Positions 1-64,000 of a stretch of DNA of 64,000 bases are shown piece after piece (positions within the stretch are counted from its first letter, which is position 1; every line of letters starts with the position of its first letter). Made by a program: the position numbers and the translations under genes. This stretch comes from an uncultured Gammaproteobacteria bacterium (lineage in GTDB: Bacteria > Cyanobacteriota > Vampirovibrionia > LMEP-6097). The notes under the pieces were generated by a model that had not been told where the DNA came from, did no database searches, and saw nothing but the letters and a program-made list of their open reading frames with translations. The DNA lies in NCBI GenBank assembly GCA_964551925.1, contig CAZKFA010000001.1, positions 16,281 through 80,280 on the forward strand. The letters run 5' to 3'.

Positions 1-327
1 GAGTATGGCTTGAAAGAAGATAGTAGTTTGATTAACGATGCGCTTGCTATTGCCGTACAAAGAGCAAAGATTAAAGCGGAAGCCATGCTAAAAGTTCTAA
101 ACGCGGAATTAGGTGAAATACAGTCAATAAGTGAGACTTCAAGTTATCATCCACCAGTAGTTAGTCGTGGTTATATGATGAAAGCTATGACTGCAGATTT
201 CTCTGAAGCTGGAGCTTATAATTCTGGTGATATCAATGTTGAAGCGAATGTCGATGTGAAGTTTAGAATTGCTGAACCAAAAAAAATAGATTCTAAAGTT
301 GACGACGATGACTCTGAACAAGACTAA
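1..327 (+). CDS. SIMPL (DUF541)-like periplasmic protein, C-terminal fragment; ORF is open to the window edge, so the gene starts upstream
   Basis: Reading frame is open from base 1. The C-terminal pattern '...ISETSSYHPPVVSRGYMMKAMTADFSEAGAYNSGDINVEANVDVKFRI' resembles the conserved SIMPL-domain C-terminus, followed by an acidic tail. Confidence 0.4.
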   Translation, partial: EYGLKEDSSLINDALAIAVQRAKIKAEAMLKVLNAELGEIQSISETSSYHPPVVSRGYMMKAMTADFSEAGAYNSGDINVEANVDVKFRIAEPKKIDSKVDDDDSEQD

Positions 328-1630
328 ATATACTTATGTGATCATAGGTGCTGGTATTGCTGGTCTTGTTGCGGCTTATCATTTAAAGAAACTTGGTCAA
401 GAGTTTTTATTATTTGAGAAGTCTGATCGGATAGGCGGAGCAATAGATACGCGCCATTTTGAATCTACTATCTATGAATTTGGACCCAATTCTTTTCTTA
501 GTAACTCTAAGCCCATTATGGAGCTGATTGAAGAGCTTGGGCTTACAACTATTGCTAAGGATTTTGTAACAAGTAAGCGATATATTTATCGAGAGGGTTT
601 GATTGATCTACCAGTAAACCCAATAAAATTTCTTTTCTCGCCTGTTGTTAGTTTGCTGGCTAAATTGAGATTGATAATTTCTTTGTTCTCTTACAAGAAA
701 ATTTATCAAGGTAAAGATTTAGTTGTATATGATTTCATTGCTCGAAAATTTGGTAGAGAGATTGCTGAAATATTTCACACTGCACTTAAAGGTATTTGGG
801 CTGGTGATTCTAAAAAGCTGTCAGCAGAGTCTGTGTTAAAGAAATTAATTGCTTTAGAGAAGGATAATGATTCTTTATTCACTATTCTATTGACTAAGTC
901 AAAAACAAAGAAACAAAAAATGCAAACCTTATCTTTTGCTGAAGGGATGCAGGTTTTGGTGGATGCACTGGTCGATAATATTGGACGGCAGAATATTGTC
1001 CTTGAGGCTGATCTAAAGATCGTTGATTATAATCAAGATCTCATAACTCTCAAGTTGGCTAGTGGTGAGCATTTGAAAGCAGCGAATTTGATTATAAGCT
1101 CACCGGCTTTTGCAGCAGCGGCAATATTAGAATCAACAGCACCAGAAGTGTCTTCTCAACTAGCCCAGATAGATTATGCACCAGTATATTTATTTGCGTT
1201 AGTCGTTGATAAAAGTTTATTTAAGTCTGAAGAGATTTTTGATGCCTTCGGCTATTTGCCTGCTGGAGATGATTTATCTACCTTGGGTACTATTTTCTCG
1301 TCGCAACTTTTTGAACAGAGAAACTTGCCTGATAAATATTTATTCACTTGTTTTGCGAAGTTTAATGACGTAGATCAGATTATTAGAGAGCAAATAATGG
1401 TTTTTGCGCCTTATGCTAAGCGCAAATTAGAGCCTAGTGATTTCTTGGTTTTAGAGACTAAGCATATTACAAGAGCTATTCCCCAATACTATCTTAATCA
1501 TCAACTTAAGCTTGCTAAGATTGAGACTGAGCTACAGAGCTTCCAGAATATCAAGCTTTGCGGGAATTACTTATATGGTGTTAGTCTTGCTGATACTATA
1601 AATCTAAGTTCTTCAATAGACTTCTTCTGA
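299..1630 (+). CDS. hemY: Protoporphyrinogen/coproporphyrinogen oxidase (HemY/HemG-family FAD-dependent oxidase)
   Basis: N-terminal Rossmann FAD motif 'YVIIGAGIAGLVAAYHL...FEKSDRIGG', about 440 aa, typical HemY size and layout; hemN is present elsewhere in the window. The true start may be the internal Met at 308 ('MTLNK'). Confidence 0.6.
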   Translation: MTTMTLNKTKYTYVIIGAGIAGLVAAYHLKKLGQEFLLFEKSDRIGGAIDTRHFESTIYEFGPNSFLSNSKPIMELIEELGLTTIAKDFVTSKRYIYREGLIDLPVNPIKFLFSPVVSLLAKLRLIISLFSYKKIYQGKDLVVYDFIARKFGREIAEIFHTALKGIWAGDSKKLSAESVLKKLIALEKDNDSLFTILLTKSKTKKQKMQTLSFAEGMQVLVDALVDNIGRQNIVLEADLKIVDYNQDLITLKLASGEHLKAANLIISSPAFAAAAILESTAPEVSSQLAQIDYAPVYLFALVVDKSLFKSEEIFDAFGYLPAGDDLSTLGTIFSSQLFEQRNLPDKYLFTCFAKFNDVDQIIREQIMVFAPYAKRKLEPSDFLVLETKHITRAIPQYYLNHQLKLAKIETELQSFQNIKLCGNYLYGVSLADTINLSSSIDFF

Positions 1631-1650
1631 AACCTGAATCTTCTGGTAGG

Positions 1651-1686
1651 GCAACACGCGCATACCGCGCGGTTGCTACTTTTGTT
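1651..1686 (+). terminator. Putative intrinsic terminator after hemY (GC-rich hairpin gcaacacgcgc...gcgcggttgc followed by a T-run)
   Basis: About 10 bp GC-rich stem (1651-1676) followed by 'tacttttgtt', 20 nt after the hemY stop. Confidence 0.45.
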
Positions 1687-1722
1687 AGGCGACATCTACA
1701 TCGAAACCTGCGGTTTCGAAAG

Positions 1723-2397
1723 ATGTCTAATGATAGACTTAAGCTTATGAATATGAAGAAGATTGCAATAGTAACTGGCAATGCTCGAGGTCTAGGACAG
1801 GCAATTAGTGCTAACTTGCTGGCTCATGGGTTTGCGCAGCCAGAAATTATTCGCTCTAAAGATTATGATCTAACACAAAGTGAGTCTGCAGAACGACTGG
1901 TCGTAGATACCATTAGTAAATATGGTCGTTTAGATCTTTTGGTGAATAATGTTGGTAACTATATTGCTAAGAGTATTGATGACATTAGTATTGAAGATTG
2001 GCAAGAGATGATGAATTCAAATCTCAATTCTTCTTTTTACATGACTAAATATGCTTTGCCATATTTGCGTCAGTCGCATGGACGCATTATTAATATTGGC
2101 TTTGCGGCTCTGGATAAATTCAGCCCAGCACCAAGAGTGATAGCTTATCAAGTCGCGAAAACAGGCTTGCTGACTTTAACTAAAGGTTTAGCTAAAGCAG
2201 AAGCTGTTAATGGTGTCTTGATTAATATGATTTCACCAGGACATCTTGAGAACACTGTTGTAAATGACGCGATAGAAGATATTCCATTAGGGCGATTGGG
2301 GGCTCTCGCTGAAGTTAACCAAACATTGAATTATTTACTCACCAATGATTATGTTACTGGGCAGAATATAGAAGTTGCTGGTGGCTGGGGGCTGTAG
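1723..2397 (+). CDS. SDR-family short-chain dehydrogenase/reductase (FabG-like)
   Basis: 'IAIVTGNARGLGQAI' cofactor-binding motif and 'YQVAKTGL' YxxxK catalytic motif; about 224 aa. Confidence 0.75.
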   Translation: MSNDRLKLMNMKKIAIVTGNARGLGQAISANLLAHGFAQPEIIRSKDYDLTQSESAERLVVDTISKYGRLDLLVNNVGNYIAKSIDDISIEDWQEMMNSNLNSSFYMTKYALPYLRQSHGRIINIGFAALDKFSPAPRVIAYQVAKTGLLTLTKGLAKAEAVNGVLINMISPGHLENTVVNDAIEDIPLGRLGALAEVNQTLNYLLTNDYVTGQNIEVAGGWGL

Positions 2398-2432
2398 ATT
2401 TCACTAAGCCAAGTCCTGTCTTTGCTGGCTTC

Positions 2433-4037
2433 TCAACTACGTGATTCTTGTCTACCATGCAAATTGACAAAATTCGCTTTGTCAATTCCAGAGACAGCCT
2501 CAATCTTAGCCAGTGATTGATCGTCAACATTACCATCAACACCAATCACCATAACTGCTTTGGCGGAGTCTTTGGTTCTACCAAGGTTCATGCCACTAAT
2601 ATTAATTTGTCCATCCCAAAGTATCTTAGAGACTTGGGCTACCATGCCAGGTTGATCTTTGTGAAAAGTAACAATAGAATGTTTCTCTGGTCTGAAACTA
2701 AACGAGTAATCATCAATTTGAATGATTGATGGTAGATTGCCTTGTAGAACGGTTCCTGCGATAGTATGCTCTGCTTCACTGGTTGTGATTTTGATTCTTA
2801 GTTTATCAATGAAAGCACCAGAGTCATCTGATTTAAGTTCATGTACTTTAATCATGCGCTCTTTAGCAATTAGAGGAGCATTGACGAAGCTCACGCCATC
2901 AAGGTTCACTGATAGTATCCCTTTAAGAATTGCAAGCTTGAGTCCTTCGATATTTTTGTCAGCAAGTTTGCCAAGAGCTTCAATGTCGATAGACTTGATA
3001 GCACCAGGAGTGATTTGCGTAAGAAAAGATCCCATAATCTCAGCAAGACCAAGATAGTGTTTGATATGCTGCACTAGTTCAGGTTTGAGTCCCGGTAGGT
3101 TAACTGCAGCTCTTGCTACTCCACCACAGAGTACGTCTCTAATCTGCTCAGCAACATCAATTGCAACGTTGAGCTGGGCTTGAGTGGTACTGGCTCCAAG
3201 GTGTGGAGTTAGTATAACCTTGTCGCCGCATTTATGTAATGGAGAATCAGTGCAGGGTTCTGTCTCAAACACATCAAAAGCAGCTCCTGCTACTTTACCT
3301 GATTGAAGGGCATCAGCTAAATCTTGTTCGTTGACTAGTCCGCCACGAGCGCAATTAACTATTCTCACCCCATCTTTCATCTTGGCGATAGAGTTTTTGT
3401 TAATCATGTTGAGAGTTTCTTTAGTCTTCGGTACGTGTAGGGTAATGAAATCAGAATTCGCAAACAAATATTCTAATTCAACTTTCTTGAAGCCCAGATC
3501 TTCAGCGCGCTCTGCTGAGATAAATGGATCATAGGCTAGAACCTTCATGCCCAGTGCATTTGCTACTTTGCCGACTCTTTGTCCGATTTTGCCAAGACCA
3601 ACTATTCCTAAAGTTTGTCCACACAATTCCGTTCCAAGAAATTTACTTCTCTCCCATTTATTTGCTTTGCAAGAGATATCCGCGATAGTGATATGACGAC
3701 ATAGCGCCATCATGAGAGTAGTTGTGTGTTCAGCTGCGGCAATGGTATTGCCTTCTGGAGAATTAACAACGATGACACCCTTCTCAGTTGCGGCATCTAG
3801 ATCGATATTATCGACACCAACACCAGCTCTACCAATAATTTTAAGTTTGTGAGCATGTTCTAGAATTTCTTTAGTAACCTGAGTTTGTGATCTAACTAGT
3901 AGGGCATCATAATCTTTAATGATAGTTTTTAGCTCTGCAGCACTAATGCCTGCTTTATAATCAACTTCTGAACTTCCCTTGAGAATCTCAAGACCTTCAG
4001 CGTCGATTTTATCAGTTACTAGTACTTTAGTTTTCAT
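2433..4037 (-). CDS. serA: D-3-phosphoglycerate dehydrogenase with C-terminal ACT domain
   Basis: 534 aa; D-isomer 2-hydroxyacid dehydrogenase NAD-binding 'GIVGLGKIGQRVGKVA', catalytic His region, C-terminal ACT-like domain. Confidence 0.85.
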   Translation of the reverse strand: MKTKVLVTDKIDAEGLEILKGSSEVDYKAGISAAELKTIIKDYDALLVRSQTQVTKEILEHAHKLKIIGRAGVGVDNIDLDAATEKGVIVVNSPEGNTIAAAEHTTTLMMALCRHITIADISCKANKWERSKFLGTELCGQTLGIVGLGKIGQRVGKVANALGMKVLAYDPFISAERAEDLGFKKVELEYLFANSDFITLHVPKTKETLNMINKNSIAKMKDGVRIVNCARGGLVNEQDLADALQSGKVAGAAFDVFETEPCTDSPLHKCGDKVILTPHLGASTTQAQLNVAIDVAEQIRDVLCGGVARAAVNLPGLKPELVQHIKHYLGLAEIMGSFLTQITPGAIKSIDIEALGKLADKNIEGLKLAILKGILSVNLDGVSFVNAPLIAKERMIKVHELKSDDSGAFIDKLRIKITTSEAEHTIAGTVLQGNLPSIIQIDDYSFSFRPEKHSIVTFHKDQPGMVAQVSKILWDGQINISGMNLGRTKDSAKAVMVIGVDGNVDDQSLAKIEAVSGIDKANFVNLHGRQESRS

Positions 4038-4164
4038 GGCAACAATGATACCAATAAGATAACTCTATAGTGCCACTATAGGGTTATTGTTAAGGTTAAT
4101 TTTACTAGCTGTTCTCTTGATATAAGCTTCAAGGTAATAATTAAACATTGTAAAATTAATTATT

Positions 4165-6030
4165 CTAGTCATCCAAGTGAAATCTATAAGTTATCACGAT
4201 GGTGTTTTTTCTGAATCTCAATAAAGCCTTTAGTAATATTGCCGTTTGATTATGCAAGAAGTTATGCCAAAGTTGTTTGGTAACAAATTCTGGGACTATC
4301 ACTGTAATCCAATGAGATTCTGGTACTGCATTCAGCTCATCAATATACTTCAACAGTGGTCTTGTGATTGATCTGTAGGGTGAGGGCAGGATTTTTAGTG
4401 GCACCATATTCTCATACTCAGCCCAATCTGCTTTTAGCTTTGCTGTTACTTGAGAATTAAGTTCTACATGAACTGCCTCAATATCAGCTGCTGACATTGT
4501 TTTTGCATAGGTTAGTGATGATAGGGTTACCTTGCCAAGATTGGAAACTAAAACCAGAATTTTATGCTTGCTTGGTATCGTGGCATGGAAATCATCAGTA
4601 AGAGTTAATTGTTTAAAGATTGATTGATAGTGTGCTTTAATTTGCAAAAAGATAAAAACAAATAAAGGTATCAGGAATAAAACTATCCAAGCACCAGAAT
4701 GAAATTTTTGTACGGCAATAATTAGAGTAACTAATAAAGTAGTCAGCCCACCAAAGCCATTAATCAATATGCCACGAAACCAGCCGCTAGAGCGGTTCTT
4801 CATGTGATGAGATACCATGCCTATCTGTGAGATTGTAAAGCAGATAAAAACTCCAACGGCGTAAAGTGGGATTAATAAATGAGTGTCACCTTTGTATAAC
4901 CAAAGTAAAAAAATAGAGCCGATACCAAGAAATACTATTCCATTGTTAAAAACCAATCTATCACCGATGTTCATCAATTGTCGTGGTAAGTAACCGTCAA
5001 CAGCCAGTAGATTTGCCATGCGCGGGAAACCAGCAAAAGCTGTATTCGCTGCTAATATCAAAAGTAACATTGTCACGAATTGCACTAAGTAGTAAAGAAA
5101 GCTTCCTTCTCCAAAGACTCTGGTTGCAACCTGTGACAAGACTGTTTCCTGAATATTAGGACTAAGATTATACATACTTGCAAGTAAAGTTATACCCAGG
5201 AAAATAGTAGCTAATAATAATCCCATAATCATCATTACAGTAGTTGCTTTTTTGACAGCAGGTTCTTTGAAAGCATTGACTCCATTAGCTACTGCCTCGA
5301 TTCCCGTTAAGCCAGCACATCCATGGGCAAAGGCTTTGAGCATGATGGCGATGAACCCCAAATTTGCTAATGAGAATTGTGGGTCAGTAAAAAAAGCTTC
5401 ATTTTTTGCATGTACCAATGCTGCGACACTTTCAGTTTTAAAAAATTCTCCAAATCCAAAGAAGAACATCAGAAACATTACAAATATAAACAAGTAAGCT
5501 GGAAAAGCAAAAACTCTACCAGATTCACGTAAGCCACGTAGATTTACAATGGTAATAATGAGAGTAAAGACTACGCAAAAAATTACGGTGCAATTATGAC
5601 TAATTAATCCAGTAGAAGTCAAAGCTGCGACTCCTGCGCTGATACTCACTACTACTGTTAATAAGTAATCTATCAACAAAGCTGCTCCAGCAATTAGACT
5701 CATAGGAAGTCCTAAGTGCTCTTTGGCTACTATATACGCACCACCTTCATCTTGGTAGACTTTGATTATTTGAGTGTAAGAGATTACTACTATTCCGATT
5801 AGTATTGCGATAGCTATTGCAACTGGAAAAGACAATAATCCCGTGTAGCTAGCATAAGAGCTAGCTGCTAGTGCAATAAAGATCTCGTCAGTAGCGTAGG
5901 CAGTTGAAGATAGTGCATCGACTGCAAATACAGCAAGCCCAAGACTGACTCCTAGTTTCTCTTGACTGGCAAGCTTACTGTCTATTGGTTTACCTATAAG
6001 AATGTTTCTGATGAGTTGTAGAACTGGCAT
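4165..6030 (-). CDS. APC-superfamily amino acid/polyamine permease with a soluble C-terminal domain
   Basis: 621 aa, about 12 predicted TM helices, N-terminus 'GKPIDSKLASQEKLGVSLGLAVFAVDALSSTAYATDEI' typical of APC transporters, hydrophilic C-terminal about 180 aa. Confidence 0.6.
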   Translation of the reverse strand: MPVLQLIRNILIGKPIDSKLASQEKLGVSLGLAVFAVDALSSTAYATDEIFIALAASSYASYTGLLSFPVAIAIAILIGIVVISYTQIIKVYQDEGGAYIVAKEHLGLPMSLIAGAALLIDYLLTVVVSISAGVAALTSTGLISHNCTVIFCVVFTLIITIVNLRGLRESGRVFAFPAYLFIFVMFLMFFFGFGEFFKTESVAALVHAKNEAFFTDPQFSLANLGFIAIMLKAFAHGCAGLTGIEAVANGVNAFKEPAVKKATTVMMIMGLLLATIFLGITLLASMYNLSPNIQETVLSQVATRVFGEGSFLYYLVQFVTMLLLILAANTAFAGFPRMANLLAVDGYLPRQLMNIGDRLVFNNGIVFLGIGSIFLLWLYKGDTHLLIPLYAVGVFICFTISQIGMVSHHMKNRSSGWFRGILINGFGGLTTLLVTLIIAVQKFHSGAWIVLFLIPLFVFIFLQIKAHYQSIFKQLTLTDDFHATIPSKHKILVLVSNLGKVTLSSLTYAKTMSAADIEAVHVELNSQVTAKLKADWAEYENMVPLKILPSPYRSITRPLLKYIDELNAVPESHWITVIVPEFVTKQLWHNFLHNQTAILLKALLRFRKNTIVITYRFHLDD

Positions 6031-6071
6031 AACAAGTTTATATTAACACTTTGCTATAATTATTGGGTTGA

Positions 6072-7358
6072 ATGACTCTTCAAGGCAAAACTATTATTCT
6101 TGGTATTAGTGGCGGCATTGCTGCTTATAAAACTGTTGACTTGGTTTCTAACTTGAAGAAACTTGGAGCCAATGTGCACGTGGTGGCTACTCAGAATGCG
6201 CTGAAATTTGTCAGCCCCTTGAGTCTTGAAACTATGAGTGGCAATAAAGTTGTTTTTACTGAAAATCGCAGTCAATATTCTAGTGAGATAGAACATATCA
6301 AACTGGCTGATCAGGCGGATTTAGTCTTGATAGCACCTGCGACTGCTAATTGTATAGCAAAGCTGGCTGCTGGTATTTCTGACGAGATACTATATGACAT
6401 AGTGCTTGCAAGCCGTTCACCAATTGTGATTGCACCAGCCATGAATACTAATATGTGGCAGCATGCGACGGTTAAAAATAATCTTGATATCCTAATAAAT
6501 AAACTAAATTATCAAATCATTGATCCAGAGTTTGGTGATCTTGCTTGTGGTTATGTTGGTGAAGGACGTTTGGCGGATATTAATCGGATTGTTGATAAGC
6601 TTAGTTGTATTCTGACTTCTGGATTGCCACGACCTGCGTTTGCAGGTCGTGCAATGACGGATAATCTTCTCATTGGGAGCGAGGTGAAGCATACGAAGAT
6701 TACTATTACGATGGGCCCCACTCGCGAGTATTTAGATCCCGTTAGATATATCACTAATCGCAGTTCTGGTAAGATGGGGCTGGCACTCGCAAAAGCTGCT
6801 CTGAGACTTGGTTATAGTGTTGATCTTATTAGTAGTATTGAGCCGCCACTGGAAATTGTTAAGCAAGTAAAATATATTCCCTTTCAAACTCATGAAGAGT
6901 TAAAGCAAGCTATTGATGAATCTTTTAAGAATGCTGATGCTTTGATTATGGCTGCGGCTGTAGTTGATTATCGTCCGCAACAGCTTGTGAAGCATAAGCT
7001 CAAAAAACAAAAAGACATGAAGATTGATCTAGAAATAACTGAAGATATATTGGCACAAATTAAGAAGCGAGATGGGCAGGTACTGATTGGTTTTAGTGTG
7101 GAGACTGATAATCATAAAGCTAATGCTCTTAGAAAACTAGAAACTAAGAATCTTGATCTTATAGTAGTTAATTCTACTGATGCTTTTGATGTGGATTCAG
7201 CCAAAGTAGATATAATTGCAGCAGGACCTTATCATTCAGTCTTAGAGCCGATTGAGCATATAACCCTCAGCTCTAAGGATAATATTGCAGTTAGGGTTTT
7301 AGAATCATTTAATAAAATAAAAGCCTTGCAGCGCAAGGGTCTTGAGATAAGAATCTGA
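6072..7358 (+). CDS. coaBC: Bifunctional phosphopantothenoylcysteine decarboxylase / phosphopantothenate-cysteine ligase
   Basis: N-terminal flavoprotein 'GISGGIAAYKTVDLVSNLKK' plus C-terminal CoaB ligase domain; 428 aa. Confidence 0.85.
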   Translation: MTLQGKTIILGISGGIAAYKTVDLVSNLKKLGANVHVVATQNALKFVSPLSLETMSGNKVVFTENRSQYSSEIEHIKLADQADLVLIAPATANCIAKLAAGISDEILYDIVLASRSPIVIAPAMNTNMWQHATVKNNLDILINKLNYQIIDPEFGDLACGYVGEGRLADINRIVDKLSCILTSGLPRPAFAGRAMTDNLLIGSEVKHTKITITMGPTREYLDPVRYITNRSSGKMGLALAKAALRLGYSVDLISSIEPPLEIVKQVKYIPFQTHEELKQAIDESFKNADALIMAAAVVDYRPQQLVKHKLKKQKDMKIDLEITEDILAQIKKRDGQVLIGFSVETDNHKANALRKLETKNLDLIVVNSTDAFDVDSAKVDIIAAGPYHSVLEPIEHITLSSKDNIAVRVLESFNKIKALQRKGLEIRI

Positions 7359-7392
7359 GTGGAATCTGGATTTTAGGCTAGAATTTTAGTAC

Positions 7393-8055
7393 ATGGTTAC
7401 AGCAGTCTCAAAGTCAGCTTCTCCAGTACAATTTAAGCCCCAAGCGGGCCACACCCCTTTTACTCCATTAGTTGAAGCAGCTACCGTAGATTCTCGTGAA
7501 GCTCTTGCTGTTGTTAGCAGACCAGAGTTTGAACAAGCTTTGCTTGCTACTGGCGTTAGTGAGCGTGATCTTAAGAGGTTATCAGCTCTTGCCAATCGTT
7601 TTGAAGAACAGAATTTAAGAGCCAATCGTGATTATAATGTCGATGCTCTTGCTAAGGTCGCTCATGGCTTATTGACTGAGTTTCATAGCATTAAATTTGA
7701 GAGTGATGACAATCTTTCGCTTTATACCACTCTACTTAAATTAGTTTCAAGAAATTTGGTTAATGATCTTCAACCAAATGATTTCACTGAGATAGCAGCT
7801 AAGCTTTTTGCTTTTGACCGCAGCCCAGATGCCAGTGTTGATCCAAGAATTGCTGAGATAGCTCACAAGAATCTTGGAGCTTCGTTGACTCTTGGTAGAG
7901 AAGAACTTTTTGCTAATACAGCTAAGGCTTACTTAGCAATTTGGGATTTGATTAAGGATAAACCAGCTGCAGAACAGCAACCAGCAATGCGCCTTGCTGA
8001 AAAAACATTGTTGCAAGCTGTTACTTCACAGATTCCAGCACATTTAGTTGCTTAA
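7393..8055 (+). CDS. Hypothetical protein
   Basis: 220 aa ORF with no recognisable motif; same strand and tightly spaced between coaBC and the aminotransferase gene. Confidence 0.4.
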   Translation: MVTAVSKSASPVQFKPQAGHTPFTPLVEAATVDSREALAVVSRPEFEQALLATGVSERDLKRLSALANRFEEQNLRANRDYNVDALAKVAHGLLTEFHSIKFESDDNLSLYTTLLKLVSRNLVNDLQPNDFTEIAAKLFAFDRSPDASVDPRIAEIAHKNLGASLTLGREELFANTAKAYLAIWDLIKDKPAAEQQPAMRLAEKTLLQAVTSQIPAHLVA

Positions 8056-8074
8056 AGCTTATATAATTTAAGCA

Positions 8075-9223
8075 GTGGAAGATTCTTGTAATATAACCAA
8101 TCGTCTTAATTCGTGGCTGCAGGGTACTGAAGAATACCAAGCTGGTAAGACTTTTGAATATGTAATGCAACGCTATGGTTTTAAGCGCGAAGAGATTTTG
8201 CGTTTGGCTGGTAATGAGAGCACTATTGGTACTAGCCCACTTGCAATTAAAGCAGCTGAAGAAACGATTAAGAGTTCAAATTTCTATGATGAACCACGCT
8301 CAGAATCATTGACAGGTAATCTTGAAGAACATTTTAAGGCTAGGGGCTTTGATATGCAGCGACTCGGTGTTGTCGTTGGTAATGGAATGGATAGCATTAT
8401 TGATCATGTCCTAAAACTCTTTACTAGTGAGCAGTCTGCGATTATGAATTTTAGTCCAAGCTTTATTTATTATGAGTTTGCTGCTAAGCGCAAAGGAGTT
8501 AGTATTCTTGATGTGCCGCGTCTTTTAATAAAGAACACTAGTGAACTTAGTTACCAGATTGATTTCAAGCGGGCTTTGGAGATGATTAAGCCTCAAGTCA
8601 AAGTTGTTTTTTTATGTAGTCCGAATAATCCAGATGGTTCTGGCGTTTCTGTTGCTGACATAGAAGGTTTTGCAGCAGAGTTGTCAAAGAAAGGAGTTAT
8701 ACTCTTTGTTGATCATGCCTATATTGAATTTGCTGATAATGAATATGACGCCTCTAAGCTTGTTGAGAAGTATTCTAATGTAATTATTGGCTATACCTTC
8801 TCCAAAGCCTATGCTTTAGCGGGTTTTAGAGTTGGATATGCTTTAATGGCGCGGGAGTTGAAAGCTAAGTATTTAACTTTGATTACTCCTTTTCTTTGCA
8901 GTCGTCCAAGTCTTGCTGCTGCCAAAGCTGCTCTTGCTGATAGCAATCACTTGCAACAAATAATTGCAAATAATGCTAGCGGTAAGATTTTTTTGAAGGC
9001 TGAGTTAGAGAAGCTTGGTGCTCAAGTTTATGATTCGCAAGCCAATTTTCTTTTGTTTGAGCATAAGAGTAATCCTGCTGCGATATTGCTTGAGAAGCTG
9101 ATGGCTAAGGGTATTATTATTCGAGCAATTTCTGCTGTTTCTAATTATGCACTTAGAGTTACCATCGGTAAACCAGAAGAAAATCAAAGATTTATTGAGG
9201 CTCTTAAACTTGTAGTAAACTAG
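8075..9223 (+). CDS. hisC: Class-II PLP aminotransferase, HisC/CobD family (histidinol-phosphate aminotransferase-like)
   Basis: 'LAGNESTIGTSP' (cf. LASNENPLGPSP), 'FLCSPNNPDGS', 'YTFSKAYALAGFRVGY' PLP-lysine region; 382 aa. Confidence 0.6.
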   Translation: MEDSCNITNRLNSWLQGTEEYQAGKTFEYVMQRYGFKREEILRLAGNESTIGTSPLAIKAAEETIKSSNFYDEPRSESLTGNLEEHFKARGFDMQRLGVVVGNGMDSIIDHVLKLFTSEQSAIMNFSPSFIYYEFAAKRKGVSILDVPRLLIKNTSELSYQIDFKRALEMIKPQVKVVFLCSPNNPDGSGVSVADIEGFAAELSKKGVILFVDHAYIEFADNEYDASKLVEKYSNVIIGYTFSKAYALAGFRVGYALMARELKAKYLTLITPFLCSRPSLAAAKAALADSNHLQQIIANNASGKIFLKAELEKLGAQVYDSQANFLLFEHKSNPAAILLEKLMAKGIIIRAISAVSNYALRVTIGKPEENQRFIEALKLVVN

Positions 9224-9235
9224 GATCAGCTCCCC

Positions 9236-11122
9236 ATGCTTAATATAAAGAACTTATTTCGAATTTTTATTGATACTGTATTAATTGCAGTAAGCTTTGT
9301 ATTAGCAACTTTTTTACGACTTGAAGGACATGTTACGACTAGTGCTGATAAATTTATTTGGCAAGTACAACTGTTTAAAATTTTACCTTTGATTGTTTTG
9401 GTGTTTGTATCTACTTTGATAGTGTTTAACAGCTATAGAAAATTCTGGCGTTATACCAGTGTCGATGAAATTATTCATCTGGCTAGATCTTTGTTTCTTG
9501 CTTCTCTTATTATTCTTACACCCCGTGTTTTTGGTCTCAGCCCACAAAATTTGGATTTGCTCGGTGTGTCTTATGGAGTAACCGTTATTAACTTTCTATT
9601 AGCCCTTGGACTGCTTAGTAGTGTTCGCTTATTTAGAGCGTATTTGGTTGAGAGACGTAATATTAAACGTCGTTTAGAATCCCTTGGTGGACACTTAAAG
9701 CGTACTTTGGTGATTGGTGCTGGTGAAGCGGGTTTGCAGGTTATTAAAACTATTGCTTCACATCCTGAACAAGGTTTGATGGTGGTGGCTGCTTTAGACG
9801 ATGATATTAAAAAACATGGCATGTTAATAACTAACAACGTCAAAGTCCTTGGACCTGTTGCTGATATTAAGTATTGGGTTGATGAATTGACCTGTGATCA
9901 GATCATTGTTGCGATACCAAGTTTGAGCCTGAGAGAGAAACGTAAGATTAATTTGCTTTGTAGTGAAACTGGCTTAGATATCAGGATTGTACCGGGTGTT
10001 GATCAGCTAGCTGGCGGTAAAGTCACAGTTCAGCAAATTCGCAAATTAAGTGTAGAAGATTTGTTAGGACGCGAGGAAGTTGATTTGACTAGTGAAGATG
10101 TTAATCGTTTCCTTAATAACAAAAGAGTTCTAGTAACAGGTGCTGGTGGTTCTATTGGTAGAGAGCTTTGTAAGCAATTATTATCCAAGTGTAATATTGC
10201 ACAGATTTGTTTGTTAGGTAAGGGTGAGAATTCTATTTTTGAAACCGAACAAGATCTTAAAGAACTTAACCTTAAATCGATTCCAGTTTATACTCGCATT
10301 GCTGATATTCGTGAAGCCAAGCGCATTGACAGTATTATTTCTGAATTTAAGCCGGATGTTGTTTTTCATGCCGCTGCGCACAAGCACGTTAATTTGATGG
10401 AGCTCAATCCTTGTGAGGCTTTTGAGAACAATGTAATAGGTACTCATAACTTAGCCCAGATATCTGGTAAGCATAAAGTTTCTGCTTTTGTCTTGATTAG
10501 TACTGATAAGGCTGTTAATCCAACTAGTATTATGGGCTGTACCAAGAACCTTGCTGAGAAGGCAATGTTAATGGTTTCAAGAATTTATCCAGAGACTAAA
10601 TATACAGCAGTGCGTTTTGGTAATGTGCTTGGTAGTCGCGGTTCTGTGTTAACTGTTTGGGAAAAACAATTACGTAGCGGGCAGGCACTGACTGTAACGC
10701 ATAAAGAGGCTATCCGCTATTTTATGACTATCCCGGAAGCTGCTCAGTTAGTGATTCAGGCAAGTTCAAGAGCCAAGAATGGTGAAGTGATGTTGCTTGA
10801 TATGGGTGAAGCAATTAAAATCTTTGATCTTGCTAAGCAATATATTCAGCTTTCAGGATTCACTCTAGAAGACGTTCCTATAGACGTAATTGGTTTGAAG
10901 CCTGGCGAGAAATTGTACGAAGAATTGCTGACAGCTGAGGAGTTTGTTGATTATAGGTTAACAGATAAAATATACAAAGCAAAGATTAATAATATTTTTG
11001 ATGATGAGCAATTACAAGCAGAAATAAATCAATTATATGAATTGTCTCAAGCAAATAAAGAAAAAGAACTTAGTGTCAAACTTAGAGAATTAACAGTTTC
11101 TGCTAATGCTATTATGCAATAG
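9236..11122 (+). CDS. Membrane-anchored UDP-sugar 4,6-dehydratase/epimerase (CapD/PglF/WbpM family polysaccharide biosynthesis protein)
   Basis: 4 N-terminal TM helices; two Rossmann sites 'VIGAGEAG' and 'VLVTGAGGSIGRELCKQL'; 'ISTDKAVNPTSIMGCTK' catalytic region; 628 aa. Confidence 0.75.
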   Translation: MLNIKNLFRIFIDTVLIAVSFVLATFLRLEGHVTTSADKFIWQVQLFKILPLIVLVFVSTLIVFNSYRKFWRYTSVDEIIHLARSLFLASLIILTPRVFGLSPQNLDLLGVSYGVTVINFLLALGLLSSVRLFRAYLVERRNIKRRLESLGGHLKRTLVIGAGEAGLQVIKTIASHPEQGLMVVAALDDDIKKHGMLITNNVKVLGPVADIKYWVDELTCDQIIVAIPSLSLREKRKINLLCSETGLDIRIVPGVDQLAGGKVTVQQIRKLSVEDLLGREEVDLTSEDVNRFLNNKRVLVTGAGGSIGRELCKQLLSKCNIAQICLLGKGENSIFETEQDLKELNLKSIPVYTRIADIREAKRIDSIISEFKPDVVFHAAAHKHVNLMELNPCEAFENNVIGTHNLAQISGKHKVSAFVLISTDKAVNPTSIMGCTKNLAEKAMLMVSRIYPETKYTAVRFGNVLGSRGSVLTVWEKQLRSGQALTVTHKEAIRYFMTIPEAAQLVIQASSRAKNGEVMLLDMGEAIKIFDLAKQYIQLSGFTLEDVPIDVIGLKPGEKLYEELLTAEEFVDYRLTDKIYKAKINNIFDDEQLQAEINQLYELSQANKEKELSVKLRELTVSANAIMQ

Positions 11123-11435
11123 GGAACATTGTTTGTAGCTTCATTGCAAGATTCATATCACCCTTGATTTTGAGCTTACCTTGCATAAATGCCATTTGAG
11201 AATTAAGTTTACCTTCACGAATAGCCATCCAGTCTTTATCGGCTAGAGCAATTTCAACAGAAGGAGTTGGTACTCCACCTTTGATTAAATTACAGACTCC
11301 ATTTTCAATTTTGAATGCCCAGATTCCGCCTTCTGGTCCAGAAATATTGAACTGATAAGTAGCATTTATACCACTAGCTGCTTTGGGGTTGAAATGTTTT
11401 AACATTTCATCAAATACATCACCGATTTTTACCAT
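11112..11435 (-). CDS. SCP2 sterol-carrier-like domain protein
   Basis: 107 aa; 'FKIENGVCNLIKGG...KLNSQMAFMQGKLKIKGDMNLAMKL' matches the SCP2 fold signature. Confidence 0.6.
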   Translation of the reverse strand: MVKIGDVFDEMLKHFNPKAASGINATYQFNISGPEGGIWAFKIENGVCNLIKGGVPTPSVEIALADKDWMAIREGKLNSQMAFMQGKLKIKGDMNLAMKLQTMFPIA

Positions 11436-11548
11436 AGATTTTATAGTCTAACAGATTTAGCATGGAATCGCAGTTAGGGACTGAAGATAATCCCCATTTT
11501 ACTAATAATTTAGTAATTAGAGCAAAATACTAAGATACAATAAAAATT

Positions 11549-12655
11549 ATGAGACTAAGAGAATACGAGGCAAAAGAACTATTTAGAGAAGCAGGTATCG
11601 CTACTCCAAAGGGCAAAGTAATAAAGTGTGCTGAAGAGGTTTTTTCAGTTAAGGAGTTTCCTTGTACTCTTAAGACACAAGTTCTTACTGGTGGGCGTGG
11701 TAAAGCTGGCGGTATTAAATTTGCTGATAACGCTAATGATGCTTATAAGAAAGCTCAAGATATTTTTAAATTACAAATCAAAGGTGATTTGCCTACTGCA
11801 ATTTTGGTTGAACCTAAAGTGGTTATCAAAAAAGAACTTTATGTTGCGATTCTGATTGATCGCGCCTATCGTGGTCCTATTATTATGGGAGCTGCTGAAG
11901 GTGGAATTGAAATTGAAACCTCTGGTAATGTACAAATAGTTCCAGTGACAGCTGGTAATTATCATCCGTTCCTTGGGCGCAAAATGGCTACTCTATTGGG
12001 TTTGAAGGGTAAGGATGTTTTGAAGTTTGGTAGTATTATTGATAAGCTTTGGCAAGTTTACACTCAATATGATTGTGATTTGACTGAAATTAATCCTTTG
12101 ATTATTGATGGTGATGATAATTTCGTCGCACTTGATGGCAAAGTTACTATTAATGAAGATGCGCTTGATAGACAACCACGTTTCGATGGTAAGCTTGCTG
12201 AACATCTTACTGACCTTGGTGAAAGAGAGTTTAAAGGCAAAATGTGCGATCTGAATATCGTTGAGCTTGAAGGTAATATCGGTATCCTCTGTAATGGAGC
12301 GGGTTTGACAATGGCTACTATGGATTTAGTTTTTCATCATGGTGGTAAGCCATCTAACTTCTTAGATGTTGGCGGTGGTGCTAGTAAGGAGCACGTTGCA
12401 AGAGCTTTAGATTTAGTGGCATCGAGCAAAGATGTAAAAGTTCTTTTGGTAAATATTCTTGGTGGAATTACTGATTGTACTGAAGTCGCTAACGCGCTTA
12501 AATACTATAAAGAAATTAGACCGGACGCTAAGATGGTTGTAAGGCTGGTTGGTAATAATGAAGAAGCAGCAGCTAAGATCATGACAGAGGCCGGCATTCC
12601 CACTACTAATATATTAGACGAGGCAGTAAAGAAGGCAGTTGCAACAGCAGCTTAG
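11549..12655 (+). CDS. sucC: Succinate--CoA ligase (ADP-forming) beta subunit
   Basis: 'MRLREYEAKELF...GIATPKG' ATP-grasp N-terminus; followed immediately by sucD. Confidence 0.9.
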   Translation: MRLREYEAKELFREAGIATPKGKVIKCAEEVFSVKEFPCTLKTQVLTGGRGKAGGIKFADNANDAYKKAQDIFKLQIKGDLPTAILVEPKVVIKKELYVAILIDRAYRGPIIMGAAEGGIEIETSGNVQIVPVTAGNYHPFLGRKMATLLGLKGKDVLKFGSIIDKLWQVYTQYDCDLTEINPLIIDGDDNFVALDGKVTINEDALDRQPRFDGKLAEHLTDLGEREFKGKMCDLNIVELEGNIGILCNGAGLTMATMDLVFHHGGKPSNFLDVGGGASKEHVARALDLVASSKDVKVLLVNILGGITDCTEVANALKYYKEIRPDAKMVVRLVGNNEEAAAKIMTEAGIPTTNILDEAVKKAVATAA

Positions 12656-12664
12656 GAGTTTATC

Positions 12665-13543
12665 ATGGCAATATTAATTAACAAAAACACAAAAGTAGTA
12701 GTTCAAGGTATCACTGGTGCTATGGGGCAGACTCATACTAAGCTAATGCAAAAATACGGCACTAAAATTGTCGCTGGTGTTACACCAGGTAAAGGTGGAC
12801 AAGAGATTAATGGCATACCTGTTTTTGATTCAGTGCAAGAAGCTGTAACTAAAACTGGTGCTAACTGTTCAGTGATTTTTGTACCTCCGTATCTAGCTTT
12901 AGATGCGGCTCTTGAAGCAATTGATGCTGGTGTTCCATTGATTTCTGTTATCACTGAAGGTCTACCACCACAAGATGCTGTTAAATTGCATGCCCAAGCT
13001 GAGGCCAAAGGAGTGTTAGTTAATGGTCCAAATTGTCCTGGAATTATTACTCCAGGAGAGTGTTTGATTGGTATTCATCCGGGTTCAATTTATTCTGCTG
13101 GTAGAGTTGGATTGATTTCTCGTTCTGGAACTTTGACTTATGAGATTGGTCTAGGTTTGAAACAAGCAGGTATTGGTATCTCAACAGCTGTTGGTATTGG
13201 TGGCGATCCAATTATTGGTATCGATCAAATCAAGTCATTAGAACTATTTGAGAATGATCCTGAGACTGATTTGATTATCCTTGTCGGTGAGATTGGTGGT
13301 ACTGCTGAAGAAGATGCTGCTGAGTATATTAAGTCTCATATCAAGAAACCTGTTATTGGTTATATCGCTGGTAGAACCGCTCCAGAAGGCAAACGTATGG
13401 GGCATGCTGGTGCAATCATCTCTGGCAATAAGGGTACAGCTCAATCTAAGACTGAAGCTTTTCAAGCTGCCGGTGTGAAGGTAGCTAAGACTCCTAGCGA
13501 AATTATTGAACTTGTTAAAGCTCAAGTTGCAGTTGCGGCGTAA
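12665..13543 (+). CDS. sucD: Succinate--CoA ligase alpha subunit
   Basis: CoA-binding 'VVVQGITG', phospho-His region 'GHAGAIISG'; 292 aa. Confidence 0.9.
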   Translation: MAILINKNTKVVVQGITGAMGQTHTKLMQKYGTKIVAGVTPGKGGQEINGIPVFDSVQEAVTKTGANCSVIFVPPYLALDAALEAIDAGVPLISVITEGLPPQDAVKLHAQAEAKGVLVNGPNCPGIITPGECLIGIHPGSIYSAGRVGLISRSGTLTYEIGLGLKQAGIGISTAVGIGGDPIIGIDQIKSLELFENDPETDLIILVGEIGGTAEEDAAEYIKSHIKKPVIGYIAGRTAPEGKRMGHAGAIISGNKGTAQSKTEAFQAAGVKVAKTPSEIIELVKAQVAVAA

Positions 13544-13544
13544 C

Positions 13545-13569
13545 TTTACTATACACTGTATAGTAAAGA
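13545..13569. repeat. 25-bp perfect palindrome CTTTACTATACACTGTATAGTAAAG (copy of the iterated TATACA-S-TGTATA element), exactly filling the gap between the convergent sucD and secA stop codons
   Basis: Read directly: the reverse complement equals itself; flanked by the stops at 13543 and 13570. Confidence 0.8.
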
Positions 13570-16422
13570 CTAGGCTGCTTTTGCTCTAACTTCTATCTGT
13601 GAGTGATAGAGTAATATGATTGTATTTCTTTTGATGTCAGCGAGCAGCTCGTCGAACATATCAAAGCTCTCTCTCTTATATTCAATTAATGGATCTTTTT
13701 GAGCATAGCCACGTAAGTGTATACCTTCCTTGAGTGAGTCCATCCCATGCAAGTGACTGATCCACTTCGTATCTATGACGTGGAGCATGATTTGTCTTTC
13801 GGCTTCACGTATAACATCAAGTCCTAATTGCTTTTCTTTTGTAGAATACAGATCGATAGTGCATTTGCGTGCCTGTGTTAGTAAGGAGTCGAAGCCAGAT
13901 TCACTAAAGCTTTCAATTGGATCTATAGACCGAATTACATCTTCTGTGAAATCAGCTTTGAGCTGTCCAAAGATTTGTGCAATTGGACTTAACCCCTGCG
14001 AATCATCATACCAAAGTTCTGTTGGTAAATTTGGGCTAATATGGGTGTAAATAATATGGTCAACATGCTCTTGAATCATTTTGACAATATTCTCATGTAT
14101 GTCGCTTCCTTCAAGGATTTCACGACGCTCTCTGTAAATAACTTCTCTTTGTGTGTTAATAACATCGTCATATTGAAGTACATGCTTTCTCATATCAAAA
14201 TGATAGGCTTCAACTTTTTTCTGAGAGTTATTGATGGCACTGCTAATGATGCTAGCTTCGATTGGTAAGTCCTCATCAGCATTAAGCATATTCATTATGC
14301 CAACTACTTTCTCGCCACCAAAAATCCTCATTAAATTGTCTTCTAGAGATAGATAGAATCTTGCCTGTCCAGGATCTCCTTGGCGAGCGCATCTACCACA
14401 TAGCTGATTATCAATTCTACGGCTTTCATGTCTTTCACTACCAATAACATATAGTCCACCAGCCTTAAGAACCTCTTGCTGAGCCTCTTTGTCGACTACA
14501 TTGTAGTTTGGGTTGTTAGGATCACTTGATAAGTGACCACCTAGAATAATATCAGTGCCTCGTCCTGCCATATTAGTAGCAATTGTGATTGCGCCAGGTC
14601 TTCCAGCTTCTCGAATGATCTGAGCTTCTTTTTGGTGATGTTTTGCGTTTAATACATTAAATTTCAAGCCATTACGAATAGCTTCCAGTAGATTAATTGA
14701 GTTCATGACACTGTCAATAGCAAACACAAGATCTTCTTTTGGTTTGCTTTCTGTTTCATAGATGACATCAACCATTTTTTGGAAGTCAATTGCTTTGAGG
14801 TTAGCCGGTCTTTCTAGTGTTTTGCTGAATTCCTGTAGTAACGCTTTGGTCTTTGCATTGTTTGTTAATAGTTTAGTAAGGCGTTTGATCCTAAACTCTA
14901 ACACGCCTAATGTGTGAACTGGGCGTGAAAGTATCTCAGCAATTGCTTCTGACTTCTCTATGCTCGTAGTACCAATAAGTACCGGCATGCCATTATTATG
15001 TGCGGCAATGATGTCTTCAGCGATTGCGATGAATTTAATCTTTTCATTTTTGTAAACAATATCATTGAGGATTGTGCGTGCATTAGATTTGTTTGTAGGT
15101 ATCTGTAGAACACCAAGGTTATAAATTTTCTCAAATTCTTCAGCTTCAGTGAGAGCAGTACCAGTCATCCCCGAGAGCTTAGGATATAGTCTGAATAAGT
15201 TTTGGAAGGTAATGCTTGCCATTGTTAGAGTCTCTTCTTGAATAGGGACTCCTTCTTTGGCTTCGATGGCTTGATGTAAGCCATCACTCCAGCGACGCCC
15301 TTCCATTAAGCGTCCAGTAAATTCATCGACAATAACAATTTCATTGCGGTTAGACTTCTCACCTTTCTTGACTATATAGTCAACGTCTTTTGTAAATAAT
15401 TCTTTAGCTCTTAGAGCTTGTATTAAATGCTGTGCTAGATTGAGTTCTGGGTCCCATAGGTCTTTGACTTTGAGGATTTGTTCGGCGGCTTTAATGCCAG
15501 AATCATTGAGGATTACGTTCTTTGCTTTCTCGTCAACGTAATAATGAGCATGTTCTGCAATATCTTTCTCTGATTCCCCCTTTTGTAATTGTTTTGCAAC
15601 TTTGTTCATGCTTAGGTATATTTCTTTGCGTCTAGCATCAGGCATGCCGCTGATAATCAAAGGAGTCCTAGCTTCATCTATAAGAATACTGTCTACCTCG
15701 TCTATGATTGCCATGTAGTAAGGACGTTGAACGCAATCCTGAAGGCTTGTCTCCATATTGTCTCTTAAATAATCAAAACCAAATTCGTTGTTTGTACCAT
15801 AAGTTATGTCACAAGCATATGCTTCTCTACGATCTTCATGTTCCATTCCAGAAATAATTAAGCCAACACTAAGTCCTAAGAATTTATATAGCTTGCCCAT
15901 CCATTCAGAATCTCGACGTGCGAGGTAATCATTGACAGTGATCACGTGTACTCCGCGACCAGTAAGGGCATTAAGATAGGCTGGTAGAGTACAAACCAAG
16001 GTCTTACCCTCACCTGTCTGCATTTCAGCGATGCCGCCTCTGTGTAATTGAATACCACCAATTAATTGCACATCAAAATGGCGCATCTGTAAAACTCGTT
16101 TAGCGGCTTCTCTACATACAGCAAAGGCTTCTGGTAAAATCTGATTAAGAATTTGAGCAAGAACTCTATCATGAGAAGTTCTTAATTGCCCAGGCATTTT
16201 TGCAACATCATCTTTGATGAGCTTGATATATTCGACAGCAGTAAGTGACTCTTTAATCCTGTTTTTGAATTCAGTTGTTTTGGCTTGCAATTCAGCATCA
16301 GTAAGAGCCGCAATTTCTTGCTCTAGTTTGTTAACTAAATCAACAGTGGGTCTTATCTCTACTAATAGTTTCTCGTTGGGATCTCCCCAAAACGCCTTCA
16401 ATACTTGCTGTAACATCAGCAA
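13570..16422 (-). CDS. secA: Preprotein translocase ATPase SecA
   Basis: 950 aa; DEAD-like motor, 'TNMAGRGTDI', preprotein cross-linking and helical scaffold domains; unmistakable SecA. Confidence 0.95.
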   Translation of the reverse strand: MLMLQQVLKAFWGDPNEKLLVEIRPTVDLVNKLEQEIAALTDAELQAKTTEFKNRIKESLTAVEYIKLIKDDVAKMPGQLRTSHDRVLAQILNQILPEAFAVCREAAKRVLQMRHFDVQLIGGIQLHRGGIAEMQTGEGKTLVCTLPAYLNALTGRGVHVITVNDYLARRDSEWMGKLYKFLGLSVGLIISGMEHEDRREAYACDITYGTNNEFGFDYLRDNMETSLQDCVQRPYYMAIIDEVDSILIDEARTPLIISGMPDARRKEIYLSMNKVAKQLQKGESEKDIAEHAHYYVDEKAKNVILNDSGIKAAEQILKVKDLWDPELNLAQHLIQALRAKELFTKDVDYIVKKGEKSNRNEIVIVDEFTGRLMEGRRWSDGLHQAIEAKEGVPIQEETLTMASITFQNLFRLYPKLSGMTGTALTEAEEFEKIYNLGVLQIPTNKSNARTILNDIVYKNEKIKFIAIAEDIIAAHNNGMPVLIGTTSIEKSEAIAEILSRPVHTLGVLEFRIKRLTKLLTNNAKTKALLQEFSKTLERPANLKAIDFQKMVDVIYETESKPKEDLVFAIDSVMNSINLLEAIRNGLKFNVLNAKHHQKEAQIIREAGRPGAITIATNMAGRGTDIILGGHLSSDPNNPNYNVVDKEAQQEVLKAGGLYVIGSERHESRRIDNQLCGRCARQGDPGQARFYLSLEDNLMRIFGGEKVVGIMNMLNADEDLPIEASIISSAINNSQKKVEAYHFDMRKHVLQYDDVINTQREVIYRERREILEGSDIHENIVKMIQEHVDHIIYTHISPNLPTELWYDDSQGLSPIAQIFGQLKADFTEDVIRSIDPIESFSESGFDSLLTQARKCTIDLYSTKEKQLGLDVIREAERQIMLHVIDTKWISHLHGMDSLKEGIHLRGYAQKDPLIEYKRESFDMFDELLADIKRNTIILLYHSQIEVRAKAA

Positions 16423-16425
16423 TAA

Positions 16426-17292
16426 TTATACTTCATAACCTTTCATAAGTACTCTAAGTTTTTGTAAAACTTTCATGTGTAATTGAGAGGCTCTTGATTC
16501 TGAGACACCAAGAACGTCACCAATTTCTCTAAATGTAAGCTTTTGATAGTGGTATAAAGCGACAACTAAGCGGTCCCTTTGGCTTAAGTTAGAAATGGCT
16601 TGTTTTAGTTTTTCCTTCAATAATTGACGTTCAGTATAGTCCTCTTGAGACTCACTGTTGCTAGCAAGGTTATCTAGTAAAGAAATTTTTGAATCTTCAA
16701 AAGGTCGAGTTGCTTCAGTTGAGTCTAGTGAGAATACAATTGAGTTTGCCTCTCGTTTCATTGTGCGCAAATCTTCAGAGTCGATATCTAGGACTTTTTT
16801 AACTTCAGCATCAGTAGGAGCACGTCCTAATTGTTTTTCTAGAATAATTACGGCCTCGTTGAATTTCTTAACTCTTGTTCTTCCTGTTCTGCTGAGGAAA
16901 TCTCTTGATCTTAGGAAGTCTAGAATCTCACCTCGAACACGATTAATTGCAAAAGTCTCAAATGAGCATTTTTGTTGAGGATCAAATCTGTCAACGGCTT
17001 CAATTAAACCAATAGTTCCATAACCTAATAAATCTTCTCTATCAAAGTCAGCAGTTTCAATATGTGGAAATCTACCAATAACCCAATTAACTATAAAAGC
17101 GTATCTTTTGATTAGAGTCTCGCGTAAATGAGCTGGACGGTTTTGAGCGTTATATTTATTCCAGAGCCTGATAGATTCTTCTTTGTCTCTTAGTTTGGCA
17201 TCGCTGCGAGATAAGTCTCTAGACTGTTCTGTCAAGCTTTTGCTTTTAGCTGATTGAATCACCGAATTTTCTTTTGCCTTAGAGTCTTTCAT
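16426..17292 (-). CDS. Sigma-70 family sigma factor, FliA/WhiG/SigF (group 3) type
   Basis: 288 aa; region 2 'FAINRVRGEILDFLR', region 4 HTH 'LTFREIGDVLGVSESRASQLH'. Confidence 0.8.
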   Translation of the reverse strand: MKDSKAKENSVIQSAKSKSLTEQSRDLSRSDAKLRDKEESIRLWNKYNAQNRPAHLRETLIKRYAFIVNWVIGRFPHIETADFDREDLLGYGTIGLIEAVDRFDPQQKCSFETFAINRVRGEILDFLRSRDFLSRTGRTRVKKFNEAVIILEKQLGRAPTDAEVKKVLDIDSEDLRTMKREANSIVFSLDSTEATRPFEDSKISLLDNLASNSESQEDYTERQLLKEKLKQAISNLSQRDRLVVALYHYQKLTFREIGDVLGVSESRASQLHMKVLQKLRVLMKGYEV

Positions 17293-17303
17293 AGTTTCAC
17301 CAA

Positions 17304-17666
17304 TTACATAATCCCCAATCTTTCTTCACGCAAGGCTAGTTGCGCTTTGATATATTCTTTACGACGTTTTTTCTGTTCAGAAATATTTTTTATGCAGCGA
17401 TGCTGCATATAGTGTCCCCATACGGCTCCTATGCAAAAACCGATTACCCCAAAAATTATGGAGAATTTGATACTTGCCAAAACCATATTTGCTAGATCAA
17501 AATTTATTTGTTTGACATTTAGTATGCTTGAAGTGAAATGGATTGAAAAAGAACCAATCCATAGTAGTAGGCATAGCTTAATGCCAATATTGCGATAAGC
17601 TTTGAACTGATCTTGTAAGGACTCTTTTATGAAAGCTTGTCCTTCAAATAAACCTTTGATTGCCAT
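17304..17666 (-). CDS. Hypothetical small membrane protein (3 TM)
   Basis: 120 aa hydrophobic ORF downstream of the sigma factor gene. Confidence 0.4.
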   Translation of the reverse strand: MAIKGLFEGQAFIKESLQDQFKAYRNIGIKLCLLLWIGSFSIHFTSSILNVKQINFDLANMVLASIKFSIIFGVIGFCIGAVWGHYMQHRCIKNISEQKKRRKEYIKAQLALREERLGIM

Positions 17667-17820
17667 TTGGATATATCCTTCTAAGGCATTATTCCAACAA
17701 AGTAGCTAGTCTTGGCTTCACTCCAATGACCCAATTTATATAAAAAACTAAGAATAATAATATTTCTACACTAGGCTAAAAAACCTAGCTATAAGGTTTT
17801 GGATCTAAACCATACCAAAC

Positions 17821-18594
17821 TTAACCACAGTAGAGAAGAGGGGTAATTATTCCATCTAGAATGACTATGCCTACTAAGACTAAGGCTGTGGCCTTGGTTG
17901 TAGTCATGCCAACTTCTTTAGCACCACCTTCACAAAGCAACCCCATGACCATATTTAGGGTGAGAGCAAAAACACAAAATATTTCTACTTTGATAAGTGG
18001 ATAGAATAATTCTTTAAGAGTAAGTGCGCTCCAAGCGGAATTGAGGAACTCTGTGAATTCTAGATTTACTGATACTTTTGCAACTAACATTCCAGCTAGA
18101 ATGCTAATCAAAGAAGCAATGCCTAATAGTAAAGGTGCTACAACTATTACAGCAAGTAGGTTTGGTGTGATTAGATAATATATTGGATCTATTTTAAAAA
18201 CCTTAAGTGCGTCAACTTGTTCTGTTACTTTCATTGTTGAGAATTCTGCAGTCAAAGCTGTTCCACAACAAGCTGACAAAGCGAATGCAATAAAAATTGG
18301 TACTATCTCACGTAAATTGGCGATGGCAATGAGTCCACCGACTAATTCTCTGCCACCATGATTTGTTAGTTCTATTGAAGTGTTGACGGTTAGAATCATT
18401 GCAGCAATTGATGTCAGAATAACAACCATTGGTATTGATTCATAACCTAAAAAAATCAAACTTTTGATAAAGCGTTCGAAGTTGATTTTAAATTTGATTA
18501 TATATAGAAAAGCTTTTGATAAATGTAAAACAAAACTACCAAGTAATTCCATTGGACCTACGTGGATTGATGATTTGTCGTAAAGTTTATACAT
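17821..18594 (-). CDS. mlaE: MlaE-family ABC transporter permease (phospholipid/lipid retrograde transport)
   Basis: 257 aa; 'ELVGGLIAIANLREIVPIFIAFALSACCGTALTAEFSTMKVTEQVDAL' is the conserved MlaE core. Confidence 0.8.
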   Translation of the reverse strand: MYKLYDKSSIHVGPMELLGSFVLHLSKAFLYIIKFKINFERFIKSLIFLGYESIPMVVILTSIAAMILTVNTSIELTNHGGRELVGGLIAIANLREIVPIFIAFALSACCGTALTAEFSTMKVTEQVDALKVFKIDPIYYLITPNLLAVIVVAPLLLGIASLISILAGMLVAKVSVNLEFTEFLNSAWSALTLKELFYPLIKVEIFCVFALTLNMVMGLLCEGGAKEVGMTTTKATALVLVGIVILDGIITPLLYCG

Positions 18595-18728
18595 AGAATT
18601 TCGTCTAAGCTAATTCTAACATTAGACTTTGATTTGTAATTACTCAGGTCATTATAGACAAACGGAAATATTGCTGTCATTGATGACGGCTGAGTAGTTA
18701 GTTTGATTTCATCTAGCACCTGCTAAAA

Positions 18729-20645
18729 TTGATTTATATGGATTTGCTTGATAATAATCTTGTTATTCTACCTAAGCAGGATTTTTGTTCTAAAGCTAAT
18801 TTACAACAAGAGCAATATCTGGCTCTTAAGGATTTATTTGAAATAGATCCTGAGAAGTTTTGGCGAAGTCTTGCGACATCAGAATTATTATGGTCTAAAC
18901 AATTTACTAAGATCTTTAACTATAAGGATAAGCCTTTCTTTGAGTGGTTTGCTGATGGTCAGATCAATATATCTTATAATTGTATTGATCGTCATCTGCA
19001 AGAGCGTGGAGCTAAAACTGCAATTATATTTGAAGATGAGCGTGGTAATAATCAATCACTGAGCTATTTTGAATTACATAAGCAAGTTTGTCGGACTGCT
19101 AATATGCTTAAGAACCTAGGCGTAGTGAAGGGTGATGTAGTTTGTATTTATTTGCCATTATGCCCAGAGGCTATTGTTGCTATGCATGCCTGTAATCGAA
19201 TAGGAGCTATTCATACAGTGGTCTTTGCAGGTTTCTCAGCTCAAGCTCTTGAAGATCGGATTCTTGACTGTCAAGCAAAGATTGTGATTACCGCTAATGG
19301 GTTTATTCGTAAAAACAATATAGTGCCTCTACTAGAGACTGTGCTTAAAGCTTGTCAGGGACTTGAGCTTGTTAGCAATATTGTTTCCCTAAAGAAGATT
19401 CCTGATCTTGATGTCCCACTTGATCCTCGTATTCAATGTTGGCAAGAATTACTGGGTGAAGCAGAAGATGATTGTGATCCTGAACTAAATAATTCTGAAG
19501 ATCCTAGTTTTATTCTTTATACAAGTGGTAGTACCGGTAAGCCTAAGGGTATCAAGCACAGTACCGCAGGCTATCTATTATGGGCGCATTTGACTAGCAA
19601 GTGGGTTTTTGACTTAAGTCAAAAAGATATTTTCTGGTGTACGGCGGACATCGGCTGGATCACAGGGCACAGCTACGTTGCTTATGGACCTTTATCAAAC
19701 GGCGCCACTATATTTATTTATGAAGGTGCTCCAGATATACCAGATCAATCTAGATTCTGGTCATTAATTGACAAATATAAAATTACAATTTTCTATACAG
19801 CACCAACAGCGATCAGAACCTTTATGCAGTGGGGTTTGGAGCATGTTAAAAATTATAGTCTTAAGAGCTTGAGGTTGCTTGGTAGTGTTGGTGAGCCAAT
19901 TAATCCTACTGCTTGGTTGTGGTTCTATGAACATATAGGTAAGTCTCGCTGTCCCATTGTTGATACCTGGTGGCAGACAGAGACTGGTGCTATTGTTGTT
20001 ACGACGCTGCCGGGGATTCATGCTATGAAACCAGGCTCTGCTGGACTGGCTTTGCCGGGAGTTACTGTGAATGTTAATCCTGAAGGACTGTTGTATATCC
20101 AAGATCCTATTCCATCTATGGCAAGAACTATTCATAATGATGATAGTCGTTATGTCGAAACTTATTGGTCACAAATTCCTGGGCATTATACTGCTGGTGA
20201 TGCTGCGACTAAAGATTCTAATGGTTATATCACTATCTCTGGTAGAGTCGATGATGTGATTAATGTATCTGGTCATAGACTTGGTACGGCTGAAATCGAG
20301 TCAGCACTTGTGTCTCATGATTTAGTCTCTGAGGCTGCCGTGGTTGCTATACCTCATGAGATCAAGGGAGAAGCTGTCGTTGCCTTCGTTGTTACTAATA
20401 CTAATGAACTGCCTAGTGATATTGAAGAAATATTAAAAGACCAAGTAAAACAAAGCATAGGGGCGCTCGCGAGACCTGAGCAAATAATTATTTGTAAGGG
20501 TCTGCCTAAAACCCGCTCTGGTAAAATAGTACGTCGCTTGCTTAAAGATATTGCCTTGGGCAAAGAGCCTAGAGGAGATATTAGTACATTAGAGAATAAG
20601 AGTATTTTGGAAGAAATTTATAAAGCCTTAGAAAACAATCTATGA
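18729..20645 (+). CDS. acs: Acetyl-CoA synthetase (acetate--CoA ligase)
   Basis: 638 aa; AMP-binding 'YTSGSTGKPKG', 'WWQTETG', C-terminal 'PKTRSGKIVRRLL'. Confidence 0.9.
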   Translation: MIYMDLLDNNLVILPKQDFCSKANLQQEQYLALKDLFEIDPEKFWRSLATSELLWSKQFTKIFNYKDKPFFEWFADGQINISYNCIDRHLQERGAKTAIIFEDERGNNQSLSYFELHKQVCRTANMLKNLGVVKGDVVCIYLPLCPEAIVAMHACNRIGAIHTVVFAGFSAQALEDRILDCQAKIVITANGFIRKNNIVPLLETVLKACQGLELVSNIVSLKKIPDLDVPLDPRIQCWQELLGEAEDDCDPELNNSEDPSFILYTSGSTGKPKGIKHSTAGYLLWAHLTSKWVFDLSQKDIFWCTADIGWITGHSYVAYGPLSNGATIFIYEGAPDIPDQSRFWSLIDKYKITIFYTAPTAIRTFMQWGLEHVKNYSLKSLRLLGSVGEPINPTAWLWFYEHIGKSRCPIVDTWWQTETGAIVVTTLPGIHAMKPGSAGLALPGVTVNVNPEGLLYIQDPIPSMARTIHNDDSRYVETYWSQIPGHYTAGDAATKDSNGYITISGRVDDVINVSGHRLGTAEIESALVSHDLVSEAAVVAIPHEIKGEAVVAFVVTNTNELPSDIEEILKDQVKQSIGALARPEQIIICKGLPKTRSGKIVRRLLKDIALGKEPRGDISTLENKSILEEIYKALENNL

Positions 20646-21988
20646 GCGCCTTCGCGCTGTAAGTAAGCATCAAAACAACTTGCAATGTTACGCACAAAGA
20701 ACCTGCCAAGTTCAGTAACTTGTAATATCAAAGTATCATTAGTCTCACTAATATCAAGCAAAGCATCATCAACAAAGCATTGTAATAAAGCAAGCTCTTG
20801 AGCAAAATGTTTCTTATTAATCTCAACGTAGTTGTTGCACATAATTTGCTTAATCACCTCACGGCGTAGCTGATCATCAACACTAGAAATCTTGAATTTT
20901 TCCGCTTGCAAAAAATCATCATAGTAATCATTTAATTTCTTCGGGCTCTGCTTATAGACACCTTGGACATCAGAGATAGAAGTAATCCCAAAGCCAAACA
21001 AATCAATACCAGAGTGCGTGGTATAGCCCTGAAAATTACGATAAAGTGTTTTGCTTTTTTGCGCCAAGCTGAGGCTGTCATTGGGCTTAGCGAAGTGATC
21101 TAAGCCTATAAAATCATAACCAAAGTTACAAAACTCATCAACTGCTTTATCGAAAATTGCAAGCTTGGTCTTTTGATCAGGTAAGCTGTCATCTTTGATA
21201 TATTTACGCTGAAAAGGGAGCAGGCTTGGTAAGTGAGCATAGTTGAATAAAGCTATGCGTTCTGGGTTTAATTGTTTTATATCTTCAATGGTGCTGGTAA
21301 ATGTTTCTAAAGTTTGAAAAGGCAAGCCATAAATTAGATCAAAGTTAATACTGGTGAAACCTATATCACGAGCGCTTTGTACTAAGCTTGCGACCGAATC
21401 ATAACTTTGGATACGATTAATAGCCTCTTGAGTTTGTGGATTGAAATCCTGAATGCCCATACTTAAGCGATTGAAGCCTAGTTCATGAAGAACCTCTAAG
21501 TGCTCTCGGTGAGTGACTCTGGGATCTATTTCAATAGCATATTCATGCCTTGCATCTGGGAGCTTTTCAAAGGGACTCTGCTTTTGATACAAACCAAAAT
21601 TCTCTCTGATACAAGAATATAAATCATCTATCTGTTCTGGTGTCAGGAAAGTTGGCGTACCGCCACCCCAAGCCATTTGTACAACTTTACGTTCAGGATT
21701 AATTAATTGTCCGTAGTACTCTAATTCTCTTTTGAGTTGATCTAAATATTTCTGCTCAATGCCATGCTCTGGACTAATAACCACATTACAAGCACAGTAA
21801 TAACACTGAGCCTCACAAAAAGGAATATGAAGATATAAAGAATAATCCTGCTGGCTTAAATTAGAACGCTTAATAGCATCATGAAAAATATCCAAATCAA
21901 ATTTGTCTTTCCATTCTGGGGCAGTTGGATAACTGGTGTAACGGGGTACAGCCTGTCCATATTTGTTGATTAGAGAGTTTAAGCTCAT
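20618..21988 (-). CDS. hemN: Oxygen-independent coproporphyrinogen III dehydrogenase (radical SAM)
   Basis: 456 aa; 'PRYTSYPTA', 'CEAQCYYCACN' radical SAM CxxxCxxC, 'WGGGTPT'; aligns along its length with E. coli HemN. Confidence 0.85.
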   Translation of the reverse strand: MSLNSLINKYGQAVPRYTSYPTAPEWKDKFDLDIFHDAIKRSNLSQQDYSLYLHIPFCEAQCYYCACNVVISPEHGIEQKYLDQLKRELEYYGQLINPERKVVQMAWGGGTPTFLTPEQIDDLYSCIRENFGLYQKQSPFEKLPDARHEYAIEIDPRVTHREHLEVLHELGFNRLSMGIQDFNPQTQEAINRIQSYDSVASLVQSARDIGFTSINFDLIYGLPFQTLETFTSTIEDIKQLNPERIALFNYAHLPSLLPFQRKYIKDDSLPDQKTKLAIFDKAVDEFCNFGYDFIGLDHFAKPNDSLSLAQKSKTLYRNFQGYTTHSGIDLFGFGITSISDVQGVYKQSPKKLNDYYDDFLQAEKFKISSVDDQLRREVIKQIMCNNYVEINKKHFAQELALLQCFVDDALLDISETNDTLILQVTELGRFFVRNIASCFDAYLQREGAHRLFSKAL

Positions 21989-22033
21989 CTATTATAATTT
22001 TAGCAGACTAGTATAGTAAACCAAAGTAGCTTC

Positions 22034-23146
22034 TCAATTCGTTTCTGCCTTACTATACACTGTATAATAATCTGCTACTAACATTAAAGATCCAGTGATA
22101 ATAACTAAATCATCAGCTATTCTAAGTCTCTCAGCTAACTCAAAGGCAGAACTACTGTTCTTGGTTGCATGGATATTAACTAGCCCTTGTATCTGAAGCT
22201 CTGAGATCAAATCCTTGGCTTTAGTTGAGCGGTTGGAATTTAATTCTGTGCAAATAACTATATCTCTATCCTTCTTAATGAGATTATGAAATAAAGCGGC
22301 TAAGCATCGTTTGTAGTCTTTATCTAGAAAGGCAAGAACAAAGATTTTTCTTGATTGTTTGTTTAAGGATTGTAGATATTGATTTAACTTAAACATACCA
22401 GGCTCATTGTGAGCGCCGTCAATCAGAATATTGGAGTGATAAACATAGCGCCCTTTGTATCTGTCGGGGAATTGTTCTAAGGCTCTGCTACTAAGTTCCT
22501 TCCCAACCTCTATTCCAGAGAGCTTTGTGAAGATATCTGTTGCTAGTAAAAAATTTTCTCCGCTACTTGAGTTAGGGTTGTTGTTATTAGGTTTCCCTTC
22601 AAAATGTACTACCCCCTCTCGTTTGATAGCTTCCTTTTCTTTACGAATTAGTTCTATAGTATTACCGAGATATTGCATATGATCTAATCCAATATTGGTA
22701 ATAACTGTGGCTAATCGATTTCTACTTGCAATCGTGTTCGTGGCATCCCATCTGCCGCCCATACCTACTTCAAGAATGGCAATGTCAATCTTATGGCGTT
22801 TGAAATATTCAAAAGCGATTATTGTTTGTAATTCAAACTCTGTTAGTGACAGTGCTTGAAGCGCCGGGTTCTGTGATAGCTCCTGAGATAACTTAATTAG
22901 CTCTTCATCACTAATATCTTGTCCATTAATGGCAAATCTCTCGTTGAGCTTGATTAAGTGTGGGCTACTGTACTTGCCTATTTTATAATTTAGTCCTGAG
23001 TTTAGATACAGTAACTCCAGGAATGTACAAGTAGAACCTTTGCCATTAGTACCAGCAACAATTATTGACTGATAGCAATTCTGTGGACTGCCTAATAATT
23101 CAAGAGCCTTTGAGACAGCGTCAAGACTAGGATTGATCTGAGTCAT
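22034..23146 (-). CDS. folC: Bifunctional folylpolyglutamate synthase / dihydrofolate synthase
   Basis: 'IIVAGTNGKGSTCTFLE' P-loop of the Mur-ligase family; 370 aa. Confidence 0.85.
   Translation of the reverse strand: MTQINPSLDAVSKALELLGSPQNCYQSIIVAGTNGKGSTCTFLELLYLNSGLNYKIGKYSSPHLIKLNERFAINGQDISDEELIKLSQELSQNPALQALSLTEFELQTIIAFEYFKRHKIDIAILEVGMGGRWDATNTIASRNRLATVITNIGLDHMQYLGNTIELIRKEKEAIKREGVVHFEGKPNNNNPNSSSGENFLLATDIFTKLSGIEVGKELSSRALEQFPDRYKGRYVYHSNILIDGAHNEPGMFKLNQYLQSLNKQSRKIFVLAFLDKDYKRCLAALFHNLIKKDRDIVICTELNSNRSTKAKDLISELQIQGLVNIHATKNSSSAFELAERLRIADDLVIITGSLMLVADYYTVYSKAETN
22050..22070. repeat. Iterated palindrome copy TTACTATACACTGTATAATAA in the folC-stop / hemN-start gap
   Basis: Read directly; one mismatch from perfect dyad symmetry. 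Confidence 0.7.
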
Positions 23147-24830
23147 TGGTTGTTTCTTGTGCTTTTACAACCACTGCTTCTTTCCTTGGAGCATCACTCT
23201 CTACCAGATGAGTATTAGAGAAGGTTTTGCTGCTTGTTAAGTTGTCAGTTTTGTTTTCAGCATCAGGAGTTTTTGCTTGTTCTTCATTGTTAGGGAATGG
23301 ACCGCGACGTTGATTATTATTTCTATTATTGTAACGATTTGGTCTATTGCGATTATTGTTACGTCTATCACCGCCACGATCTTGTCTATCATTGCGTTCT
23401 GGTCTATCGCCGCGATCTTGTCTATCATTGCGCTCTGGTCTATCGCCACGATCTTGTCTATCATTTCGCTCTGGTCTATCGCTACGATCTTGTCTATCAT
23501 TGCGCTCTGGTCTATCGCTACGATCTTGTCTATCATTGCGCTCTGGTCTATCACCACGATCTTGTCTGTCATTACGCTGGAAGCTTCTGTTGTGATTGTT
23601 TGGTCTGCGCTGTCCTTGTGAACGATGAGAATCATCATGCTTTAGGTTGAACAGTAAGCCAGTACCGCTACAGTGCTGACAACTCGTTCCAAAAATTTCT
23701 GATAAAGATTGCCCTGAGCGTTTGCGAGTAATTTCTGCTAGACACAGATCAGACAACTGTCCAACTTGTGGTTTAGCTTTGTCAGAGCGCACCGCTGCTT
23801 CAAGTGTTTCCATTACGACAATACGATCAGCTCTTTCTGCCATATCAATAAAGTCGATAATTATCATTCCACCAATGTTACGTAAACGCATTTGGCGAGC
23901 TATTTCTACAGCTGCTTCCATATTTGTACGTCTTACAGTTTCGCGTAAGGTTGTACTACTGGTGAATTTACCTGAGTTAATATCGATTGCAGTTAAAGCT
24001 TCCATTCCTTGGATAACGATATAACCACCACTTGGTAGGTTAACTCTGTTAGAAAGGCAGTTGCGCAATTCTTTAAGAACGTCAGTGCGAACCAAAATTT
24101 CGTTATTATCTACGTGAGAAATAGTTACTTCTCTACCAGTCCAGCTCTTAAGGAACTCTTGGCAACGGTATTTTGATTGCATGCTACCCACAACTATCTC
24201 GTCGATTGAGCTATTGAAATAGTCGCGCAAAGTTGTATACAAGAAATCTTGTTCTTTATAAACAGGACCACAATGCTCACTGCGTTCATATTTATCTACA
24301 GTATTTTTCCACTTCTCCCAGATGCCCAAGAAGTCTTCTTCAAGCTCCTCTTGACTGCGTCCTGAAGCTTCTGTTCTGATAACAACACCAAGTTCTTCTG
24401 GTTTCATTAGATTAGTGATTGAGCGTAAACGATCACGCTCCGCATTCTCTTGAATTCTTCTGCTGATAGCAATTGTGTTGTTATCAGTGGTTAGTACATA
24501 GTATCTGCCTGGTACGCTGATCGCTAGATTAACTCTAGGACCTTTGTTACCTGTTGGTTCTTTTACGATTTGTACTAGTAGTCTCTGACCGGGTTTTAGC
24601 CTTTCGTAGAGTGTGCCGCGTCCTGGGATATCGTTGGCATGTAAGAATCCCATTTGACCTTCTTCGAGTCTGACGAAGACTGCATTAATTGAAGGCATGA
24701 TATTTTCAACTTGTACTGAATAAATATCTCCTACGCTGTAATCGTTCCTTGAAATGATGAAGTCTAGTGCCTTACCATCTTCAATCAAAGCTCCTATATT
24801 GTCTTGTTCTGAAATAACTAATTGTCGCAT
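23127..24830 (-). CDS. rne: Ribonuclease E/G-family endoribonuclease with an Arg-rich repetitive C-terminal tail
   Basis: S1 and catalytic core ('MRQLVISEQDNIGALIEDG...', 'GGMIIIDFIDM', 'SDLCLAEITRKR'); C-terminus has 6-7 copies of 'DRPERNDRQDRG/S'. Confidence 0.8.
   Translation of the reverse strand: MRQLVISEQDNIGALIEDGKALDFIISRNDYSVGDIYSVQVENIMPSINAVFVRLEEGQMGFLHANDIPGRGTLYERLKPGQRLLVQIVKEPTGNKGPRVNLAISVPGRYYVLTTDNNTIAISRRIQENAERDRLRSITNLMKPEELGVVIRTEASGRSQEELEEDFLGIWEKWKNTVDKYERSEHCGPVYKEQDFLYTTLRDYFNSSIDEIVVGSMQSKYRCQEFLKSWTGREVTISHVDNNEILVRTDVLKELRNCLSNRVNLPSGGYIVIQGMEALTAIDINSGKFTSSTTLRETVRRTNMEAAVEIARQMRLRNIGGMIIIDFIDMAERADRIVVMETLEAAVRSDKAKPQVGQLSDLCLAEITRKRSGQSLSEIFGTSCQHCSGTGLLFNLKHDDSHRSQGQRRPNNHNRSFQRNDRQDRGDRPERNDRQDRSDRPERNDRQDRSDRPERNDRQDRGDRPERNDRQDRGDRPERNDRQDRGGDRRNNNRNRPNRYNNRNNNQRRGPFPNNEEQAKTPDAENKTDNLTSSKTFSNTHLVESDAPRKEAVVVKAQETTNDSDQS
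23340..23580. repeat. 36-bp in-frame tandem DNA repeat (about 6 full copies, unit tctggtctatcgccacgatcttgtctatcattgcgc) encoding the RNase E Arg-rich repeats
   Basis: Read directly; contiguous copies with no spacers, phased with the rne frame. Confidence 0.85.
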
Positions 24831-24868
24831 TTTATAATTCTCCTAATTGTGTCACGAAAGCTGTTTAG

Positions 24869-27643
24869 CTAGTGCGTTTGCGCAGCTAACACTGTTGAGG
24901 TTTTTGAAATTTGCCAAAACTTTTGAGGCATTAAAGCATTTAAAACTTCATCTGGTCTTTGAGTACCATTTAGAGTCATTTCAACTAAATCCGGTTCTAA
25001 AAATTTCATTCTTATAATCTGATCCCGAATATTCTTGACACTTGCTTTGCCTTTGCTTGATTTGGTAATTTCTATTGTTGTTTGAGTAAGGAACTCATCA
25101 ATTCGCTCTTGACTTAATTGTATTAGTTTAGAATCATTTGCAAATATTTGACTTGGACCGCATGAGGGCTTGTTAAAACTTATTAACTTAGCTTGAAAAT
25201 TGGTTTCAAGTACATGGTTGATTGACGAGTACGTCTCAACAACGTCTACCACTTCTGTGATTCTAGCTTGTTTTGGCAATTCTTTGTTTAAAATTTCTTT
25301 TAATGTCTCTAAATTAACAAAAACTTCAGCTAGTTCTAATATTATATATTCCCCAAAACTCTCAATAAATAACCCTAATGCTGGTCCCCAGCTTATTTTA
25401 ATTCGTTGATTGAAGCCATTTGTAAATACAACTGGAAGCCCAGAACGCCTTAGAGCATGCTCAAAAAGCCTCTGAAAATCAAGATGACTGATAAAACGCA
25501 AATCTCCAATCTTAGTGATTTTTAATCTTACTTTTTGTTTGGTTGCAGTATTCTTGCCTACGGGCTCTGGGCTAACCTTAGGAATGGCGATATTGATATC
25601 TTGATCTCGTCCTTTGATTATATCTTCTTGGTTAAGACTGCTCGCGCAAATAATTTGTCTTTTATCTCGGCTGATTTCATCAACAAAAGGATTATGATCA
25701 GACAGATCTTTACTGACTAAATTTTTGACGTCAAGATTAAAGCAAACTCCACAGGCATGACATTTATTTTCTGTGCAAGCCAGAGTTTCTTTCATATCAA
25801 TAGCGGCTTGCCATTCCCGCACTAAGAACTCATCAGTGAATCCAATACTTAATACATCCCATGGTTGTTTAGAACCAGGTTCTCTGTGGCGCATTGCTTC
25901 ATGATCTAAATCTAAATTAAATTTAGCCGCTGACTCTTTCCATCGATTGATATCGAAGTGTTCATTCCATGACTGTAATCGGCTCCCAGATTGCCAAAGA
26001 TCGAGTAGTACTTTTGACCAACTGCGATCTGCTCTTGAAAGTACACTCTCGATCAAAGCTAATTCTGGTTCAGTACAGTTTAATTTGACTGCGCGAGTAA
26101 GTCCGCGTTCTCTTAATCCATCTTTAAGATATTTTTGTTTGCGCTTGAATTCTTCTACACTGCATTGACTAAACCACTGGAAAGCAGTGAAAGTTTTTGG
26201 TATAAAAGTCGAAATGGTGCAAGTGATATCAAGTGGCTTTAAATGCAATTCTGGATTGAGTTTGCGGCTTTGCTTTGACATGTTGATTGCCCAAGAAAGT
26301 ATATCCAAGATACCATCAAGATCAGAATCTTCCTCAAAAGGTAAGCCAATCATAAAATATAACTTGATATGAGACCAACCAGTTTCGTAACTACCTTTGA
26401 TTGTTTTGTGGATTTGTTCTTGATTCAGACCTTTATTGATGATTTTACGCATGCGCTCTGTACCAGCTTCTGGAGCAAAGGTCATGCCTGATTTGCGAGT
26501 CTGACTGATCTCTGCTGCTAAGCCAAGATTAAAACGATCTACTCGTTGTGATGGCATCGAAAGTGAGACACCATTTTGAGAGTGTACTTCATTAATGGCC
26601 TTGGCTGTTTCGGTTAAGCAAGTATAGTCACTAGCGGATAACGACAATAGAGTAAAATCTTCGTAGCCCGATTTGCGAGCAGATTCTTCACTGAGGCGCA
26701 ATAGATCTTCTGGACTGCGCTCTCTGACAGGTAAGTAAGTGTATCCTACTTGGCAGAAACGACAGCCTCTGTCGCAACCACGACGAATTTCTAATACTTG
26801 TTTGTCTTGGACTGTTTTTATATTAGGAATAGGACCACTCACTGGTTGGTTGAAGTCTGTAAGATTTTGAGTAACGCGTTTGAGTACAGGAAATGGTACT
26901 GCGGTAATTGGCTTCGGGATGCCGTCGACATCAGGTTTATAAAACCTTGGCACGTATATCCCTTGTAGCTGTGCTAAATCAAATAAAATCTTCTCGCGTA
27001 ATTCTTGGGATAACTGAGCTTTAAGTGGATAATTTTTTAGGCTAGAAGTATCATTAACATTGAGTTCTGGGTGAGCCCTCAGAAATTGGCGTTTGGACTC
27101 TAACATAGAGTCTTGCACTTCTGTAATTAATTCTTCGCCATCACCAATAATATAGAAATCAAAAAACTCAGCCATTGGTTCAGGATTGAATACCGCTGGA
27201 CCACCAGCGAAAATCAATGGAGAAGAGTGATCGCGATCTTTGGAGTAAAAAGGGATCTTTGGTAAATCCAAAATAGTAAAAATATTTATATAACAAAGTT
27301 CATAAGCTAAAGAGAAGCCAAGTAAATCAAAATCATTTAATGAGCGATTAGATTCCCAACCCCAAAGTGGCAGATCCTGATCGCGTAGAAGCTGCTCCAT
27401 GTCTGACATTGGGGCATAAGCCCTATCACACAAATAATCAGGGTGTTGATTGACAATGTTATAAAGAATCTTTAGTCCAAAGTTTGACATGCCTAGCTCA
27501 TAGAGATCAGGGTAGATTAATGCCATGCGTGACTTGGCTGAATCCCAGTCCTTGTGATAGGTACCATGCTCGTTACCAAGATATTGACCGGGCTTCTCGA
27601 CTTGTGGTAGTAATTCTGTTCTTAGTTTTTCGAGGATAGACAT
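24869..27643 (-). CDS. B12-binding-domain radical SAM protein (TIGR03960-like) fused to a DUF2344/TIGR03936-like C-terminal domain
   Basis: 924 aa; N-terminus 'PGQYLGNEHGTYHKDWDSAKSRMALIYPDLYELGMSNFGLKILY', radical SAM core 'RGCDRGCRFCQVGY'; immediately upstream of rne on the same strand, a known conserved linkage for this family. Confidence 0.7.
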   Translation of the reverse strand: MSILEKLRTELLPQVEKPGQYLGNEHGTYHKDWDSAKSRMALIYPDLYELGMSNFGLKILYNIVNQHPDYLCDRAYAPMSDMEQLLRDQDLPLWGWESNRSLNDFDLLGFSLAYELCYINIFTILDLPKIPFYSKDRDHSSPLIFAGGPAVFNPEPMAEFFDFYIIGDGEELITEVQDSMLESKRQFLRAHPELNVNDTSSLKNYPLKAQLSQELREKILFDLAQLQGIYVPRFYKPDVDGIPKPITAVPFPVLKRVTQNLTDFNQPVSGPIPNIKTVQDKQVLEIRRGCDRGCRFCQVGYTYLPVRERSPEDLLRLSEESARKSGYEDFTLLSLSASDYTCLTETAKAINEVHSQNGVSLSMPSQRVDRFNLGLAAEISQTRKSGMTFAPEAGTERMRKIINKGLNQEQIHKTIKGSYETGWSHIKLYFMIGLPFEEDSDLDGILDILSWAINMSKQSRKLNPELHLKPLDITCTISTFIPKTFTAFQWFSQCSVEEFKRKQKYLKDGLRERGLTRAVKLNCTEPELALIESVLSRADRSWSKVLLDLWQSGSRLQSWNEHFDINRWKESAAKFNLDLDHEAMRHREPGSKQPWDVLSIGFTDEFLVREWQAAIDMKETLACTENKCHACGVCFNLDVKNLVSKDLSDHNPFVDEISRDKRQIICASSLNQEDIIKGRDQDINIAIPKVSPEPVGKNTATKQKVRLKITKIGDLRFISHLDFQRLFEHALRRSGLPVVFTNGFNQRIKISWGPALGLFIESFGEYIILELAEVFVNLETLKEILNKELPKQARITEVVDVVETYSSINHVLETNFQAKLISFNKPSCGPSQIFANDSKLIQLSQERIDEFLTQTTIEITKSSKGKASVKNIRDQIIRMKFLEPDLVEMTLNGTQRPDEVLNALMPQKFWQISKTSTVLAAQTH

Positions 27644-27780
27644 TTTGAAAATTCTAGAATCGTAGTGAAAAGCTCCCAGATGCTAGGCTTGCGAACATCG
27701 AGCCACCGGAGTTTACTACTCGTAAATGAGGATGGCGAGAGGTGAGTATAACGACGCAGATGGGACTTTGCGCTGCGATT

Positions 27781-28110
27781 CTATACTCTGACAGCGATAT
27801 CAACACCAGCTGGTAAATCTAAATCTTTAAGTGCAACGGTTGTTTCATGAGTTGGATCAAGTAAGTCGATTAAACGAGCGTGAGTTTTGATTTGAAAATG
27901 TTCACGAGACTTCTTGTCTACGTGTGGTGATCTTAGTACGCAATATCTGCGAATATTACTTGGCAAAGGAATTGGACCGCTAACTCTAGCACCAGTGCGT
28001 TCTGCGGCCTCGACGATTTGTTTAGCTGAAGCATCAAGATTTGCAGCATCATAACTTTTCAGTCTGATACGAATGCGGTTTTGTTGTTTTTTCTTTGTTT
28101 TAGTTGCCAT
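27781..28110 (-). CDS. rpsJ: 30S ribosomal protein S10
   Basis: 109 aa, 'IRIRLKSYD...[26 protein letters not shown]...[13 protein letters not shown]' is canonical S10. Confidence 0.95.
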
Positions 28111-28169
28111 ACGAGTTAATAATTATAACTAGAATCAGCATTCTTTGCAGTATTTAAGCCATTCACACA

Positions 28170-28204
28170 AAAGAATTAATTTTACAGTGTAAAATTAATT
28201 CTTT
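28170..28204. repeat. 35-bp perfect AT-rich palindrome AAAGAATTAATTTTACAGTGTAAAATTAATTCTTT overlapping the stop codon of the 28203-28943 gene; shares the ACAGTGT core of the iterated palindrome
   Basis: Read directly; 17-bp arms around a central G. Confidence 0.75.
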
Positions 28205-28943
28205 AGAAGTCTAAGTCCGAATCCCCATCATCTTCAAAGAAATTCTGATTTAAGTCAGGAATATTATCCCAAGGGACTCCCTCTTCTGGATCTTGAACTT
28301 CTGGCGTTTGTGGCGCATTTTGAGGGACTTTCTCGTATTTGGCGTAAGGATTATCAGTTGCCGGTTGATAATTTTGTGGAATTTTGGGGATAATGAAGTT
28401 AGGCTCTTGATAGAGTTTGGCGTCTGCGCGTAAATCTATAGGACAAGTGGCGTTATCTTTTTCCAATAATAGGCTAATGAAATGTGCTGATTTAATGTAG
28501 GTATTGCTGATGACCTCGTTGCGATTAAAATAGTAGATTTTGCGCACGAAATGTTTATCTTCGTGAATACGATCATAAGCATTAGCTGGATCGAAATCAG
28601 CAGCCATATTGTCGAGGCGACTTTCTTTTATGGTCTCAGCTTTGTAAGAGGTAAATTTTCCAACTTCGTTTATCCAATGTATTTCTTTTACTGTAGGTCC
28701 AAGTAGTTCATCTTGTTGTAACATTACTGCTACAAATACCTCACCATAAGGGATGTAAGTTACAACTTCGATTTGTGATTTGCCCCAAGGGCAATCGACC
28801 ATAGATTGAATGGTAAATTCTTCATTGATATGTAATGGTTGTTTAGTTTCTGATTCGGATTTTTTCTTTGACTTAAATATAGATAGAGCTTGCGCTGGGT
28901 TTGAGAAATATAAAAGAGTAGCCAATAGCAAAATACGTAGCAT
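28203..28943 (-). CDS. Hypothetical secreted protein (signal peptide, acidic C-terminus)
   Basis: N-terminus 'MLRILLLATLLYFSNPAQALS' signal peptide; C-terminus 'FEDDGDSDLDF'. Confidence 0.4.
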   Translation of the reverse strand: MLRILLLATLLYFSNPAQALSIFKSKKKSESETKQPLHINEEFTIQSMVDCPWGKSQIEVVTYIPYGEVFVAVMLQQDELLGPTVKEIHWINEVGKFTSYKAETIKESRLDNMAADFDPANAYDRIHEDKHFVRKIYYFNRNEVISNTYIKSAHFISLLLEKDNATCPIDLRADAKLYQEPNFIIPKIPQNYQPATDNPYAKYEKVPQNAPQTPEVQDPEEGVPWDNIPDLNQNFFEDDGDSDLDF

Positions 28944-28968
28944 TCACATTATTATACCAATGGCAAGT

Positions 28969-29475
28969 CTAATGTTTCTTATGCAATTTACGATATTTAT
29001 AAGGACTTAAGCTTAATCCATTGCTTTGCCAGATATTAAGCTGATTGGATTTGGCAAAAGCTAAAGCATCTTTTAGCTTTTGATTATGAGGATCATTTTT
29101 GTCGAAGATAAAAATCTCAGCCCAACCATTTCGTAATATTTCTTCATTGAGGAATTTTTTCTGTCCATTACCTTCATAGAAAACATAAGCGAGTGTTCTT
29201 GAGTACTTGTCTGTCTTCTCTCGTCCATATTCTATCCAGATTTGCTCACCTGCTTGAATTTGACTGTAAACAAAATTTTGTGCTCTTTTACCCCAGGGTT
29301 CTTGACTGTATTCTGGCGTATCAATTCCTAATAAACGTAGTTGAGTTTTGTTACCAGACTGATCTTGTATTAGTAAAGAATCACCATCTTGTGCTCTGAT
29401 AAAGAAGAACTCATTAGCGCTACTGTTGTGGCAAGCACTAAGGCAGATTGCGACTAACAACAATAGAACACGCAT
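28969..29475 (-). CDS. Secreted thermonuclease (SNase/micrococcal nuclease-like)
   Basis: Signal peptide plus 'LRLLGIDTPEYSQEPWG' SNase catalytic motif; 168 aa. Confidence 0.7.
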   Translation of the reverse strand: MRVLLLLVAICLSACHNSSANEFFFIRAQDGDSLLIQDQSGNKTQLRLLGIDTPEYSQEPWGKRAQNFVYSQIQAGEQIWIEYGREKTDKYSRTLAYVFYEGNGQKKFLNEEILRNGWAEIFIFDKNDPHNQKLKDALAFAKSNQLNIWQSNGLSLSPYKYRKLHKKH

Positions 29476-29527
29476 TATAAAACAATTCTAGCAAAGTGCT
29501 TACTTTCTTGCTAACATTATCCATTTA

Positions 29528-30238
29528 ATGGCAGTTGAGCGCAGTTACAAATATTTAAATATCATCACAGTTTGTTTTGTTGTTGCTTTGTTGATTGCAA
29601 ATCTAGCTGGTTGTATTAAAATCATCCGCATAACAATTCCTTTTGTGGATTTTAGTTTTAGCTGTACTACTGGATTGCTATTGTTCCCTGCAACATATTT
29701 GATAGGTGATTTACTTACTGAGGTTTATGGCTATGCTCAAAGCCGGCGTGTCATTTGGACTGGATTTGGATCACTGATAGCTTCAAACCTAATCATACAG
29801 GGCTTTGTGGCTTTGCCACCAGATCCTGATTGGGGACTGCAAGAATCTTATCAACAAATATTCAATCAGAGCTTTCGCGTTAGTATGGCAAGTATGGTTG
29901 CTTTTTTCTGTGGAGAGTTTACCAATAGCTATGTAGTCGCTAAATTAAAAGTTATTACTAAAGGTAAAATGCAATGGCTAAGAATTATTGGTTCGACTGT
30001 AGCTGGTGAACTAGTTGATACTTTAATAATATTTCCTCTGGGTTTCTTGGGAGCAGCAGGTTATCCAATCTCACTAATGATAGGGGTTATAGCAACTAGT
30101 TATATATTTAAAGTTTGTTGGGAGATATTAGCTTATCCATTGACACGACAATTAATAGCTTTTTTGAAGCGTTCTGAAGTAGAAGATTACTATGACTATG
30201 ATACCAACTTTAGTCCTTTTCATTTAAATCATGCCTAA
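29528..30238 (+). CDS. yhhQ: Queuosine-precursor transporter (YhhQ/DUF165, VUT family)
   Basis: Polytopic; 'LLFPATYLIGDLLTEVYGYAQSRRVIWTGF' is the family signature. Confidence 0.7.
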   Translation: MAVERSYKYLNIITVCFVVALLIANLAGCIKIIRITIPFVDFSFSCTTGLLLFPATYLIGDLLTEVYGYAQSRRVIWTGFGSLIASNLIIQGFVALPPDPDWGLQESYQQIFNQSFRVSMASMVAFFCGEFTNSYVVAKLKVITKGKMQWLRIIGSTVAGELVDTLIIFPLGFLGAAGYPISLMIGVIATSYIFKVCWEILAYPLTRQLIAFLKRSEVEDYYDYDTNFSPFHLNHA

Positions 30239-31577
30239 AACAACACTAATTAAGAACGCAACTATTATTAACGAAGCTAAGCGTTTCGTTGGTTCTGTGT
30301 TGATCGAAGGTAAATTGATCAAGCAGATTATTACTAACGTAGGAGACTTAGATAGCTGCCAAGCTGGGACTGTGATTGATGCTACTGGTTGTTTTCTGAT
30401 TCCTGGCATGATTGATGGGCAAGTGCATTTTAGAGAGCCAGGGCTGACGCACAAGGGAGATATTTTTACGGAGTCTAAAGCAGCTATTGCTGGTGGTACT
30501 ACTTCTTTTATGGAGATGCCTAATACTATTCCTCGGGTACTTGATCGTAAAACTTTAGATGAGAAGTTTGCAATTGGAGCAAAGCAGTCGATGGCTAACT
30601 ATTCTTTTTATATGGGTACTTCAAACACTAATATTGATGAGGTTTTGAAGGTAGATCCTAAGCTGATTTGTGGCATCAAAATGTTTCTCGGATCTTCCAC
30701 TGGTGATATGCTTGTCGATGATCAGAATGCTATAGAAAAACTATTAGCTGAAACACAGATGCTGATTGCTTGTCATTGTGAGGATGAAGATACTATTATT
30801 GCTAATGCTAATAAGTATCGCAGTGAGATGGGTGAAGATCTGCCACTAGAGTATCATAGTAAGATTCGTAATCATAAGGCTTGTTATTTATCAAGCTCGC
30901 AGATTATCAAGAAAGCTAAGAAGTTTCAATCACGCTTGCACGTCTTGCATTTAACTACGGCTGATGAAATGGAATTGTTTGATAATAAGACAGAACTAGC
31001 CAAAAAGCGCATTACGGCTGAGGTTTGTGTGCATCATCTTTGGTTCACTAATAAAGATTACAAACAAAAAGGTAATTTTATTAAATGGAACCCTTCTATT
31101 AAAGATCCAGAGGATCGTAATGCTTTGCGCAAGGCAGTGAAGAATAATACCATTGATATTATTGCAACGGATCACGCTCCGCATACTCTTGAGGAGAAGA
31201 ATAATACTTACTTCAAATGCCCTTCTGGAGGACCTTTGGTGCAACATTCTTTGGTTGCATTATTAGAAATGTGTGAGCAAGGGATTTTTAATTTTGAAAC
31301 TATAGTTAATAAGACGAGCCACTCACCAGCGATTTGTTTTCAAGTTGAGAATAGAGGTTTCATTCGTGAGGGTTACGCTGCTGATTTGGTTTTGTTCAAG
31401 CGTAATCCTTGGCAAGTAAACAAGGATAATATTTTATATAAGTGCGGCTGGTCACCGTTTGAAGGACAAACTTTTAATTATCAAATTACTCATACTCTCG
31501 TCAATGGACACTTGGTATACGCCAACGGCAATATTGATGAGGCTTATAGAGGGGAGCAGTTGGAGTTTGTGCGATAG
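30231..31577 (+). CDS. pyrC: Dihydroorotase (class I cyclic amidohydrolase)
   Basis: 'IDGQVHFREPGLTHKGDIFTESKAAIAGGTTSFMEMPNT' matches the DHOase metal-binding N-terminus; 'DHAPH' second His pair; 448 aa. Confidence 0.65.
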   Translation: MPKTTLIKNATIINEAKRFVGSVLIEGKLIKQIITNVGDLDSCQAGTVIDATGCFLIPGMIDGQVHFREPGLTHKGDIFTESKAAIAGGTTSFMEMPNTIPRVLDRKTLDEKFAIGAKQSMANYSFYMGTSNTNIDEVLKVDPKLICGIKMFLGSSTGDMLVDDQNAIEKLLAETQMLIACHCEDEDTIIANANKYRSEMGEDLPLEYHSKIRNHKACYLSSSQIIKKAKKFQSRLHVLHLTTADEMELFDNKTELAKKRITAEVCVHHLWFTNKDYKQKGNFIKWNPSIKDPEDRNALRKAVKNNTIDIIATDHAPHTLEEKNNTYFKCPSGGPLVQHSLVALLEMCEQGIFNFETIVNKTSHSPAICFQVENRGFIREGYAADLVLFKRNPWQVNKDNILYKCGWSPFEGQTFNYQITHTLVNGHLVYANGNIDEAYRGEQLEFVR

Positions 31578-31617
31578 CTTGACATGACACTCCCAATAGT
31601 GTTATATTGACTTACTC

Positions 31618-33513
31618 GTGATGCCAAGAATAACCTCTAATCCTTTAGCGAATTTAGCTTTAGTCGCAGCAGCTTTTAGTGCTGGCTGTGGTGGATATGA
31701 GGAAATACCAACTACTCCAAAAACAGAGACAGCGATCGTTGATAATATTCCTGATACCAAGCCTTCGATACAACTTCCTGATAGTGATGCTTTGATTCAA
31801 AAAATAAAATTAGGCAAAGTTGATTCTATCTCTATGACTTATGCTGATACTGGAATGCGTTATCCTTTCTACACGATTCTTTTGACTAATGGCAATACCG
31901 TCTATCTAGACATCCCTGAGGACTTAGCCTCAAGAAAGCAAATCGGTGACGCGCTAGCTCGATCATTAGCAAAGAATAAATATGTAACTCTGATATCAGA
32001 ACGATCTATTATAAGAGATCTAAGTAAAGCTCTGACTTCTAGTGCTGGAATCATTATTCCTATTGTCGCACTGATATTTTTAATAGGTTACATAAATACG
32101 AAAAAAGAAGAAATGGATTCTGATGACCGAGTTATCAAACCGGGTGGAAACAACCCACAAAAAACTTCAGTAAAATTTTCAGATATACGTGGTAATAAAG
32201 AGAACGTCAAATTATTACAAGATATAGTAGCCTTACTCAAAAATATCAATAAATCAGAAGTCAAAATCCCCAGAGGAATTCTTCTATATGGTGGTCCAGG
32301 TACTGGTAAAACAATCATGGCTAAAGCTGTTGCAAACGAAGCTGGTATGAACTTCATAGCAATTAGTGGTTCAGACTTTATTGAAATATTCGCGGGGCAA
32401 GGAGCGAGAAAAGTCCGAGAGGTTTTTGCTACTGCAAGAAAACATAAACCTTGCATTATTTTTATTGATGAGATTGATGGAATTGGCAAGAATAGAAATG
32501 GTGCTCATGACGAAAGACTTCAAACAGTAAATCAAATTTTGGCTGAAATGGATGGCTTCAAATCAGGCAGTGGTGTTATGGTTATGGCGGCAACTAATGA
32601 TCCTGAGTCTTTAGATCCAGCCTTAATGCGAGAAGGTAGATTTGATTATAAGGTGCATATTGCAAATCCAAGTTCTATTGAGCAAAGAGCAGATATTTTG
32701 GATTTATACATTGAGAAGAAAAAGAAATCAGGGCGAATCGATGATGATATAAGCGCGGTAGAGGTTGCTAAAAAAACAATTGGTTTCTCTGGAGCTCAAC
32801 TTGAAGCAGTGATTGAACAAGCTGATATCCATGCTATTAGGCAAGGTAGAGATAAAATTTGTAAAAAAGATATTGCAGAAGCAATTAATCAAGTGTTATT
32901 AGGAATCAAATCTGATATTAAGCCAACTCCTGAAGCGCAAAGAGCCATTGCCATACATGAATTTGGTGGGCACTATTTAGTAGCAAGAAGTGCTGGAGTA
33001 AAAGTAAATGAAGTTTCTATTATTCCAAGAGGTAAATCTTTAGGACATATAACTATAGAACCTAATGATAATGAACTAATGAATCAATCTAAAGACGCGT
33101 TACTAAGAAGGTTGGTTGTTTTGTTGGGTGGCAGAGCAGGCGAGAAAATCTTGGGTTCTAGCATCACAGTCGGAGCAGAAGATGATCTAAACAAAGCTAG
33201 AAGCTTACTAAGATTAATGTTAAGTTCAAATATGCTCGGTACTACAATGTACAGTTATGATAATCCAGATCTACCATTATCAGCAAATGATGAAGAAATT
33301 GCCATAAAATTATTTCAAGCTGCGGAACAAACAGCAGAAGAAATTATCAAAGAATTTCCTCGTGATGATATAGAAAAACTGATAGCAAGAATCTTTAAAG
33401 AAGAAGAGATTACTGGTGACGCTGCTAATCAATTAGGTGAAGAAGTTATTGACAGGGCTATCTGGACAAAAGCTAGAGAGCGAGCTGATGCTTTTGTTAA
33501 GACTCAGGATTAA
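31618..33513 (+). CDS. ftsH: ATP-dependent zinc metalloprotease FtsH homolog (AAA+ plus M41), with a lipoprotein-type N-terminus
   Basis: Walker A 'GPGTGKT', SRH region, 'HEFGGH' zinc motif; N-terminus 'AAFSAGCGG' lipobox-like, then a periplasmic domain, then one TM. Confidence 0.75.
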   Translation: MMPRITSNPLANLALVAAAFSAGCGGYEEIPTTPKTETAIVDNIPDTKPSIQLPDSDALIQKIKLGKVDSISMTYADTGMRYPFYTILLTNGNTVYLDIPEDLASRKQIGDALARSLAKNKYVTLISERSIIRDLSKALTSSAGIIIPIVALIFLIGYINTKKEEMDSDDRVIKPGGNNPQKTSVKFSDIRGNKENVKLLQDIVALLKNINKSEVKIPRGILLYGGPGTGKTIMAKAVANEAGMNFIAISGSDFIEIFAGQGARKVREVFATARKHKPCIIFIDEIDGIGKNRNGAHDERLQTVNQILAEMDGFKSGSGVMVMAATNDPESLDPALMREGRFDYKVHIANPSSIEQRADILDLYIEKKKKSGRIDDDISAVEVAKKTIGFSGAQLEAVIEQADIHAIRQGRDKICKKDIAEAINQVLLGIKSDIKPTPEAQRAIAIHEFGGHYLVARSAGVKVNEVSIIPRGKSLGHITIEPNDNELMNQSKDALLRRLVVLLGGRAGEKILGSSITVGAEDDLNKARSLLRLMLSSNMLGTTMYSYDNPDLPLSANDEEIAIKLFQAAEQTAEEIIKEFPRDDIEKLIARIFKEEEITGDAANQLGEEVIDRAIWTKARERADAFVKTQD

Positions 33514-34072
33514 TGACTCGGCTTAATTCGTCCACTCGCCCCTCAATACTTAAAGACTTAAGTTCGTATAACTTCGATCTCAAACCCCAACTATCCACCA
33601 TCGCAAGTAGCAATCGATCTATCTGCCGTTGATAAGTAGCATTAGCCCAGCGGAAATTATCATCAGAGATCTCAAACATTATTGGCAAATAAACTAATAG
33701 ATCATAATTCTGTGCTTGCTGGTGAGCTGCTTGGTAGAAGCGTTCTGAAGTATCTACGTCTGCCGAGTTCCAGGACCAGCGCATAAAATAAACCCAGGCG
33801 TCTATCGTCGAGCGGTCTGCAATGAAGCTAGTAAACTGCTTTTCTGCTTGGATTTGACGCAAGAGCACATCTTCACGAAATTGATGAACGTCGCCATCAA
33901 TCTCGTAAGGATTCTTGTAGCCGCGTTCGTTACAAAGCACTCTAACTTGCTCCGGGATCTTGTTGTAGAGATTTGCAATAGAATCTTCTTTAAATAGAGC
34001 TTCTAGTAAAGTTGTTTTGCCAACGCCAGCGCTACCAATGAGAGCAACCTTCTTAAACTTGCTCTCTGTCAT
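33497..34072 (-). CDS. Small P-loop ATPase (AAA_28/NadR-C-like)
   Basis: 'VALIGSAGVGKTTLLEAL' Walker A; about 190 aa from the internal Met; the start choice is uncertain because it overlaps the ilvB 3' end. Confidence 0.45.
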   Translation of the reverse strand: MTESKFKKVALIGSAGVGKTTLLEALFKEDSIANLYNKIPEQVRVLCNERGYKNPYEIDGDVHQFREDVLLRQIQAEKQFTSFIADRSTIDAWVYFMRWSWNSADVDTSERFYQAAHQQAQNYDLLVYLPIMFEISDDNFRWANATYQRQIDRLLLAMVDSWGLRSKLYELKSLSIEGRVDELSRVINPES

Positions 34073-35873
34073 AATCTTGTGGTGAACGAGTGCTGCACGA
34101 TTCTGGCATAGTGCCCGCATCAATACCCATCATGTCCATGTTGGAGCCGCCTGGTGGCACTATAGGCCAAACATTCATCTCGTAAGCCATTGGGAAGTCT
34201 ATCACCACAGCTTGCCCTGTAGCAAAAGCCTCTTTGAGAATGCCTTCGACATCATCTCTCGTCTCTGGTTTATAGCCATTGAGTCCGTAAGCATCAGCAA
34301 GCTTGACGAAATCTGGACTGCCGTGTTTGAGATCGACGTGAGAATATTTTTTGTCATAGAATAAATCTTGCCACTGTCTTACCATTCCCAAATTTTGGTT
34401 ATTAAAAATACAATTAATAACTTTAAGATCATAAGCTTTAAGTGTGCCAAGTTCTTGCTCACACATCTGAAAGCTACCATCGCCTGTAATGTTTACCACG
34501 ACTTCATCTGAGCGGTCATTCTCGGTGCCGCGACTATCTTCAAGTGCGGCTGCTGCTCCCATCGCTGCTGGCAGTCCATAACCCATAGTACCAGCACCAC
34601 CGCTAGTGAGCCATTGACGAGGGTGATTAATTTCTGCGTATTGTGCTGCCCACATTTGATGTTGACCAACATCTGTAGAATAGACAACTTTATCGCCACC
34701 GATTTTTTTGATGGTCTTAAGTATATGCTGCGGACTGATTAGATCTTGTGAGATAGGGTCGTGGTCTAGTGGATATTCGTCTTTCCATTCTTGGACTTTT
34801 TTTAGCCACTCTTCGGTGTCAGGTTTACGTTTGTTAATTTCTTGAATCAGATCTTCAAGTATAAGCTTTGCGTCACCAACAATAGGAACATCAATCTCTG
34901 AGCGCATCTTGCGATTTTTGCCAACTTCAGCTGGATCTATATCTATGTGGATTACATTAGCATCTGGTGCAAAGGTTGATAGTTTGCCTGTTACTCTATC
35001 GTCAAATCTAGCACCAACTGCAATTAATAAATCAGAATTATAGACAGCGTAGTTGGCGTATGCAGTACCGTGCATACCAAGCATACCCAGAAATAATGGG
35101 TGACGATGAGGTACAGCTCCCTTACCTTGTAGTGTCGTGGTAACGGGAATCATGAGAGACTCAGCGAGCTCACATAGTAGTTTGGAAGCGCCAGCACTGA
35201 TTACACCACCACCAGCATAAAGCACTGGGCGACGGGCTTTGAGGATTTGTATTGCAGCCATTGCGATCTGTTTAGGGTTGCCTTTGAGTTTAGGTTTATA
35301 ACCACGAATGTCTGGCACGTAGCTATCGTCGATTCTATTATCGTCTGTAACTTCAAACTCGCCATTAAGGACATCTTTCGGCATATCTACCAAAACCGGT
35401 CCAGGACGTCCAGTACCGCTAATATGAAAGGCATTAGCAACGCAACGCGCCAGATCCTCTGGTTTCTTGACTAAATAACTGTGTTTGACAATTGGGTAAG
35501 TGATCCCTGTGATATCTGCTTCCTGAAAGAAGTCTGAGCCAATACCAAAAGTTGGGACTTGACCGGTAAGACAAACGATAGGCGTTGAATCCATGTAAGC
35601 GTCTGCAATTCCGGTAACTAAATTTGTAGCACCAGGTCCGCTAGTAGCTAAGACAACTCCAGGTCTGCCACTAACGCGTGCGTAACCTTCTGCTGCGTGA
35701 GCTCCGCCTTGTTCATGTCTTACTAAGATGTGTAATAATTCGTTTTCGTAATACAGTTCGTCATATAGACCGAGCAATACTCCGCCAGGATAACCAAAAA
35801 ATCTCTTGACGCCTTGACGTCTTAACTCTTTTAGTAAAGATTTGGCTCCGGTAGTGGTTTCTTTTGCTGCCAT
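34053..35873 (-). CDS. ilvB: Acetolactate synthase large (catalytic) subunit, ThDP/FAD-dependent
   Basis: 606 aa; 'GYPGGVLLGLYDELY', 'GPGATNLVTGIADA', ThDP motif 'GDGSFQM...NN..LGMV'. Confidence 0.8.
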   Translation of the reverse strand: MAAKETTTGAKSLLKELRRQGVKRFFGYPGGVLLGLYDELYYENELLHILVRHEQGGAHAAEGYARVSGRPGVVLATSGPGATNLVTGIADAYMDSTPIVCLTGQVPTFGIGSDFFQEADITGITYPIVKHSYLVKKPEDLARCVANAFHISGTGRPGPVLVDMPKDVLNGEFEVTDDNRIDDSYVPDIRGYKPKLKGNPKQIAMAAIQILKARRPVLYAGGGVISAGASKLLCELAESLMIPVTTTLQGKGAVPHRHPLFLGMLGMHGTAYANYAVYNSDLLIAVGARFDDRVTGKLSTFAPDANVIHIDIDPAEVGKNRKMRSEIDVPIVGDAKLILEDLIQEINKRKPDTEEWLKKVQEWKDEYPLDHDPISQDLISPQHILKTIKKIGGDKVVYSTDVGQHQMWAAQYAEINHPRQWLTSGGAGTMGYGLPAAMGAAAALEDSRGTENDRSDEVVVNITGDGSFQMCEQELGTLKAYDLKVINCIFNNQNLGMVRQWQDLFYDKKYSHVDLKHGSPDFVKLADAYGLNGYKPETRDDVEGILKEAFATGQAVVIDFPMAYEMNVWPIVPPGGSNMDMMGIDAGTMPESCSTRSPQDYDREQV

Positions 35874-35937
35874 GACTCTATTTTAGCAGTATTTGTTATA
35901 ATTTATCCTAGGCACTTGTTGTAAGTGCTATTTCTTT

Positions 35938-37110
35938 ATGCCAACTTTTTCAAAACTTGACAAATATGTACTTTCTGAATTCTGGTTGCCGCTAATTAGT
36001 GGTGCTGGCATCATTACTGGTGTCTGGTTGGGGATTGATAAGTTCAAAGATATTTTTAAGCTCTTAGCTAAATCTGGAGCTTCTTTTACTACGGGTCTTG
36101 TGATTCTTGGTTTGGAGACGCCGCAGATTCTTGCCTTGACTATTCCTATCAGTATTTTACTTGCTAGTTTTTTGGCTTTTCAGAAATTATCTGGGCAATC
36201 TGAAGTTATTGCAATGAGAGCTGCTGGGGTGAGTTTCACTAGGCTAATGCGTCCCGTTGTTATTCTTGGTTTGCTTGGAATGATGGCGACGTTTTTTTTG
36301 AGTGAGGTGATAGTGCCGTTTACGACACCTTTTGCTAAGAAGATTTATATGCTTGCTTTGTATGAAGATCCGATTGCTACAAGCTCGCTGAATGGCTTTA
36401 GTTATTTTGAAAAAGATTCTAGTAATATACTCAAGCGAATTTTTTATGTGCGTAGATTTAATAATGATCAATTAAAGAGTGTAGTAATTTTAGACTTCTC
36501 AAAAGAAAATCTTGCTGTGATCCATACTGCTAAAGCCGGTCACTGGGATGCTGCTAAAGGTGGTTGGTTCCTCAAAAATGGCAGCACTAGTTATGTTAAA
36601 GAATCTGTTCCAACTGGAGATCATGATATTTTTGAAGATGATTTTGAGAATGTGGCTGGATCTTCTTCTATGCATTTGATCTCCAATTTCAAAGAGACTT
36701 TTATTCCAAGTTCATTGAACCCACAAGAGATACTTAAGAGAATGGCAAATGTTAGAGATATGAATTTCGCTAGTTTGTTTAGTTATATTAAATTACACGA
36801 GAAGGCTAATATTGAAACTGATTCTCTAAACGAGTTTCGTACCAAATTTCATACTAAGTTTTCTTATCCATTCTCTTGTGTTTTGCTTGCCGTTATCGGT
36901 GCTTGTTTGGGAATAGTGGGCAGACGCCGTACTATTAATTGGGGTTATATAATTTTAGGTTTAGTAGTGTTTGTGTTTTATATGTCACAGACAGTGTTTG
37001 ATTCCTTTGGAGATTCTGGTAAAATATTGCCGATGCTTTCGGTATGGATACCAAACCTAATTATTGGCGCACTTGCAGCGACTGTATTTTTCTATAGAGC
37101 GAATAAATAG
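35938..37110 (+). CDS. LptF/LptG-family LPS export permease
   Basis: 390 aa; YjgP/YjgQ topology (3 TM, periplasmic beta-jellyroll region, 3 TM). Confidence 0.7.
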   Translation: MPTFSKLDKYVLSEFWLPLISGAGIITGVWLGIDKFKDIFKLLAKSGASFTTGLVILGLETPQILALTIPISILLASFLAFQKLSGQSEVIAMRAAGVSFTRLMRPVVILGLLGMMATFFLSEVIVPFTTPFAKKIYMLALYEDPIATSSLNGFSYFEKDSSNILKRIFYVRRFNNDQLKSVVILDFSKENLAVIHTAKAGHWDAAKGGWFLKNGSTSYVKESVPTGDHDIFEDDFENVAGSSSMHLISNFKETFIPSSLNPQEILKRMANVRDMNFASLFSYIKLHEKANIETDSLNEFRTKFHTKFSYPFSCVLLAVIGACLGIVGRRRTINWGYIILGLVVFVFYMSQTVFDSFGDSGKILPMLSVWIPNLIIGALAATVFFYRANK

Positions 37111-37130
37111 GCTTGTTACGAATCTAATAA

Positions 37131-37595
37131 TTAGCCGAAGCTATCAAGGTTGATACCGTTGTTTGGAGTGTTTGGTGTCATTGGTTTGAGATTGGCTGTG
37201 CGTGTTTGTGGTGCTGTTGTACCATAGACGTCTTGTGTAACTTCTTTTAAAATCCTCTCTAGAAAGGCTTTCTCTGGTATGCGTAAGTCTTTGAAAGTAT
37301 TAGAGAATTGAATTGCTGCTTCAGAGTAAACGCCTGGAGTTGGAGCGTCTTTGAGAAATTTTGGCGCTTCTTCGCCTCTGAGAGCGAGATTAGCTTCTCG
37401 GACTTGCTGCTTACGAGCCGCATCAAGTGGAGTGTTACTAACAAAAGCATCTGCTTGAGAGCTATTTGGTATGTGTGTATAAGCTGGTTCTGAGGTTGGA
37501 CTATTGAGATCTTTACGTGGAGTCTGTGATGTGGCCTCTCCCAATGAAGGAATATAACCATCGAAATTTTTTAATGGATCTGTCCCAGATGACAT
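37131..37595 (-). CDS. Hypothetical Pro/Thr/Ser-rich protein carrying 'NSP' motifs
   Basis: 154 aa; 'LNSPTSEP...IPNSSQ...' low-complexity. Confidence 0.35.
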   Translation of the reverse strand: MSSGTDPLKNFDGYIPSLGEATSQTPRKDLNSPTSEPAYTHIPNSSQADAFVSNTPLDAARKQQVREANLALRGEEAPKFLKDAPTPGVYSEAAIQFSNTFKDLRIPEKAFLERILKEVTQDVYGTTAPQTRTANLKPMTPNTPNNGINLDSFG

Positions 37596-37620
37596 AATGA
37601 TATAGTTAACTATATTTAGA

Positions 37621-38895
37621 TTAAGATACGGTTAAGGATGTAGCAAGATATGGTTTGAGGCAGTCTGGGATAGCAATAGAGCCGTCTTTTTGTTGATAAT
37701 TTTCTAAGATAGCTGCTAGAGTCCTGCCTACGGCAAGCCCAGAGCCATTAATAGTATGAACCAGCTGAGCTTTAGTCTCAGAATTGTACTTAAAGCGAAT
37801 TTTGGCGCGTCTTGCTTGAAAATCCTTGAAATTGCTACAACTACTTATTTCTCTATATTTGCCTTGTCCTGGGAACCAAACCTCTAAGTCGTAGCATTTA
37901 CTTGCCCCAAATCCAATATCACCAGTACAAAGCAAAACCTTACGGTAAGGTAATTTGAGAGCTTGTAATATTGCTTCTGCGTCTTTAGTAAGTCTCTCGT
38001 GTTCAGCTTCGCTATCTTCTGGGCTAGTGATTTTGACTAGTTCGATTTTGTTGAATTGATGTTGGCGAATGATGCCGCGAGTGTCTTTAGATGCTGCTCC
38101 CGCCTCTGATCTAAAGTTTGGTGTATAGGCACACAAGCTAATTGGTAATTGGTTAGCATCAAGAATCTCGTCGCGATAGATATTAGTGAGAGGTACTTCT
38201 GCTGTCGGGATTAGATATAAATCTTCATCTTGGATTTGGTAGAGATCTGCTTTGAACTTTGGAAGTTGACCGGTTCCAAATAAGGACTCGCTATTAACTA
38301 AGATTGGTGGAACGCACTCGGCATAGCCATTAGAGCTTGCTGTATCAAGCATGAAGTTGATAAGAGCCCTTTCTAGTTTGGCCGCTAAACCTTTAACTAG
38401 AGTGAATCTGCTTTTTGCAATTTTGACTCCACGTTCGAAATCTAGAATATCTAATCTACGCCCAATCTCATCATGATCGAGAACCTCGAAGTCAAACTCT
38501 CTGACAGTGCCATGTTTATAGACTATTTGATTATCGTGCTCATCTTTGCCAATGGGTGTTCCTTGGTCTGGTAGGTTGGGAATTGCTACTAATAAAGCTT
38601 GTTGTTTAGCAAAGAGTTCCGGCTCTCTGTCTGAGATTGCTTTGAGAGAGGTCTTGATTTTATTAAGCTGTTCTATTTCGTTGTCAGCGTTTTCTTTTTG
38701 AGCTTTTTTGATGCCCACTTGTTTAGATAGTTGATTGCGATTGGTTTCTAGTTCTTGCTGAGCTTGTAAGGCTTGGCGGTGCTCAAGATCCAAAGCGATA
38801 AGCTCTTCAACCATTGCAACAAAAGCAGGATTGCGGCTAGCTAATAGTCGTTTGACCATTTCTGGTTCTTGGCGAATAAGTTTAATGTCAATCAT
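37621..38895 (-). CDS. serS: Serine--tRNA ligase
   Basis: Start taken at the internal 'MIDIKLIRQEPE' (canonical SerS N-terminus); class II motifs present; the track ORF extends 13 codons further upstream. Confidence 0.9.
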   Translation of the reverse strand: MIDIKLIRQEPEMVKRLLASRNPAFVAMVEELIALDLEHRQALQAQQELETNRNQLSKQVGIKKAQKENADNEIEQLNKIKTSLKAISDREPELFAKQQALLVAIPNLPDQGTPIGKDEHDNQIVYKHGTVREFDFEVLDHDEIGRRLDILDFERGVKIAKSRFTLVKGLAAKLERALINFMLDTASSNGYAECVPPILVNSESLFGTGQLPKFKADLYQIQDEDLYLIPTAEVPLTNIYRDEILDANQLPISLCAYTPNFRSEAGAASKDTRGIIRQHQFNKIELVKITSPEDSEAEHERLTKDAEAILQALKLPYRKVLLCTGDIGFGASKCYDLEVWFPGQGKYREISSCSNFKDFQARRAKIRFKYNSETKAQLVHTINGSGLAVGRTLAAILENYQQKDGSIAIPDCLKPYLATSLTVS

Positions 38896-38925
38896 AGCAA
38901 TCCATTCTAAAGTATAATATAGAAA

Positions 38926-39663
38926 TTGGTGCAACGCAATTATAGATTTAGCCTTAATCCTGAAGATAAGCTTGAAAGCAAGCTTATGGTAGTTAACAAT
39001 AAAGATTTAATACACCAAATTACAAATGTTCTGAGATTAAGACCAGGACACAAAGAAGGGCTTAGTTTTATTGATGGTAGTGGGCTTGTTTATGAGGTCA
39101 AGATGATTAGCCAAGGCAAAAAAAAAATTGATTTTGAGATTATTAGCACAGTGGCTTCTCCTCGTGAATTGAAACAGCAAATTAGATTCTTTGTACCTAT
39201 GATTAAGAAAGAATCCTTTGCCTTTATGATTCAAAAGCTTACAGAGATTGGTGTACAAGAGATAGTCCCGGTGAGTTTTGCGCGCTCGCAGAGAAAAAAC
39301 ATAGAGGCTTTTAATAAGGATAAGATGCTGAAAATCATTTCTGAAGCTACGGAACAGTGTGAGGGAGCTGTTTATACTAAGCTCTCTGATATTATTGAGT
39401 TTGAAAATTTGTCTTATTATACACCGTATAGTAGCGCTTATTATGCTAGTGAGCGTTTGTCGTTAACAGCAGCAAGTCAAGCAGTTAGTTTGGTAAATAG
39501 CGACGTTGTAAACTTATTGGTTGGACCAGAAGGTGGATTGACGGATGAAGAAGTTGAGATTCTGGATTCATTGGGATTTGCGGCTACGAGTTTGGGTCCG
39601 CGCTTGCTGAAGGCAGAGACTGCGGCGATTTGTTTAGTTAGTAGTATTATGACAAAGCCTTAG
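38926..39663 (+). CDS. rsmE: 16S rRNA (uracil1498-N3)-methyltransferase
   Basis: 245 aa; 'ITNVLRLRPGH' N-terminal PUA-like, 'LLVGPEGGLTDEE' SPOUT C-terminus. Confidence 0.8.
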   Translation: MVQRNYRFSLNPEDKLESKLMVVNNKDLIHQITNVLRLRPGHKEGLSFIDGSGLVYEVKMISQGKKKIDFEIISTVASPRELKQQIRFFVPMIKKESFAFMIQKLTEIGVQEIVPVSFARSQRKNIEAFNKDKMLKIISEATEQCEGAVYTKLSDIIEFENLSYYTPYSSAYYASERLSLTAASQAVSLVNSDVVNLLVGPEGGLTDEEVEILDSLGFAATSLGPRLLKAETAAICLVSSIMTKP

Positions 39664-40960
39664 TTAAAAGCTCTTGATGTATAGCTTGCTCTGCTTTTGA
39701 ATCGACTGGTTGATTTATATATTTAGCATCAGCCTCATCAATAACTGTTCTGCCCATACTGTTGTCTAGAACTGCTCTTGGGCTATTTATGACTTTGGCT
39801 GTTGTACTGTCTCTTAGATTTGTCTCTGGGCTGTTATGAATTTCAAACCTAGAACAGTATTGAGTCTGAGCTTTATTACTATCTTTAATTAGAACATCAT
39901 CGCATTGATCAACAGTGACATTTGAGCTTCTCTGGATTGTAGGCTTTACACTAATTTGGATATTTACGTTAGGGCTCTCTTGAATTGTTGCTTCTGGTGC
40001 TCCTGAGATGTTAGCTTGCTGTTCTAGAGTCTCTAAGATGGTTCTTGCAAAGACTTCATTTTGTGCTTCGCTCATGGCTTCAAAATTACCATCTTCAGCA
40101 ACGATCTTTACTGACTCTTGTTTGTATTGATTATTGATTTCTGCTCCTAAAGTATTATTGTCTTGAGGGCTGTTTCTGATTGTTGATAAAGGTGAATGTA
40201 AAATTCCATTACCACCGCTATTGTCTGTGAGTATTTTATAACTATAAGCTGCAGCTAATCCTGGAGAAGTTAGTATATTACCGTTGTTAATCTCATAACC
40301 AACTGAATTGGGGCTGTAATGTACACTGGTATTAGAAGATTGACTGTAATGAGCATTCTCACTATCATTCATCTTCAAGTATTCACACGCATATACTCGT
40401 CCATTTCTAGAATTAAGCATTTCTACTTTATCAGAATCCAAAACTTGGCCACCGTCACTGTTCTCCACATGTAGCCAATGACTAAACCAACCAAAAAATT
40501 CTGGACTATTTTTGATAACTCCAAATTCACATTCATGTAACTCTGTTGCTGGGCTATTGATAACGCTGGTATTGTTACAAACCTCACCAAGAATAGTGTT
40601 TGGACTGTTTATGACTATAGTGTTGTTTGATTGAACTCTAGTGCCATCACTGTTAATTAGAATATTGCCTTCGACAGCATCTGCCAGCATAGAACTAGCT
40701 TGTTGGATATCACTATCACTAATTAGACTAAGATCTTCTCCTGCTTTGAAAACAGCAGTGTGTCTTCCTTTAGCAGCATCCCAGAGCAAAGGAATGATTG
40801 CGCCAGCTTTATTGGTAGCAAGGTTGAATTTGCCTGTTGTTGGAATACTTATAGCTTGTCCGTCGCGGGTCGTGTAGCTAGACTGCGCATCTGGCACTAA
40901 AGATTGTCTAAGAACATCGATTTGTGCTTTTGAGATAGGACTATTAGTCGTGATTTTCAT
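39647..40960 (-). CDS. Hypothetical repeat protein with recurring 'I-x-NSP' motifs
   Basis: 437 aa; INSPNT, INSPAT, IKNSPEF, IRNSPQD, IHNSPET and VINSPRA spaced through the protein; no TM helix or signal peptide. Confidence 0.5.
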   Translation of the reverse strand: MKITTNSPISKAQIDVLRQSLVPDAQSSYTTRDGQAISIPTTGKFNLATNKAGAIIPLLWDAAKGRHTAVFKAGEDLSLISDSDIQQASSMLADAVEGNILINSDGTRVQSNNTIVINSPNTILGEVCNNTSVINSPATELHECEFGVIKNSPEFFGWFSHWLHVENSDGGQVLDSDKVEMLNSRNGRVYACEYLKMNDSENAHYSQSSNTSVHYSPNSVGYEINNGNILTSPGLAAAYSYKILTDNSGGNGILHSPLSTIRNSPQDNNTLGAEINNQYKQESVKIVAEDGNFEAMSEAQNEVFARTILETLEQQANISGAPEATIQESPNVNIQISVKPTIQRSSNVTVDQCDDVLIKDSNKAQTQYCSRFEIHNSPETNLRDSTTAKVINSPRAVLDNSMGRTVIDEADAKYINQPVDSKAEQAIHQELLTKALS

Positions 40961-41146
40961 GATTTATTGACTTATCTTACTATGTAAAAAGCGTAATGTC
41001 AATACGTTTGTATTTTTTGATAATTCTATTGATATTAACAAAATTTAATTCAAGTTCAGGGGTTTCAACCTAGTTTTCTTAAACGAATCTTAATTAAACC
41101 TGTCAATAAGGTGGGGGAGGGAATAGTTCAAGAGACTTAGGGAGGT

Positions 41147-41476
41147 TTGATGTACGAAAATGAATTTATAGTGTTAGATAAAGTAAAAGTGTCGGATTTA
41201 TTAAATAGATTCTTGGAAAATTGTCAGGAACTGTCAGAAAGAAGTACTGATGATTATACTTTATCCTATGTGGCAGACACGGTTGCAGCTATTTATTATT
41301 ACCGTGAGTACGATTCTTGTGAGAGTTTCTTGCAAGCTAATACTGATGCTATTGATGATGAGCGAGCAGAGTGGGTCAGGTATATGTGGCGTACCCTTAA
41401 CTCTATGGATGATGTGCAGAGAGCAGAAGTGGTAATAGAGTCATTGACTCAATTACCAGCTGTCTCAGGTATATAA
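41147..41476 (+). CDS. Hypothetical small acidic protein
   Basis: 109 aa; GGGAGG upstream; divergent from the NSP-repeat gene. Confidence 0.35.
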   Translation: MMYENEFIVLDKVKVSDLLNRFLENCQELSERSTDDYTLSYVADTVAAIYYYREYDSCESFLQANTDAIDDERAEWVRYMWRTLNSMDDVQRAEVVIESLTQLPAVSGI

Positions 41477-42507
41477 TGCTCTATTAAATTAAAGACTTTG
41501 TGTTTGAGTTCTTCAGCGCTGCTTGCTTCTGTATTGAAGCCAGCGGCTCTGGAGTGACCTCCACCATTGAGTTGTGTCGCAAAGCTAGAGCAATCGAAGA
41601 AGTCCACTGAACTGCGTAAGCTACCTTTGAAGTGTCCAGGTATTCTCGCTTCGCGTAGGTATAAGCAGAGATCTAAACCTTTAATGCGCATGATGTGGTC
41701 GACAATCTCGTCGGTATCTTCGTCTTTGGCACCGAGGCTTTGGAGATCTTCTTTGCTTGTATAAGTGTAAGCAATTTTAATTTGTTGCTTACCATATTTA
41801 AGTTCACTAATAGTTAGGCGACTTAATGCCGTGCCAATGATTTTGATAGCACGGAAGGGTATTTGGTTGAATAATTGGTTGTGTAGGTTGCTTGGATTGG
41901 CTCCGAGCAATGTTAATTCCTGAGCCCATTTGAAGACGTTGGCGTTGGTATTGCTGTGGCGAAAACCACCAGTATCTGTGAGTAAGGTTATATAGTACAA
42001 GCTTGCTAAGTCAGCATCTGTCGTGATTTGTTTTGGTAGCATCTCTGCTAAGCAATTTACGACTTGTCCAGTGCAAGTAGCATCGGGATCAACGAAGTTA
42101 AGGTCGCCATAAAGTGGATTAGAAAGATGATGATCTATATTGCATTTGGTCTTGGCGCGTTTCCAGATATCCCCAGCACTAGCTAATCGAGCGATAGAGC
42201 CGCAATCACAGCTAAAACTTATATCATAACTTTCTAGTAAACCAGACGGGTTTTGTGATGAGATAACCTTTTCTTGGTCTGGAAAGAATTTGTAAATTTC
42301 TGGAACGGTGTCATGCATGACTCTGTCTACACGCCGGATACCTGCTTGCTCTAGTACTTTTGCTAGAGCTAACATTGAAGCTAAGGTATCACCATCTGGG
42401 TTGACGTGAGCAAGAACGACAGCGGATTGAGCCGTCATAATCTTCTCAACCATGATTTTGCTCTGAATAGTACTTTGGGATTGAATTAATTCTTTGCTTA
42501 GAACCAT
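41449..42507 (-). CDS. nrnA: DHH/DHHA1 phosphoesterase (NrnA-like oligoribonuclease / pAp phosphatase)
   Basis: 'LAHVNPDGDTLASMLAL' DHH motif, C-terminal 'GGGHSRAAG' DHHA1. Confidence 0.75.
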   Translation of the reverse strand: MVLSKELIQSQSTIQSKIMVEKIMTAQSAVVLAHVNPDGDTLASMLALAKVLEQAGIRRVDRVMHDTVPEIYKFFPDQEKVISSQNPSGLLESYDISFSCDCGSIARLASAGDIWKRAKTKCNIDHHLSNPLYGDLNFVDPDATCTGQVVNCLAEMLPKQITTDADLASLYYITLLTDTGGFRHSNTNANVFKWAQELTLLGANPSNLHNQLFNQIPFRAIKIIGTALSRLTISELKYGKQQIKIAYTYTSKEDLQSLGAKDEDTDEIVDHIMRIKGLDLCLYLREARIPGHFKGSLRSSVDFFDCSSFATQLNGGGHSRAAGFNTEASSAEELKHKVFNLIEHYIPETAGN

Positions 42508-42525
42508 TGTTTTAATTTTAGCATT

Positions 42526-42580
42526 AGACTTGTCCCCAAATGGCTTATAACGCAGTTATAAGCCATTTGGGGACAAGTCT
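42526..42580. promoter_or_regulatory. Perfect 26-bp-stem hairpin (AGACTTGTCCCCAAATGGCTTATAAC-gca-GTTATAAGCCATTTGGGGACAAGTCT) in the divergent nrnA/mazG intergenic region
   Basis: Read directly; no mismatches in 26 bp; a second small palindrome agaattattct follows at 42583-42593. Confidence 0.8.
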
Positions 42581-42630
42581 TTAGAATTATTCTGAAAGCT
42601 ACTAATATCTAACGGTTATAATATAAATCA

Positions 42631-43464
42631 ATGAGCGAAGCCTTCGATAAATTAAACGAAACTATAGCTGCGATCCGTGATCCGCAGACTGGTTGTGTTT
42701 GGAATCTTAAACAAGATCATAGTAGCCTTAAACGTTATTTACTTGAAGAATTATATGAAGTGCTCGAAGCGATAGATTCTTTAGATGCGACTACTGAGAG
42801 TTACTCTAACTTAGAAGAAGAGCTTGGTGATTTGCTTTTGCAAATAATCCTTCATTCTAAATTAGCTTCAGAGAAAGGATATTTTGATCTTGATGATGTC
42901 GCTCATAGATTGAACGAGAAGATGATCAAGCGTCATCCTCATGTCTTTGGTAAGGATAAGGCTGTAACTACTCAGGATGTCGATAAACATTGGGATAGAG
43001 AGAAGTCTAAAGAGAAATCAAGCCGTGAGTCTATCTTTGAAGGTATTCCGCGTGAGATGCCAGCACTCGCTCGTGCTTGGAAGATCTCTAAGAAAGCTGT
43101 TAAAGAAAGTTTTGAATGGGATGAAGAATATAAATTATTTGATCAATTGAAATCAGAACTTGCTGAGTTAGATGAAGTGGTAACTCAGGCAAGAGCCGCT
43201 GGTAATGATCCTTACAAAGATGGTTTTCTTGATGAGGCGCAGAGGCAGGCTGCTGAGCTTGAGCTTGGTGATATTTTATTTACTGTAGTCAACATTGCTC
43301 GTTGGTACAAGATTGACCCAGAGGATGCTTTGAGGCAAACTAACAATAAATTTGTGAAGCGTTTTGATGTGATGCAAAAACTTGCCAAGAAAAAGTTAAG
43401 TGAATATTCAATCGCTGAGTTAGAGGCTCTTTGGCAAGAGGCAAAGTGCAATATGCTAAAATAG
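42631..43464 (+). CDS. mazG: Nucleoside triphosphate pyrophosphohydrolase MazG (tandem MazG domains)
   Basis: 'EELYEVLEAID...EEELGDLLLQI' and a second 'ELGDILFTVVNIARW' EExxE motif. Confidence 0.85.
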   Translation: MSEAFDKLNETIAAIRDPQTGCVWNLKQDHSSLKRYLLEELYEVLEAIDSLDATTESYSNLEEELGDLLLQIILHSKLASEKGYFDLDDVAHRLNEKMIKRHPHVFGKDKAVTTQDVDKHWDREKSKEKSSRESIFEGIPREMPALARAWKISKKAVKESFEWDEEYKLFDQLKSELAELDEVVTQARAAGNDPYKDGFLDEAQRQAAELELGDILFTVVNIARWYKIDPEDALRQTNNKFVKRFDVMQKLAKKKLSEYSIAELEALWQEAKCNMLK

Positions 43465-43468
43465 TTAT

Positions 43469-44365
43469 ATGGCAAGCCATTTCCTTAGTATTCATGATGT
43501 TAGTAAGCAAGAGCTTACAGATTTACTTAGCTCAGCAGAAACCCTAAAAGCCGAACTTAAACAAGGTAAGGATCAAACGCATTTATTGAGAAACAAAAAT
43601 CTCGGTATGATTTTTGAGAAGCCGAGTCTTAGAACTCGTATTAGTTTTGAGGTTGGTATGTATCAACTCGGCGGACACGTGGTTGTGCTGGATGGTAATG
43701 AGATTAAAGTTGGTTCGCGTGAGACGCGCGCTGATGTCTCTCGAGTAATGTCACGCTACCTTGATGGTATCATGATAAGAACCTTTGGGCATGCGGGTTT
43801 GGAAGAGACAGCTAAATACTCATCAATTCCTATTATTAACGGTTTAAGTGATAGAGAGCATCCTTGTCAAACGCTTGCTGATCTACTTACTATAAAAGAA
43901 GCTTTTGGTAAATTAGAAGGACTCAAAATTGCTTATATTGGTGATGGTAATAACACTGTAAGAAGTTTAATGCTTGCTTGTACTAAACTTGGCATTCACA
44001 TACATGTCGCTTGTCCATTGGGTTATGAGCCTGGTGCTGAATATGATTCGGAATTCACCACTGTCTCTCATGGTGTCGGTGAAGCCGCGCAAGACGCGGA
44101 TGTCATCTACACTGATGTCTGGTCAAGTATGGGACAAGAAAAAGAAGCACAGCAGAGAAGAGAAGCTTTTGCTGGTTATCAAGTGAATAAAGCACTATTA
44201 GAAGAATATCCTAAGAAGCATGCGATAGTCTTACACTGTCTACCAGCACATCGTGGTGAAGAAATCACTGCTGAAGCTTTAGAGAGCCATGAAGAGACTA
44301 TTTTGCGTCAAGCCGAGAATCGCCTGCATACTCAGAAGGCTGTATTGCTTAAATTGCTTAGTTAG
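43469..44365 (+). CDS. argF: Ornithine carbamoyltransferase
   Basis: 'STRTRISFE' carbamoyl-phosphate motif, 'HCLPAHRGEE' ornithine-binding motif; 298 aa. Confidence 0.85.
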   Translation: MASHFLSIHDVSKQELTDLLSSAETLKAELKQGKDQTHLLRNKNLGMIFEKPSLRTRISFEVGMYQLGGHVVVLDGNEIKVGSRETRADVSRVMSRYLDGIMIRTFGHAGLEETAKYSSIPIINGLSDREHPCQTLADLLTIKEAFGKLEGLKIAYIGDGNNTVRSLMLACTKLGIHIHVACPLGYEPGAEYDSEFTTVSHGVGEAAQDADVIYTDVWSSMGQEKEAQQRREAFAGYQVNKALLEEYPKKHAIVLHCLPAHRGEEITAEALESHEETILRQAENRLHTQKAVLLKLLS

Positions 44366-45143
44366 TAGAGCTTGCTTTAAGAGCTGCGAGTTTTGCCATT
44401 TCTTGAGCATCTTCGTCGCGCAGTTCTTGGAAACATTCAATTGCAATTGGGAAGCGATTCTTCACCAACTCTAAAGAAGCGTGAGCGTACTGTTGTATCT
44501 CCCACTGAGCTTCTTTTGGAGCGCGTAACATATACCAGTGCATAAAATTACGCAAATTGACTGTCGCGATAAATTCAGTATGTGAGCCGACCGGAAGCAC
44601 TCCTCGAGCCTGTTCGCGGCAGACTCCGAGTTCTAATAATTCGTTATATGCTGTGATGGTTGCTTGAGCGGCACGATCATAAATCTCTGCTGCTTTAGCT
44701 TGATTAATGCTGACTGCTTCAACACTTGCTTGTTTGTTTTGCTGCGCTTGTTCACGAAACTCAGTCGGTTGATAAATAGTATTAGTGAACACTGTATAAC
44801 GTGCAGAGATCTCGTTGAATACCCAGCATCTGTGCTTCATCCATTGGCGAGCGATATAGATTGGACACTTTACTCTAAACTTAAGTGAGTTCTGTTCAAA
44901 TGGAGTCCAGTGTTTGTGTTTCGCCAAAAACTTGATTAGCTTCTTGTCGCGATCGGTTAGTTCTGTCGATTCGGAATTGTAAGAAACTCGAGCCGCATTA
45001 ACTATCGATAAATCATCACCCATGCTGTCTATAAGTTCCATATAGCCAAGCACGCCAAGATCCGCAAATAAAGGATTGTCTTTGTTTGCAGTAACCTTAC
45101 CGTTACCGTCTTTGAGTTCTATGTCATCAGTTGTTTTAGCCAT
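44358..45143 (-). CDS. thyX: FAD-dependent thymidylate synthase
   Basis: 261 aa; ThyX fold with 'RHRCW..' region and 'NLRNFMHWYMLR' conserved block. Confidence 0.8.
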   Translation of the reverse strand: MAKTTDDIELKDGNGKVTANKDNPLFADLGVLGYMELIDSMGDDLSIVNAARVSYNSESTELTDRDKKLIKFLAKHKHWTPFEQNSLKFRVKCPIYIARQWMKHRCWVFNEISARYTVFTNTIYQPTEFREQAQQNKQASVEAVSINQAKAAEIYDRAAQATITAYNELLELGVCREQARGVLPVGSHTEFIATVNLRNFMHWYMLRAPKEAQWEIQQYAHASLELVKNRFPIAIECFQELRDEDAQEMAKLAALKASSTN

Positions 45144-45178
45144 TGATATTATTTTAGCATTATGGTGCTAGGGTTTAT

Positions 45179-45191
45179 TATACACTGTATA
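45179..45191. repeat. Iterated palindrome core TATACACTGTATA upstream of thyX
   Basis: Read directly. Confidence 0.7.
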
Positions 45192-45280
45192 GTGAGGAAT
45201 TCTGAGGTGTACGTAAATTCACTAGACTTGCTTTAGGAGCTGTAATTTGGTGTTAAAATTTAGGTATACGGGGGTATAAT

Positions 45281-45682
45281 ATGATTGGAGAGGATGAAGT
45301 GATCTTCGATACTTATAAGCAAGTTAAGAAGCTTATGGCTGCTGGTGTTCCAGAGCCTCAAGCTGAAGCTCAAGTAGAAATTTTTATTCAATTTATAGAC
45401 GGCAATTTGGCAACAAAAGTGAGTCTAGCTCAAGTTGCTGCTGATTTGAAGCGAGATATGAAGGAGCTTGAGGCTGGTTTGAAGCGAGATATGAAGGAGC
45501 TTGAGGCTGGTTTGAAGCGAGATATAAAAGAACTTGAAACCAATCTCAAGCACGATATCAAAGACTTAGATCTCAAAATAGAAAGTTTACGAATTAATCT
45601 AAGCAAAGAGATCACTATTAAGATGGGTGTGATGGCAGCGATCACTATTTCGGTGCTAGCGACTTTAATTAAACTTGGCTAG
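45281..45682 (+). CDS. DUF1640-family coiled-coil protein with C-terminal TM anchor; contains 33-bp tandem DNA repeats (45448-45546) encoding LKRDMKELEAG x3
   Basis: 'FDTYKQVKKLMAAGVPEPQAEAQVE...NLATK' matches the DUF1640 N-terminal signature; C-terminus 'MGVMAAITISVLATLIKLG'. Confidence 0.55.
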   Translation: MIGEDEVIFDTYKQVKKLMAAGVPEPQAEAQVEIFIQFIDGNLATKVSLAQVAADLKRDMKELEAGLKRDMKELEAGLKRDIKELETNLKHDIKDLDLKIESLRINLSKEITIKMGVMAAITISVLATLIKLG

Positions 45683-45686
45683 AATG

Positions 45687-45936
45687 GACTTGTTGCGAAA
45701 ATCGCCCATAGCTGCGTTGCGCTCGTCCTCAGAATTACGGGGGCTTCATTTAATATTGAAGCATTCAGTAAAATTGACCCCTGAACATTGACGGGTAGTC
45801 AACTCAGCTTCCTCGTCCTCGCAAGCCTTACGAGGGGATCGTTATCTACAATCTCGGCTAAGAATGGAAGCCCCCGGAGCATCAAGAATAATTGCTTTGC
45901 AATTATTCGCAGATAGAACGATTTTCGCAACAAGTC
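45687..45936. mobile_element. MITE-like 250-bp element bounded by perfect 18-bp terminal inverted repeats (GACTTGTTGCGAAAATCG ... CGATTTTCGCAACAAGTC), GC-richer than its flanks, with internal nested hairpins
   Basis: TIRs read directly; internal gggggcttc/gaagccccc and cctcg...cgagg stems; no ORF of its own. Confidence 0.45.
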
Positions 45937-45945
45937 TAATATAAG

Positions 45946-46113
45946 TTACTTAGCAAACTTATTAAACATGACCATTTTAGTACTTTCTTGATTAACTTGT
46001 TTCTCGGCTTCACGCAGTTCGTCGATTTCCGTTGCCATTGCTAGAAGCTGCTCATTGATTAGCTTTGGGTCTATTTGCCAAGATTTGGCGTCGATAAATT
46101 GTAAGTCTTTCAT
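45946..46113 (-). CDS. Small hypothetical protein (55 aa) translationally coupled (ATGA overlap) to the 3' end of the 627-aa gene
   Basis: AGGAG 7 nt upstream of the ATG; ATG overlaps the TGA of the upstream gene; 'MKDLQFIDAKSWQIDPKLINEQLLAMATEIDELREAEKQVNQESTKMVMFNKFAK'. Confidence 0.35.
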   Translation of the reverse strand: MKDLQFIDAKSWQIDPKLINEQLLAMATEIDELREAEKQVNQESTKMVMFNKFAK

Positions 46114-47993
46114 TGTTTGGCTCCTAAGTTTTGGAATAATTCTGTGATTGCATTTAAAATTCTCTCCAATATCGCAGTAAAATTAGCATCTTGAGATATG
46201 CTGCGCACTAGAGTTTGAGCTCGTGCTTGTTGGGCTTCTCTTGCTTCTTGTCTTTCAAGCTTACTAGCTTTGTTTGATACTGGTTGAGCAGAGATTTTCC
46301 AAGTAAAACGAGTAACTTCACTTGCTAAATTGCCTTCAATATTATCATTAGCAGCTTTAACTTGACGATCTATCCAAAGTACTCTATCAGCTACTTTATC
46401 AATTTCTGTCAAACGATTACCAGCACTGAATTGTGAATCAATGTGATTTAATCGGATCAATTCTACTGTTGGGTATCCACTAGTAAGATTTAATTCTTTA
46501 CACATAAAATCAATTGCAAGATTTTGGTAAGTTGAATTTTGAGTTTGTTTTGTTATTTTTTGATATAACCTTAAGACAGCTGCTGTCTTAAGATCATCAT
46601 TATCACTTGATAGTAATTCGATAATACTAGGATTAGCATCAATAACTCTACGCAGTAGATCCTGAGTGGGATTAGTGATTAGAGTTGTTGCATCAGCGTT
46701 TTTGATTGCTGTTAATTTACTTAGTAATTGAGTATAATTTGCTCCGTCAAAAAGATTTGTAGTACCTGTGTTTCTTCCAAGAATATCGTCAGATATATTT
46801 TTTAAATGGTTCAAGGTGTCACTTCTGATAACGTCAACCGTGCGAGAATTGATTGGATCATCAGGACATTGACTCTCATAAGAGCTAATAATTTGACTAT
46901 GATAATGATTTTTTAATCCTTCAATGTCGGTTTTAATTTGAGCTAGAACACCTTCTACAAGAGTCTTTTGACTAGATTCATCCATAAAACGATCGATTTG
47001 TTTAGTGAGTCTTGCTTGTGGATCAAGAATGGTCGGGTGCTTGAGTATAGCTAACATTAACTGTTGTTGCTCGTCCGCTTTTCTTGCTTGTTGCACATCA
47101 CCTTTTTGGAAGGCTGCAATCTTTTGTGTTTGAAGATGTTTATAAGCATCTAAGAAATCTTTTATAGCCTCATGTTTGTCGCCTGTTATAAATTTATCAA
47201 CGAATAAATCAAAAGTAAAAATTTGTTTATTAGGAACAATAACAACTTTTTTAAAAGTACGATCAATAACTTCCGCGCCAAGCTTGACTGATGGTGGTAC
47301 TGTAATGCCTCTTGCTATGCCGGTTTGTGCTATTAAGCGCTGAGCAGCAGCGGCTTGGAAAATAGCAGATCCGTTTCCTTCCGTTAATACTTTATTCTCT
47401 GCTTCTGATAATTTTGTACGTAATTCTTGTGTAGTTGCTTTATCAACTAAGACTAAACTATGCATGAAGGTCAATGCTAGTTCGCTATCACCAAGCATAT
47501 GGTGAGCTTCTTTGACATCAAAATCACCAAACTTTCTGAAAGGTTCTAGCGCACCGATATCTATTAATTTCTCTGGATCATTCGTTGCATTATAAGCTAC
47601 AATCGCATCAATTTTGGCAGGATCAAGCTTTGTTGTTTTTAAATATGCAGCAGTAGTTGCAATGGCAGCTTTTTTAATCTCTGGATCACCAGAGAGTAGT
47701 AATTCACGAAAAGCTTTAACGATGGTTTTGTCTTCTTTTGCTTTATCAGTAAGAAAAAATTTCTTATCACCTGTGGCAATTTGTTCTTGTAAAACTTTTA
47801 AAATTGGTAAAAGTGTCTCACTGTCTTGAGCGGTGGCAGCTTTAGCAAAACTTGTTTTCAGGCTATCAAGACTAAGAGTTGTAGCGCGATTAGTGCCTTT
47901 CCACCATGATTTTAATTGAGCTAATTTCCCTTGAGTTTGAATTGGACTTGGGGTGTCGCCAATTTTTGCTGGTGTAAATGCTGTAAGTGACAT
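46110..47993 (-). CDS. Large hypothetical protein (627 aa), no recognisable domain, no signal peptide or TM
   Basis: Long uninterrupted ORF with coding-like composition; orphan. Confidence 0.55.
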   Translation of the reverse strand: MSLTAFTPAKIGDTPSPIQTQGKLAQLKSWWKGTNRATTLSLDSLKTSFAKAATAQDSETLLPILKVLQEQIATGDKKFFLTDKAKEDKTIVKAFRELLLSGDPEIKKAAIATTAAYLKTTKLDPAKIDAIVAYNATNDPEKLIDIGALEPFRKFGDFDVKEAHHMLGDSELALTFMHSLVLVDKATTQELRTKLSEAENKVLTEGNGSAIFQAAAAQRLIAQTGIARGITVPPSVKLGAEVIDRTFKKVVIVPNKQIFTFDLFVDKFITGDKHEAIKDFLDAYKHLQTQKIAAFQKGDVQQARKADEQQQLMLAILKHPTILDPQARLTKQIDRFMDESSQKTLVEGVLAQIKTDIEGLKNHYHSQIISSYESQCPDDPINSRTVDVIRSDTLNHLKNISDDILGRNTGTTNLFDGANYTQLLSKLTAIKNADATTLITNPTQDLLRRVIDANPSIIELLSSDNDDLKTAAVLRLYQKITKQTQNSTYQNLAIDFMCKELNLTSGYPTVELIRLNHIDSQFSAGNRLTEIDKVADRVLWIDRQVKAANDNIEGNLASEVTRFTWKISAQPVSNKASKLERQEAREAQQARAQTLVRSISQDANFTAILERILNAITELFQNLGAKQ

Positions 47994-48029
47994 ACTAGTT
48001 ATATAAAGCTATGAGTTATTGGTTTTTGA

Positions 48030-48050
48030 TATTTACTATACAGTGTATAA
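48030..48050. repeat. Iterated palindrome copy TTTACTATACAGTGTATAATGA; its right arm forms an extended -10-like TGTATAAT
   Basis: Read directly; lies in the divergent promoter region between the 627-aa gene and the small membrane-protein gene. Confidence 0.7.
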
Positions 48051-48096
48051 TGAATGAAAATACCTAAGATTATTGTGCTCTTAGAGAGAAGGTTTA

Positions 48097-48117
48097 CTTA
48101 CTATACACCGTATAATA
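48097..48117. repeat. Iterated palindrome copy (variant core TATACACCGTATA); the reverse complement of its central 19-mer is identical to the copy at 56834-56852
   Basis: Read directly; TATAAT-like right arm. Confidence 0.65.
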
Positions 48118-48192
48118 AGATATCGTAAATTTTTAATATCAGTTACCATTTGACCCTCTTGATTATAGTTAGCAAATAGTACAATCCCTTCT

Positions 48193-48441
48193 GTGAGCTT
48201 ACCAAGAGCAAATTATCAAAAAATGAGAGCTGAGATATATAAGGTTATAGGCTTTGGACTCTGGACTCCATTCGGTTCAATGATGGTAAATCTGGTTATT
48301 AGTCAGCCCAGTAATTTTGACATCAAATTTTTTGTGTATCTATTAGCAGCATCAATTTTACTCCCGCTTGGCGGACGTTTTCTTGACATTGCGGTAACAA
48401 TAATATACGATACGGATGAGGAGAGATCAGATGCAAGTTGA
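48193..48441 (+). CDS. Small membrane protein (2 TM), paralog of 57259-57501
   Basis: GTG start (or ATG at 48223); '...AEIYKVIGFGLWTPFGSMMVNLV' vs paralog 'AEVLKTIGFILATPFGINALNLL'. Confidence 0.5.
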   Translation: MSLPRANYQKMRAEIYKVIGFGLWTPFGSMMVNLVISQPSNFDIKFFVYLLAASILLPLGGRFLDIAVTIIYDTDEERSDAS

Positions 48442-48562
48442 TAATGAATCTATAAATTGGATTGCGATTATTTGCGTAGCCTTATTACCTGCCCCATTAG
48501 CTTTGTTGTTTATGCATAACTTTCGCGACAAAACTCTAGAGAAGAGTAAGAAGCTTAATTAA
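48431..48562 (+). CDS. Very small membrane peptide (43 aa), start overlapping the stop of 48193-48441 (ATGcaagtTGA); analogous to 57124-57290
   Basis: GAGGAG 8 nt upstream; 'MQVDNESINWIAIICVALLPAPLALLFMHNFRDKTLEKSKKLN' has one TM; found by manual translation, since it is below the ORF-track length cutoff. Confidence 0.3.
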   Translation: MQVDNESINWIAIICVALLPAPLALLFMHNFRDKTLEKSKKLN

Positions 48563-48563
48563 A

Positions 48564-48998
48564 TTAATTCTGCTTACTAATCCGCAATAGTGCTAGTTCA
48601 GAGCTTTTCATCAATCCAGTTGGAATAGCAGCACCCGCTTCAGCTTGCTCTGCTTCTGCTAGCTCGCGTTCGTATTGTGTGTAAATAGCCTCGCTCTCAG
48701 CAAAATATTCTTCGTTACGTTTAGCTTGTTCTATAAGATCGCTAACGTCAAGAGTGCCATCGTGCAAAGCCTTGATAGTAGTTCTCACTTGCTCATTAGC
48801 ACCAAGGTAAATTTGTTTCAACTCTTCTCTCACGAAATCAAGATCAAGATAGAAATAAAGATTGCGCAACATCTCGCATCGGAACCAGTTGGATTTGGTC
48901 TTCACGATCGAGTCAAGAATAAATCTAGCATTGTCTTTGCGACGCTGTTCGTCACGACTGGCTGCTAGATTGGTGTTGTGGAGATATGATTTATTCAT
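48564..48998 (-). CDS. Hypothetical protein (144 aa), 22 bp downstream of the 860-aa gene, likely co-transcribed
   Basis: ORF with a charged C-terminal Ala/Glu-rich segment. Confidence 0.45.
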   Translation of the reverse strand: MNKSYLHNTNLAASRDEQRRKDNARFILDSIVKTKSNWFRCEMLRNLYFYLDLDFVREELKQIYLGANEQVRTTIKALHDGTLDVSDLIEQAKRNEEYFAESEAIYTQYERELAEAEQAEAGAAIPTGLMKSSELALLRISKQN

Positions 48999-49020
48999 GA
49001 TTATTTAAGCAGAGTTTATA

Positions 49021-51603
49021 TTAAAGAGACAAGGCTTGGGATTGATATGACCGATTTGGTGCAGATCTTTCTGTTAATGCGATACTTTGAGGTCTTTCCA
49101 TTAGATTGTGTATAAATTGCATCAAGGACATCAATAGTCTGTTAATAATGATAGCAAATGGTTGATTGTCGTCAGCATCTTGGAAATAAGGTGATTCCTT
49201 GATAACTTCTTGTAAGAGTTTGGCGTTTCTAGTGTCCAAGCCCATGGCTTCTAAAGCATGTCCCAGGCGTTTCTCGTAAGTGCTTTGCCTGCTAAGCTTT
49301 GTTGCTTGAATTTCCCACGATTCACTAAAGCCTTTTTTACTTGGCGTGTTTAGGGTATTGAAAAATATTAATTCTCTTTTGATATGATCGATATCAGTTC
49401 TTAAATTTAGGGCTCTATGAGTTTTGGCTGCTAGATCGGGGGTGACTAGAGCTGCAAGTCCAGTGATACCAATGTGTGATTCTAAAGTATTTAGCTTCGT
49501 TGTGATTGTACTAGAGCTTGATTGTGACCTCTCGTATTCAAATACATTTGCTAATTGTCTGTAAGCAGAGGCTTGACGACTAATGTATTCTTTTATTTGT
49601 GCTGCTAAATCTTTTCTGTTCTTGAGATCCTCACCATCAGCAGGTAGTGGATCACGGACATGATTAGTGATTAATTCAAGTGCAGCCTTAGCCGAGCTTG
49701 CGACGCTTGTAAAATTACTTGCTTTTGGAATTTGTGAGTTGAAATTATTAACTATTCGAGTTAAGGCAGTATTAAGTTCTACCCTTTCTGTATCAGTTAA
49801 ATTTAACTCTCTGAGAGCATCTTGAGGAATGAAATACTCACCATCGTCACCTTCTTTCTTCTCAATGAAACGATTGATTAGCCTTTCCGCTGCTCCTTGA
49901 TAGGCTCTTACGGCTTTTTCTGCAATATCAACTCTTGAAGTTTCTTGACAAAAGCTGCTTAAGTGAGTAAATACTCCAGCAGTACGAGTAGTATCAAATA
50001 TAGTCTCTGAATTGATTATAGAATATAATGGTTGCCAAAAACTTGTTTCAAGTTTAGTTTGCTCAGCTTCAAACCTATTTAAAATTTCTTCTTTTGCACT
50101 AATCTGACCTTGTAAGTCGCGCTTAAATTGAGCTAGGCTACTTAGATTCTCTTTGTATAAACCAGTAGCAGAAGCATCGACAAAATCTTGCTTAAATAAT
50201 TCTTCGAAATCATAATTACCATCGTGACCTTGGCTTGTAAGAAATTGCATAAAGCGATTCTTTAAACCATCAAGACTATCATCATTAGAGTCTTCTGTAG
50301 TTGCCGCATGCGGTACGTCAAATAAACGCTCAAAGAACAAATTTTTTATACCGGCAGCTGAGTTGTTGATTCTGATATTATCAAAAGCCAATTTGACCGC
50401 GGCTAACTGCTTATGAAAAGCATATTCGTCTTCGGTTAATTTCTTTGTTAGTCTGGTAATTTCTTCAGTTATTTTAGTAAGATGTGTTTGACTAGCATCG
50501 ACAACTAAAGTCTGTAGACCAGGATTCGTAGCTTGTTCTGCCGCTGTACATAAATTGCTATCTAAGTCAATTGGAGAGTGGGATTTGACTTTTTGTGTAA
50601 GTTCTGCAAACTTGTCTTTAAGTCTATTGAGTTGTACTGTTGTTTCATTAAGAGGCTCCATTTCTTTATGTAACAATTCAAGTAAATTTTCTCTTGCAGT
50701 TTTGATAGAGCAGCCTCTCTCTGAACTCTCTTCATGAGCCACGATAACGCCGTGAACAGCTGTTACTAGATCGTTATTAGCTCTCATTGGAGTAGGCATA
50801 CCAGCTAAGAATAATTGTCCTAAGGCTTGAGTATATTGTTGACGTATATTTGGACTAAGATCTAGATCTGGATTTAATAACCTATTTGGATTGCTAATAA
50901 GTTCTTTGATACTAGTCTCCAGTCTTGCTCTGACTACTAGACCTACTTCTCCATGAAACTTATCACCAATAGTATCTAGTAAATTAGCAACTGTTTCAGA
51001 TACATTTAATTTCTTCTGGCTTTTGTTTGCGATCTCAACAAGCAAAAGCGCTGCAGCAGTGGCGCTGCGGGCTTGAGCATCATAGTCATCAGAACCTGAG
51101 TTGCTCACTATATCTACGATATAAGTTGGACAAGCGCTACTAAACCAAGCTCTTTGTTTAGCGGCTGCTTCAATTGCAGTGCTGATGAGCTCTTGAGTAG
51201 CATTCCTTATATTTGATGGAACTTCTTGATTGTTTGATAATTCGATTAATTTAGCAAGTAAACCGCGATCATTAATTAAAACGGCTTCTTTATTAACGAC
51301 TCCGTCACGATGAAGATTAGTTGCTAAATCTACAAATAAGCGTTTAGCATCGTCTATAGTTACTGAGGCTCCATGGGGATCTTGTAACCAGATTTGATTG
51401 TCCTCGTGAATTAAGTCGTTTTTTAAAGTTGTAGCAGCGTCTAGAGCAGCGTTGTGTATTGGATCTTGAGATTCGAGACCAACTACCGCTTGAATAGTAG
51501 AACTGCTTGCTCGAGCTACTTTGCGAGCAGTGTTACCAAGAGCTTCATGACCTGTGTACCAGGCATTGCGACATTTGTCTTTTATAGCATCAACTAAATA
51601 CAT
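49021..51603 (-). CDS. Large hypothetical protein (860 aa), orphan, soluble
   Basis: Long ORF; no motifs recognised. Confidence 0.55.
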   Translation of the reverse strand: MYLVDAIKDKCRNAWYTGHEALGNTARKVARASSSTIQAVVGLESQDPIHNAALDAATTLKNDLIHEDNQIWLQDPHGASVTIDDAKRLFVDLATNLHRDGVVNKEAVLINDRGLLAKLIELSNNQEVPSNIRNATQELISTAIEAAAKQRAWFSSACPTYIVDIVSNSGSDDYDAQARSATAAALLLVEIANKSQKKLNVSETVANLLDTIGDKFHGEVGLVVRARLETSIKELISNPNRLLNPDLDLSPNIRQQYTQALGQLFLAGMPTPMRANNDLVTAVHGVIVAHEESSERGCSIKTARENLLELLHKEMEPLNETTVQLNRLKDKFAELTQKVKSHSPIDLDSNLCTAAEQATNPGLQTLVVDASQTHLTKITEEITRLTKKLTEDEYAFHKQLAAVKLAFDNIRINNSAAGIKNLFFERLFDVPHAATTEDSNDDSLDGLKNRFMQFLTSQGHDGNYDFEELFKQDFVDASATGLYKENLSSLAQFKRDLQGQISAKEEILNRFEAEQTKLETSFWQPLYSIINSETIFDTTRTAGVFTHLSSFCQETSRVDIAEKAVRAYQGAAERLINRFIEKKEGDDGEYFIPQDALRELNLTDTERVELNTALTRIVNNFNSQIPKASNFTSVASSAKAALELITNHVRDPLPADGEDLKNRKDLAAQIKEYISRQASAYRQLANVFEYERSQSSSSTITTKLNTLESHIGITGLAALVTPDLAAKTHRALNLRTDIDHIKRELIFFNTLNTPSKKGFSESWEIQATKLSRQSTYEKRLGHALEAMGLDTRNAKLLQEVIKESPYFQDADDNQPFAIIINRLLMSLMQFIHNLMERPQSIALTERSAPNRSYQSQALSL

Positions 51604-51648
51604 TACATATATATAACGAAGTCTTAACCTATTTTTTGATGGTTAAAT

Positions 51649-51680
51649 AAAAAAAAAGACCCTAATTTAGGGTCTTTTTT
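51649..51680. terminator. Bidirectional intrinsic terminator: A9 - GACCCTAATTTAGGGTC - T7
   Basis: Read directly; 48 nt after the stop of the 999-aa gene (minus strand). Confidence 0.8.
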
Positions 51681-51702
51681 GCGTATATTCTAAGTATCTT
51701 GT

Positions 51703-54702
51703 TTATGCAACTGTTGTAGGACTTGCTTCTGAACTTGGTCTAGGGCTAGTTTCGAGAGTTGTTTTACCCATTCTTTGATTGATTTCCATGGTGGCACTTT
51801 TCAAAGCAGCTAAGAAGCCAGTGTGTTCATCAGCTTCTGGAATCGCAGCGACTCGCTTTTGGAAGTCAGCTACAGCTTCAACTTTCTCAAGTCCAAGGAA
51901 TCTCATTGTCATAGTCAAACCATTTTTTACGGAATCTTTTAATTTGGAGAGAATCTTTTTAACAGCAGAAGAGTTCTTCTCTCTATCGTATAGATCCCAG
52001 ACATCAGTGAGTTCTGAGCTTTCAGGAAAAGCTTTAACTTCATCTTCTAGTCTATTAATTTCGTTGGCATGCTTAATATCAAAACTCCGTTTTGTAGCTC
52101 TGATATCGGTTAATACTTTTGAACTTAGGCTCGTGACTAGAGTGTTAGCACTGTTTAGCAAATCCTTCAGCTTTTGATCTAATTTCTCAGGTTTCTTTTC
52201 ATTAGTTTCTTTGAGCTTAAGAAGAGTTTCGGTGATTAAGCGAACTCTGCCTAGTTGTACCTTGGCTCTATCGAAAGGAGGTAGTGAATTGTCTTTGCTT
52301 GTATCCAAAAGCTCAGAGTCTTCCGTACTGAATTTAATTAGTCCATCAAAAGCTTTACCCTCTTTTAAAGTAGTATGGAAATGTTCCAGAGCTGTTGATT
52401 GAGTCTGACCCCAATTCTGTAACAAAGTTATAAAGCCATTATAATCTTGTGTTCCACCAATAGAGAGTGCTTTAACACTACTTGTTACAGCATCTATTGC
52501 TGCATTAGTTGCTGTTAACTTGGCTGTTTCTAATTCTTGTTCAGCTTTAAGTTTTGCAGATTCAATTTCTGCTCTACAAACTTCAGCTTGTGCCTTAAAT
52601 CCATTTCTGAATTCATCATCAAACTGACCATTCTCGTCAAGCATCGAATCTACTAGATATTTAGCAGCTGTTGCGTTGACGGTGCGAGCTTTGGTTAGAA
52701 TTGGTTTAATGACTGAGTTTGCCATAAGTTCAACAAACTTAGCTTCACTTTTAGCTTCTTCTTTAGCTTTTTTAACTTTGTCGGTCGCTAGAATTTTGAG
52801 GCTCTCAGCTATTTTTTTAGAGTCATCGTCTTTTACTGTCAAAATCCAAGTGCTTTGTATTTTGAGAACTTCAGCAAGTTTCTCAGCAGCAGAGAGAGTA
52901 GTCTGATCAATATCTTTAACTGCTTTTGCCGTTGTTAACTGTTTGTCTCTTTCAGCATTTGCTTTATCAGTTAGATTTTGACGAATTGCATTGACATAGT
53001 CTGCAGTAGTTGCTTCTTTTTGTGCGGCAGTAACTGCTGCATCAATAGTATTTTTCGCGGCTGTTGCTTCAGTAAGTTTGGTATTAGCTTCATCAAGCTT
53101 AGCCTGTGCCTCAAGAATAGCTTTATCTGCATTTGCAATAGCGGTTTGCTCGGATGCTGTTAGATTATTTGGATCGGCTGGGGCTGCTAGGTTTGCTTTA
53201 GCTTGATCGGCAGCTTGTTTAGCTTGATCGGCAGCTTGTTGAGCTGTAGTTGCTGCATCAAAAGCCGCTTGGGTAGTAGTTTGCTCTGCTACTAACGCAT
53301 CCACATTTGCTTTAGCGGGAGCTGCTGTTTTCCAATCTACTGCTGTAGTAGCGTTACCATTTGGACCTATAGCTTCTCTTATTTTTTCAACTTGTTCTTT
53401 ATTTAAGGTTGGATTTAATCCTGAGCCTGCTGGTAAGTACCTGCTGATATCAAGAGTATTACCTGCTGCTGGGATTGATAGTATGGCTTCTAAGTTTCTC
53501 TTGCCAATTTCTACAGGGTTAGCCGTATTATTTGCAAGAATTGCTTTTGATTGTTTGACAACATCATCATAGAAGGATTGTTCAAGCTTAGTATTCCCTG
53601 AGATGAAAGAAGTACTAATCTTTACCGCTGTACCACCTGCTTTGCCAGAGTTTCTGATAGCAGTACTTAGAGAACCTTCAAGGTTTTTGTATTTGAGTGC
53701 ATCAGCTTCTTTCTGAGGTCCTATCATAGCAGCAGTATTTAGGAAATCTGTCAGAGCATAAGCTGCTTCTTTGGCTTCTTCTTCGCTAGAGGCTTTGAAT
53801 AAAGTTTCTAATTTTTCAAGAAAGTCAGCTAGAAAAGTTTTTTGTGCTGCAGTTTTAGCATGCTTTTCAATAGCCTTGGCTCCGTCTTTAAGGACATCGA
53901 CTGAGATCTTTTCGAATATCTCACCTTTTAATTCTGTAACTTGTGATTTGATTGATTCAAGCCCATCTCCTAGTGTTTCTAGTGGTCTTTGAGCAAGCGA
54001 TTGAACTTTGAGATAAACGTGATTGGCAAGAGCTTTGCCAACAGCACCATAACTTCTTGATAGTTTACCAATGAAACCAGTCTTTGGATTTGATAATTTC
54101 TCCAAACCTTGAGATCTAATTAAATCAACAACATTGCGCAAAGATGTTTCTGGATTGGCATCTAAGATACCAAGTATCATATCTTTTTGTTCGGGTTCTA
54201 TTCCACTTGACGGGAAGGAATCAATTGCTGTGACCAATAAGTCTCTAACATCTCCTTGAATAGGTTTGAGGTATTCACCATTACTATCTTCGTCTCGCAT
54301 TCTTAAGATTGCAAATAAATCTTCCAAGACTTTTGCTTGTTTGTAAACTATAGCGTTGCCTTTAGGGCTAGCTGATTTTAAGTTGCCAGAAAGACCTGCT
54401 AAGATCTCCTCATAAGCTCTTTTTGCTTTAGGTCCAAATTCTACTTCTACTCCACCTGTTAATTCTTTGAATTTATCATCAGGATCAGTTTCGGTTTTAT
54501 CTTTGCTTCTATATTCTTCTGTATTTTTGAGTTCATCTGCTGCTTTGAATTTCTCAGCAAGTGCGTCAATAGGGTCTTCTTTTGATTTGCCACCTGGCTT
54601 GGTTGCTCGGAGGTAAGCTGCCACATCGGCTTTAGTTAATTTAGTAGGAGCTTCGGTTGCTCTTTCTATTAAAGGTTTTGTTTCTATTACTTTTACTACC
54701 AT
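51703..54702 (-). CDS. Large hypothetical protein (999 aa) with a long Ala/Lys/Glu/Thr-rich predicted coiled-coil central region
   Basis: Long ORF; '...AQKEATTADYVNAIRQNLTDKANAERDKQL...' heptad-like; no signal peptide. Confidence 0.55.
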   Translation of the reverse strand: MVVKVIETKPLIERATEAPTKLTKADVAAYLRATKPGGKSKEDPIDALAEKFKAADELKNTEEYRSKDKTETDPDDKFKELTGGVEVEFGPKAKRAYEEILAGLSGNLKSASPKGNAIVYKQAKVLEDLFAILRMRDEDSNGEYLKPIQGDVRDLLVTAIDSFPSSGIEPEQKDMILGILDANPETSLRNVVDLIRSQGLEKLSNPKTGFIGKLSRSYGAVGKALANHVYLKVQSLAQRPLETLGDGLESIKSQVTELKGEIFEKISVDVLKDGAKAIEKHAKTAAQKTFLADFLEKLETLFKASSEEEAKEAAYALTDFLNTAAMIGPQKEADALKYKNLEGSLSTAIRNSGKAGGTAVKISTSFISGNTKLEQSFYDDVVKQSKAILANNTANPVEIGKRNLEAILSIPAAGNTLDISRYLPAGSGLNPTLNKEQVEKIREAIGPNGNATTAVDWKTAAPAKANVDALVAEQTTTQAAFDAATTAQQAADQAKQAADQAKANLAAPADPNNLTASEQTAIANADKAILEAQAKLDEANTKLTEATAAKNTIDAAVTAAQKEATTADYVNAIRQNLTDKANAERDKQLTTAKAVKDIDQTTLSAAEKLAEVLKIQSTWILTVKDDDSKKIAESLKILATDKVKKAKEEAKSEAKFVELMANSVIKPILTKARTVNATAAKYLVDSMLDENGQFDDEFRNGFKAQAEVCRAEIESAKLKAEQELETAKLTATNAAIDAVTSSVKALSIGGTQDYNGFITLLQNWGQTQSTALEHFHTTLKEGKAFDGLIKFSTEDSELLDTSKDNSLPPFDRAKVQLGRVRLITETLLKLKETNEKKPEKLDQKLKDLLNSANTLVTSLSSKVLTDIRATKRSFDIKHANEINRLEDEVKAFPESSELTDVWDLYDREKNSSAVKKILSKLKDSVKNGLTMTMRFLGLEKVEAVADFQKRVAAIPEADEHTGFLAALKSATMEINQRMGKTTLETSPRPSSEASPTTVA

Positions 54703-55019
54703 TTTATCTTTATCCTTGTTATGTTATTAACTAGTTCAGTTTATATAATGCTCGAATAGGAATATTTTTGATACTACTTATTCTCACTAGTGGGAAATGG
54801 GCTTCGTTGCTTCTTTCTTCACTGCAATACATATTATCAGGCTATACGTATTTACGTCAAGGGGTTTTAGAAAATATTAATACGTTTTTGGGTTAAATAA
54901 TTTTAATGTAGCTTGTTGCCTTGTCCATGAAAATGAAAAAGCTCTCAGCTTCTGGGGGTATTTACCTGGTTTTTGCCAGAGAATATTAACAAATACTCAG
55001 CAATGCTAGAATTCTTACT

Positions 55020-55901
55020 ATGACTACAAGGTACGTCTACGGTCCAGTGCATTCCTGGCGCTCAGGCACTTCTCTGGGTATAGACCCAATTGGTAGTACT
55101 TCTACTTGTTCTTTTAATTGTGCTTATTGTCAGCTTGGTAAGATCCAGAATATTACTCAAGAGATCAAGGAGTATGTGCGAACTGCTGATGTCATCAGGG
55201 ATCTACGTGAATTAGAAACGGCTGGACAATTTAATTATGAAAATCTAGATGTGATAACTTTTGCAGGTTCTGGAGAACCCACTCTAGCAGCGAATCTTGG
55301 CGAGATGATCCTGGAGATTCGTAAACTTTATGCTGGTCGTTCTAAGCGAGTACCGATATCTATTCTTACTAACGCCACGATGTTAGAACATCAATCTGTG
55401 CGTGATGCTTTATTGCAGGCTGATCTCATCTCATTGAAGCTAGATGCCGCTAATGATGAGGTTCTCAGGAGTATTAACCAGCCTGCTTCCGGTATTACTA
55501 TACAGTGTATAGTAAGTGGGATTAAATTACTCCAGAAGTCTTGTGTCATTGCGAGCGAAGCAAAGCAATCCAATTCTAGATTACAACTACAAATTATGTT
55601 TATGCCAAAGTTTATCAAAGACACTCAGTATCTTAATGAGATGATTGCTTTAATTAAAGATCTCGGTATGCGTTACATTCAGATTAATACCCCAACACGT
55701 GCTAAACCTCTCTCTAAGACCGGGGAGTATTGGCTTGATACTCGTGGTAATCATTATGGACCAGGTTCTAAAGTAGTGAAGCCGGAATTTATTGAATTCA
55801 CTGAGCTTCCTGTGATTAGCGAAGCAGATGCTTATATGCTAGAAGATAAATTGTTAGCAGCTGTTCCAGAGTTAGAGATAGTCAATGTTTATAAACGCTA
55901 G
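55020..55901 (+). CDS. Radical SAM enzyme of an uncharacterised subfamily
   Basis: 'YGPVHSWRSGTSLGIDPIGSTSTCSFNCAYCQLG' gives the CxxxCxxC cluster near the N-terminus; 293 aa; its stop abuts the next gene's start. Confidence 0.7.
   Translation: MTTRYVYGPVHSWRSGTSLGIDPIGSTSTCSFNCAYCQLGKIQNITQEIKEYVRTADVIRDLRELETAGQFNYENLDVITFAGSGEPTLAANLGEMILEIRKLYAGRSKRVPISILTNATMLEHQSVRDALLQADLISLKLDAANDEVLRSINQPASGITIQCIVSGIKLLQKSCVIASEAKQSNSRLQLQIMFMPKFIKDTQYLNEMIALIKDLGMRYIQINTPTRAKPLSKTGEYWLDTRGNHYGPGSKVVKPEFIEFTELPVISEADAYMLEDKLLAAVPELEIVNVYKR
55495..55515. repeat. 21-bp perfect iterated palindrome TTACTATACAGTGTATAGTAA inside the radical SAM coding sequence (encodes ..IQCIV..)
   Basis: Read directly; in-frame, no stop introduced. 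Confidence 0.8.
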
Positions 55902-56663
55902 ATGGAAATTAACCCTATTATAAATTTGAATCTTACTGAATTGCCTAATACTAAACAAGGCTTGTTGGATATCTACTCAAACTATCTTGCAGAGAGGATT
56001 ACAGATTATAAGCAAATTGGAGTTGTTGAGTTGAGCTTAGCTTCTAGTGCCCTACTTGAAATATTACCAGAGATTTATAATATCCTCAGGAACTATAATC
56101 TTCAAGTATCTTTTGGTAGTATTGTTGATCTTGACTTGGTTCTAGCCTTGCAGGATCTCAAGCTACCAGCAGGGATTAGGATCTTTGCACCAGCTTTTGA
56201 TGAAGATGTTTTTCGCTTTGTGATAGAACAAGATTGGCACTATATACCGGGAGTGGCTTGTGTAGAGGACTTCAAGGAAGTCTTGTCTTGGATGCCTAAT
56301 CTTATGAGTGTGAAGGTTTTTCCAGTTTATAATTTGTCACTTCTTAAAACACTTGCAACACCATATCCAGAATTGCGTTTGCCAGCAAATATTACTAGGA
56401 CCAGTTCAGTCACTGGCTTACCCATCTCTAGTCCGCGCCAATATCAAAAAATTCGTCAACGTTTTTTGCATGAACTAGATTTAGAGTTATCCTTCCAAAC
56501 AAGGCAGTTTGATATTCCAACTTTGCTTGCAACAATTAAACAACAGTCTCCTGCTACTAAGCTTATAGCTACTGGGTTTGCTGGTATCGAGCCTGATGAA
56601 GAGTTGCTAGCAAGTTGGGGCTTTGATGCAGCTGCGACAAGATTAGGGAGCCTGCGTGGCTGA
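55902..56663 (+). CDS. Hypothetical protein with weak resemblance to KDPG/KHG aldolase (Eda) TIM-barrel fold
   Basis: 'SVKVFPVYNLSLLKTLATPYPELRLP' vs Eda '[30 protein letters not shown]'; the catalytic-residue context is not clearly conserved. Confidence 0.35.
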   Translation: MEINPIINLNLTELPNTKQGLLDIYSNYLAERITDYKQIGVVELSLASSALLEILPEIYNILRNYNLQVSFGSIVDLDLVLALQDLKLPAGIRIFAPAFDEDVFRFVIEQDWHYIPGVACVEDFKEVLSWMPNLMSVKVFPVYNLSLLKTLATPYPELRLPANITRTSSVTGLPISSPRQYQKIRQRFLHELDLELSFQTRQFDIPTLLATIKQQSPATKLIATGFAGIEPDEELLASWGFDAAATRLGSLRG

Positions 56664-57120
56664 TAATTTTATCAATATAGTTCTCTATCAACCAGAGATC
56701 CCACAAAACACTGGCAACATAGCAAGGCTTTGTGTTTCTAATGATCTGCATCTGCATCTTATTGAGCCACTCGGTTTCAAGATGACTGATAAGTACCTTA
56801 AGCGTTCTGGTTTGGATTATTTTCAATATCTTAATTATACGGTGTATAGTAATTGGCAGCACTTCTTAGAAGGCAATCAAGGAGCTAATCTCTGGTACTT
56901 AACCACTAAGGCTACTAAATTATATTGGGATGTAAATTATACGATGGGTGATTATTTGGTTTTTGGACCAGAGACTAAGGGGCTACCAAAGGCAATCATG
57001 GCGCTTAATTCAGAGTACTTGATTAAAGTGCCTATGAGTTCAGAGAATGCACGCTCACTCAATCTAGCAAGTACTGTACAAACAGCTTACTATGAGGCTT
57101 ATAGGCAGCTCCAAGTCTGA
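56656..57120 (+). CDS. trmL: tRNA (cytidine34/uridine34-2'-O)-methyltransferase, SPOUT family
   Basis: Aligns end to end with E. coli TrmL: 'NIVLYQPEIPQNTGNIARLC', 'GDYLVFGPETKGLP', 'LNLASTVQTAYYEAYRQL'. Confidence 0.8.
   Translation: MADNFINIVLYQPEIPQNTGNIARLCVSNDLHLHLIEPLGFKMTDKYLKRSGLDYFQYLNYTVYSNWQHFLEGNQGANLWYLTTKATKLYWDVNYTMGDYLVFGPETKGLPKAIMALNSEYLIKVPMSSENARSLNLASTVQTAYYEAYRQLQV
56834..56852. repeat. Iterated palindrome copy ATTATACGGTGTATAGTAA inside the trmL coding sequence (variable loop 'NYTVYSNW')
   Basis: Read directly; 19-mer identical to the reverse complement of the central 19-mer of the copy at 48097-48117. Confidence 0.75.
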
Positions 57121-57123
57121 GCT

Positions 57124-57290
57124 TATTTTTTCTCAACTTTCTGAAATAGTTCGGGATAGCGTTCACTGGGCAAGGTCCAAAATCTACTTTTGGTAATGCC
57201 AAAAGCGACGCTTGCTAACATAGCACCAGCAAATAACGGACCAAAGACATCAGCCCAGTTAGCGCAAATGTAATCTATTAATTTCTCCAT
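57124..57290 (-). CDS. Small membrane peptide (55 aa) whose start overlaps the last 30 nt of 57259-57501; analog of 48431-48562
   Basis: GGAGGA 5 nt upstream; 'MEKLIDYICANWADVFGPLFAGAMLASVAFGITKSRFW...' (NW plus TM as in the other copy); found by manual translation. Confidence 0.3.
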
Positions 57291-57501
57291 CTATTTCCTC
57301 CATTAAGCCAAGAGAGCGGTTTACAAGTACGTAAGCGGGTAGTAGTAAAGCACTAGATATAATCCAACCAAGAGCCAGATTAACAGTGGAGTGAAAACCT
57401 GTCAATAGATTCAAAGCATTGATTCCAAATGGAGTAGCCAATATAAACCCAATGGTTTTGAGAACTTCTGCTTTATGCTTAAATTGCTGAAAACTTTTCA
57501 C
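57259..57501 (-). CDS. Small membrane protein (2 TM), paralog of 48193-48441
   Basis: 'MKSFQQFKHKAEVLKTIGFILATPFGINALNLLTGF...' shares the N-terminal motif with the other copy; transcribed divergently from the 1367-aa gene. Confidence 0.5.
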   Translation of the reverse strand: MKSFQQFKHKAEVLKTIGFILATPFGINALNLLTGFHSTVNLALGWIISSALLLPAYVLVNRSLGLMEEIDGEINRLHLR

Positions 57502-57654
57502 CCATTGAACTGTAAATCATAAGGAATAAATTTAGGAGGGTCAACCGGTAACTAGTCTAATCGACCTAGGTTAAGGCTAGGTTAAGAGATTCTTTGTCAA
57601 AAAGCATATATAGAAGTGGTTCTACTGGTATCTGGGCTTCTAAGGTAATAATAT

Positions 57655-60600
57655 ATGCAAATAACTCAACACAGAATGGTACGGGAAGCTGCTGATGGAA
57701 ATGGAGCAGAGAAAGATCTTGGAACGATCCATGTTTCAGATCAAGTAATTGGTGATAGCTTGATGCAAGCACTCTCTCCTTTTAATAAAGATTTTTTTTC
57801 TGGAGCTCTTAATCCTGCTAACGCCTATTGGTCTGGAGGCGCTGTTGATAAAGGTGATTATGTGTACAAGCTTGATTTAACTGAGGCTGATAAGAAGAGT
57901 GGTGGTAAATTCGGAATAGTATTTCAAGATCAGTTTGCTCATAATCAATCTATTGCATTTGTGTTTTCTATTGTTGACGGCAAGTTAATTATTTCAAAAA
58001 GTAAATTAGTTGATGATGCTAGTGGTCCTGACTTTGGTGGGGCTAAGGACTCATATCAAGATACTTATGTTGCAATATCTCATGCTCTTCATGGTAGTGA
58101 TAGCGAGAAAACAAAATATACTTTGAATTTTGAAGATGGAATTGATGCAGAAGAAGAGAAAATAATTAAATATATTACGGCTTATGCAAATCTGGATGTT
58201 AAAGCTAATCCACATCTTAAAAATATAATATTAGAATCTAGAGCTTTGATTAAAGACCACTTGGATACTGCGATGCTGAAGGTTAAACAAGATCCAAGCA
58301 AAATCTCTGAGTACATTGATTTGGTCAAATCTTATAAAAATTCTGGTTTATCTAAATTAAGTGAACAAACAGTTCGACAAAATGGACAGTCTAGTAATTA
58401 TAATACTCACTTAAATTTAGTTGATAATATTTTATCTACAGAACCAACGCAATTCGGTGCATTAGTAAGATTTCATCCGTATAGTTTAGATAGAGTTAAG
58501 ACTGTTGATGATCTTGTAGTCAGAGAGCTTTTGATAAGAGCTTTAAGAACAGGTAATTTGTCAAGTGGAAATTTGGACGGATTGGATACTGCCTTGAAGA
58601 CTGTGGTTGATAAGTATTTAGATATTGCTGCTGCAGGTATGAACGTAGCTGATAGAGCTACTAAGCAAGCTGAGCTTCTTAAACAAGTGAAAGATTATAT
58701 AGAGCCATATAAGAATAAGACTGCTAGTGATTTTACGGAACTTATAAATAATCCTGATAGTTTTAATAGGTTCTTCGCGTTTTTGCAAGTCTCGCAAAAC
58801 GACAAGATAGAAGCCAATCTTAAGCTTCTAACACAAGAGCTTACTGAGCTATTAAGAAAAGAAACAAATTTAACAAAAAAAGATCAGCTTGTTGATAAGT
58901 ACAAGAAACTTCTTGTTCAATATGGAGCCTTTTTTGCTGGATCAGGAACTGCTGATATTGATAAATTGGCAATTGATTCAACTAAGTTAAGCGACTCATC
59001 AAAACACCAACAAATATTCAATGGCTTTATGACTCTCATTAGAACAAAGCAAGAGGCGCGTATTGAGCATAAGGTTAATTCCGATAACTATAAGAATATT
59101 GGAGCTAACATAAGTTCAATGTTAGGACACACTCTAGTTGCTGGAGATGAGCTGAGCTTTGAATATGATGCTGCCACTAAAACATTCTACGTAGCTGCTA
59201 AGCATGCTGTAGCATCAGGCAGTACGAAAGCTTCTGACAAACTTAAATACACTATGCTTGCTGTGAAAGTTAATGATGATGGTACTTTGACTGCAGTGAG
59301 GTCTGAAGAGGGTGTTACTAGGTCTTATAGCGATCTCAAAAAAGAATTAATTACTAAGTTAGCTGATCCGAATGCTAAGAAAAGTAATGTTAGTCACACA
59401 GACTTCGTTAAACTATATACAACTATTGATCATACAGAGGTAAATGAATTAATAACTAGCCTTGTTGATAAAATTACCGTAGCTAATGTTAGTGATTCAA
59501 AAATTACTGCTTTGATATCAGCTTTAAGCTCTGCTAAAGACCAAGAGAAGGTTAAGATCCTTATGCAGAGTAAGTTTGATGCTTTAATCAAGGATTGTAT
59601 TTTATCTAATCCGCCAACTAATGACCAGAAAACTAAACTTACTAATATTTGGAATAAGTTTAAGGCATTTTATCCAGCTACAGCTCCGGAAACTTTGAAG
59701 AAAGTATTTAAGGATTTGATTGATACTGTGCATGCTGATGTTGTTGCTGTTGTTGCTGTTGGCACGGTTGCCCCTGTTGATAATTCTGCAAAGAGAGCTC
59801 TGTTAACGACAATGTTAGACACAAAATTTGCCAAAGTTGCTGATGTGAATATTTCTACAATTATAAATGCGATTATGGCTGGTGAAGCCACAACTAACCC
59901 AACTACTCCAAGTCCTAGCCCGAGCGTGGCACCTACTGTAGATCTAACTACTTTAACTGCTTCCACCCCAACAAATATTATTGCCAATATGAATACCGCT
60001 CTAGAAGGGATTTACAATCAAGGTGTCGCCAATCAGCCAGAGCGTTTGAGATATCTAGCTAGAGAGTTGGCGTTTGATACTTTAGATGCGCATGAAAGAA
60101 CCGAGTTAGCTAATATATTGAGATTCCATGCTAAGGATGATGAGAAGCGTAATATAGCGGGGTTAGTAGATGAATATTTAACTGCTTTAGATAAAGTAGA
60201 TACTAATGAAACTAGGTTAGGAGTATCGTTTGAGAAGGCTAATGACAAAGTTTCTTTTGCTGCTGATGTAACTAAGGAGATAGAATTATTTAATACATTA
60301 CTTAGTAAACTTTCTGATTCTACTTGTGATGATCCACTTTCTAGTTATTTTAATTTCAATGCGCAAGAATTGCGTCAATTGACAACTAAAGCTGCTCCTT
60401 TGCCGCGGTCAGTAATTACTAAGCTTGATACAATCAAGTCAGAAACTGGCATTGATATACGCCAAGCATTTAAAGATTCCAAAATTGATATCAATTCTGG
60501 TGAGGGCAAAGCTCTACTACAAAGATTATTTGAGGCTGCTAATAAGACTATTAGGAGGGAAGCAGCACCAGAGATCCAAGTGGCGGCAGGTGAAACTCTT

Positions 60601-61758
60601 GGTGGTCCACAACTTGCTTTAGAACTACTTTATATGACTAAATACAACCCATTAGTCAGAGCACAAGCTGTAAACACCAGAAAGTTTCTTGATTTCTTTA
60701 ATAACCCGGATGCTATTAATGGACCGCAATTTGCAAGTGCTATTGACGCCGAGAGACAAATACACTTAGCTCAAGTATTGATGATGTACCAATCGCCAAT
60801 TGAAGAACATATGACTAAACCCACTCTGGATGCTGCAAGGACAATCTATGAGCAGATTCCAGGCGAGGTGTTTAATTACAAACAGACTCCACAATTCTTT
60901 ATGCATGAGAATGGACAACCAGTTCTTAAGAAGATATATAAGCTTGGAGATAAGGCTAATCTGGTGATGCCATTAGCGGCTAATATACGAGTCTCTGGTA
61001 AAGAAGCTGATAAGAATTTCTCAGTTGAAGGAGATAACTTAGCTCTCAAGGCTATTCTTGAAGCCACTGGTGTGATTCCAGTTGGTGATGAAGAAAAATT
61101 CAGTAATTTTATTCAAGGATTTGCAACTAAGAACGCTGAAGGAGAATATAGCTTTGATAGGCCGGCTCAAGAACGTTTGGCAACTGAGCTTGCTAGAATA
61201 TTACCTTCTTTCGTTGAGACTTATAATCGCTTCAGTAGTAAAGAACCAGCTAATGATAATGAAAGAACTCAATTCGCTAAAGCAAAGACTGTTATAGACA
61301 AGCTTCTAGAGGTACAAGGGTCTTCTACTATATTGAGCGTTGAGACTGGCTATATCAAGATTAGTTTTGATGAATTCTTAGATAGTTTTACAAACTTTGT
61401 AACTAATATGAAGGCTTATAGAGATGTTAATGAGGCTGATATTCCAGATCCATCAATATGGTCTCAAGGTTTGCCAGGAGGCTACAATACTTCTGGAACT
61501 CCAATACCATTCAATGACATCTATGCGGCTTGGAGAGATAATAATAGAAACTTTAGTTTTAATAAATATATTTCCATGCAACAAGTTGCAACTGATCTAC
61601 CTATGAATAATCCTTGGTATCGCTACGCCACAGCTACTCCCGAGGAACAAGGTCAAATGAATCAAGATATTAATGCTCATCTTCGAGCTCAGACTGGTTA
61701 CTCAACATGGCGCCAGGCTAATACTCAGCCAGTGGCAAATAGATCTTTTCACGTTTAA
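57655..61758 (+). CDS. Very large hypothetical protein (1367 aa), orphan; contains a Pro/Thr-rich linker (~aa 740-770: TTNPTTPSPSPSVAPTVDLTTLTASTPTN)
   Basis: Long ORF, soluble, multi-domain appearance; no motif recognised. Confidence 0.55.
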   Translation: MQITQHRMVREAADGNGAEKDLGTIHVSDQVIGDSLMQALSPFNKDFFSGALNPANAYWSGGAVDKGDYVYKLDLTEADKKSGGKFGIVFQDQFAHNQSIAFVFSIVDGKLIISKSKLVDDASGPDFGGAKDSYQDTYVAISHALHGSDSEKTKYTLNFEDGIDAEEEKIIKYITAYANLDVKANPHLKNIILESRALIKDHLDTAMLKVKQDPSKISEYIDLVKSYKNSGLSKLSEQTVRQNGQSSNYNTHLNLVDNILSTEPTQFGALVRFHPYSLDRVKTVDDLVVRELLIRALRTGNLSSGNLDGLDTALKTVVDKYLDIAAAGMNVADRATKQAELLKQVKDYIEPYKNKTASDFTELINNPDSFNRFFAFLQVSQNDKIEANLKLLTQELTELLRKETNLTKKDQLVDKYKKLLVQYGAFFAGSGTADIDKLAIDSTKLSDSSKHQQIFNGFMTLIRTKQEARIEHKVNSDNYKNIGANISSMLGHTLVAGDELSFEYDAATKTFYVAAKHAVASGSTKASDKLKYTMLAVKVNDDGTLTAVRSEEGVTRSYSDLKKELITKLADPNAKKSNVSHTDFVKLYTTIDHTEVNELITSLVDKITVANVSDSKITALISALSSAKDQEKVKILMQSKFDALIKDCILSNPPTNDQKTKLTNIWNKFKAFYPATAPETLKKVFKDLIDTVHADVVAVVAVGTVAPVDNSAKRALLTTMLDTKFAKVADVNISTIINAIMAGEATTNPTTPSPSPSVAPTVDLTTLTASTPTNIIANMNTALEGIYNQGVANQPERLRYLARELAFDTLDAHERTELANILRFHAKDDEKRNIAGLVDEYLTALDKVDTNETRLGVSFEKANDKVSFAADVTKEIELFNTLLSKLSDSTCDDPLSSYFNFNAQELRQLTTKAAPLPRSVITKLDTIKSETGIDIRQAFKDSKIDINSGEGKALLQRLFEAANKTIRREAAPEIQVAAGETLGGPQLALELLYMTKYNPLVRAQAVNTRKFLDFFNNPDAINGPQFASAIDAERQIHLAQVLMMYQSPIEEHMTKPTLDAARTIYEQIPGEVFNYKQTPQFFMHENGQPVLKKIYKLGDKANLVMPLAANIRVSGKEADKNFSVEGDNLALKAILEATGVIPVGDEEKFSNFIQGFATKNAEGEYSFDRPAQERLATELARILPSFVETYNRFSSKEPANDNERTQFAKAKTVIDKLLEVQGSSTILSVETGYIKISFDEFLDSFTNFVTNMKAYRDVNEADIPDPSIWSQGLPGGYNTSGTPIPFNDIYAAWRDNNRNFSFNKYISMQQVATDLPMNNPWYRYATATPEEQGQMNQDINAHLRAQTGYSTWRQANTQPVANRSFHV

Positions 61759-61806
61759 TCTTTATTGTTATTCGCCTACTTTAACGTGGAATAATATAAC
61801 TAATAT

Positions 61807-62580
61807 ATGAAAATACTTGTCGCGAATGATGATGGAATTTGGGCAGAGGGTATTAGAGCTTTGGCTTCAACTCTTGCCATGGATCATGAGGTCTATGTCT
61901 GTGCACCAGACCGAGAACGCTCTGCTACAGGACATTCTATGAGTTTGCATAAGCCATTGATGGTCAGTCCAGCTAAGACTAGTGATATGGTGGATCGAGT
62001 GAAGTCAGCATACTTAACTTCAGGTACTCCAGCTGATTGCTCAAAAATTGCTCTAGGAGCGCTTTTTAAGGATATTAAGTTTGATTTAATGGTCTCTGGT
62101 ATTAATCACGGCCCAAATCTGGGAATAGATGTCCTCTATTCTGGTACTGTATCAGCGGCGATGGAAGCTATGTTGCTTGGTGTGCCCTCGTTAGCCTGTT
62201 CACTTTATAGCTATACCTCTAAAGAGTTTGAAGAGTCAGCATTATGGATCAAACAACTAATCGAGTCAAATGATCTGCCTAAGCTAATTCCACCAAAAAC
62301 TTTTTTGAATATTAATCTGCCACCAGGAGCGCGCTCTAAATATCGTGGTGCTCAGATAACTAAACTTGGTCATCGTGCTTACGAGGAGAACTATGAAGAA
62401 CGTCAAGATCCTCGTGGTAATAAATATTTCTGGCTAGCTGGTAAGCCAATAGAAGGACTAGAGGTTGAAGGTACCGATGGTTGGGCGCTACTTAATAACA
62501 GGGTTTCAATTACGCCGGTTTGTTTTGACATGACACACTACGCTTTGCTTGAGACATTAGAAAGTAAGTTAGTGCTTTAG
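61807..62580 (+). CDS. surE: 5'/3'-nucleotidase SurE
   Basis: 'MKILVANDDGIWAEGIRAL', 'DRERSATGHSMSLHKPL', 'SGINHGPNLG' are canonical SurE motifs. Confidence 0.85.
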   Translation: MKILVANDDGIWAEGIRALASTLAMDHEVYVCAPDRERSATGHSMSLHKPLMVSPAKTSDMVDRVKSAYLTSGTPADCSKIALGALFKDIKFDLMVSGINHGPNLGIDVLYSGTVSAAMEAMLLGVPSLACSLYSYTSKEFEESALWIKQLIESNDLPKLIPPKTFLNINLPPGARSKYRGAQITKLGHRAYEENYEERQDPRGNKYFWLAGKPIEGLEVEGTDGWALLNNRVSITPVCFDMTHYALLETLESKLVL

Positions 62581-62583
62581 AAT

Positions 62584-62730
62584 TGTTGTCGCTCTGATCA
62601 TTGTGGTAGTCTTCCGGCAGCTCCGGTCCCTGTCTTTTATCGCTTCGCTCAAAAGCAGGGACATGGCTCCGCTGCTCCTTGCTTACTAAGCTCATAGTCA
62701 AGATCTCTACCAGAATGATCAGAGCAACAA
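62584..62730. mobile_element. Second MITE-like / structured element: imperfect ~24-bp inverted repeats (TTGTTG(TCG)CTCTGATCATTGTGGTAG ... CTACCAGAATGATCAGAGCAACAA) enclosing about 96 bp of GC-richer sequence with internal stems
   Basis: Read directly; 1 mismatch plus a 3-nt indel between the arms; no coding potential (the 83-aa minus-strand ORF there is judged spurious). Confidence 0.4.
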
Positions 62731-62775
62731 TGATGGAGCTGCTCATAATGAAGGGTCTCAAGTTATAATATACTA

Positions 62776-63246
62776 ATGAGAAATCTGATTATTATACAGT
62801 GTATAGTATTTGCTTTAAGTTCTTGTGCTAAATCTTATCCACAGCAGTTGAGTTTTAGAGTGGAAGATCGCAATATCGCTGATGACAGTATTACAGAGTA
62901 TCGTTTTTTTGAGAATGGTTTAGTTAATAGAACACAGACCTACTCAGCCAAAGAATTGTTCTCTAGTAAGTTTATTGAACTTGATAAAGAACAAACTGAG
63001 CAAGTGAAAGCAATTCTAGTTGCTCTGCAGAAATTAGACTATATAAATGACTTCCCTTGGAAAGAAGATTATTATAAGCGTGGCAATGTGATGAAGATTG
63101 AGTTTCCTGATGAAGTTGAGCTGAAATTTTTTGCTAATAAACCTAGTAAAACAATTAATATACCGCAAACATTTTATTTCTATACTGGACACGAGAAGCA
63201 GCCGCAGGTTTTTGTGGAATTGCAACAATTGATAAATCATTTATAA
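62776..63246 (+). CDS. Hypothetical lipoprotein
   Basis: 'MRNLIIIQCIVFALSSCAK' signal peptide with LSSC lipobox. Confidence 0.5.
   Translation: MRNLIIIQCIVFALSSCAKSYPQQLSFRVEDRNIADDSITEYRFFENGLVNRTQTYSAKELFSSKFIELDKEQTEQVKAILVALQKLDYINDFPWKEDYYKRGNVMKIEFPDEVELKFFANKPSKTINIPQTFYFYTGHEKQPQVFVELQQLINHL
62790..62808. repeat. Iterated palindrome copy ATTATACAGTGTATAGTA inside the lipoprotein signal-peptide coding region (again encodes IQCIV)
   Basis: Read directly. Confidence 0.75.
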
Positions 63247-63276
63247 TATGCTGTCATTGATTGATGACGGATGATC

Positions 63277-64000
63277 CTACTGCCAAATAGTACGTTCTTC
63301 GTCAGTGAAAATTCCCATTGGTTGTACTTCTGGATTGAGTTTGATGCCTTTTTGCTTGAGAGCTTCTTGCTGTACGTGAGCCATCAATTCACAGAAATCT
63401 TGCGAAGTACCACCATTTGTGTTCTCAAAGAAATTACCATGAGTTGGTGACACTACAAAAGCACCATGACGATAGGACTTGAGCCCAAGGTCTTGAATTA
63501 ATTTACCAGCACCATAATCTTTTTTGGGATTTTTGAAAGTACAACCACAAGTAAAAGATTTGATTGGTTGACTAGAAGTTCTTGCTTGATTATTTGCAAG
63601 AACTCTTTTGCGGATTTCTTCTTTGTCATCTGGACTGAGCTTAAAAATACCAGAGATAATCATGTACTGCTGTGGGTTAATTGCTGAGTGCCTGTAAGTG
63701 AGTTGTAGGTCCTGACCGGGCTTGAAAGCTTCTGAACCAGTGAAGCTAACAGCCGCACCGTTAGTCCAAAGTTCTACTTCAAGAGTTTCCAAATTGAGAA
63801 CCTTTGCTGCAATAAGGATTTGAGATATCTCCCAACCGTGAGCTCCAGCATTCATCACGATACCGCCAGCAATTGAACCGGGTATACCTTCCATAAATTC
63901 AGTCCCAGAGAGCGATTCACGGGTCATCATGGCGCAGAACTTAGGCATGCGTAAGCCAGCACCAGCCTCATAAATATTATCTTCGAGTTTGACTAGCCAG
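63277..64000 (-). CDS. murB: UDP-N-acetylenolpyruvoylglucosamine reductase, C-terminal about 240 aa; the gene continues past the window end
   Basis: 'GIPGSIAGGIVMNAGAHG' and C-terminal MurB domain; the frame stays open to base 64000. Confidence 0.75.
   Translation of the reverse strand, partial: WLVKLEDNIYEAGAGLRMPKFCAMMTRESLSGTEFMEGIPGSIAGGIVMNAGAHGWEISQILIAAKVLNLETLEVELWTNGAAVSFTGSEAFKPGQDLQLTYRHSAINPQQYMIISGIFKLSPDDKEEIRKRVLANNQARTSSQPIKSFTCGCTFKNPKKDYGAGKLIQDLGLKSYRHGAFVVSPTHGNFFENTNGGTSQDFCELMAHVQQEALKQKGIKLNPEVQPMGIFTDEERTIWQ

Follow-up and report, generated by a model that had tools for sequence, protein, structure and literature searches.

Between thyX and surE in the 64-kb window (by which we mean the whole stretch of DNA that was analysed) lies a segment at positions 45144-61806, in which four open reading frames (ORFs) of 627, 860, 999 and 1367 aa make up 11,571 of the 16,663 nt. 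Their carrier is an uncultured freshwater-type bacterium. The longest stop-free run in the region is 1368 codons, compared to a mean of 118 and a maximum of 248 in 200 shuffles, and six independent metagenome assemblies carry the sequence at 99.76-100% identity. On the strength of lengths beyond chance, host-like codon usage and the independent assemblies, the four large ORFs are real genes, which do fill most of the segment as an earlier, sequence-only reading of this DNA had described. The same reading was right that the proteins have no signal peptide and no transmembrane (TM) helix: all four lack an N-terminal hydrophobic segment and a Sec or Tat signal, and nothing like a TM segment turns up beyond a weakly hydrophobic stretch in the 1367-aa protein (residues 688-706). 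GRAVY values of -0.32 to -0.43 show the four to be hydrophilic. Nor are they evidently similar to one another, the best blastp E-value being 0.27, so that they are not paralogous. The long Ala/Lys/Glu coiled-coil and the Pro/Thr linker ascribed to two of them are both present, the former as a central Ala/Thr/Gln/Lys-rich low-complexity helical region in the 999-aa protein (residues ~440-600) and the latter as a Pro/Thr/Ser linker at residues ~745-772 of the 1367-aa protein. The features of the segment and its surroundings are listed in Table 1.

Table 1. Features of the thyX-surE segment and its surroundings, in window coordinates.
Feature	Position	Strand	Remarks
g133, 133-aa coiled-coil protein, C-terminal TM helix (DUF1640/CCDC90-like)	45281-45682	+	Pfam PF07798, E 6e-9
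MITE-like hairpin element, 266 nt, 25-nt terminal inverted repeats	45680-45945	.	fold -92 kcal/mol, z = -6.4
g55, 55-aa acidic ORF, pI 4.9	45946-46113	-	start overlaps 627 stop (ATGA); called as gene in independent assemblies
627-aa orphan, candidate cargo of cassette 1	46110-47993	-	no family or PDB matches
19-nt palindrome TACTATACASTGTATAGTA, two copies	48034-48052, 48099-48117	.	627/g82 divergent promoter
Cassette cis element GAGGGTCAAATGGTAAC	48142-48158	-	34 nt upstream of g82 start
g82, 82-aa small membrane protein, g80 paralogue	48193-48441	+	one hydrophobic stretch by KD scan; probable 2-TM topology
g48, 43-48 aa, one TM helix and basic tail	48416-48562	+	overlaps g82 3' end
g144, 144-aa acidic orphan	48564-48998	-	22 nt downstream of 860 gene
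860-aa orphan	49021-51603	-	no family matches
Terminator-like bidirectional hairpin	51652-51680	.	between 999 and 860 genes; 13 pairs, flanking A and T runs
999-aa orphan	51703-54702	-	no Pfam, NCBIfam, PHROGs, PADLOC or PDB sequence match
Conserved trio: radical SAM gene, 253-aa aldolase-like gene, TrmL/SpoU	55020-57120	+	Pfam
g55b, 55 aa, one TM helix and basic tail	57123-57290	-	overlaps g80 3' end
g80, 80-aa small membrane protein, g82 paralogue	57259-57501	-	one hydrophobic stretch by KD scan; probable 2-TM topology
Cassette cis element GAGGGTCAACCGGTAAC	57536-57552	+	34 nt upstream of g80 start
1367-aa protein, candidate cargo of cassette 2	57655-61758	+	founds very small family with P0015 and P0016
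Hairpin element, 149 nt	62584-62732	.	surE-g156 spacer; z = -7.5
ORFs outside the region without Pfam/NCBIfam match	7393-8055, 17304-17666, 28203-28943, 37131-37595, 39647-40960		

The description of the large proteins as domain-less orphans held in the profile searches run. The best Pfam matches of the four (E 0.001-0.1) all lie under the curated cut-offs, and there was no match to NCBIfam, PHROGs or PADLOC profiles or, by phmmer and hmmsearch, to PDB sequences. For the 1367-, 860- and 627-aa proteins, the three covered by a search of 5.8 billion proteins, the sole match was the protein itself; for the 999-aa protein, the 90% cluster contains same-species sequences only. None of the scanned ORFs of the region matched a Pfam, NCBIfam, PHROGs or PADLOC profile indicative of a toxin domain, a secretion ATPase or a peptidoglycan hydrolase. 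These searches support regarding the four proteins as genuine orphans. An AF2 single-sequence model of the 627-aa protein is all helix at a mean pLDDT of 46, and is thus too poor for a fold search.

When 1.84 billion representatives were scanned exhaustively with HMMER, only two sequences proved related to the 1367-aa protein, P0015 (32% identity, E 1e-56) and P0016 (23-24% identity, E 3e-7). Neither matches Pfam, and nothing significant was found for them in NCBIfam (one match at E 0.0099, scoring 14.6 bits where the cut-off is 540). The conserved part of the family is C-terminal (residues ~744-1298), for which an AF2 model has a mean pLDDT of 58, with values of 65-88 over residues ~990-1260. 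At locus L008, P0016 is encoded 2.4 kb away from a SurE with 80% identity to that of the window, so the family diverges fast: 23-24% identity is retained where the neighbouring SurE retains 80%.

The 627- and 1367-aa genes are each faced by a divergent pair of small genes (g82 with g48, and g80 with g55b), and the same arrangement is found at the metagenomic locus L007, where a 72/74-aa membrane gene and an overlapping 39-aa, single-TM ORF whose tail is basic diverge from P0015. We define the cassette as a 17-nt element 34 nt upstream of a gene for a ~75-82-aa, predicted 2-TM protein, followed by an overlapping 1-TM gene, the whole divergent from the gene for a large soluble protein. There are three instances, at 48142-48562 (with the 627-aa protein) and 57123-57552 (with the 1367-aa protein) in the window and at 307-688 of L007 (with P0015). 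The element, GAGGGTCAA[AC][TC]GGTAAC, lies at the 34-nt distance in 3/3 cassettes, with no further copy elsewhere in the window at up to 2 mismatches and 0.2 chance matches expected at up to 3. The reverse complement of GAGGGTCAAATGGTAAC contains a TTGACC -35 hexamer, and a promoter-like site, TTGACC-17-TATGAT, is found at 57544-57516 upstream of g80. The cassette and its cis element thus recur, a finding new to this analysis, and the shared element with its fixed spacing indicates that the small pair belongs to the cassette and is not incidental.

The two pairs had been called paralogous, which applies to one member of each. The alignment score of g82 and g80 is 77, where shuffled sequences give 24 +/- 4.5, and different codons are used for 14 of their 18 identical residues, which marks them as paralogues under protein-level constraint; g48 and g55b have no detectable sequence similarity (z = 0.3) and hold in common only their size, one TM helix and position. 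For g80 and the 74-aa protein of L007, z is 2.8. In Pfam at E <= 0.1 the four small proteins gave a single match, of g48 to DUF2933, and that below threshold (E 0.071; 13.7 bits, cut-off 21). PHROGs had no match for g82 or g80, and thus neither database supplied a holin or immunity family; a missing holin match is weak negative evidence, since holins are very diverse.

Translational coupling, which had been proposed for two of the large genes, is found for the 627 gene and g55, which share an ATGA overlap; the 860 gene and g144 are closely spaced and do not overlap, being separated by a 22-nt gap. Where a bidirectional terminator was reported between two of the large genes there is a terminator-like 13-pair hairpin with A and T runs. 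The palindrome in the 627/g82 promoter region is present inside unrelated genes too, and is no recognised LexA box.

On the thyX side, g133 (TM at residues 111-133, with 33-nt tandem repeats in its gene) is the first gene past the breakpoint of synteny. MITE-like elements had been placed at both borders. Two hairpins are real, but one falls within the region and the other past surE, in a spacer where relatives have an insertion hot spot. The 266-nt element has no match in Rfam, and each of the two is single-copy in all sequences examined. The conserved trio, which is outside the orphan set, interrupts the variable segment; in a distant genome (L004) its radical SAM and TrmL genes (55% and 57% identity) flank an unrelated 362-aa ORF.

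Synteny with relatives ends at the 5' ends of thyX and surE. In L036, a strain whose thyX/argF is 94% identical in nucleotide sequence, the gene directly upstream of thyX encodes a GAF-histidine kinase instead. On the other side surE and g156 are kept together in seven metagenomic relatives (L009-L015; SurE 63-81% identical), followed by murB wherever the contig reaches that far, and the content upstream of surE differs in every relative with sequence there, which has other orphan ORFs instead; HMM, phmmer and hhalign comparisons found no relation between these ORFs in L009-L012 and the large proteins of the window. The evidence supports an accessory, variable thyX-surE segment. The picture of an accessory island therefore stands as to variable content; it fails as to a single contiguous block, which the trio splits, and as to recent horizontal transfer, given native GC (0.35-0.39 within the segment against 0.36-0.44 outside), an RSCU correlation with host genes of 0.81-0.90 (the same range as housekeeping genes) and no tRNA. 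No integrase, transposase or other mobility family was matched among the scanned segment ORFs.

The rest of the window, described as recognisable housekeeping, is so in part; five ORFs of at least 110 aa outside the region match neither Pfam nor NCBIfam. It encodes serA, ilvB, argF, acs, sucCD, FliA, LptF/G and MlaE, which points to a metabolically competent diderm and leaves the suggested host-associated lifestyle unsupported. SurE and ThyX score best with Thermotoga and structure 6j61, and no plasmid-borne acs exceeds 50% identity to AcsA. The 64-kb window holds no secretion-system genes.

What has to be explained, then, is a set of real, orphan and quickly diverging genes at a variable locus. 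The explanation we prefer, tentatively and at well below even confidence, is that the large proteins are cargo, evolving fast and exported or released, and served by small membrane partners dedicated to it. The thyX-surE interval would be a lineage-specific variable chromosomal segment, long native to the genome, made up of three transcription modules for large, soluble, mostly alpha-helical and very fast-diverging proteins, two of the modules being copies of one cassette type. In these a conserved promoter/operator element would drive the ~80-aa 2-TM protein and the overlapping ~40-55-aa 1-TM protein, with the large gene transcribed divergently. The small pair may work together with the large protein as its dedicated membrane-side partner, in holin-like release or export, immunity or anchoring, and the large proteins, if exported, would act outside the cytoplasm, like effectors or toxins interacting with other cells. 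There is precedent in large toxins that lack a signal peptide and that are released via small phage-like membrane proteins, as described in PMC10516005 and PMC10847048.

The sequence-only reading is confirmed as a whole in its observations and partly supported in its interpretation, in which the proposed combination of giant proteins with small membrane partners draws real support from the recurrence of the cassette and of a cis element common to its copies. Several findings count against cargo. The P0016 locus has a 181-aa Gly/Ala-rich ORF upstream in place of a small membrane pair; no small pair belongs to the 999-860-144 module itself, whose 3' end g82/g48 only abuts; the 1-TM partners of the cassettes have no detectable mutual sequence similarity; and the organism looks metabolically self-sufficient, with no hint of a host. 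Fast divergence, moreover, fits weakly constrained structural proteins as well.

It is rather unlikely, in our estimate, that the large proteins are intracellular structural or scaffold proteins, cytoskeleton-like or membrane-organising, which the small proteins tether to the inner membrane with no export. A predicted structure that is wholly or mainly helical, helical stretches of low complexity, the lack of signal peptides, the native codon usage and the tail-anchored coiled-coil protein g133 in the same segment all fit, and coiled-coil-rich proteins diverge fast without an arms race. However, locus content that varies even next to an 80% identical SurE and a 94% identical thyX is unusual for core cell-structure genes, and the proteins fall into four unrelated families, not one. 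We are similarly doubtful that the proteins are substrates of type III, IV or VI secretion encoded elsewhere, with g144 and g55 chaperone-like and the small pairs unrelated neighbours. Large, hydrophilic, helical, orphan, fast-evolving and strain-variable proteins without a Sec signal have the classic effector profile, small acidic ORFs lie directly downstream of two of them, and some orphans of relatives have internal hydrophobic hairpins when read by eye; against this stand the lack of secretion-system genes in 64 kb, of any effector, adaptor or chaperone family match (g144 and g55 included) and of any sign of a host-dependent lifestyle in the gene content, together with the cis element and fixed 34-nt spacing that bind the small pair to the cassette.

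These might also be ordinary lineage-core genes that look orphan only because their lineage is barely sampled, with orthologues in all relatives that have diverged past detection or relocated. The databases contain a single species-level population and few relatives, composition is native, L008 has a member of the 1367 family near surE even at 23% identity, and a 955-aa ORF upstream of surE in L011 has by eye a similar layout (N-terminal beta-like segment, Pro/Thr linker, Tyr/Pro-rich end). We nevertheless consider it improbable, because the profile comparisons relate none of the large proteins to the ORFs upstream of surE in L009-L012 and the neighbour of thyX differs in so close a strain. 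A recently acquired mobile island or prophage remnant, already disfavoured, is very improbable indeed: the variable locus, the nearby hairpin elements and the insertions at the surE-g156 junction in relatives would suit it, but GC and RSCU are uniform with the host, there is no tRNA, integrase or transposase matches are lacking among the scanned ORFs, the large proteins have no PHROGs matches and no relatives in viral contigs, a BFVD fold search gave no match, and a housekeeping trio lies within the segment.

Cargo with membrane partners would have its nearest counterpart in type 10 secretion (TcdE with TcdA/TcdB of C. difficile and the Yersinia entomophaga Tc toxin lysis cassette), where, according to PMC10516005 and PMC10847048, very large signal-less hydrophilic proteins lie beside small phage-like membrane proteins proposed or shown to mediate toxin release. 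The likeness here is in small proteins of 40-82 aa with predicted membrane-spanning stretches and a charged tail, in overlapping gene pairs, and in large putative cargo without a Sec/Tat signal (4/4). In contrast, the small proteins match no holin family and their genes diverge from the cargo gene, the cargo has no toxin domain, and the segment has no endolysin or spanin gene; within 45144-61806, neither the larger ORFs scanned nor those scanned of the small partners contain a peptidoglycan hydrolase (endolysin) domain.

A colicin or bacteriocin operon combines a toxin gene with genes for a small lysis protein and, on the other strand, a small immunity protein of the membrane. Pore-forming colicins resemble the present case in being large, soluble and signal-less with elongated helical regions and in having small membrane proteins whose genes run on the strand opposite to theirs, and the palindromes in the 627 cassette promoter region are candidate operators of the colicin kind. 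The differences are that colicin, pyocin and immunity domains are missing here, that the small genes diverge from a position upstream, where those of colicins are downstream and convergent, and that the palindrome is neither a recognised LexA box nor confined to the promoter. From the effector repertoires of intracellular bacteria (Legionella Dot/Icm substrates, chlamydial type III substrates and Inc proteins) the large proteins differ in lacking homology to any known effector family, and the window in lacking a secretion system or host-dependence markers; the proteins share with these repertoires large size, helical and domain-less character, lineage restriction, fast evolution and a scattering among housekeeping genes with native composition.

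Four long open reading frames (627, 860, 999 and 1367 aa; here the giants) had been claimed between thyX and surE, and all four are present at these lengths; together they occupy 11,571 of the 16,663 nt of the segment. Stop-free stretches reach 1368 codons here, compared to 200 shuffles of the same DNA in which the longest one averaged 118 codons and never exceeded 248. At the DNA level the giant locus is 99.76–100% identical across six independent metagenome assemblies (L001–L003, L005, L006, L037), and the 11 substitutions inside the giants, of which 6 are nonsynonymous and 5 synonymous, do not suffice for a dN/dS test. Codon usage of each giant correlates with that of the pooled housekeeping genes of the window (RSCU correlation 0.81–0.90) over a range like that of individual housekeeping genes (0.76–0.89), with GC3 being slightly lower (0.21–0.26 compared to 0.31). 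The giants are real genes, long resident in the genome. All four have negative GRAVY values (-0.32 to -0.43), pI values of 5.5–7.7 and no TM-like segment or N-terminal hydrophobic signal, in agreement with the sequence-only reading, which had also held them to be dissimilar to one another; we likewise found no sequence similarity among the four. The Pro/Thr linker it described is a Pro/Thr/Ser stretch at approximately residues 745–772 of the 1367-aa protein, and its Ala/Lys/Glu coiled-coil corresponds to a low-complexity stretch in the 999-aa protein (approximately residues 440–600), though the composition there is Ala/Thr/Gln/Lys-rich. Overall, the original observation stands with such corrections, and its interpretation is supported in part.

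Features of the window and of the regions upstream of surE in related loci
Feature	Position	Strand	Remark
Second palindromic motif	4131-4164; 28170-28204		3' ends of two unrelated minus-strand genes
19-nt palindrome	13547, 22051, 39415, 45176, 48034, 48099, 55496, 56833, 62790		start positions
Rne/Rng gene	23127-24830	-
18-nt tandem repeats	23336-23614		within Rne/Rng gene
Perfect hairpin	42526-42580		between DHH gene and mazG
g133			tail-anchored coiled-coil protein, DUF1640/CCDC90 type
266-nt hairpin element			after g133
627-aa ORF	46110-47993	-
g82 substitution cluster	48279-48324		assembly L006
860-aa ORF	49021-51603	-
Bidirectional terminator-like hairpin	51652-51680		3' of 999 gene, ahead of 860 gene
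999-aa ORF	51703-54702	-
Conserved trio	55020-57120		radical SAM gene, aldolase-like gene, TrmL
Direct repeat	57568-57590		g80/1367 intergenic region
1367-aa ORF	57655-61758	+
149-nt hairpin element	within 62581-62775		surE-g156 junction
g156	62776-63246	+	156-aa predicted lipoprotein
L011	upstream of surE		955-aa orphan
L012	upstream of surE		orphans, 719, 389, 847 aa
L009	upstream of surE		two AAA_14/DUF4143 ATPases; orphans, 253, 774, 544 aa
L014	upstream of surE		several orphans

Pfam, NCBIfam, PHROGs and PADLOC gave no above-threshold match for the giants, for the small ORFs following two of them (g55 and g144, of 55 and 144 aa) or for the small membrane proteins nearby, and PDB sequence searches gave none for the giants; homology to housekeeping families, which would have spoken against an accessory segment, was found for the giants in none of these. 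A word-indexed search of 5.8 billion proteins matched the 1367-, 860- and 627-aa proteins to themselves alone, and the 90% clusters of all four giants contain this species only. An exhaustive search with HMMER, in which residues 168–1367 of the 1367-aa protein were compared with 1.84 billion representatives, yielded only two relatives: P0015, with 988 aa and 32% identity (E 1e-56), and P0016, with 1443 aa and 23% identity (E 3e-7). The three proteins align end to end and have in common a Pro/Thr linker and a conserved C-terminal part (approximately residues 744–1298). Fold searches with the single usable model, that of the C-terminal part of the 1367-aa protein, returned nothing significant, a metagenome scan with the 1367-family alignment and a viral scan gave no match, and hhalign detected no homology between this family and the 627-aa protein. 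As no known family, fold or system was matched, the giants and the cassette of small genes beside two of them count as new kinds by default, although uncultured, unsampled lineages often hold novel families without a known function.

The thyX–surE segment consists of several parts, a conserved trio of genes among them, and is not a single block. The stop codon of the 627 gene overlaps the start of g55 (ATGA), as expected from the claimed coupling; the coupling claimed for the 860 gene and g144 holds as far as adjacency, but a gap of 22 nt separates the two. The bidirectional terminator proposed between two giants is seen as a terminator-like hairpin between the 999 and 860 genes. The radical SAM and TrmL genes of the trio recur in a distant genome (L004) with 55% and 57% identity, flanking an unrelated 362-aa ORF; giants are absent nearby at this locus, the sole distant one that a scan of genomes for the radical SAM protein yielded. 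The rest of the window, described earlier as housekeeping, is mostly recognisable (including serA, coaBC, sucCD, secA, fliA, mlaE, acs, folC, rne, a B12-radical SAM gene, an ftsH-like gene, ilvB, lptF/G, serS, rsmE, mazG, argF and thyX), although five smaller ORFs there lack a family match. The best PDB matches of SurE and ThyX are Thermotoga and structure 6j61, and no plasmid-borne acs exceeds 50% identity to AcsA. L004 is labelled ‘Gammaproteobacteria’, but SurE of Coxiella and enterobacteria scores below Thermotoga SurE. No tRNA or Rfam match was found in the window, and an ncRNA reading of the hairpin elements was rejected for lack of the latter. Elsewhere, the RNase E/G homologue has a repetitive C-terminal tail rich in Arg and Asp, encoded by about ten tandem repeats of 18 nt (36-nt super-unit), and a perfect hairpin with 26-nt arms lies between the DHH gene and mazG.

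The segment is accessory in content, not in composition: GC is flat across the window and there are no mobility genes in the segment. On the thyX side, a co-occurring strain from the same sample series (L036) has 94% nucleotide identity to the window across argF–thyX (L036 1–2298, thyX 1417–2196, compared with window 44256–45050). Similarity ends within the first ~90 nt of thyX, directly upstream of which a GAF-HisKA-HATPase histidine kinase replaces g133 and the 627 cassette, so that synteny breaks off sharply at the 5′ end of thyX. On the side of surE, scanning of metagenomes gave relatives with SurE 80–81% (L009–L012) or 63–65% (L013–L015) identical. In six of these loci (L009–L012, L014, L015) surE is kept together with the lipoprotein gene g156, the L013 contig stopping just after surE; murB is also kept in five (L009–L012, L014), and contigs reaching further have a Met-gamma-lyase-like gene, a Na/Ca exchanger and dnaE next. 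In the gene-content comparison proposed earlier, content upstream of surE is different in each relative with sequence there, and the ORFs found there in L009, L011, L012 and L014 are unrelated to the window giants by phmmer, the 1367-family HMM and hhalign. One exception to this lack of relatives is L008, where P0016 lies, in inverted orientation, 2.4 kb from a SurE 80% identical to that of the window, and we conclude that a member of the 1367 family already lay on the upstream side of surE in a common ancestor. The family has since diverged to 23–24% identity, with SurE still at 80%.

Several of the orphans upstream of surE, on reading their sequences (L012 4035–9950, L009 1204–5160, L008 2578–3123), have an internal Gly/Ala-rich double hydrophobic segment between long hydrophilic regions, a layout recalling membrane-inserted effector or Inc-like proteins. 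The g156 product has a lipobox-like LSSC and no family match; it is 36–44% identical to proteins encoded directly downstream of surE in the six relatives, with a seventh homologue on a short contig (L025). The surE–g156 junction is a hot spot for insertions: in the window it holds a hairpin element of 149 nt, in L012 (10772–11076) a different hairpin of ~300 nt with terminal inverted repeats, and in L010 (1258–3134) and L011 (5255–7131) a 547-aa AAA-ATPase_like plus PDDEXK_9 gene with a duplicate of the surE 3′ end after it, the spacer being only a few bases in L009 and absent in L014.

Two giants are faced by small membrane proteins, and here the claim of divergent pairs proved correct, as did that of paralogy for their larger members, g82 and g80. 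The pair g82/g48 is divergent from the 627 gene and g80/g55b from the 1367 gene; g82 (82 aa) and g80 have an inferred 2-TM topology, and the overlapping g48 and g55b each have one TM helix and a basic tail. The local alignment of g82 and g80 scores 77 compared to 24 ± 4.5 in shuffles, and 14 of the 18 identical residues use different codons, from which we take the duplication to be old and the protein conserved. A similar picture emerges at L007, the locus of P0015, where a 72/74-aa membrane ORF (z = 2.8 against g80) lies ahead of and divergent from the P0015 gene, and a 39-aa ORF overlapping it combines a single TM helix with a KSKSKSKQ tail, the same layout as in both window pairs. All three intergenic regions contain the 17-nt element GAGGGTCAA[AC][TC]GGTAAC, the reverse complement of which includes a TTGACC -35 hexamer (promoter scanning for g80 gives TTGACC-17-TATGAT), and the distance from the element's end to the start codon of the 2-TM-type gene is exactly 34 nt in each. 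Within the window it occurs, at up to 2 mismatches, solely at the two cassette sites (0.2 matches expected at up to 3), and the loci of all other relatives lack it. The shared layout and element in three loci thus define a four-part cassette (cis element, 2-TM gene, 1-TM gene and divergent giant gene), which is a conserved unit, duplicated and coupled to two giants without detectable relation. On the giant-gene side, AGGTTAAG(G)AGATT..T(T)GTCAAAA is common to the 1367 and L007 loci.

Other sequence features lie in or near these regions. The g80/1367 intergenic region holds a direct repeat (CTAGGTTAAGG / CTAGGTTAAGAG), one copy of which is kept in L007 as AGGTTAAGGAGATT. In L006, 13 substitutions fall within 46 nt of g82, the remaining ~9 kb differing at 9 sites; such clustering resembles a short tract of recombination or gene conversion in the part of the protein that spans the membrane. 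Additionally, the palindrome TACTATACASTGTATAGTA (extended form TTAYTATACASTGTATARTAA) has nine copies in the window compared to 0.02 expected. Six are within 45–63 kb, two of them in the 627/g82 divergent promoter, and others fall within the coding regions of radical SAM, trmL, rsmE, g156 (signal peptide) and folC (3′ end). No relative's locus contains an exact copy of the palindrome's 13-nt core TATACASTGTATA, and the idea of a conserved regulon operator was rejected on the ground of this absence; the palindrome could be a species-specific regulator's operator or a dispersed short palindromic element. A second palindromic motif, AATTAATTTTACANTGTAAAATTAATT, has the ACANTGT core in common with it.

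The genes are real, orphan and fast-diverging, their locus is subject to turnover, and small membrane proteins are tied to a giant within a conserved unit. Several explanations bear on these facts. A mobile island would account for variable content, yet it is disfavoured by native composition and the absence of phage and mobility genes, and a prophage or defence island was rejected for lack of any PHROGs or PADLOC match. The giants might instead be under-sampled core genes; against this stands the different content beside both thyX and surE in relatives.

The cassette bears on the other readings. Were the giants classical type III/IV/VI effectors, the small genes would be incidental, which sits poorly with a pair kept in three loci at a fixed distance from one element; were they membrane-tethered intracellular scaffolds, they would be hydrophilic proteins held by membrane partners. 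Our preferred reading, put forward tentatively, is that the small pair may serve as the membrane-side partner of a giant acting as cargo outside the cytoplasm; the giants would then be exported or released, each with small partners dedicated to it. Improbable, in our estimation, is the wider proposal that the 2-TM and 1-TM pair driven by the 17-nt element is a portable, previously unrecognised device for export or release of, or immunity against, very large signal-less proteins, coupling to unrelated cargo (627-aa and 1367-aa types) as a minimal secretion/release system in an unsampled lineage.

The recurrent cassette is a new observation of this analysis. If it does link the fate of signal-less giants to two very small membrane proteins, it would add a very simple route of large-protein handling, and a g82/g80 HMM together with the 17-nt element would offer a way into a class of ‘dark matter’ genes. 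Even if no function is assigned, the locus cleanly exemplifies how large genes can turn over and diverge very fast while two housekeeping anchors, thyX and surE, stay stable, and is useful for studying orphan gene origin and loss.

Among known systems, colicin-type operons pair a toxin with a small immunity protein of the membrane, encoded on the opposite strand, and would be a second-choice analogy, with no family support at the cassette. Large toxins without a signal peptide can also be released in a holin-dependent manner, for instance TcdA/B with TcdE, or the Yersinia Tc toxin with its lysis cassette, as two reports describe (PMC10516005, PMC10847048). The cassette does not belong to this class, having no holin-family match, endolysin or toxin domain; holin-dependent release is nevertheless its closest working analogy.

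Follow-up and report, generated by a model that had tools for sequence, protein, structure and literature searches.

Class II holins, exemplified by the pinholin S21 68/71 of phage 21, are proteins of ∼70-90 amino acids with two transmembrane (TM) helices, a predicted N-in/C-in topology, and a charged C-terminal end, and they are accompanied by an antiholin that is produced as a dual-start isoform. The type I toxin-antitoxin systems, among them Hok/Mok, Ldr, Ibs, TisB, and Fst, encode small hydrophobic toxins, and in hok/mok the toxin gene is coupled to the overlapping upstream frame mok. AcrZ, KdpF, CydX, MgtS, and MgrB are very small conserved inner-membrane proteins, often missed by annotation, that bind larger membrane proteins; each is encoded by a single gene, usually present in single copy and often located in the operon of its partner. 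TcdE is the holin-type export protein for the large, signal-less clostridial toxins TcdA and TcdB; holin/endolysin-dependent secretion is of the same kind.

Here we describe a cassette of two overlapping genes, A and B, that occurs twice in a 64-kb stretch of DNA (hereafter the window) and in related genomes. The predicted A protein is like the class II holins in its length, its two TM helices, its predicted N-in/C-in topology, and its charged C-terminal end, and as with a holin and its antiholin a second small membrane protein is encoded by the overlapping message. However, neither sequence nor profile searches match A to a holin family, and no endolysin, spanin, or phage context is found near any of the 13 cassette modules analyzed below. 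The partner of A is a separate single-pass gene, whereas the holin antiholin is a dual-start isoform; an in-frame Met-11 is present in the first window copy of A, but in the second copy and in most relatives a second start near the N terminus is missing. Holins also vary widely, in contrast to the conserved motif of A, and the cassettes lie on chromosomes in multiple copies.

B resembles the type I toxins in being a single-pass peptide of 31-58 amino acids with a charged tail, and it is shorter than 60 residues in all 13 modules. The loci are likewise multi-copy and stand-alone with conserved promoters, and the predicted coupling of B to an overlapping upstream frame recalls that of hok to mok. 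Unlike a mere leader ORF, however, the upstream frame of the cassette encodes a conserved two-TM protein, and no antisense RNA is evident from the sequence of the cassettes, which have no Rfam match. A and B share with AcrZ and similar proteins their very small size, conservation, membrane location, and tendency to be missed by annotation; they differ in comprising two genes, in forming arrays, and in having no recurrent partner gene. As with TcdE, the gene for a small holin-like membrane protein lies next to genes for very large proteins without an evident signal peptide. That adjacency is seen in the window but is not kept in relatives; no peptidoglycan hydrolase was recognized nearby, and A is not homologous to TcdE-type holins.

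Results

Two Paralogous Copies of Gene A in a Melainabacterial Chromosome

The window is a chromosomal stretch of low GC content (38%) that carries housekeeping genes encoding SecA, RNase E/G, FtsH, acetolactate synthase, acetyl-CoA synthetase, OTCase, ThyX, TrmL, SurE, and MurB. The TrmL protein shows 72% identity to its counterpart in a 'Candidatus Caenarcanales' metagenome-assembled genome (MAG), and a further match is from a Melainabacteria MAG. The organism is therefore Caenarcaniphilales-like and belongs to the non-photosynthetic sister group of the cyanobacteria. It is also present in runs SRR11632267, SRR7369912, and ERZ3430528.

Copy 1 of gene A (A1; positions 48193..48441, forward strand) encodes a predicted two-helix membrane protein of 82 amino acids, starting at a GTG codon that is not preceded by a ribosome-binding site. 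Copy 2 (A2; 57259..57501, reverse strand) likewise starts with GTG and encodes a predicted two-helix membrane protein of 80 amino acids. The two had been proposed to be paralogs in the first-pass annotation of this DNA, and the proposal was borne out: A1 and A2 are 37% identical over 49 residues with an E value for the pair of 8e-9. When the ORFs of the window were searched with a hidden Markov model of the A family, A1 and A2 were recovered with E values of ∼1e-27 to 1e-31, and the next-best ORF had an E value of 0.04; by this search a third copy is absent from the window. The N terminus of A1, SLPRANYQK, resembles TSPKANYKK and KHARSNYDK at the N termini of the A proteins in the related contig L019, which supports the GTG start assigned to A1.

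The nearest relative of A2 is protein P0005, encoded in the related contig L018, with an identity of 49-53% depending on the alignment. The nearest relatives of A1 are 41 and 38% identical and that of A2 is 49% identical, all of them coming from the same sample as L018. These low identities to the nearest relatives (38-49%) indicate that the duplication leading to A1 and A2 is old and that A evolves much faster than the housekeeping genes. The protein collection holds NCBI-sourced records for the neighboring giant ORFs and for copy 2 of gene B (B2) but none for A1, A2, or copy 1 of gene B (B1), and the source record probably leaves these three genes unannotated.

Contig L001, which comes from a near-identical strain, matched the window with 99.76% identity over 8995 bp. 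Thirteen of the 22 mismatches fall within a 46-bp patch inside A1 (48279..48324, forward strand). Eleven codons are affected, five by conservative amino acid changes and six by synonymous changes only, which is the substitution pattern of a constrained coding sequence. We read the patch as a short stretch that would have been imported from a diverged allele. A2 was rejected as the donor. Hypervariation of the DGR type was also rejected, because the changes show no adenine specificity and are purely synonymous in 6 of the 11 codons.

The A Family Is Conserved and Predicted to Form a Helical Hairpin

Word-indexed searches with A1 alone or with an A1/A2 profile returned only proteins of the organism itself. 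Relatives were reached only by a full (filter-only) HMMER scan of 1.84 billion protein representatives with the A1/A2 profile, which recovered 15 further A proteins, all of 70-87 amino acids, with E values from 4e-10 to 5e-4. Scans of metagenome contigs added little: an A1 profile found nothing, another scan re-found only the locus in contig L013, and pattern scans with a broad alignment (A3) failed because the alignment was too diverse.

The A proteins have in common the motif K-[FY]-[RK]-A-E-x-x-K-x-x-G-F-x-L-x-T-P-[FL]-G-x-x-x-L-N, which runs into helix 1 and is followed by a second hydrophobic helix; overall identity within the family is just 25-40%. An AlphaFold2 (AF2) model of A1 computed with the family alignment is a helical hairpin (residues 5-36 and 44-81) with a pLDDT of 83.7, in agreement with the hydropathy profile. 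The N terminus of A is basic and is predicted to be cytoplasmic, giving an N-in/C-in topology.

No relative of A was found in 2.9 million viral contigs, in 50,697 phage genomes, or in plasmids. No family in Pfam, NCBIfam, PHROGs, or PADLOC was reached; all matches were below cut-off, and these were single matches spread over unrelated families, none of which was matched by more than 1 of 18 A members. Against the PDB, the best profile match had an E value of 0.37 and the best Foldseek match, a generic hairpin, an E value of 0.19. Neither A nor B showed similarity in profile and Foldseek searches to a characterized toxin, holin, immunity, or accessory protein, and literature searches on the family found nothing relevant. 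As far as the searched libraries tell, neither the protein family nor its partner peptide or promoter box has been described before. On the sequences recovered, the A family is restricted to a narrow clade of low-GC, Caenarcaniphilales-like Melainabacteria.

A Second Membrane Peptide Overlaps the End of A in Every Module

In the window each copy of A is followed by a second small gene whose start lies within the end of A. B1 (48431..48562, forward strand) encodes a predicted single-pass peptide of 43 amino acids and overlaps the end of A1 by 11 nucleotides; at the junction, ATGcaagtTGA, the ATG of B1 begins at 48431. It is preceded at a distance of 7 nucleotides by the ribosome-binding site GAGGAG (48418..48423, forward strand), located inside the 3′ end of A1. 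A further ATG at 48416 could also serve B1 but lacks a ribosome-binding site, and the gene caller used for L001 took the 43-residue form. B2 (57123..57290, reverse strand) encodes a predicted single-pass peptide of 55 amino acids. Its ATG at 57290 lies within a 32-nucleotide overlap with A2, 5 nucleotides after the ribosome-binding site GGAGGA (57301-57296, reverse strand) inside the 3′ end of A2. The first-pass annotation had described the stop/start overlap of each copy and its ribosome-binding site, and both descriptions hold.

We inspected the genomic places of ten relatives of A, which together with tandem copies and the two window copies gave 13 modules. All 13 have an overlapping, ATG-initiated B ORF of 31-58 amino acids that starts 4-32 nucleotides upstream of the A stop codon and is preceded, 5-9 nucleotides before the ATG, by a ribosome-binding site of the GGAG/GAGG/AGGA type. 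The B ORFs of contigs L015 and L023 had been overlooked by gene callers. In every module B has one TM helix and a C-terminal tail rich in Lys and Arg, and 11 of the 13 B peptides have a net acidic N terminus. As a control, we examined 44 large ORFs of the window: 9 have an overlapping ORF of at least 31 amino acids, 2 of these also have a ribosome-binding site, and none has a TM helix in addition. B is an obligatory partner of A. By the positive-inside rule B would have an N-out, C-in topology. The recurrence of the A+B architecture in 13 of 13 modules strongly supports the earlier suggestion of a coupled functional membrane pair.

The B peptides themselves are poorly conserved. The common core of 'NW' plus a TM helix that had been noted for the two window peptides stands only in part: the NW pair is present in both, but BLASTP detects no similarity between B1 and B2 (E = 7), and NW is confined to B1, B2, and the ortholog of B2 in L018, the rest of the family lacking it. 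B2 and the L018 peptide are orthologous (E = 4e-9), and the C-terminal tail motif RDKT.E of B1 also occurs in the B peptides of L019. Beyond these two similarities only the architecture of B is conserved, and B is fast-evolving. The C-terminal tail of A is net acidic in 8 of the 13 modules. Complementary charges on the A and B tails were considered as evidence for interaction and dropped, because just these 8 tails are acidic and the embedded ribosome-binding site in part dictates the acidity.

A Promoter-like Box Precedes Gene A

The flanks of the two window copies had been taken to differ, which is not wholly so, since both carry an 18-nucleotide box, AGTTACCNNTTGACCCTC, located exactly 34 nucleotides upstream of the GTG. 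The two boxes, AGTTACCATTTGACCCTC in copy 1 (48141..48158, forward strand; TTGACC at 48150-48155) and AGTTACCGGTTGACCCTC in copy 2 (57536..57553, reverse strand), are identical at 16 of the 18 specified bases, and two or more matches to the box arose in 2 of 100 shuffles. The upstream box of the cassettes can also be written as TTGACCCC. A core of the form T(T/G)GACC(C) begins 41-44 nucleotides before the A start codon in 9 of the 13 modules, and the longer form AGTTACC-NN-TTGACC is common to the window copies and the four modules of SRA run SRR23086380. Across 168 kb of non-redundant sequence, the strict form TTGACCCY is nearly exclusive to the regions upstream of the cassettes. A wider TTGACCCY regulon was rejected, the sole extra strict matches being those in the structured element at 45774 and inside L005.

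RNAalifold found no conserved pairs in the regions upstream of A, and these regions have no Rfam match; a cis-regulatory RNA in the A leader was therefore rejected. The lack of conserved RNA structure suggests that the box most likely acts on DNA, and two promoter arrangements are compatible with its position. First, copy 2 has TTGACC-17-TATGAT (57544-57516, reverse strand), which matches 10 of the 12 consensus positions of a sigma-70 promoter; with the box read as the -35 element the leader would be ∼6-8 nucleotides long. Second, in the tandem array of contig L022 the box is followed after 25 nucleotides by a near-perfect extended -10 element, TGnTATAAC, in each of three 87-nucleotide promoter repeats. 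The corresponding hexamers in the window are TACAAT and TACAGT, both 24 nucleotides after the box and 7 nucleotides before the GTG; the putative -10 hexamer TACAAT of copy 1 is at 48180..48185 on the forward strand. If the L022 arrangement applies to the window, the A message would be leaderless. A strict claim of leaderlessness from the -10 hexamer was rejected, because TAnnnT at this position does not exceed background (8 of 13 modules versus 22 of 50 control ORFs). Under either reading of the box, A would have essentially no leader, and in the window-type loci A is not preceded by a ribosome-binding site. A consensus scan also picked out a single antisense site resembling a promoter within A2 (57458-57485), no more than chance would produce.

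The Cassette Is Multi-copy and Has No Recurrent Neighbor

Each window pair is transcribed divergently from a large ORF without a family match, as had been described: A1/B1 from an ORF of 627 amino acids (46110-47993, reverse strand) and A2/B2 from one of 1367 amino acids (57655-61758, forward strand). The ORFs of 627, 144, 860, 999, and 1367 amino acids have no match in Pfam, PADLOC, PHROG, the PDB, or phages. BLASTP detected no similarity among them, and the idea that the giants are themselves a duplicated module was rejected on that ground. A single-sequence AF2 model of the 627-residue protein had a pLDDT of 47 and was unusable.

The earlier proposal that a giant protein and a small pair make up one unit found no support on inspection of the relatives, since a giant orphan adjoins the pair in none of nine relative loci and the giants of the window are not paralogous. 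Neighbors of the cassette are different in each relative, with no recurrent partner. They include trmL in L012, which also adjoins window copy 2, with the cassette in the opposite orientation; rplD and rplW upstream and fliI downstream in L010; a thioredoxin-like gene in L007; SIMPL and S8 peptidase genes in L013; secD and rpe in L015; an aminotransferase gene in L018; a Met-γ-lyase gene in L020; and pfkB and the deformylase gene def in L023. In L010, fliI begins 10 nucleotides after B and in L007 a flagellar rod gene is found at a distance of 3.7 kb, with nothing comparable at the other loci. In the Caenarcanales MAG (L004) and in the Melainabacteria MAG (L006), trmL is followed by other genes and not by a cassette. 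On the loci compared, a link between the cassette and the giants is not supported by any relative.

The surroundings of the window copies are housekeeping genes, with no phage gene near them and no phage or plasmid context. No peptidoglycan hydrolase was recognized among the ORFs scanned between 45.9 and 61.8 kb. The base composition and GC content of the region are native throughout, and a genomic island as judged by composition was therefore rejected.

The number of cassettes varies. The window has two, L019 has two tandem modules within 1 kb, L022 has at least three within 1.5 kb, each with the 87-nucleotide promoter repeat, and SRA run SRR23086380 has four; these copy numbers per genome rest on metagenome contigs and one 64-kb window rather than on closed genomes. 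The position of the cassette also changes between close relatives. L018 is such a relative, with SCP2, polysaccharide-synthesis, and aminotransferase genes that are 70-95% identical to the window genes at 8075-11435. Its A2-like cassette adjoins the aminotransferase gene, and the window ortholog of that gene has no cassette. The cassette is multi-copy and positionally unstable.

Discussion

On balance we favor a reading in which A and B form a self-contained two-gene cassette, restricted to Caenarcaniphilales-like Melainabacteria, that would give rise to a small A:B membrane complex. Each locus would be one copy of this cassette, independent of the adjoining giant ORFs. A would be transcribed from its own promoter, marked by the TTGACC(C) box 41-44 nucleotides before the start codon, and with a leader of ∼0-10 nucleotides and no ribosome-binding site it would be translated leaderless or nearly so. 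The B start lies behind a strong ribosome-binding site in the last codons of A, an arrangement expected to couple translation of the two proteins at ∼1:1; the start overlap and the embedded site thus argue that A and B are made together. The two proteins would most likely assemble as a small hetero-oligomer in the cytoplasmic membrane. At the level of the genome, the cassette duplicates, builds tandem arrays, and shifts position between close relatives. In kind the system is a familiar one, a translationally coupled operon of small membrane proteins that is possibly antagonistic. The family itself appears to be new.

For the role of the cassette we lean, tentatively, toward an antagonistic membrane pair, in which a perturbing peptide may be restrained by its co-translated partner in the manner of a toxin and antidote or of a holin and antiholin, instead of serving a core machine as a stoichiometric subunit. 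We do so because of the copy-number dynamics of the cassette, its fast evolution, and the resemblance of B to small hydrophobic toxins that, like hok with mok, need an overlapping upstream frame for their translation. Against an antagonistic role stand the conserved polar cytoplasmic motif of A and the presence of a trmL-adjacent cassette both in the window and in the distant L012, features more in keeping with a stable physiological partner than with a selfish module.

Nearly as likely is a role for A and B as small accessory or regulatory subunits of a conserved larger membrane protein or complex, the paralogs serving different conditions or different partners, and we hold this too as a possibility of limited weight. 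The motifs K.RAE..K and TP[FL]G are kept in a family that is otherwise only 25-40% identical, suggesting a conserved partner, and the patch in A1 shows the constraint expected of such a protein. Retention of the trmL-adjacent cassette in the window and L012 points the same way, as does the sharing of one promoter box by all copies, which may provide common regulation. However, no membrane machine recurs as a neighbor of the cassette, and tandem arrays with positional turnover contrast with the usual single copy beside the partner.

It is improbable that in this lineage the pair serves the adjoining giants, which have no evident signal peptide, as an anchor, a chaperone, or a TcdE-type holin-like release gate. 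The idea draws on the divergent intergenic region that each window copy shares with a large orphan ORF, on the giant translations, which as we read them have no hydrophobic signal-peptide-like N terminus, and on the class II holin-like size and predicted topology of A. None of the nine relative loci has a giant neighbor, however, and the giants are not homologous to one another. No peptidoglycan hydrolase was recognized in the scanned region and no holin-family profile matched A. The adjacency would be explained by the tendency of lineage-specific genes to collect at shared permissive sites. A more elaborate form, which we consider quite improbable, is that the cassette represents a new all-protein class of antagonistic pair embedded in the membrane, composed of a two-TM 'gatekeeper' and a co-translated one-TM pore-former and expressed from a promoter box of its own and a leaderless message, that has been recruited in this lineage to provide release gates for the giants. 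If true, this would amount to a holin-like secretion route in Melainabacteria for giant proteins without a signal peptide.

Very little likelihood attaches to the cassette being the remnant of a prophage lysis cassette, with a holin and either an antiholin or a spanin. The sizes and topologies of A and B are generically compatible with such an origin, and one family member has a single weak match to a holin PHROG (E = 0.026), but the surroundings are housekeeping genes of native base composition with no phage gene or endolysin nearby, and neither the viral contigs nor the phage genomes searched contain a match. Finally, that the small ORFs are chance reading frames, as the GTG starts of both A genes, their lack of a ribosome-binding site, and the missing NCBI-sourced records of A1, A2, and B1 might suggest, is refuted as far as sequence evidence reaches by conservation across the family (E values down to 1e-10 for remote members), by the presence of a B partner in 13 of 13 modules versus 0 of 44 controls, and by a coding-type substitution pattern.

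Our preferred reading, a self-contained cassette for a small A:B membrane complex, removes a link to giant orphan proteins that was tempting but unsupported. Small membrane proteins are systematically overlooked, and A1, A2, and B1, unlike their neighbors, have no NCBI-sourced record. To our knowledge, almost nothing has been characterized experimentally in the Melainabacteria, the uncultured sister group of the Cyanobacteria. With the family, the B peptide, and the promoter signature defined, these organisms now offer a concrete and testable two-protein membrane system. If the pair is antagonistic, the known small-toxin systems would gain a protein-protein variant embedded in the membrane; if A and B are accessory subunits, they would point to a clade-specific membrane machine.

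Cassette Arrays and Upstream Elements

Tandem arrays of the cassette, which pairs a gene for a predicted two-helix membrane protein (A) with an overlapping ORF for a one-helix peptide (B), were found on two contigs of relatives, L022 (positions 1-1472) and L019 (positions 1-1025). In L022 there are at least three modules, and in front of each stands an 87-nt repeat that reads, in order, the box (a TTGACC(C)-type element present upstream of the A start codon in most cassettes), 25 nt, TGnTATAAC, AAGGGGGA, and ATG. In one of these modules A is degenerate and two ORFs are B-like. Contig L019 carries two complete A+B modules within 1 kb, and the upstream arrangement TAATTGAGC...TAAAATTAATT...CAGTTACCGTTTGACC is conserved in its modules.

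Within the window, the intergenic region common to A1 (48193-48441, + strand) and the divergent 627-aa gene (46110-47993, - strand) holds a 20-nt element twice, as ACTATACAGTGTATAATGAA (48035-48054) and as ACTATACACCGTATAATAAG (48100-48119), with 65 nt between the two positions. In each copy a TATAAT can be read on the + strand and a TATAGT on the - strand. Relative to the box, the second copy lies at the position that the TGTAAAATTAATT element takes upstream of the cassettes in L019 and L020. A promoter-like site, TTGACA-17-TACGAT (48383-48411), lies within A1, 20 nt ahead of the start of B1 (48431-48562, + strand), and an independent B1 transcript could arise from it; the site agrees with 10 of 12 consensus positions, and the count of promoter-like sites in the region is within chance expectation.

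Genomic Neighbors of the Cassette

On L010 (10001-11739) the cassette is located between rplD-rplW and a flagellar or type III secretion-type (fliI-like) ATPase gene, the start of which is 10 nt after B. On L007 a flagellar rod gene is found 3.7 kb upstream of the cassette. No flagellar link was found at cassette loci other than these two.

The window itself contains five lineage-specific ORFs of 627, 144, 860, 999, and 1367 aa (46110-54702 and 57655-61758), all of native base composition. Searches of Pfam, PADLOC, and PHROG with the five gave no match, nor did PDB and phage searches with the 627- and 1367-aa ORFs, and no mutual similarity was found among the five. Their translations are rich in helix-favoring residues and have no visible signal-peptide-like N terminus. 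The 627-aa protein was modeled, at low confidence, as almost entirely helical, and one stretch of the 999-aa ORF is rich in Ala, Gln, and Lys and looks like a coiled coil.

Structured Intergenic Elements

Between two convergent genes is a GC-richer intergenic element of 256 nt (45685-45940) bounded by perfect 16-bp terminal inverted repeats (CTTGTTGCGAAAATCG) and containing nested stems. RNAfold z-scores were -5.7 for the + strand and -7.4 for the - strand, and none of 200 shuffled sequences was as stable. An Rfam search gave no match to the element, even at E <= 1. The only other TTGACCCC of the window is inside this element, and no further copy of the terminal arms was found elsewhere in the window. 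The element could be a structured non-coding RNA or a MITE-like element. Separately, a perfect intergenic palindrome with 24-bp arms, GACTTGTCCCCAAATGGCTTATAAC-gcag-GTTATAAGCCATTTGGGGACAAGTC (42528-42579), separates a DHH-family gene (41449-42507, - strand) from a divergent MazG gene (42631-43464, + strand).

Annotation and Variation of the A Genes

The protein collection holds no NCBI-sourced record for A1, A2 (57259-57501, - strand), or B1; such records exist, on a 91,454-bp contig, for the neighboring 627- and 1367-aa ORFs and for B2 (57123-57290, - strand). A1 and A2 are known only through Logan or ENA gene calls, and therefore the source record probably lacks their annotation.

Relative to the contig of a 99.76%-identical strain (L001), 13 of 22 differences are packed into 46 bp inside A1 (48279-48324), a patch that, in the predicted topology, spans the external loop together with the outer end of helix 1. 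A2 was ruled out as its donor. A short stretch appears to have been imported here by recombination, its source being either a diverged allele or an unseen paralogue.
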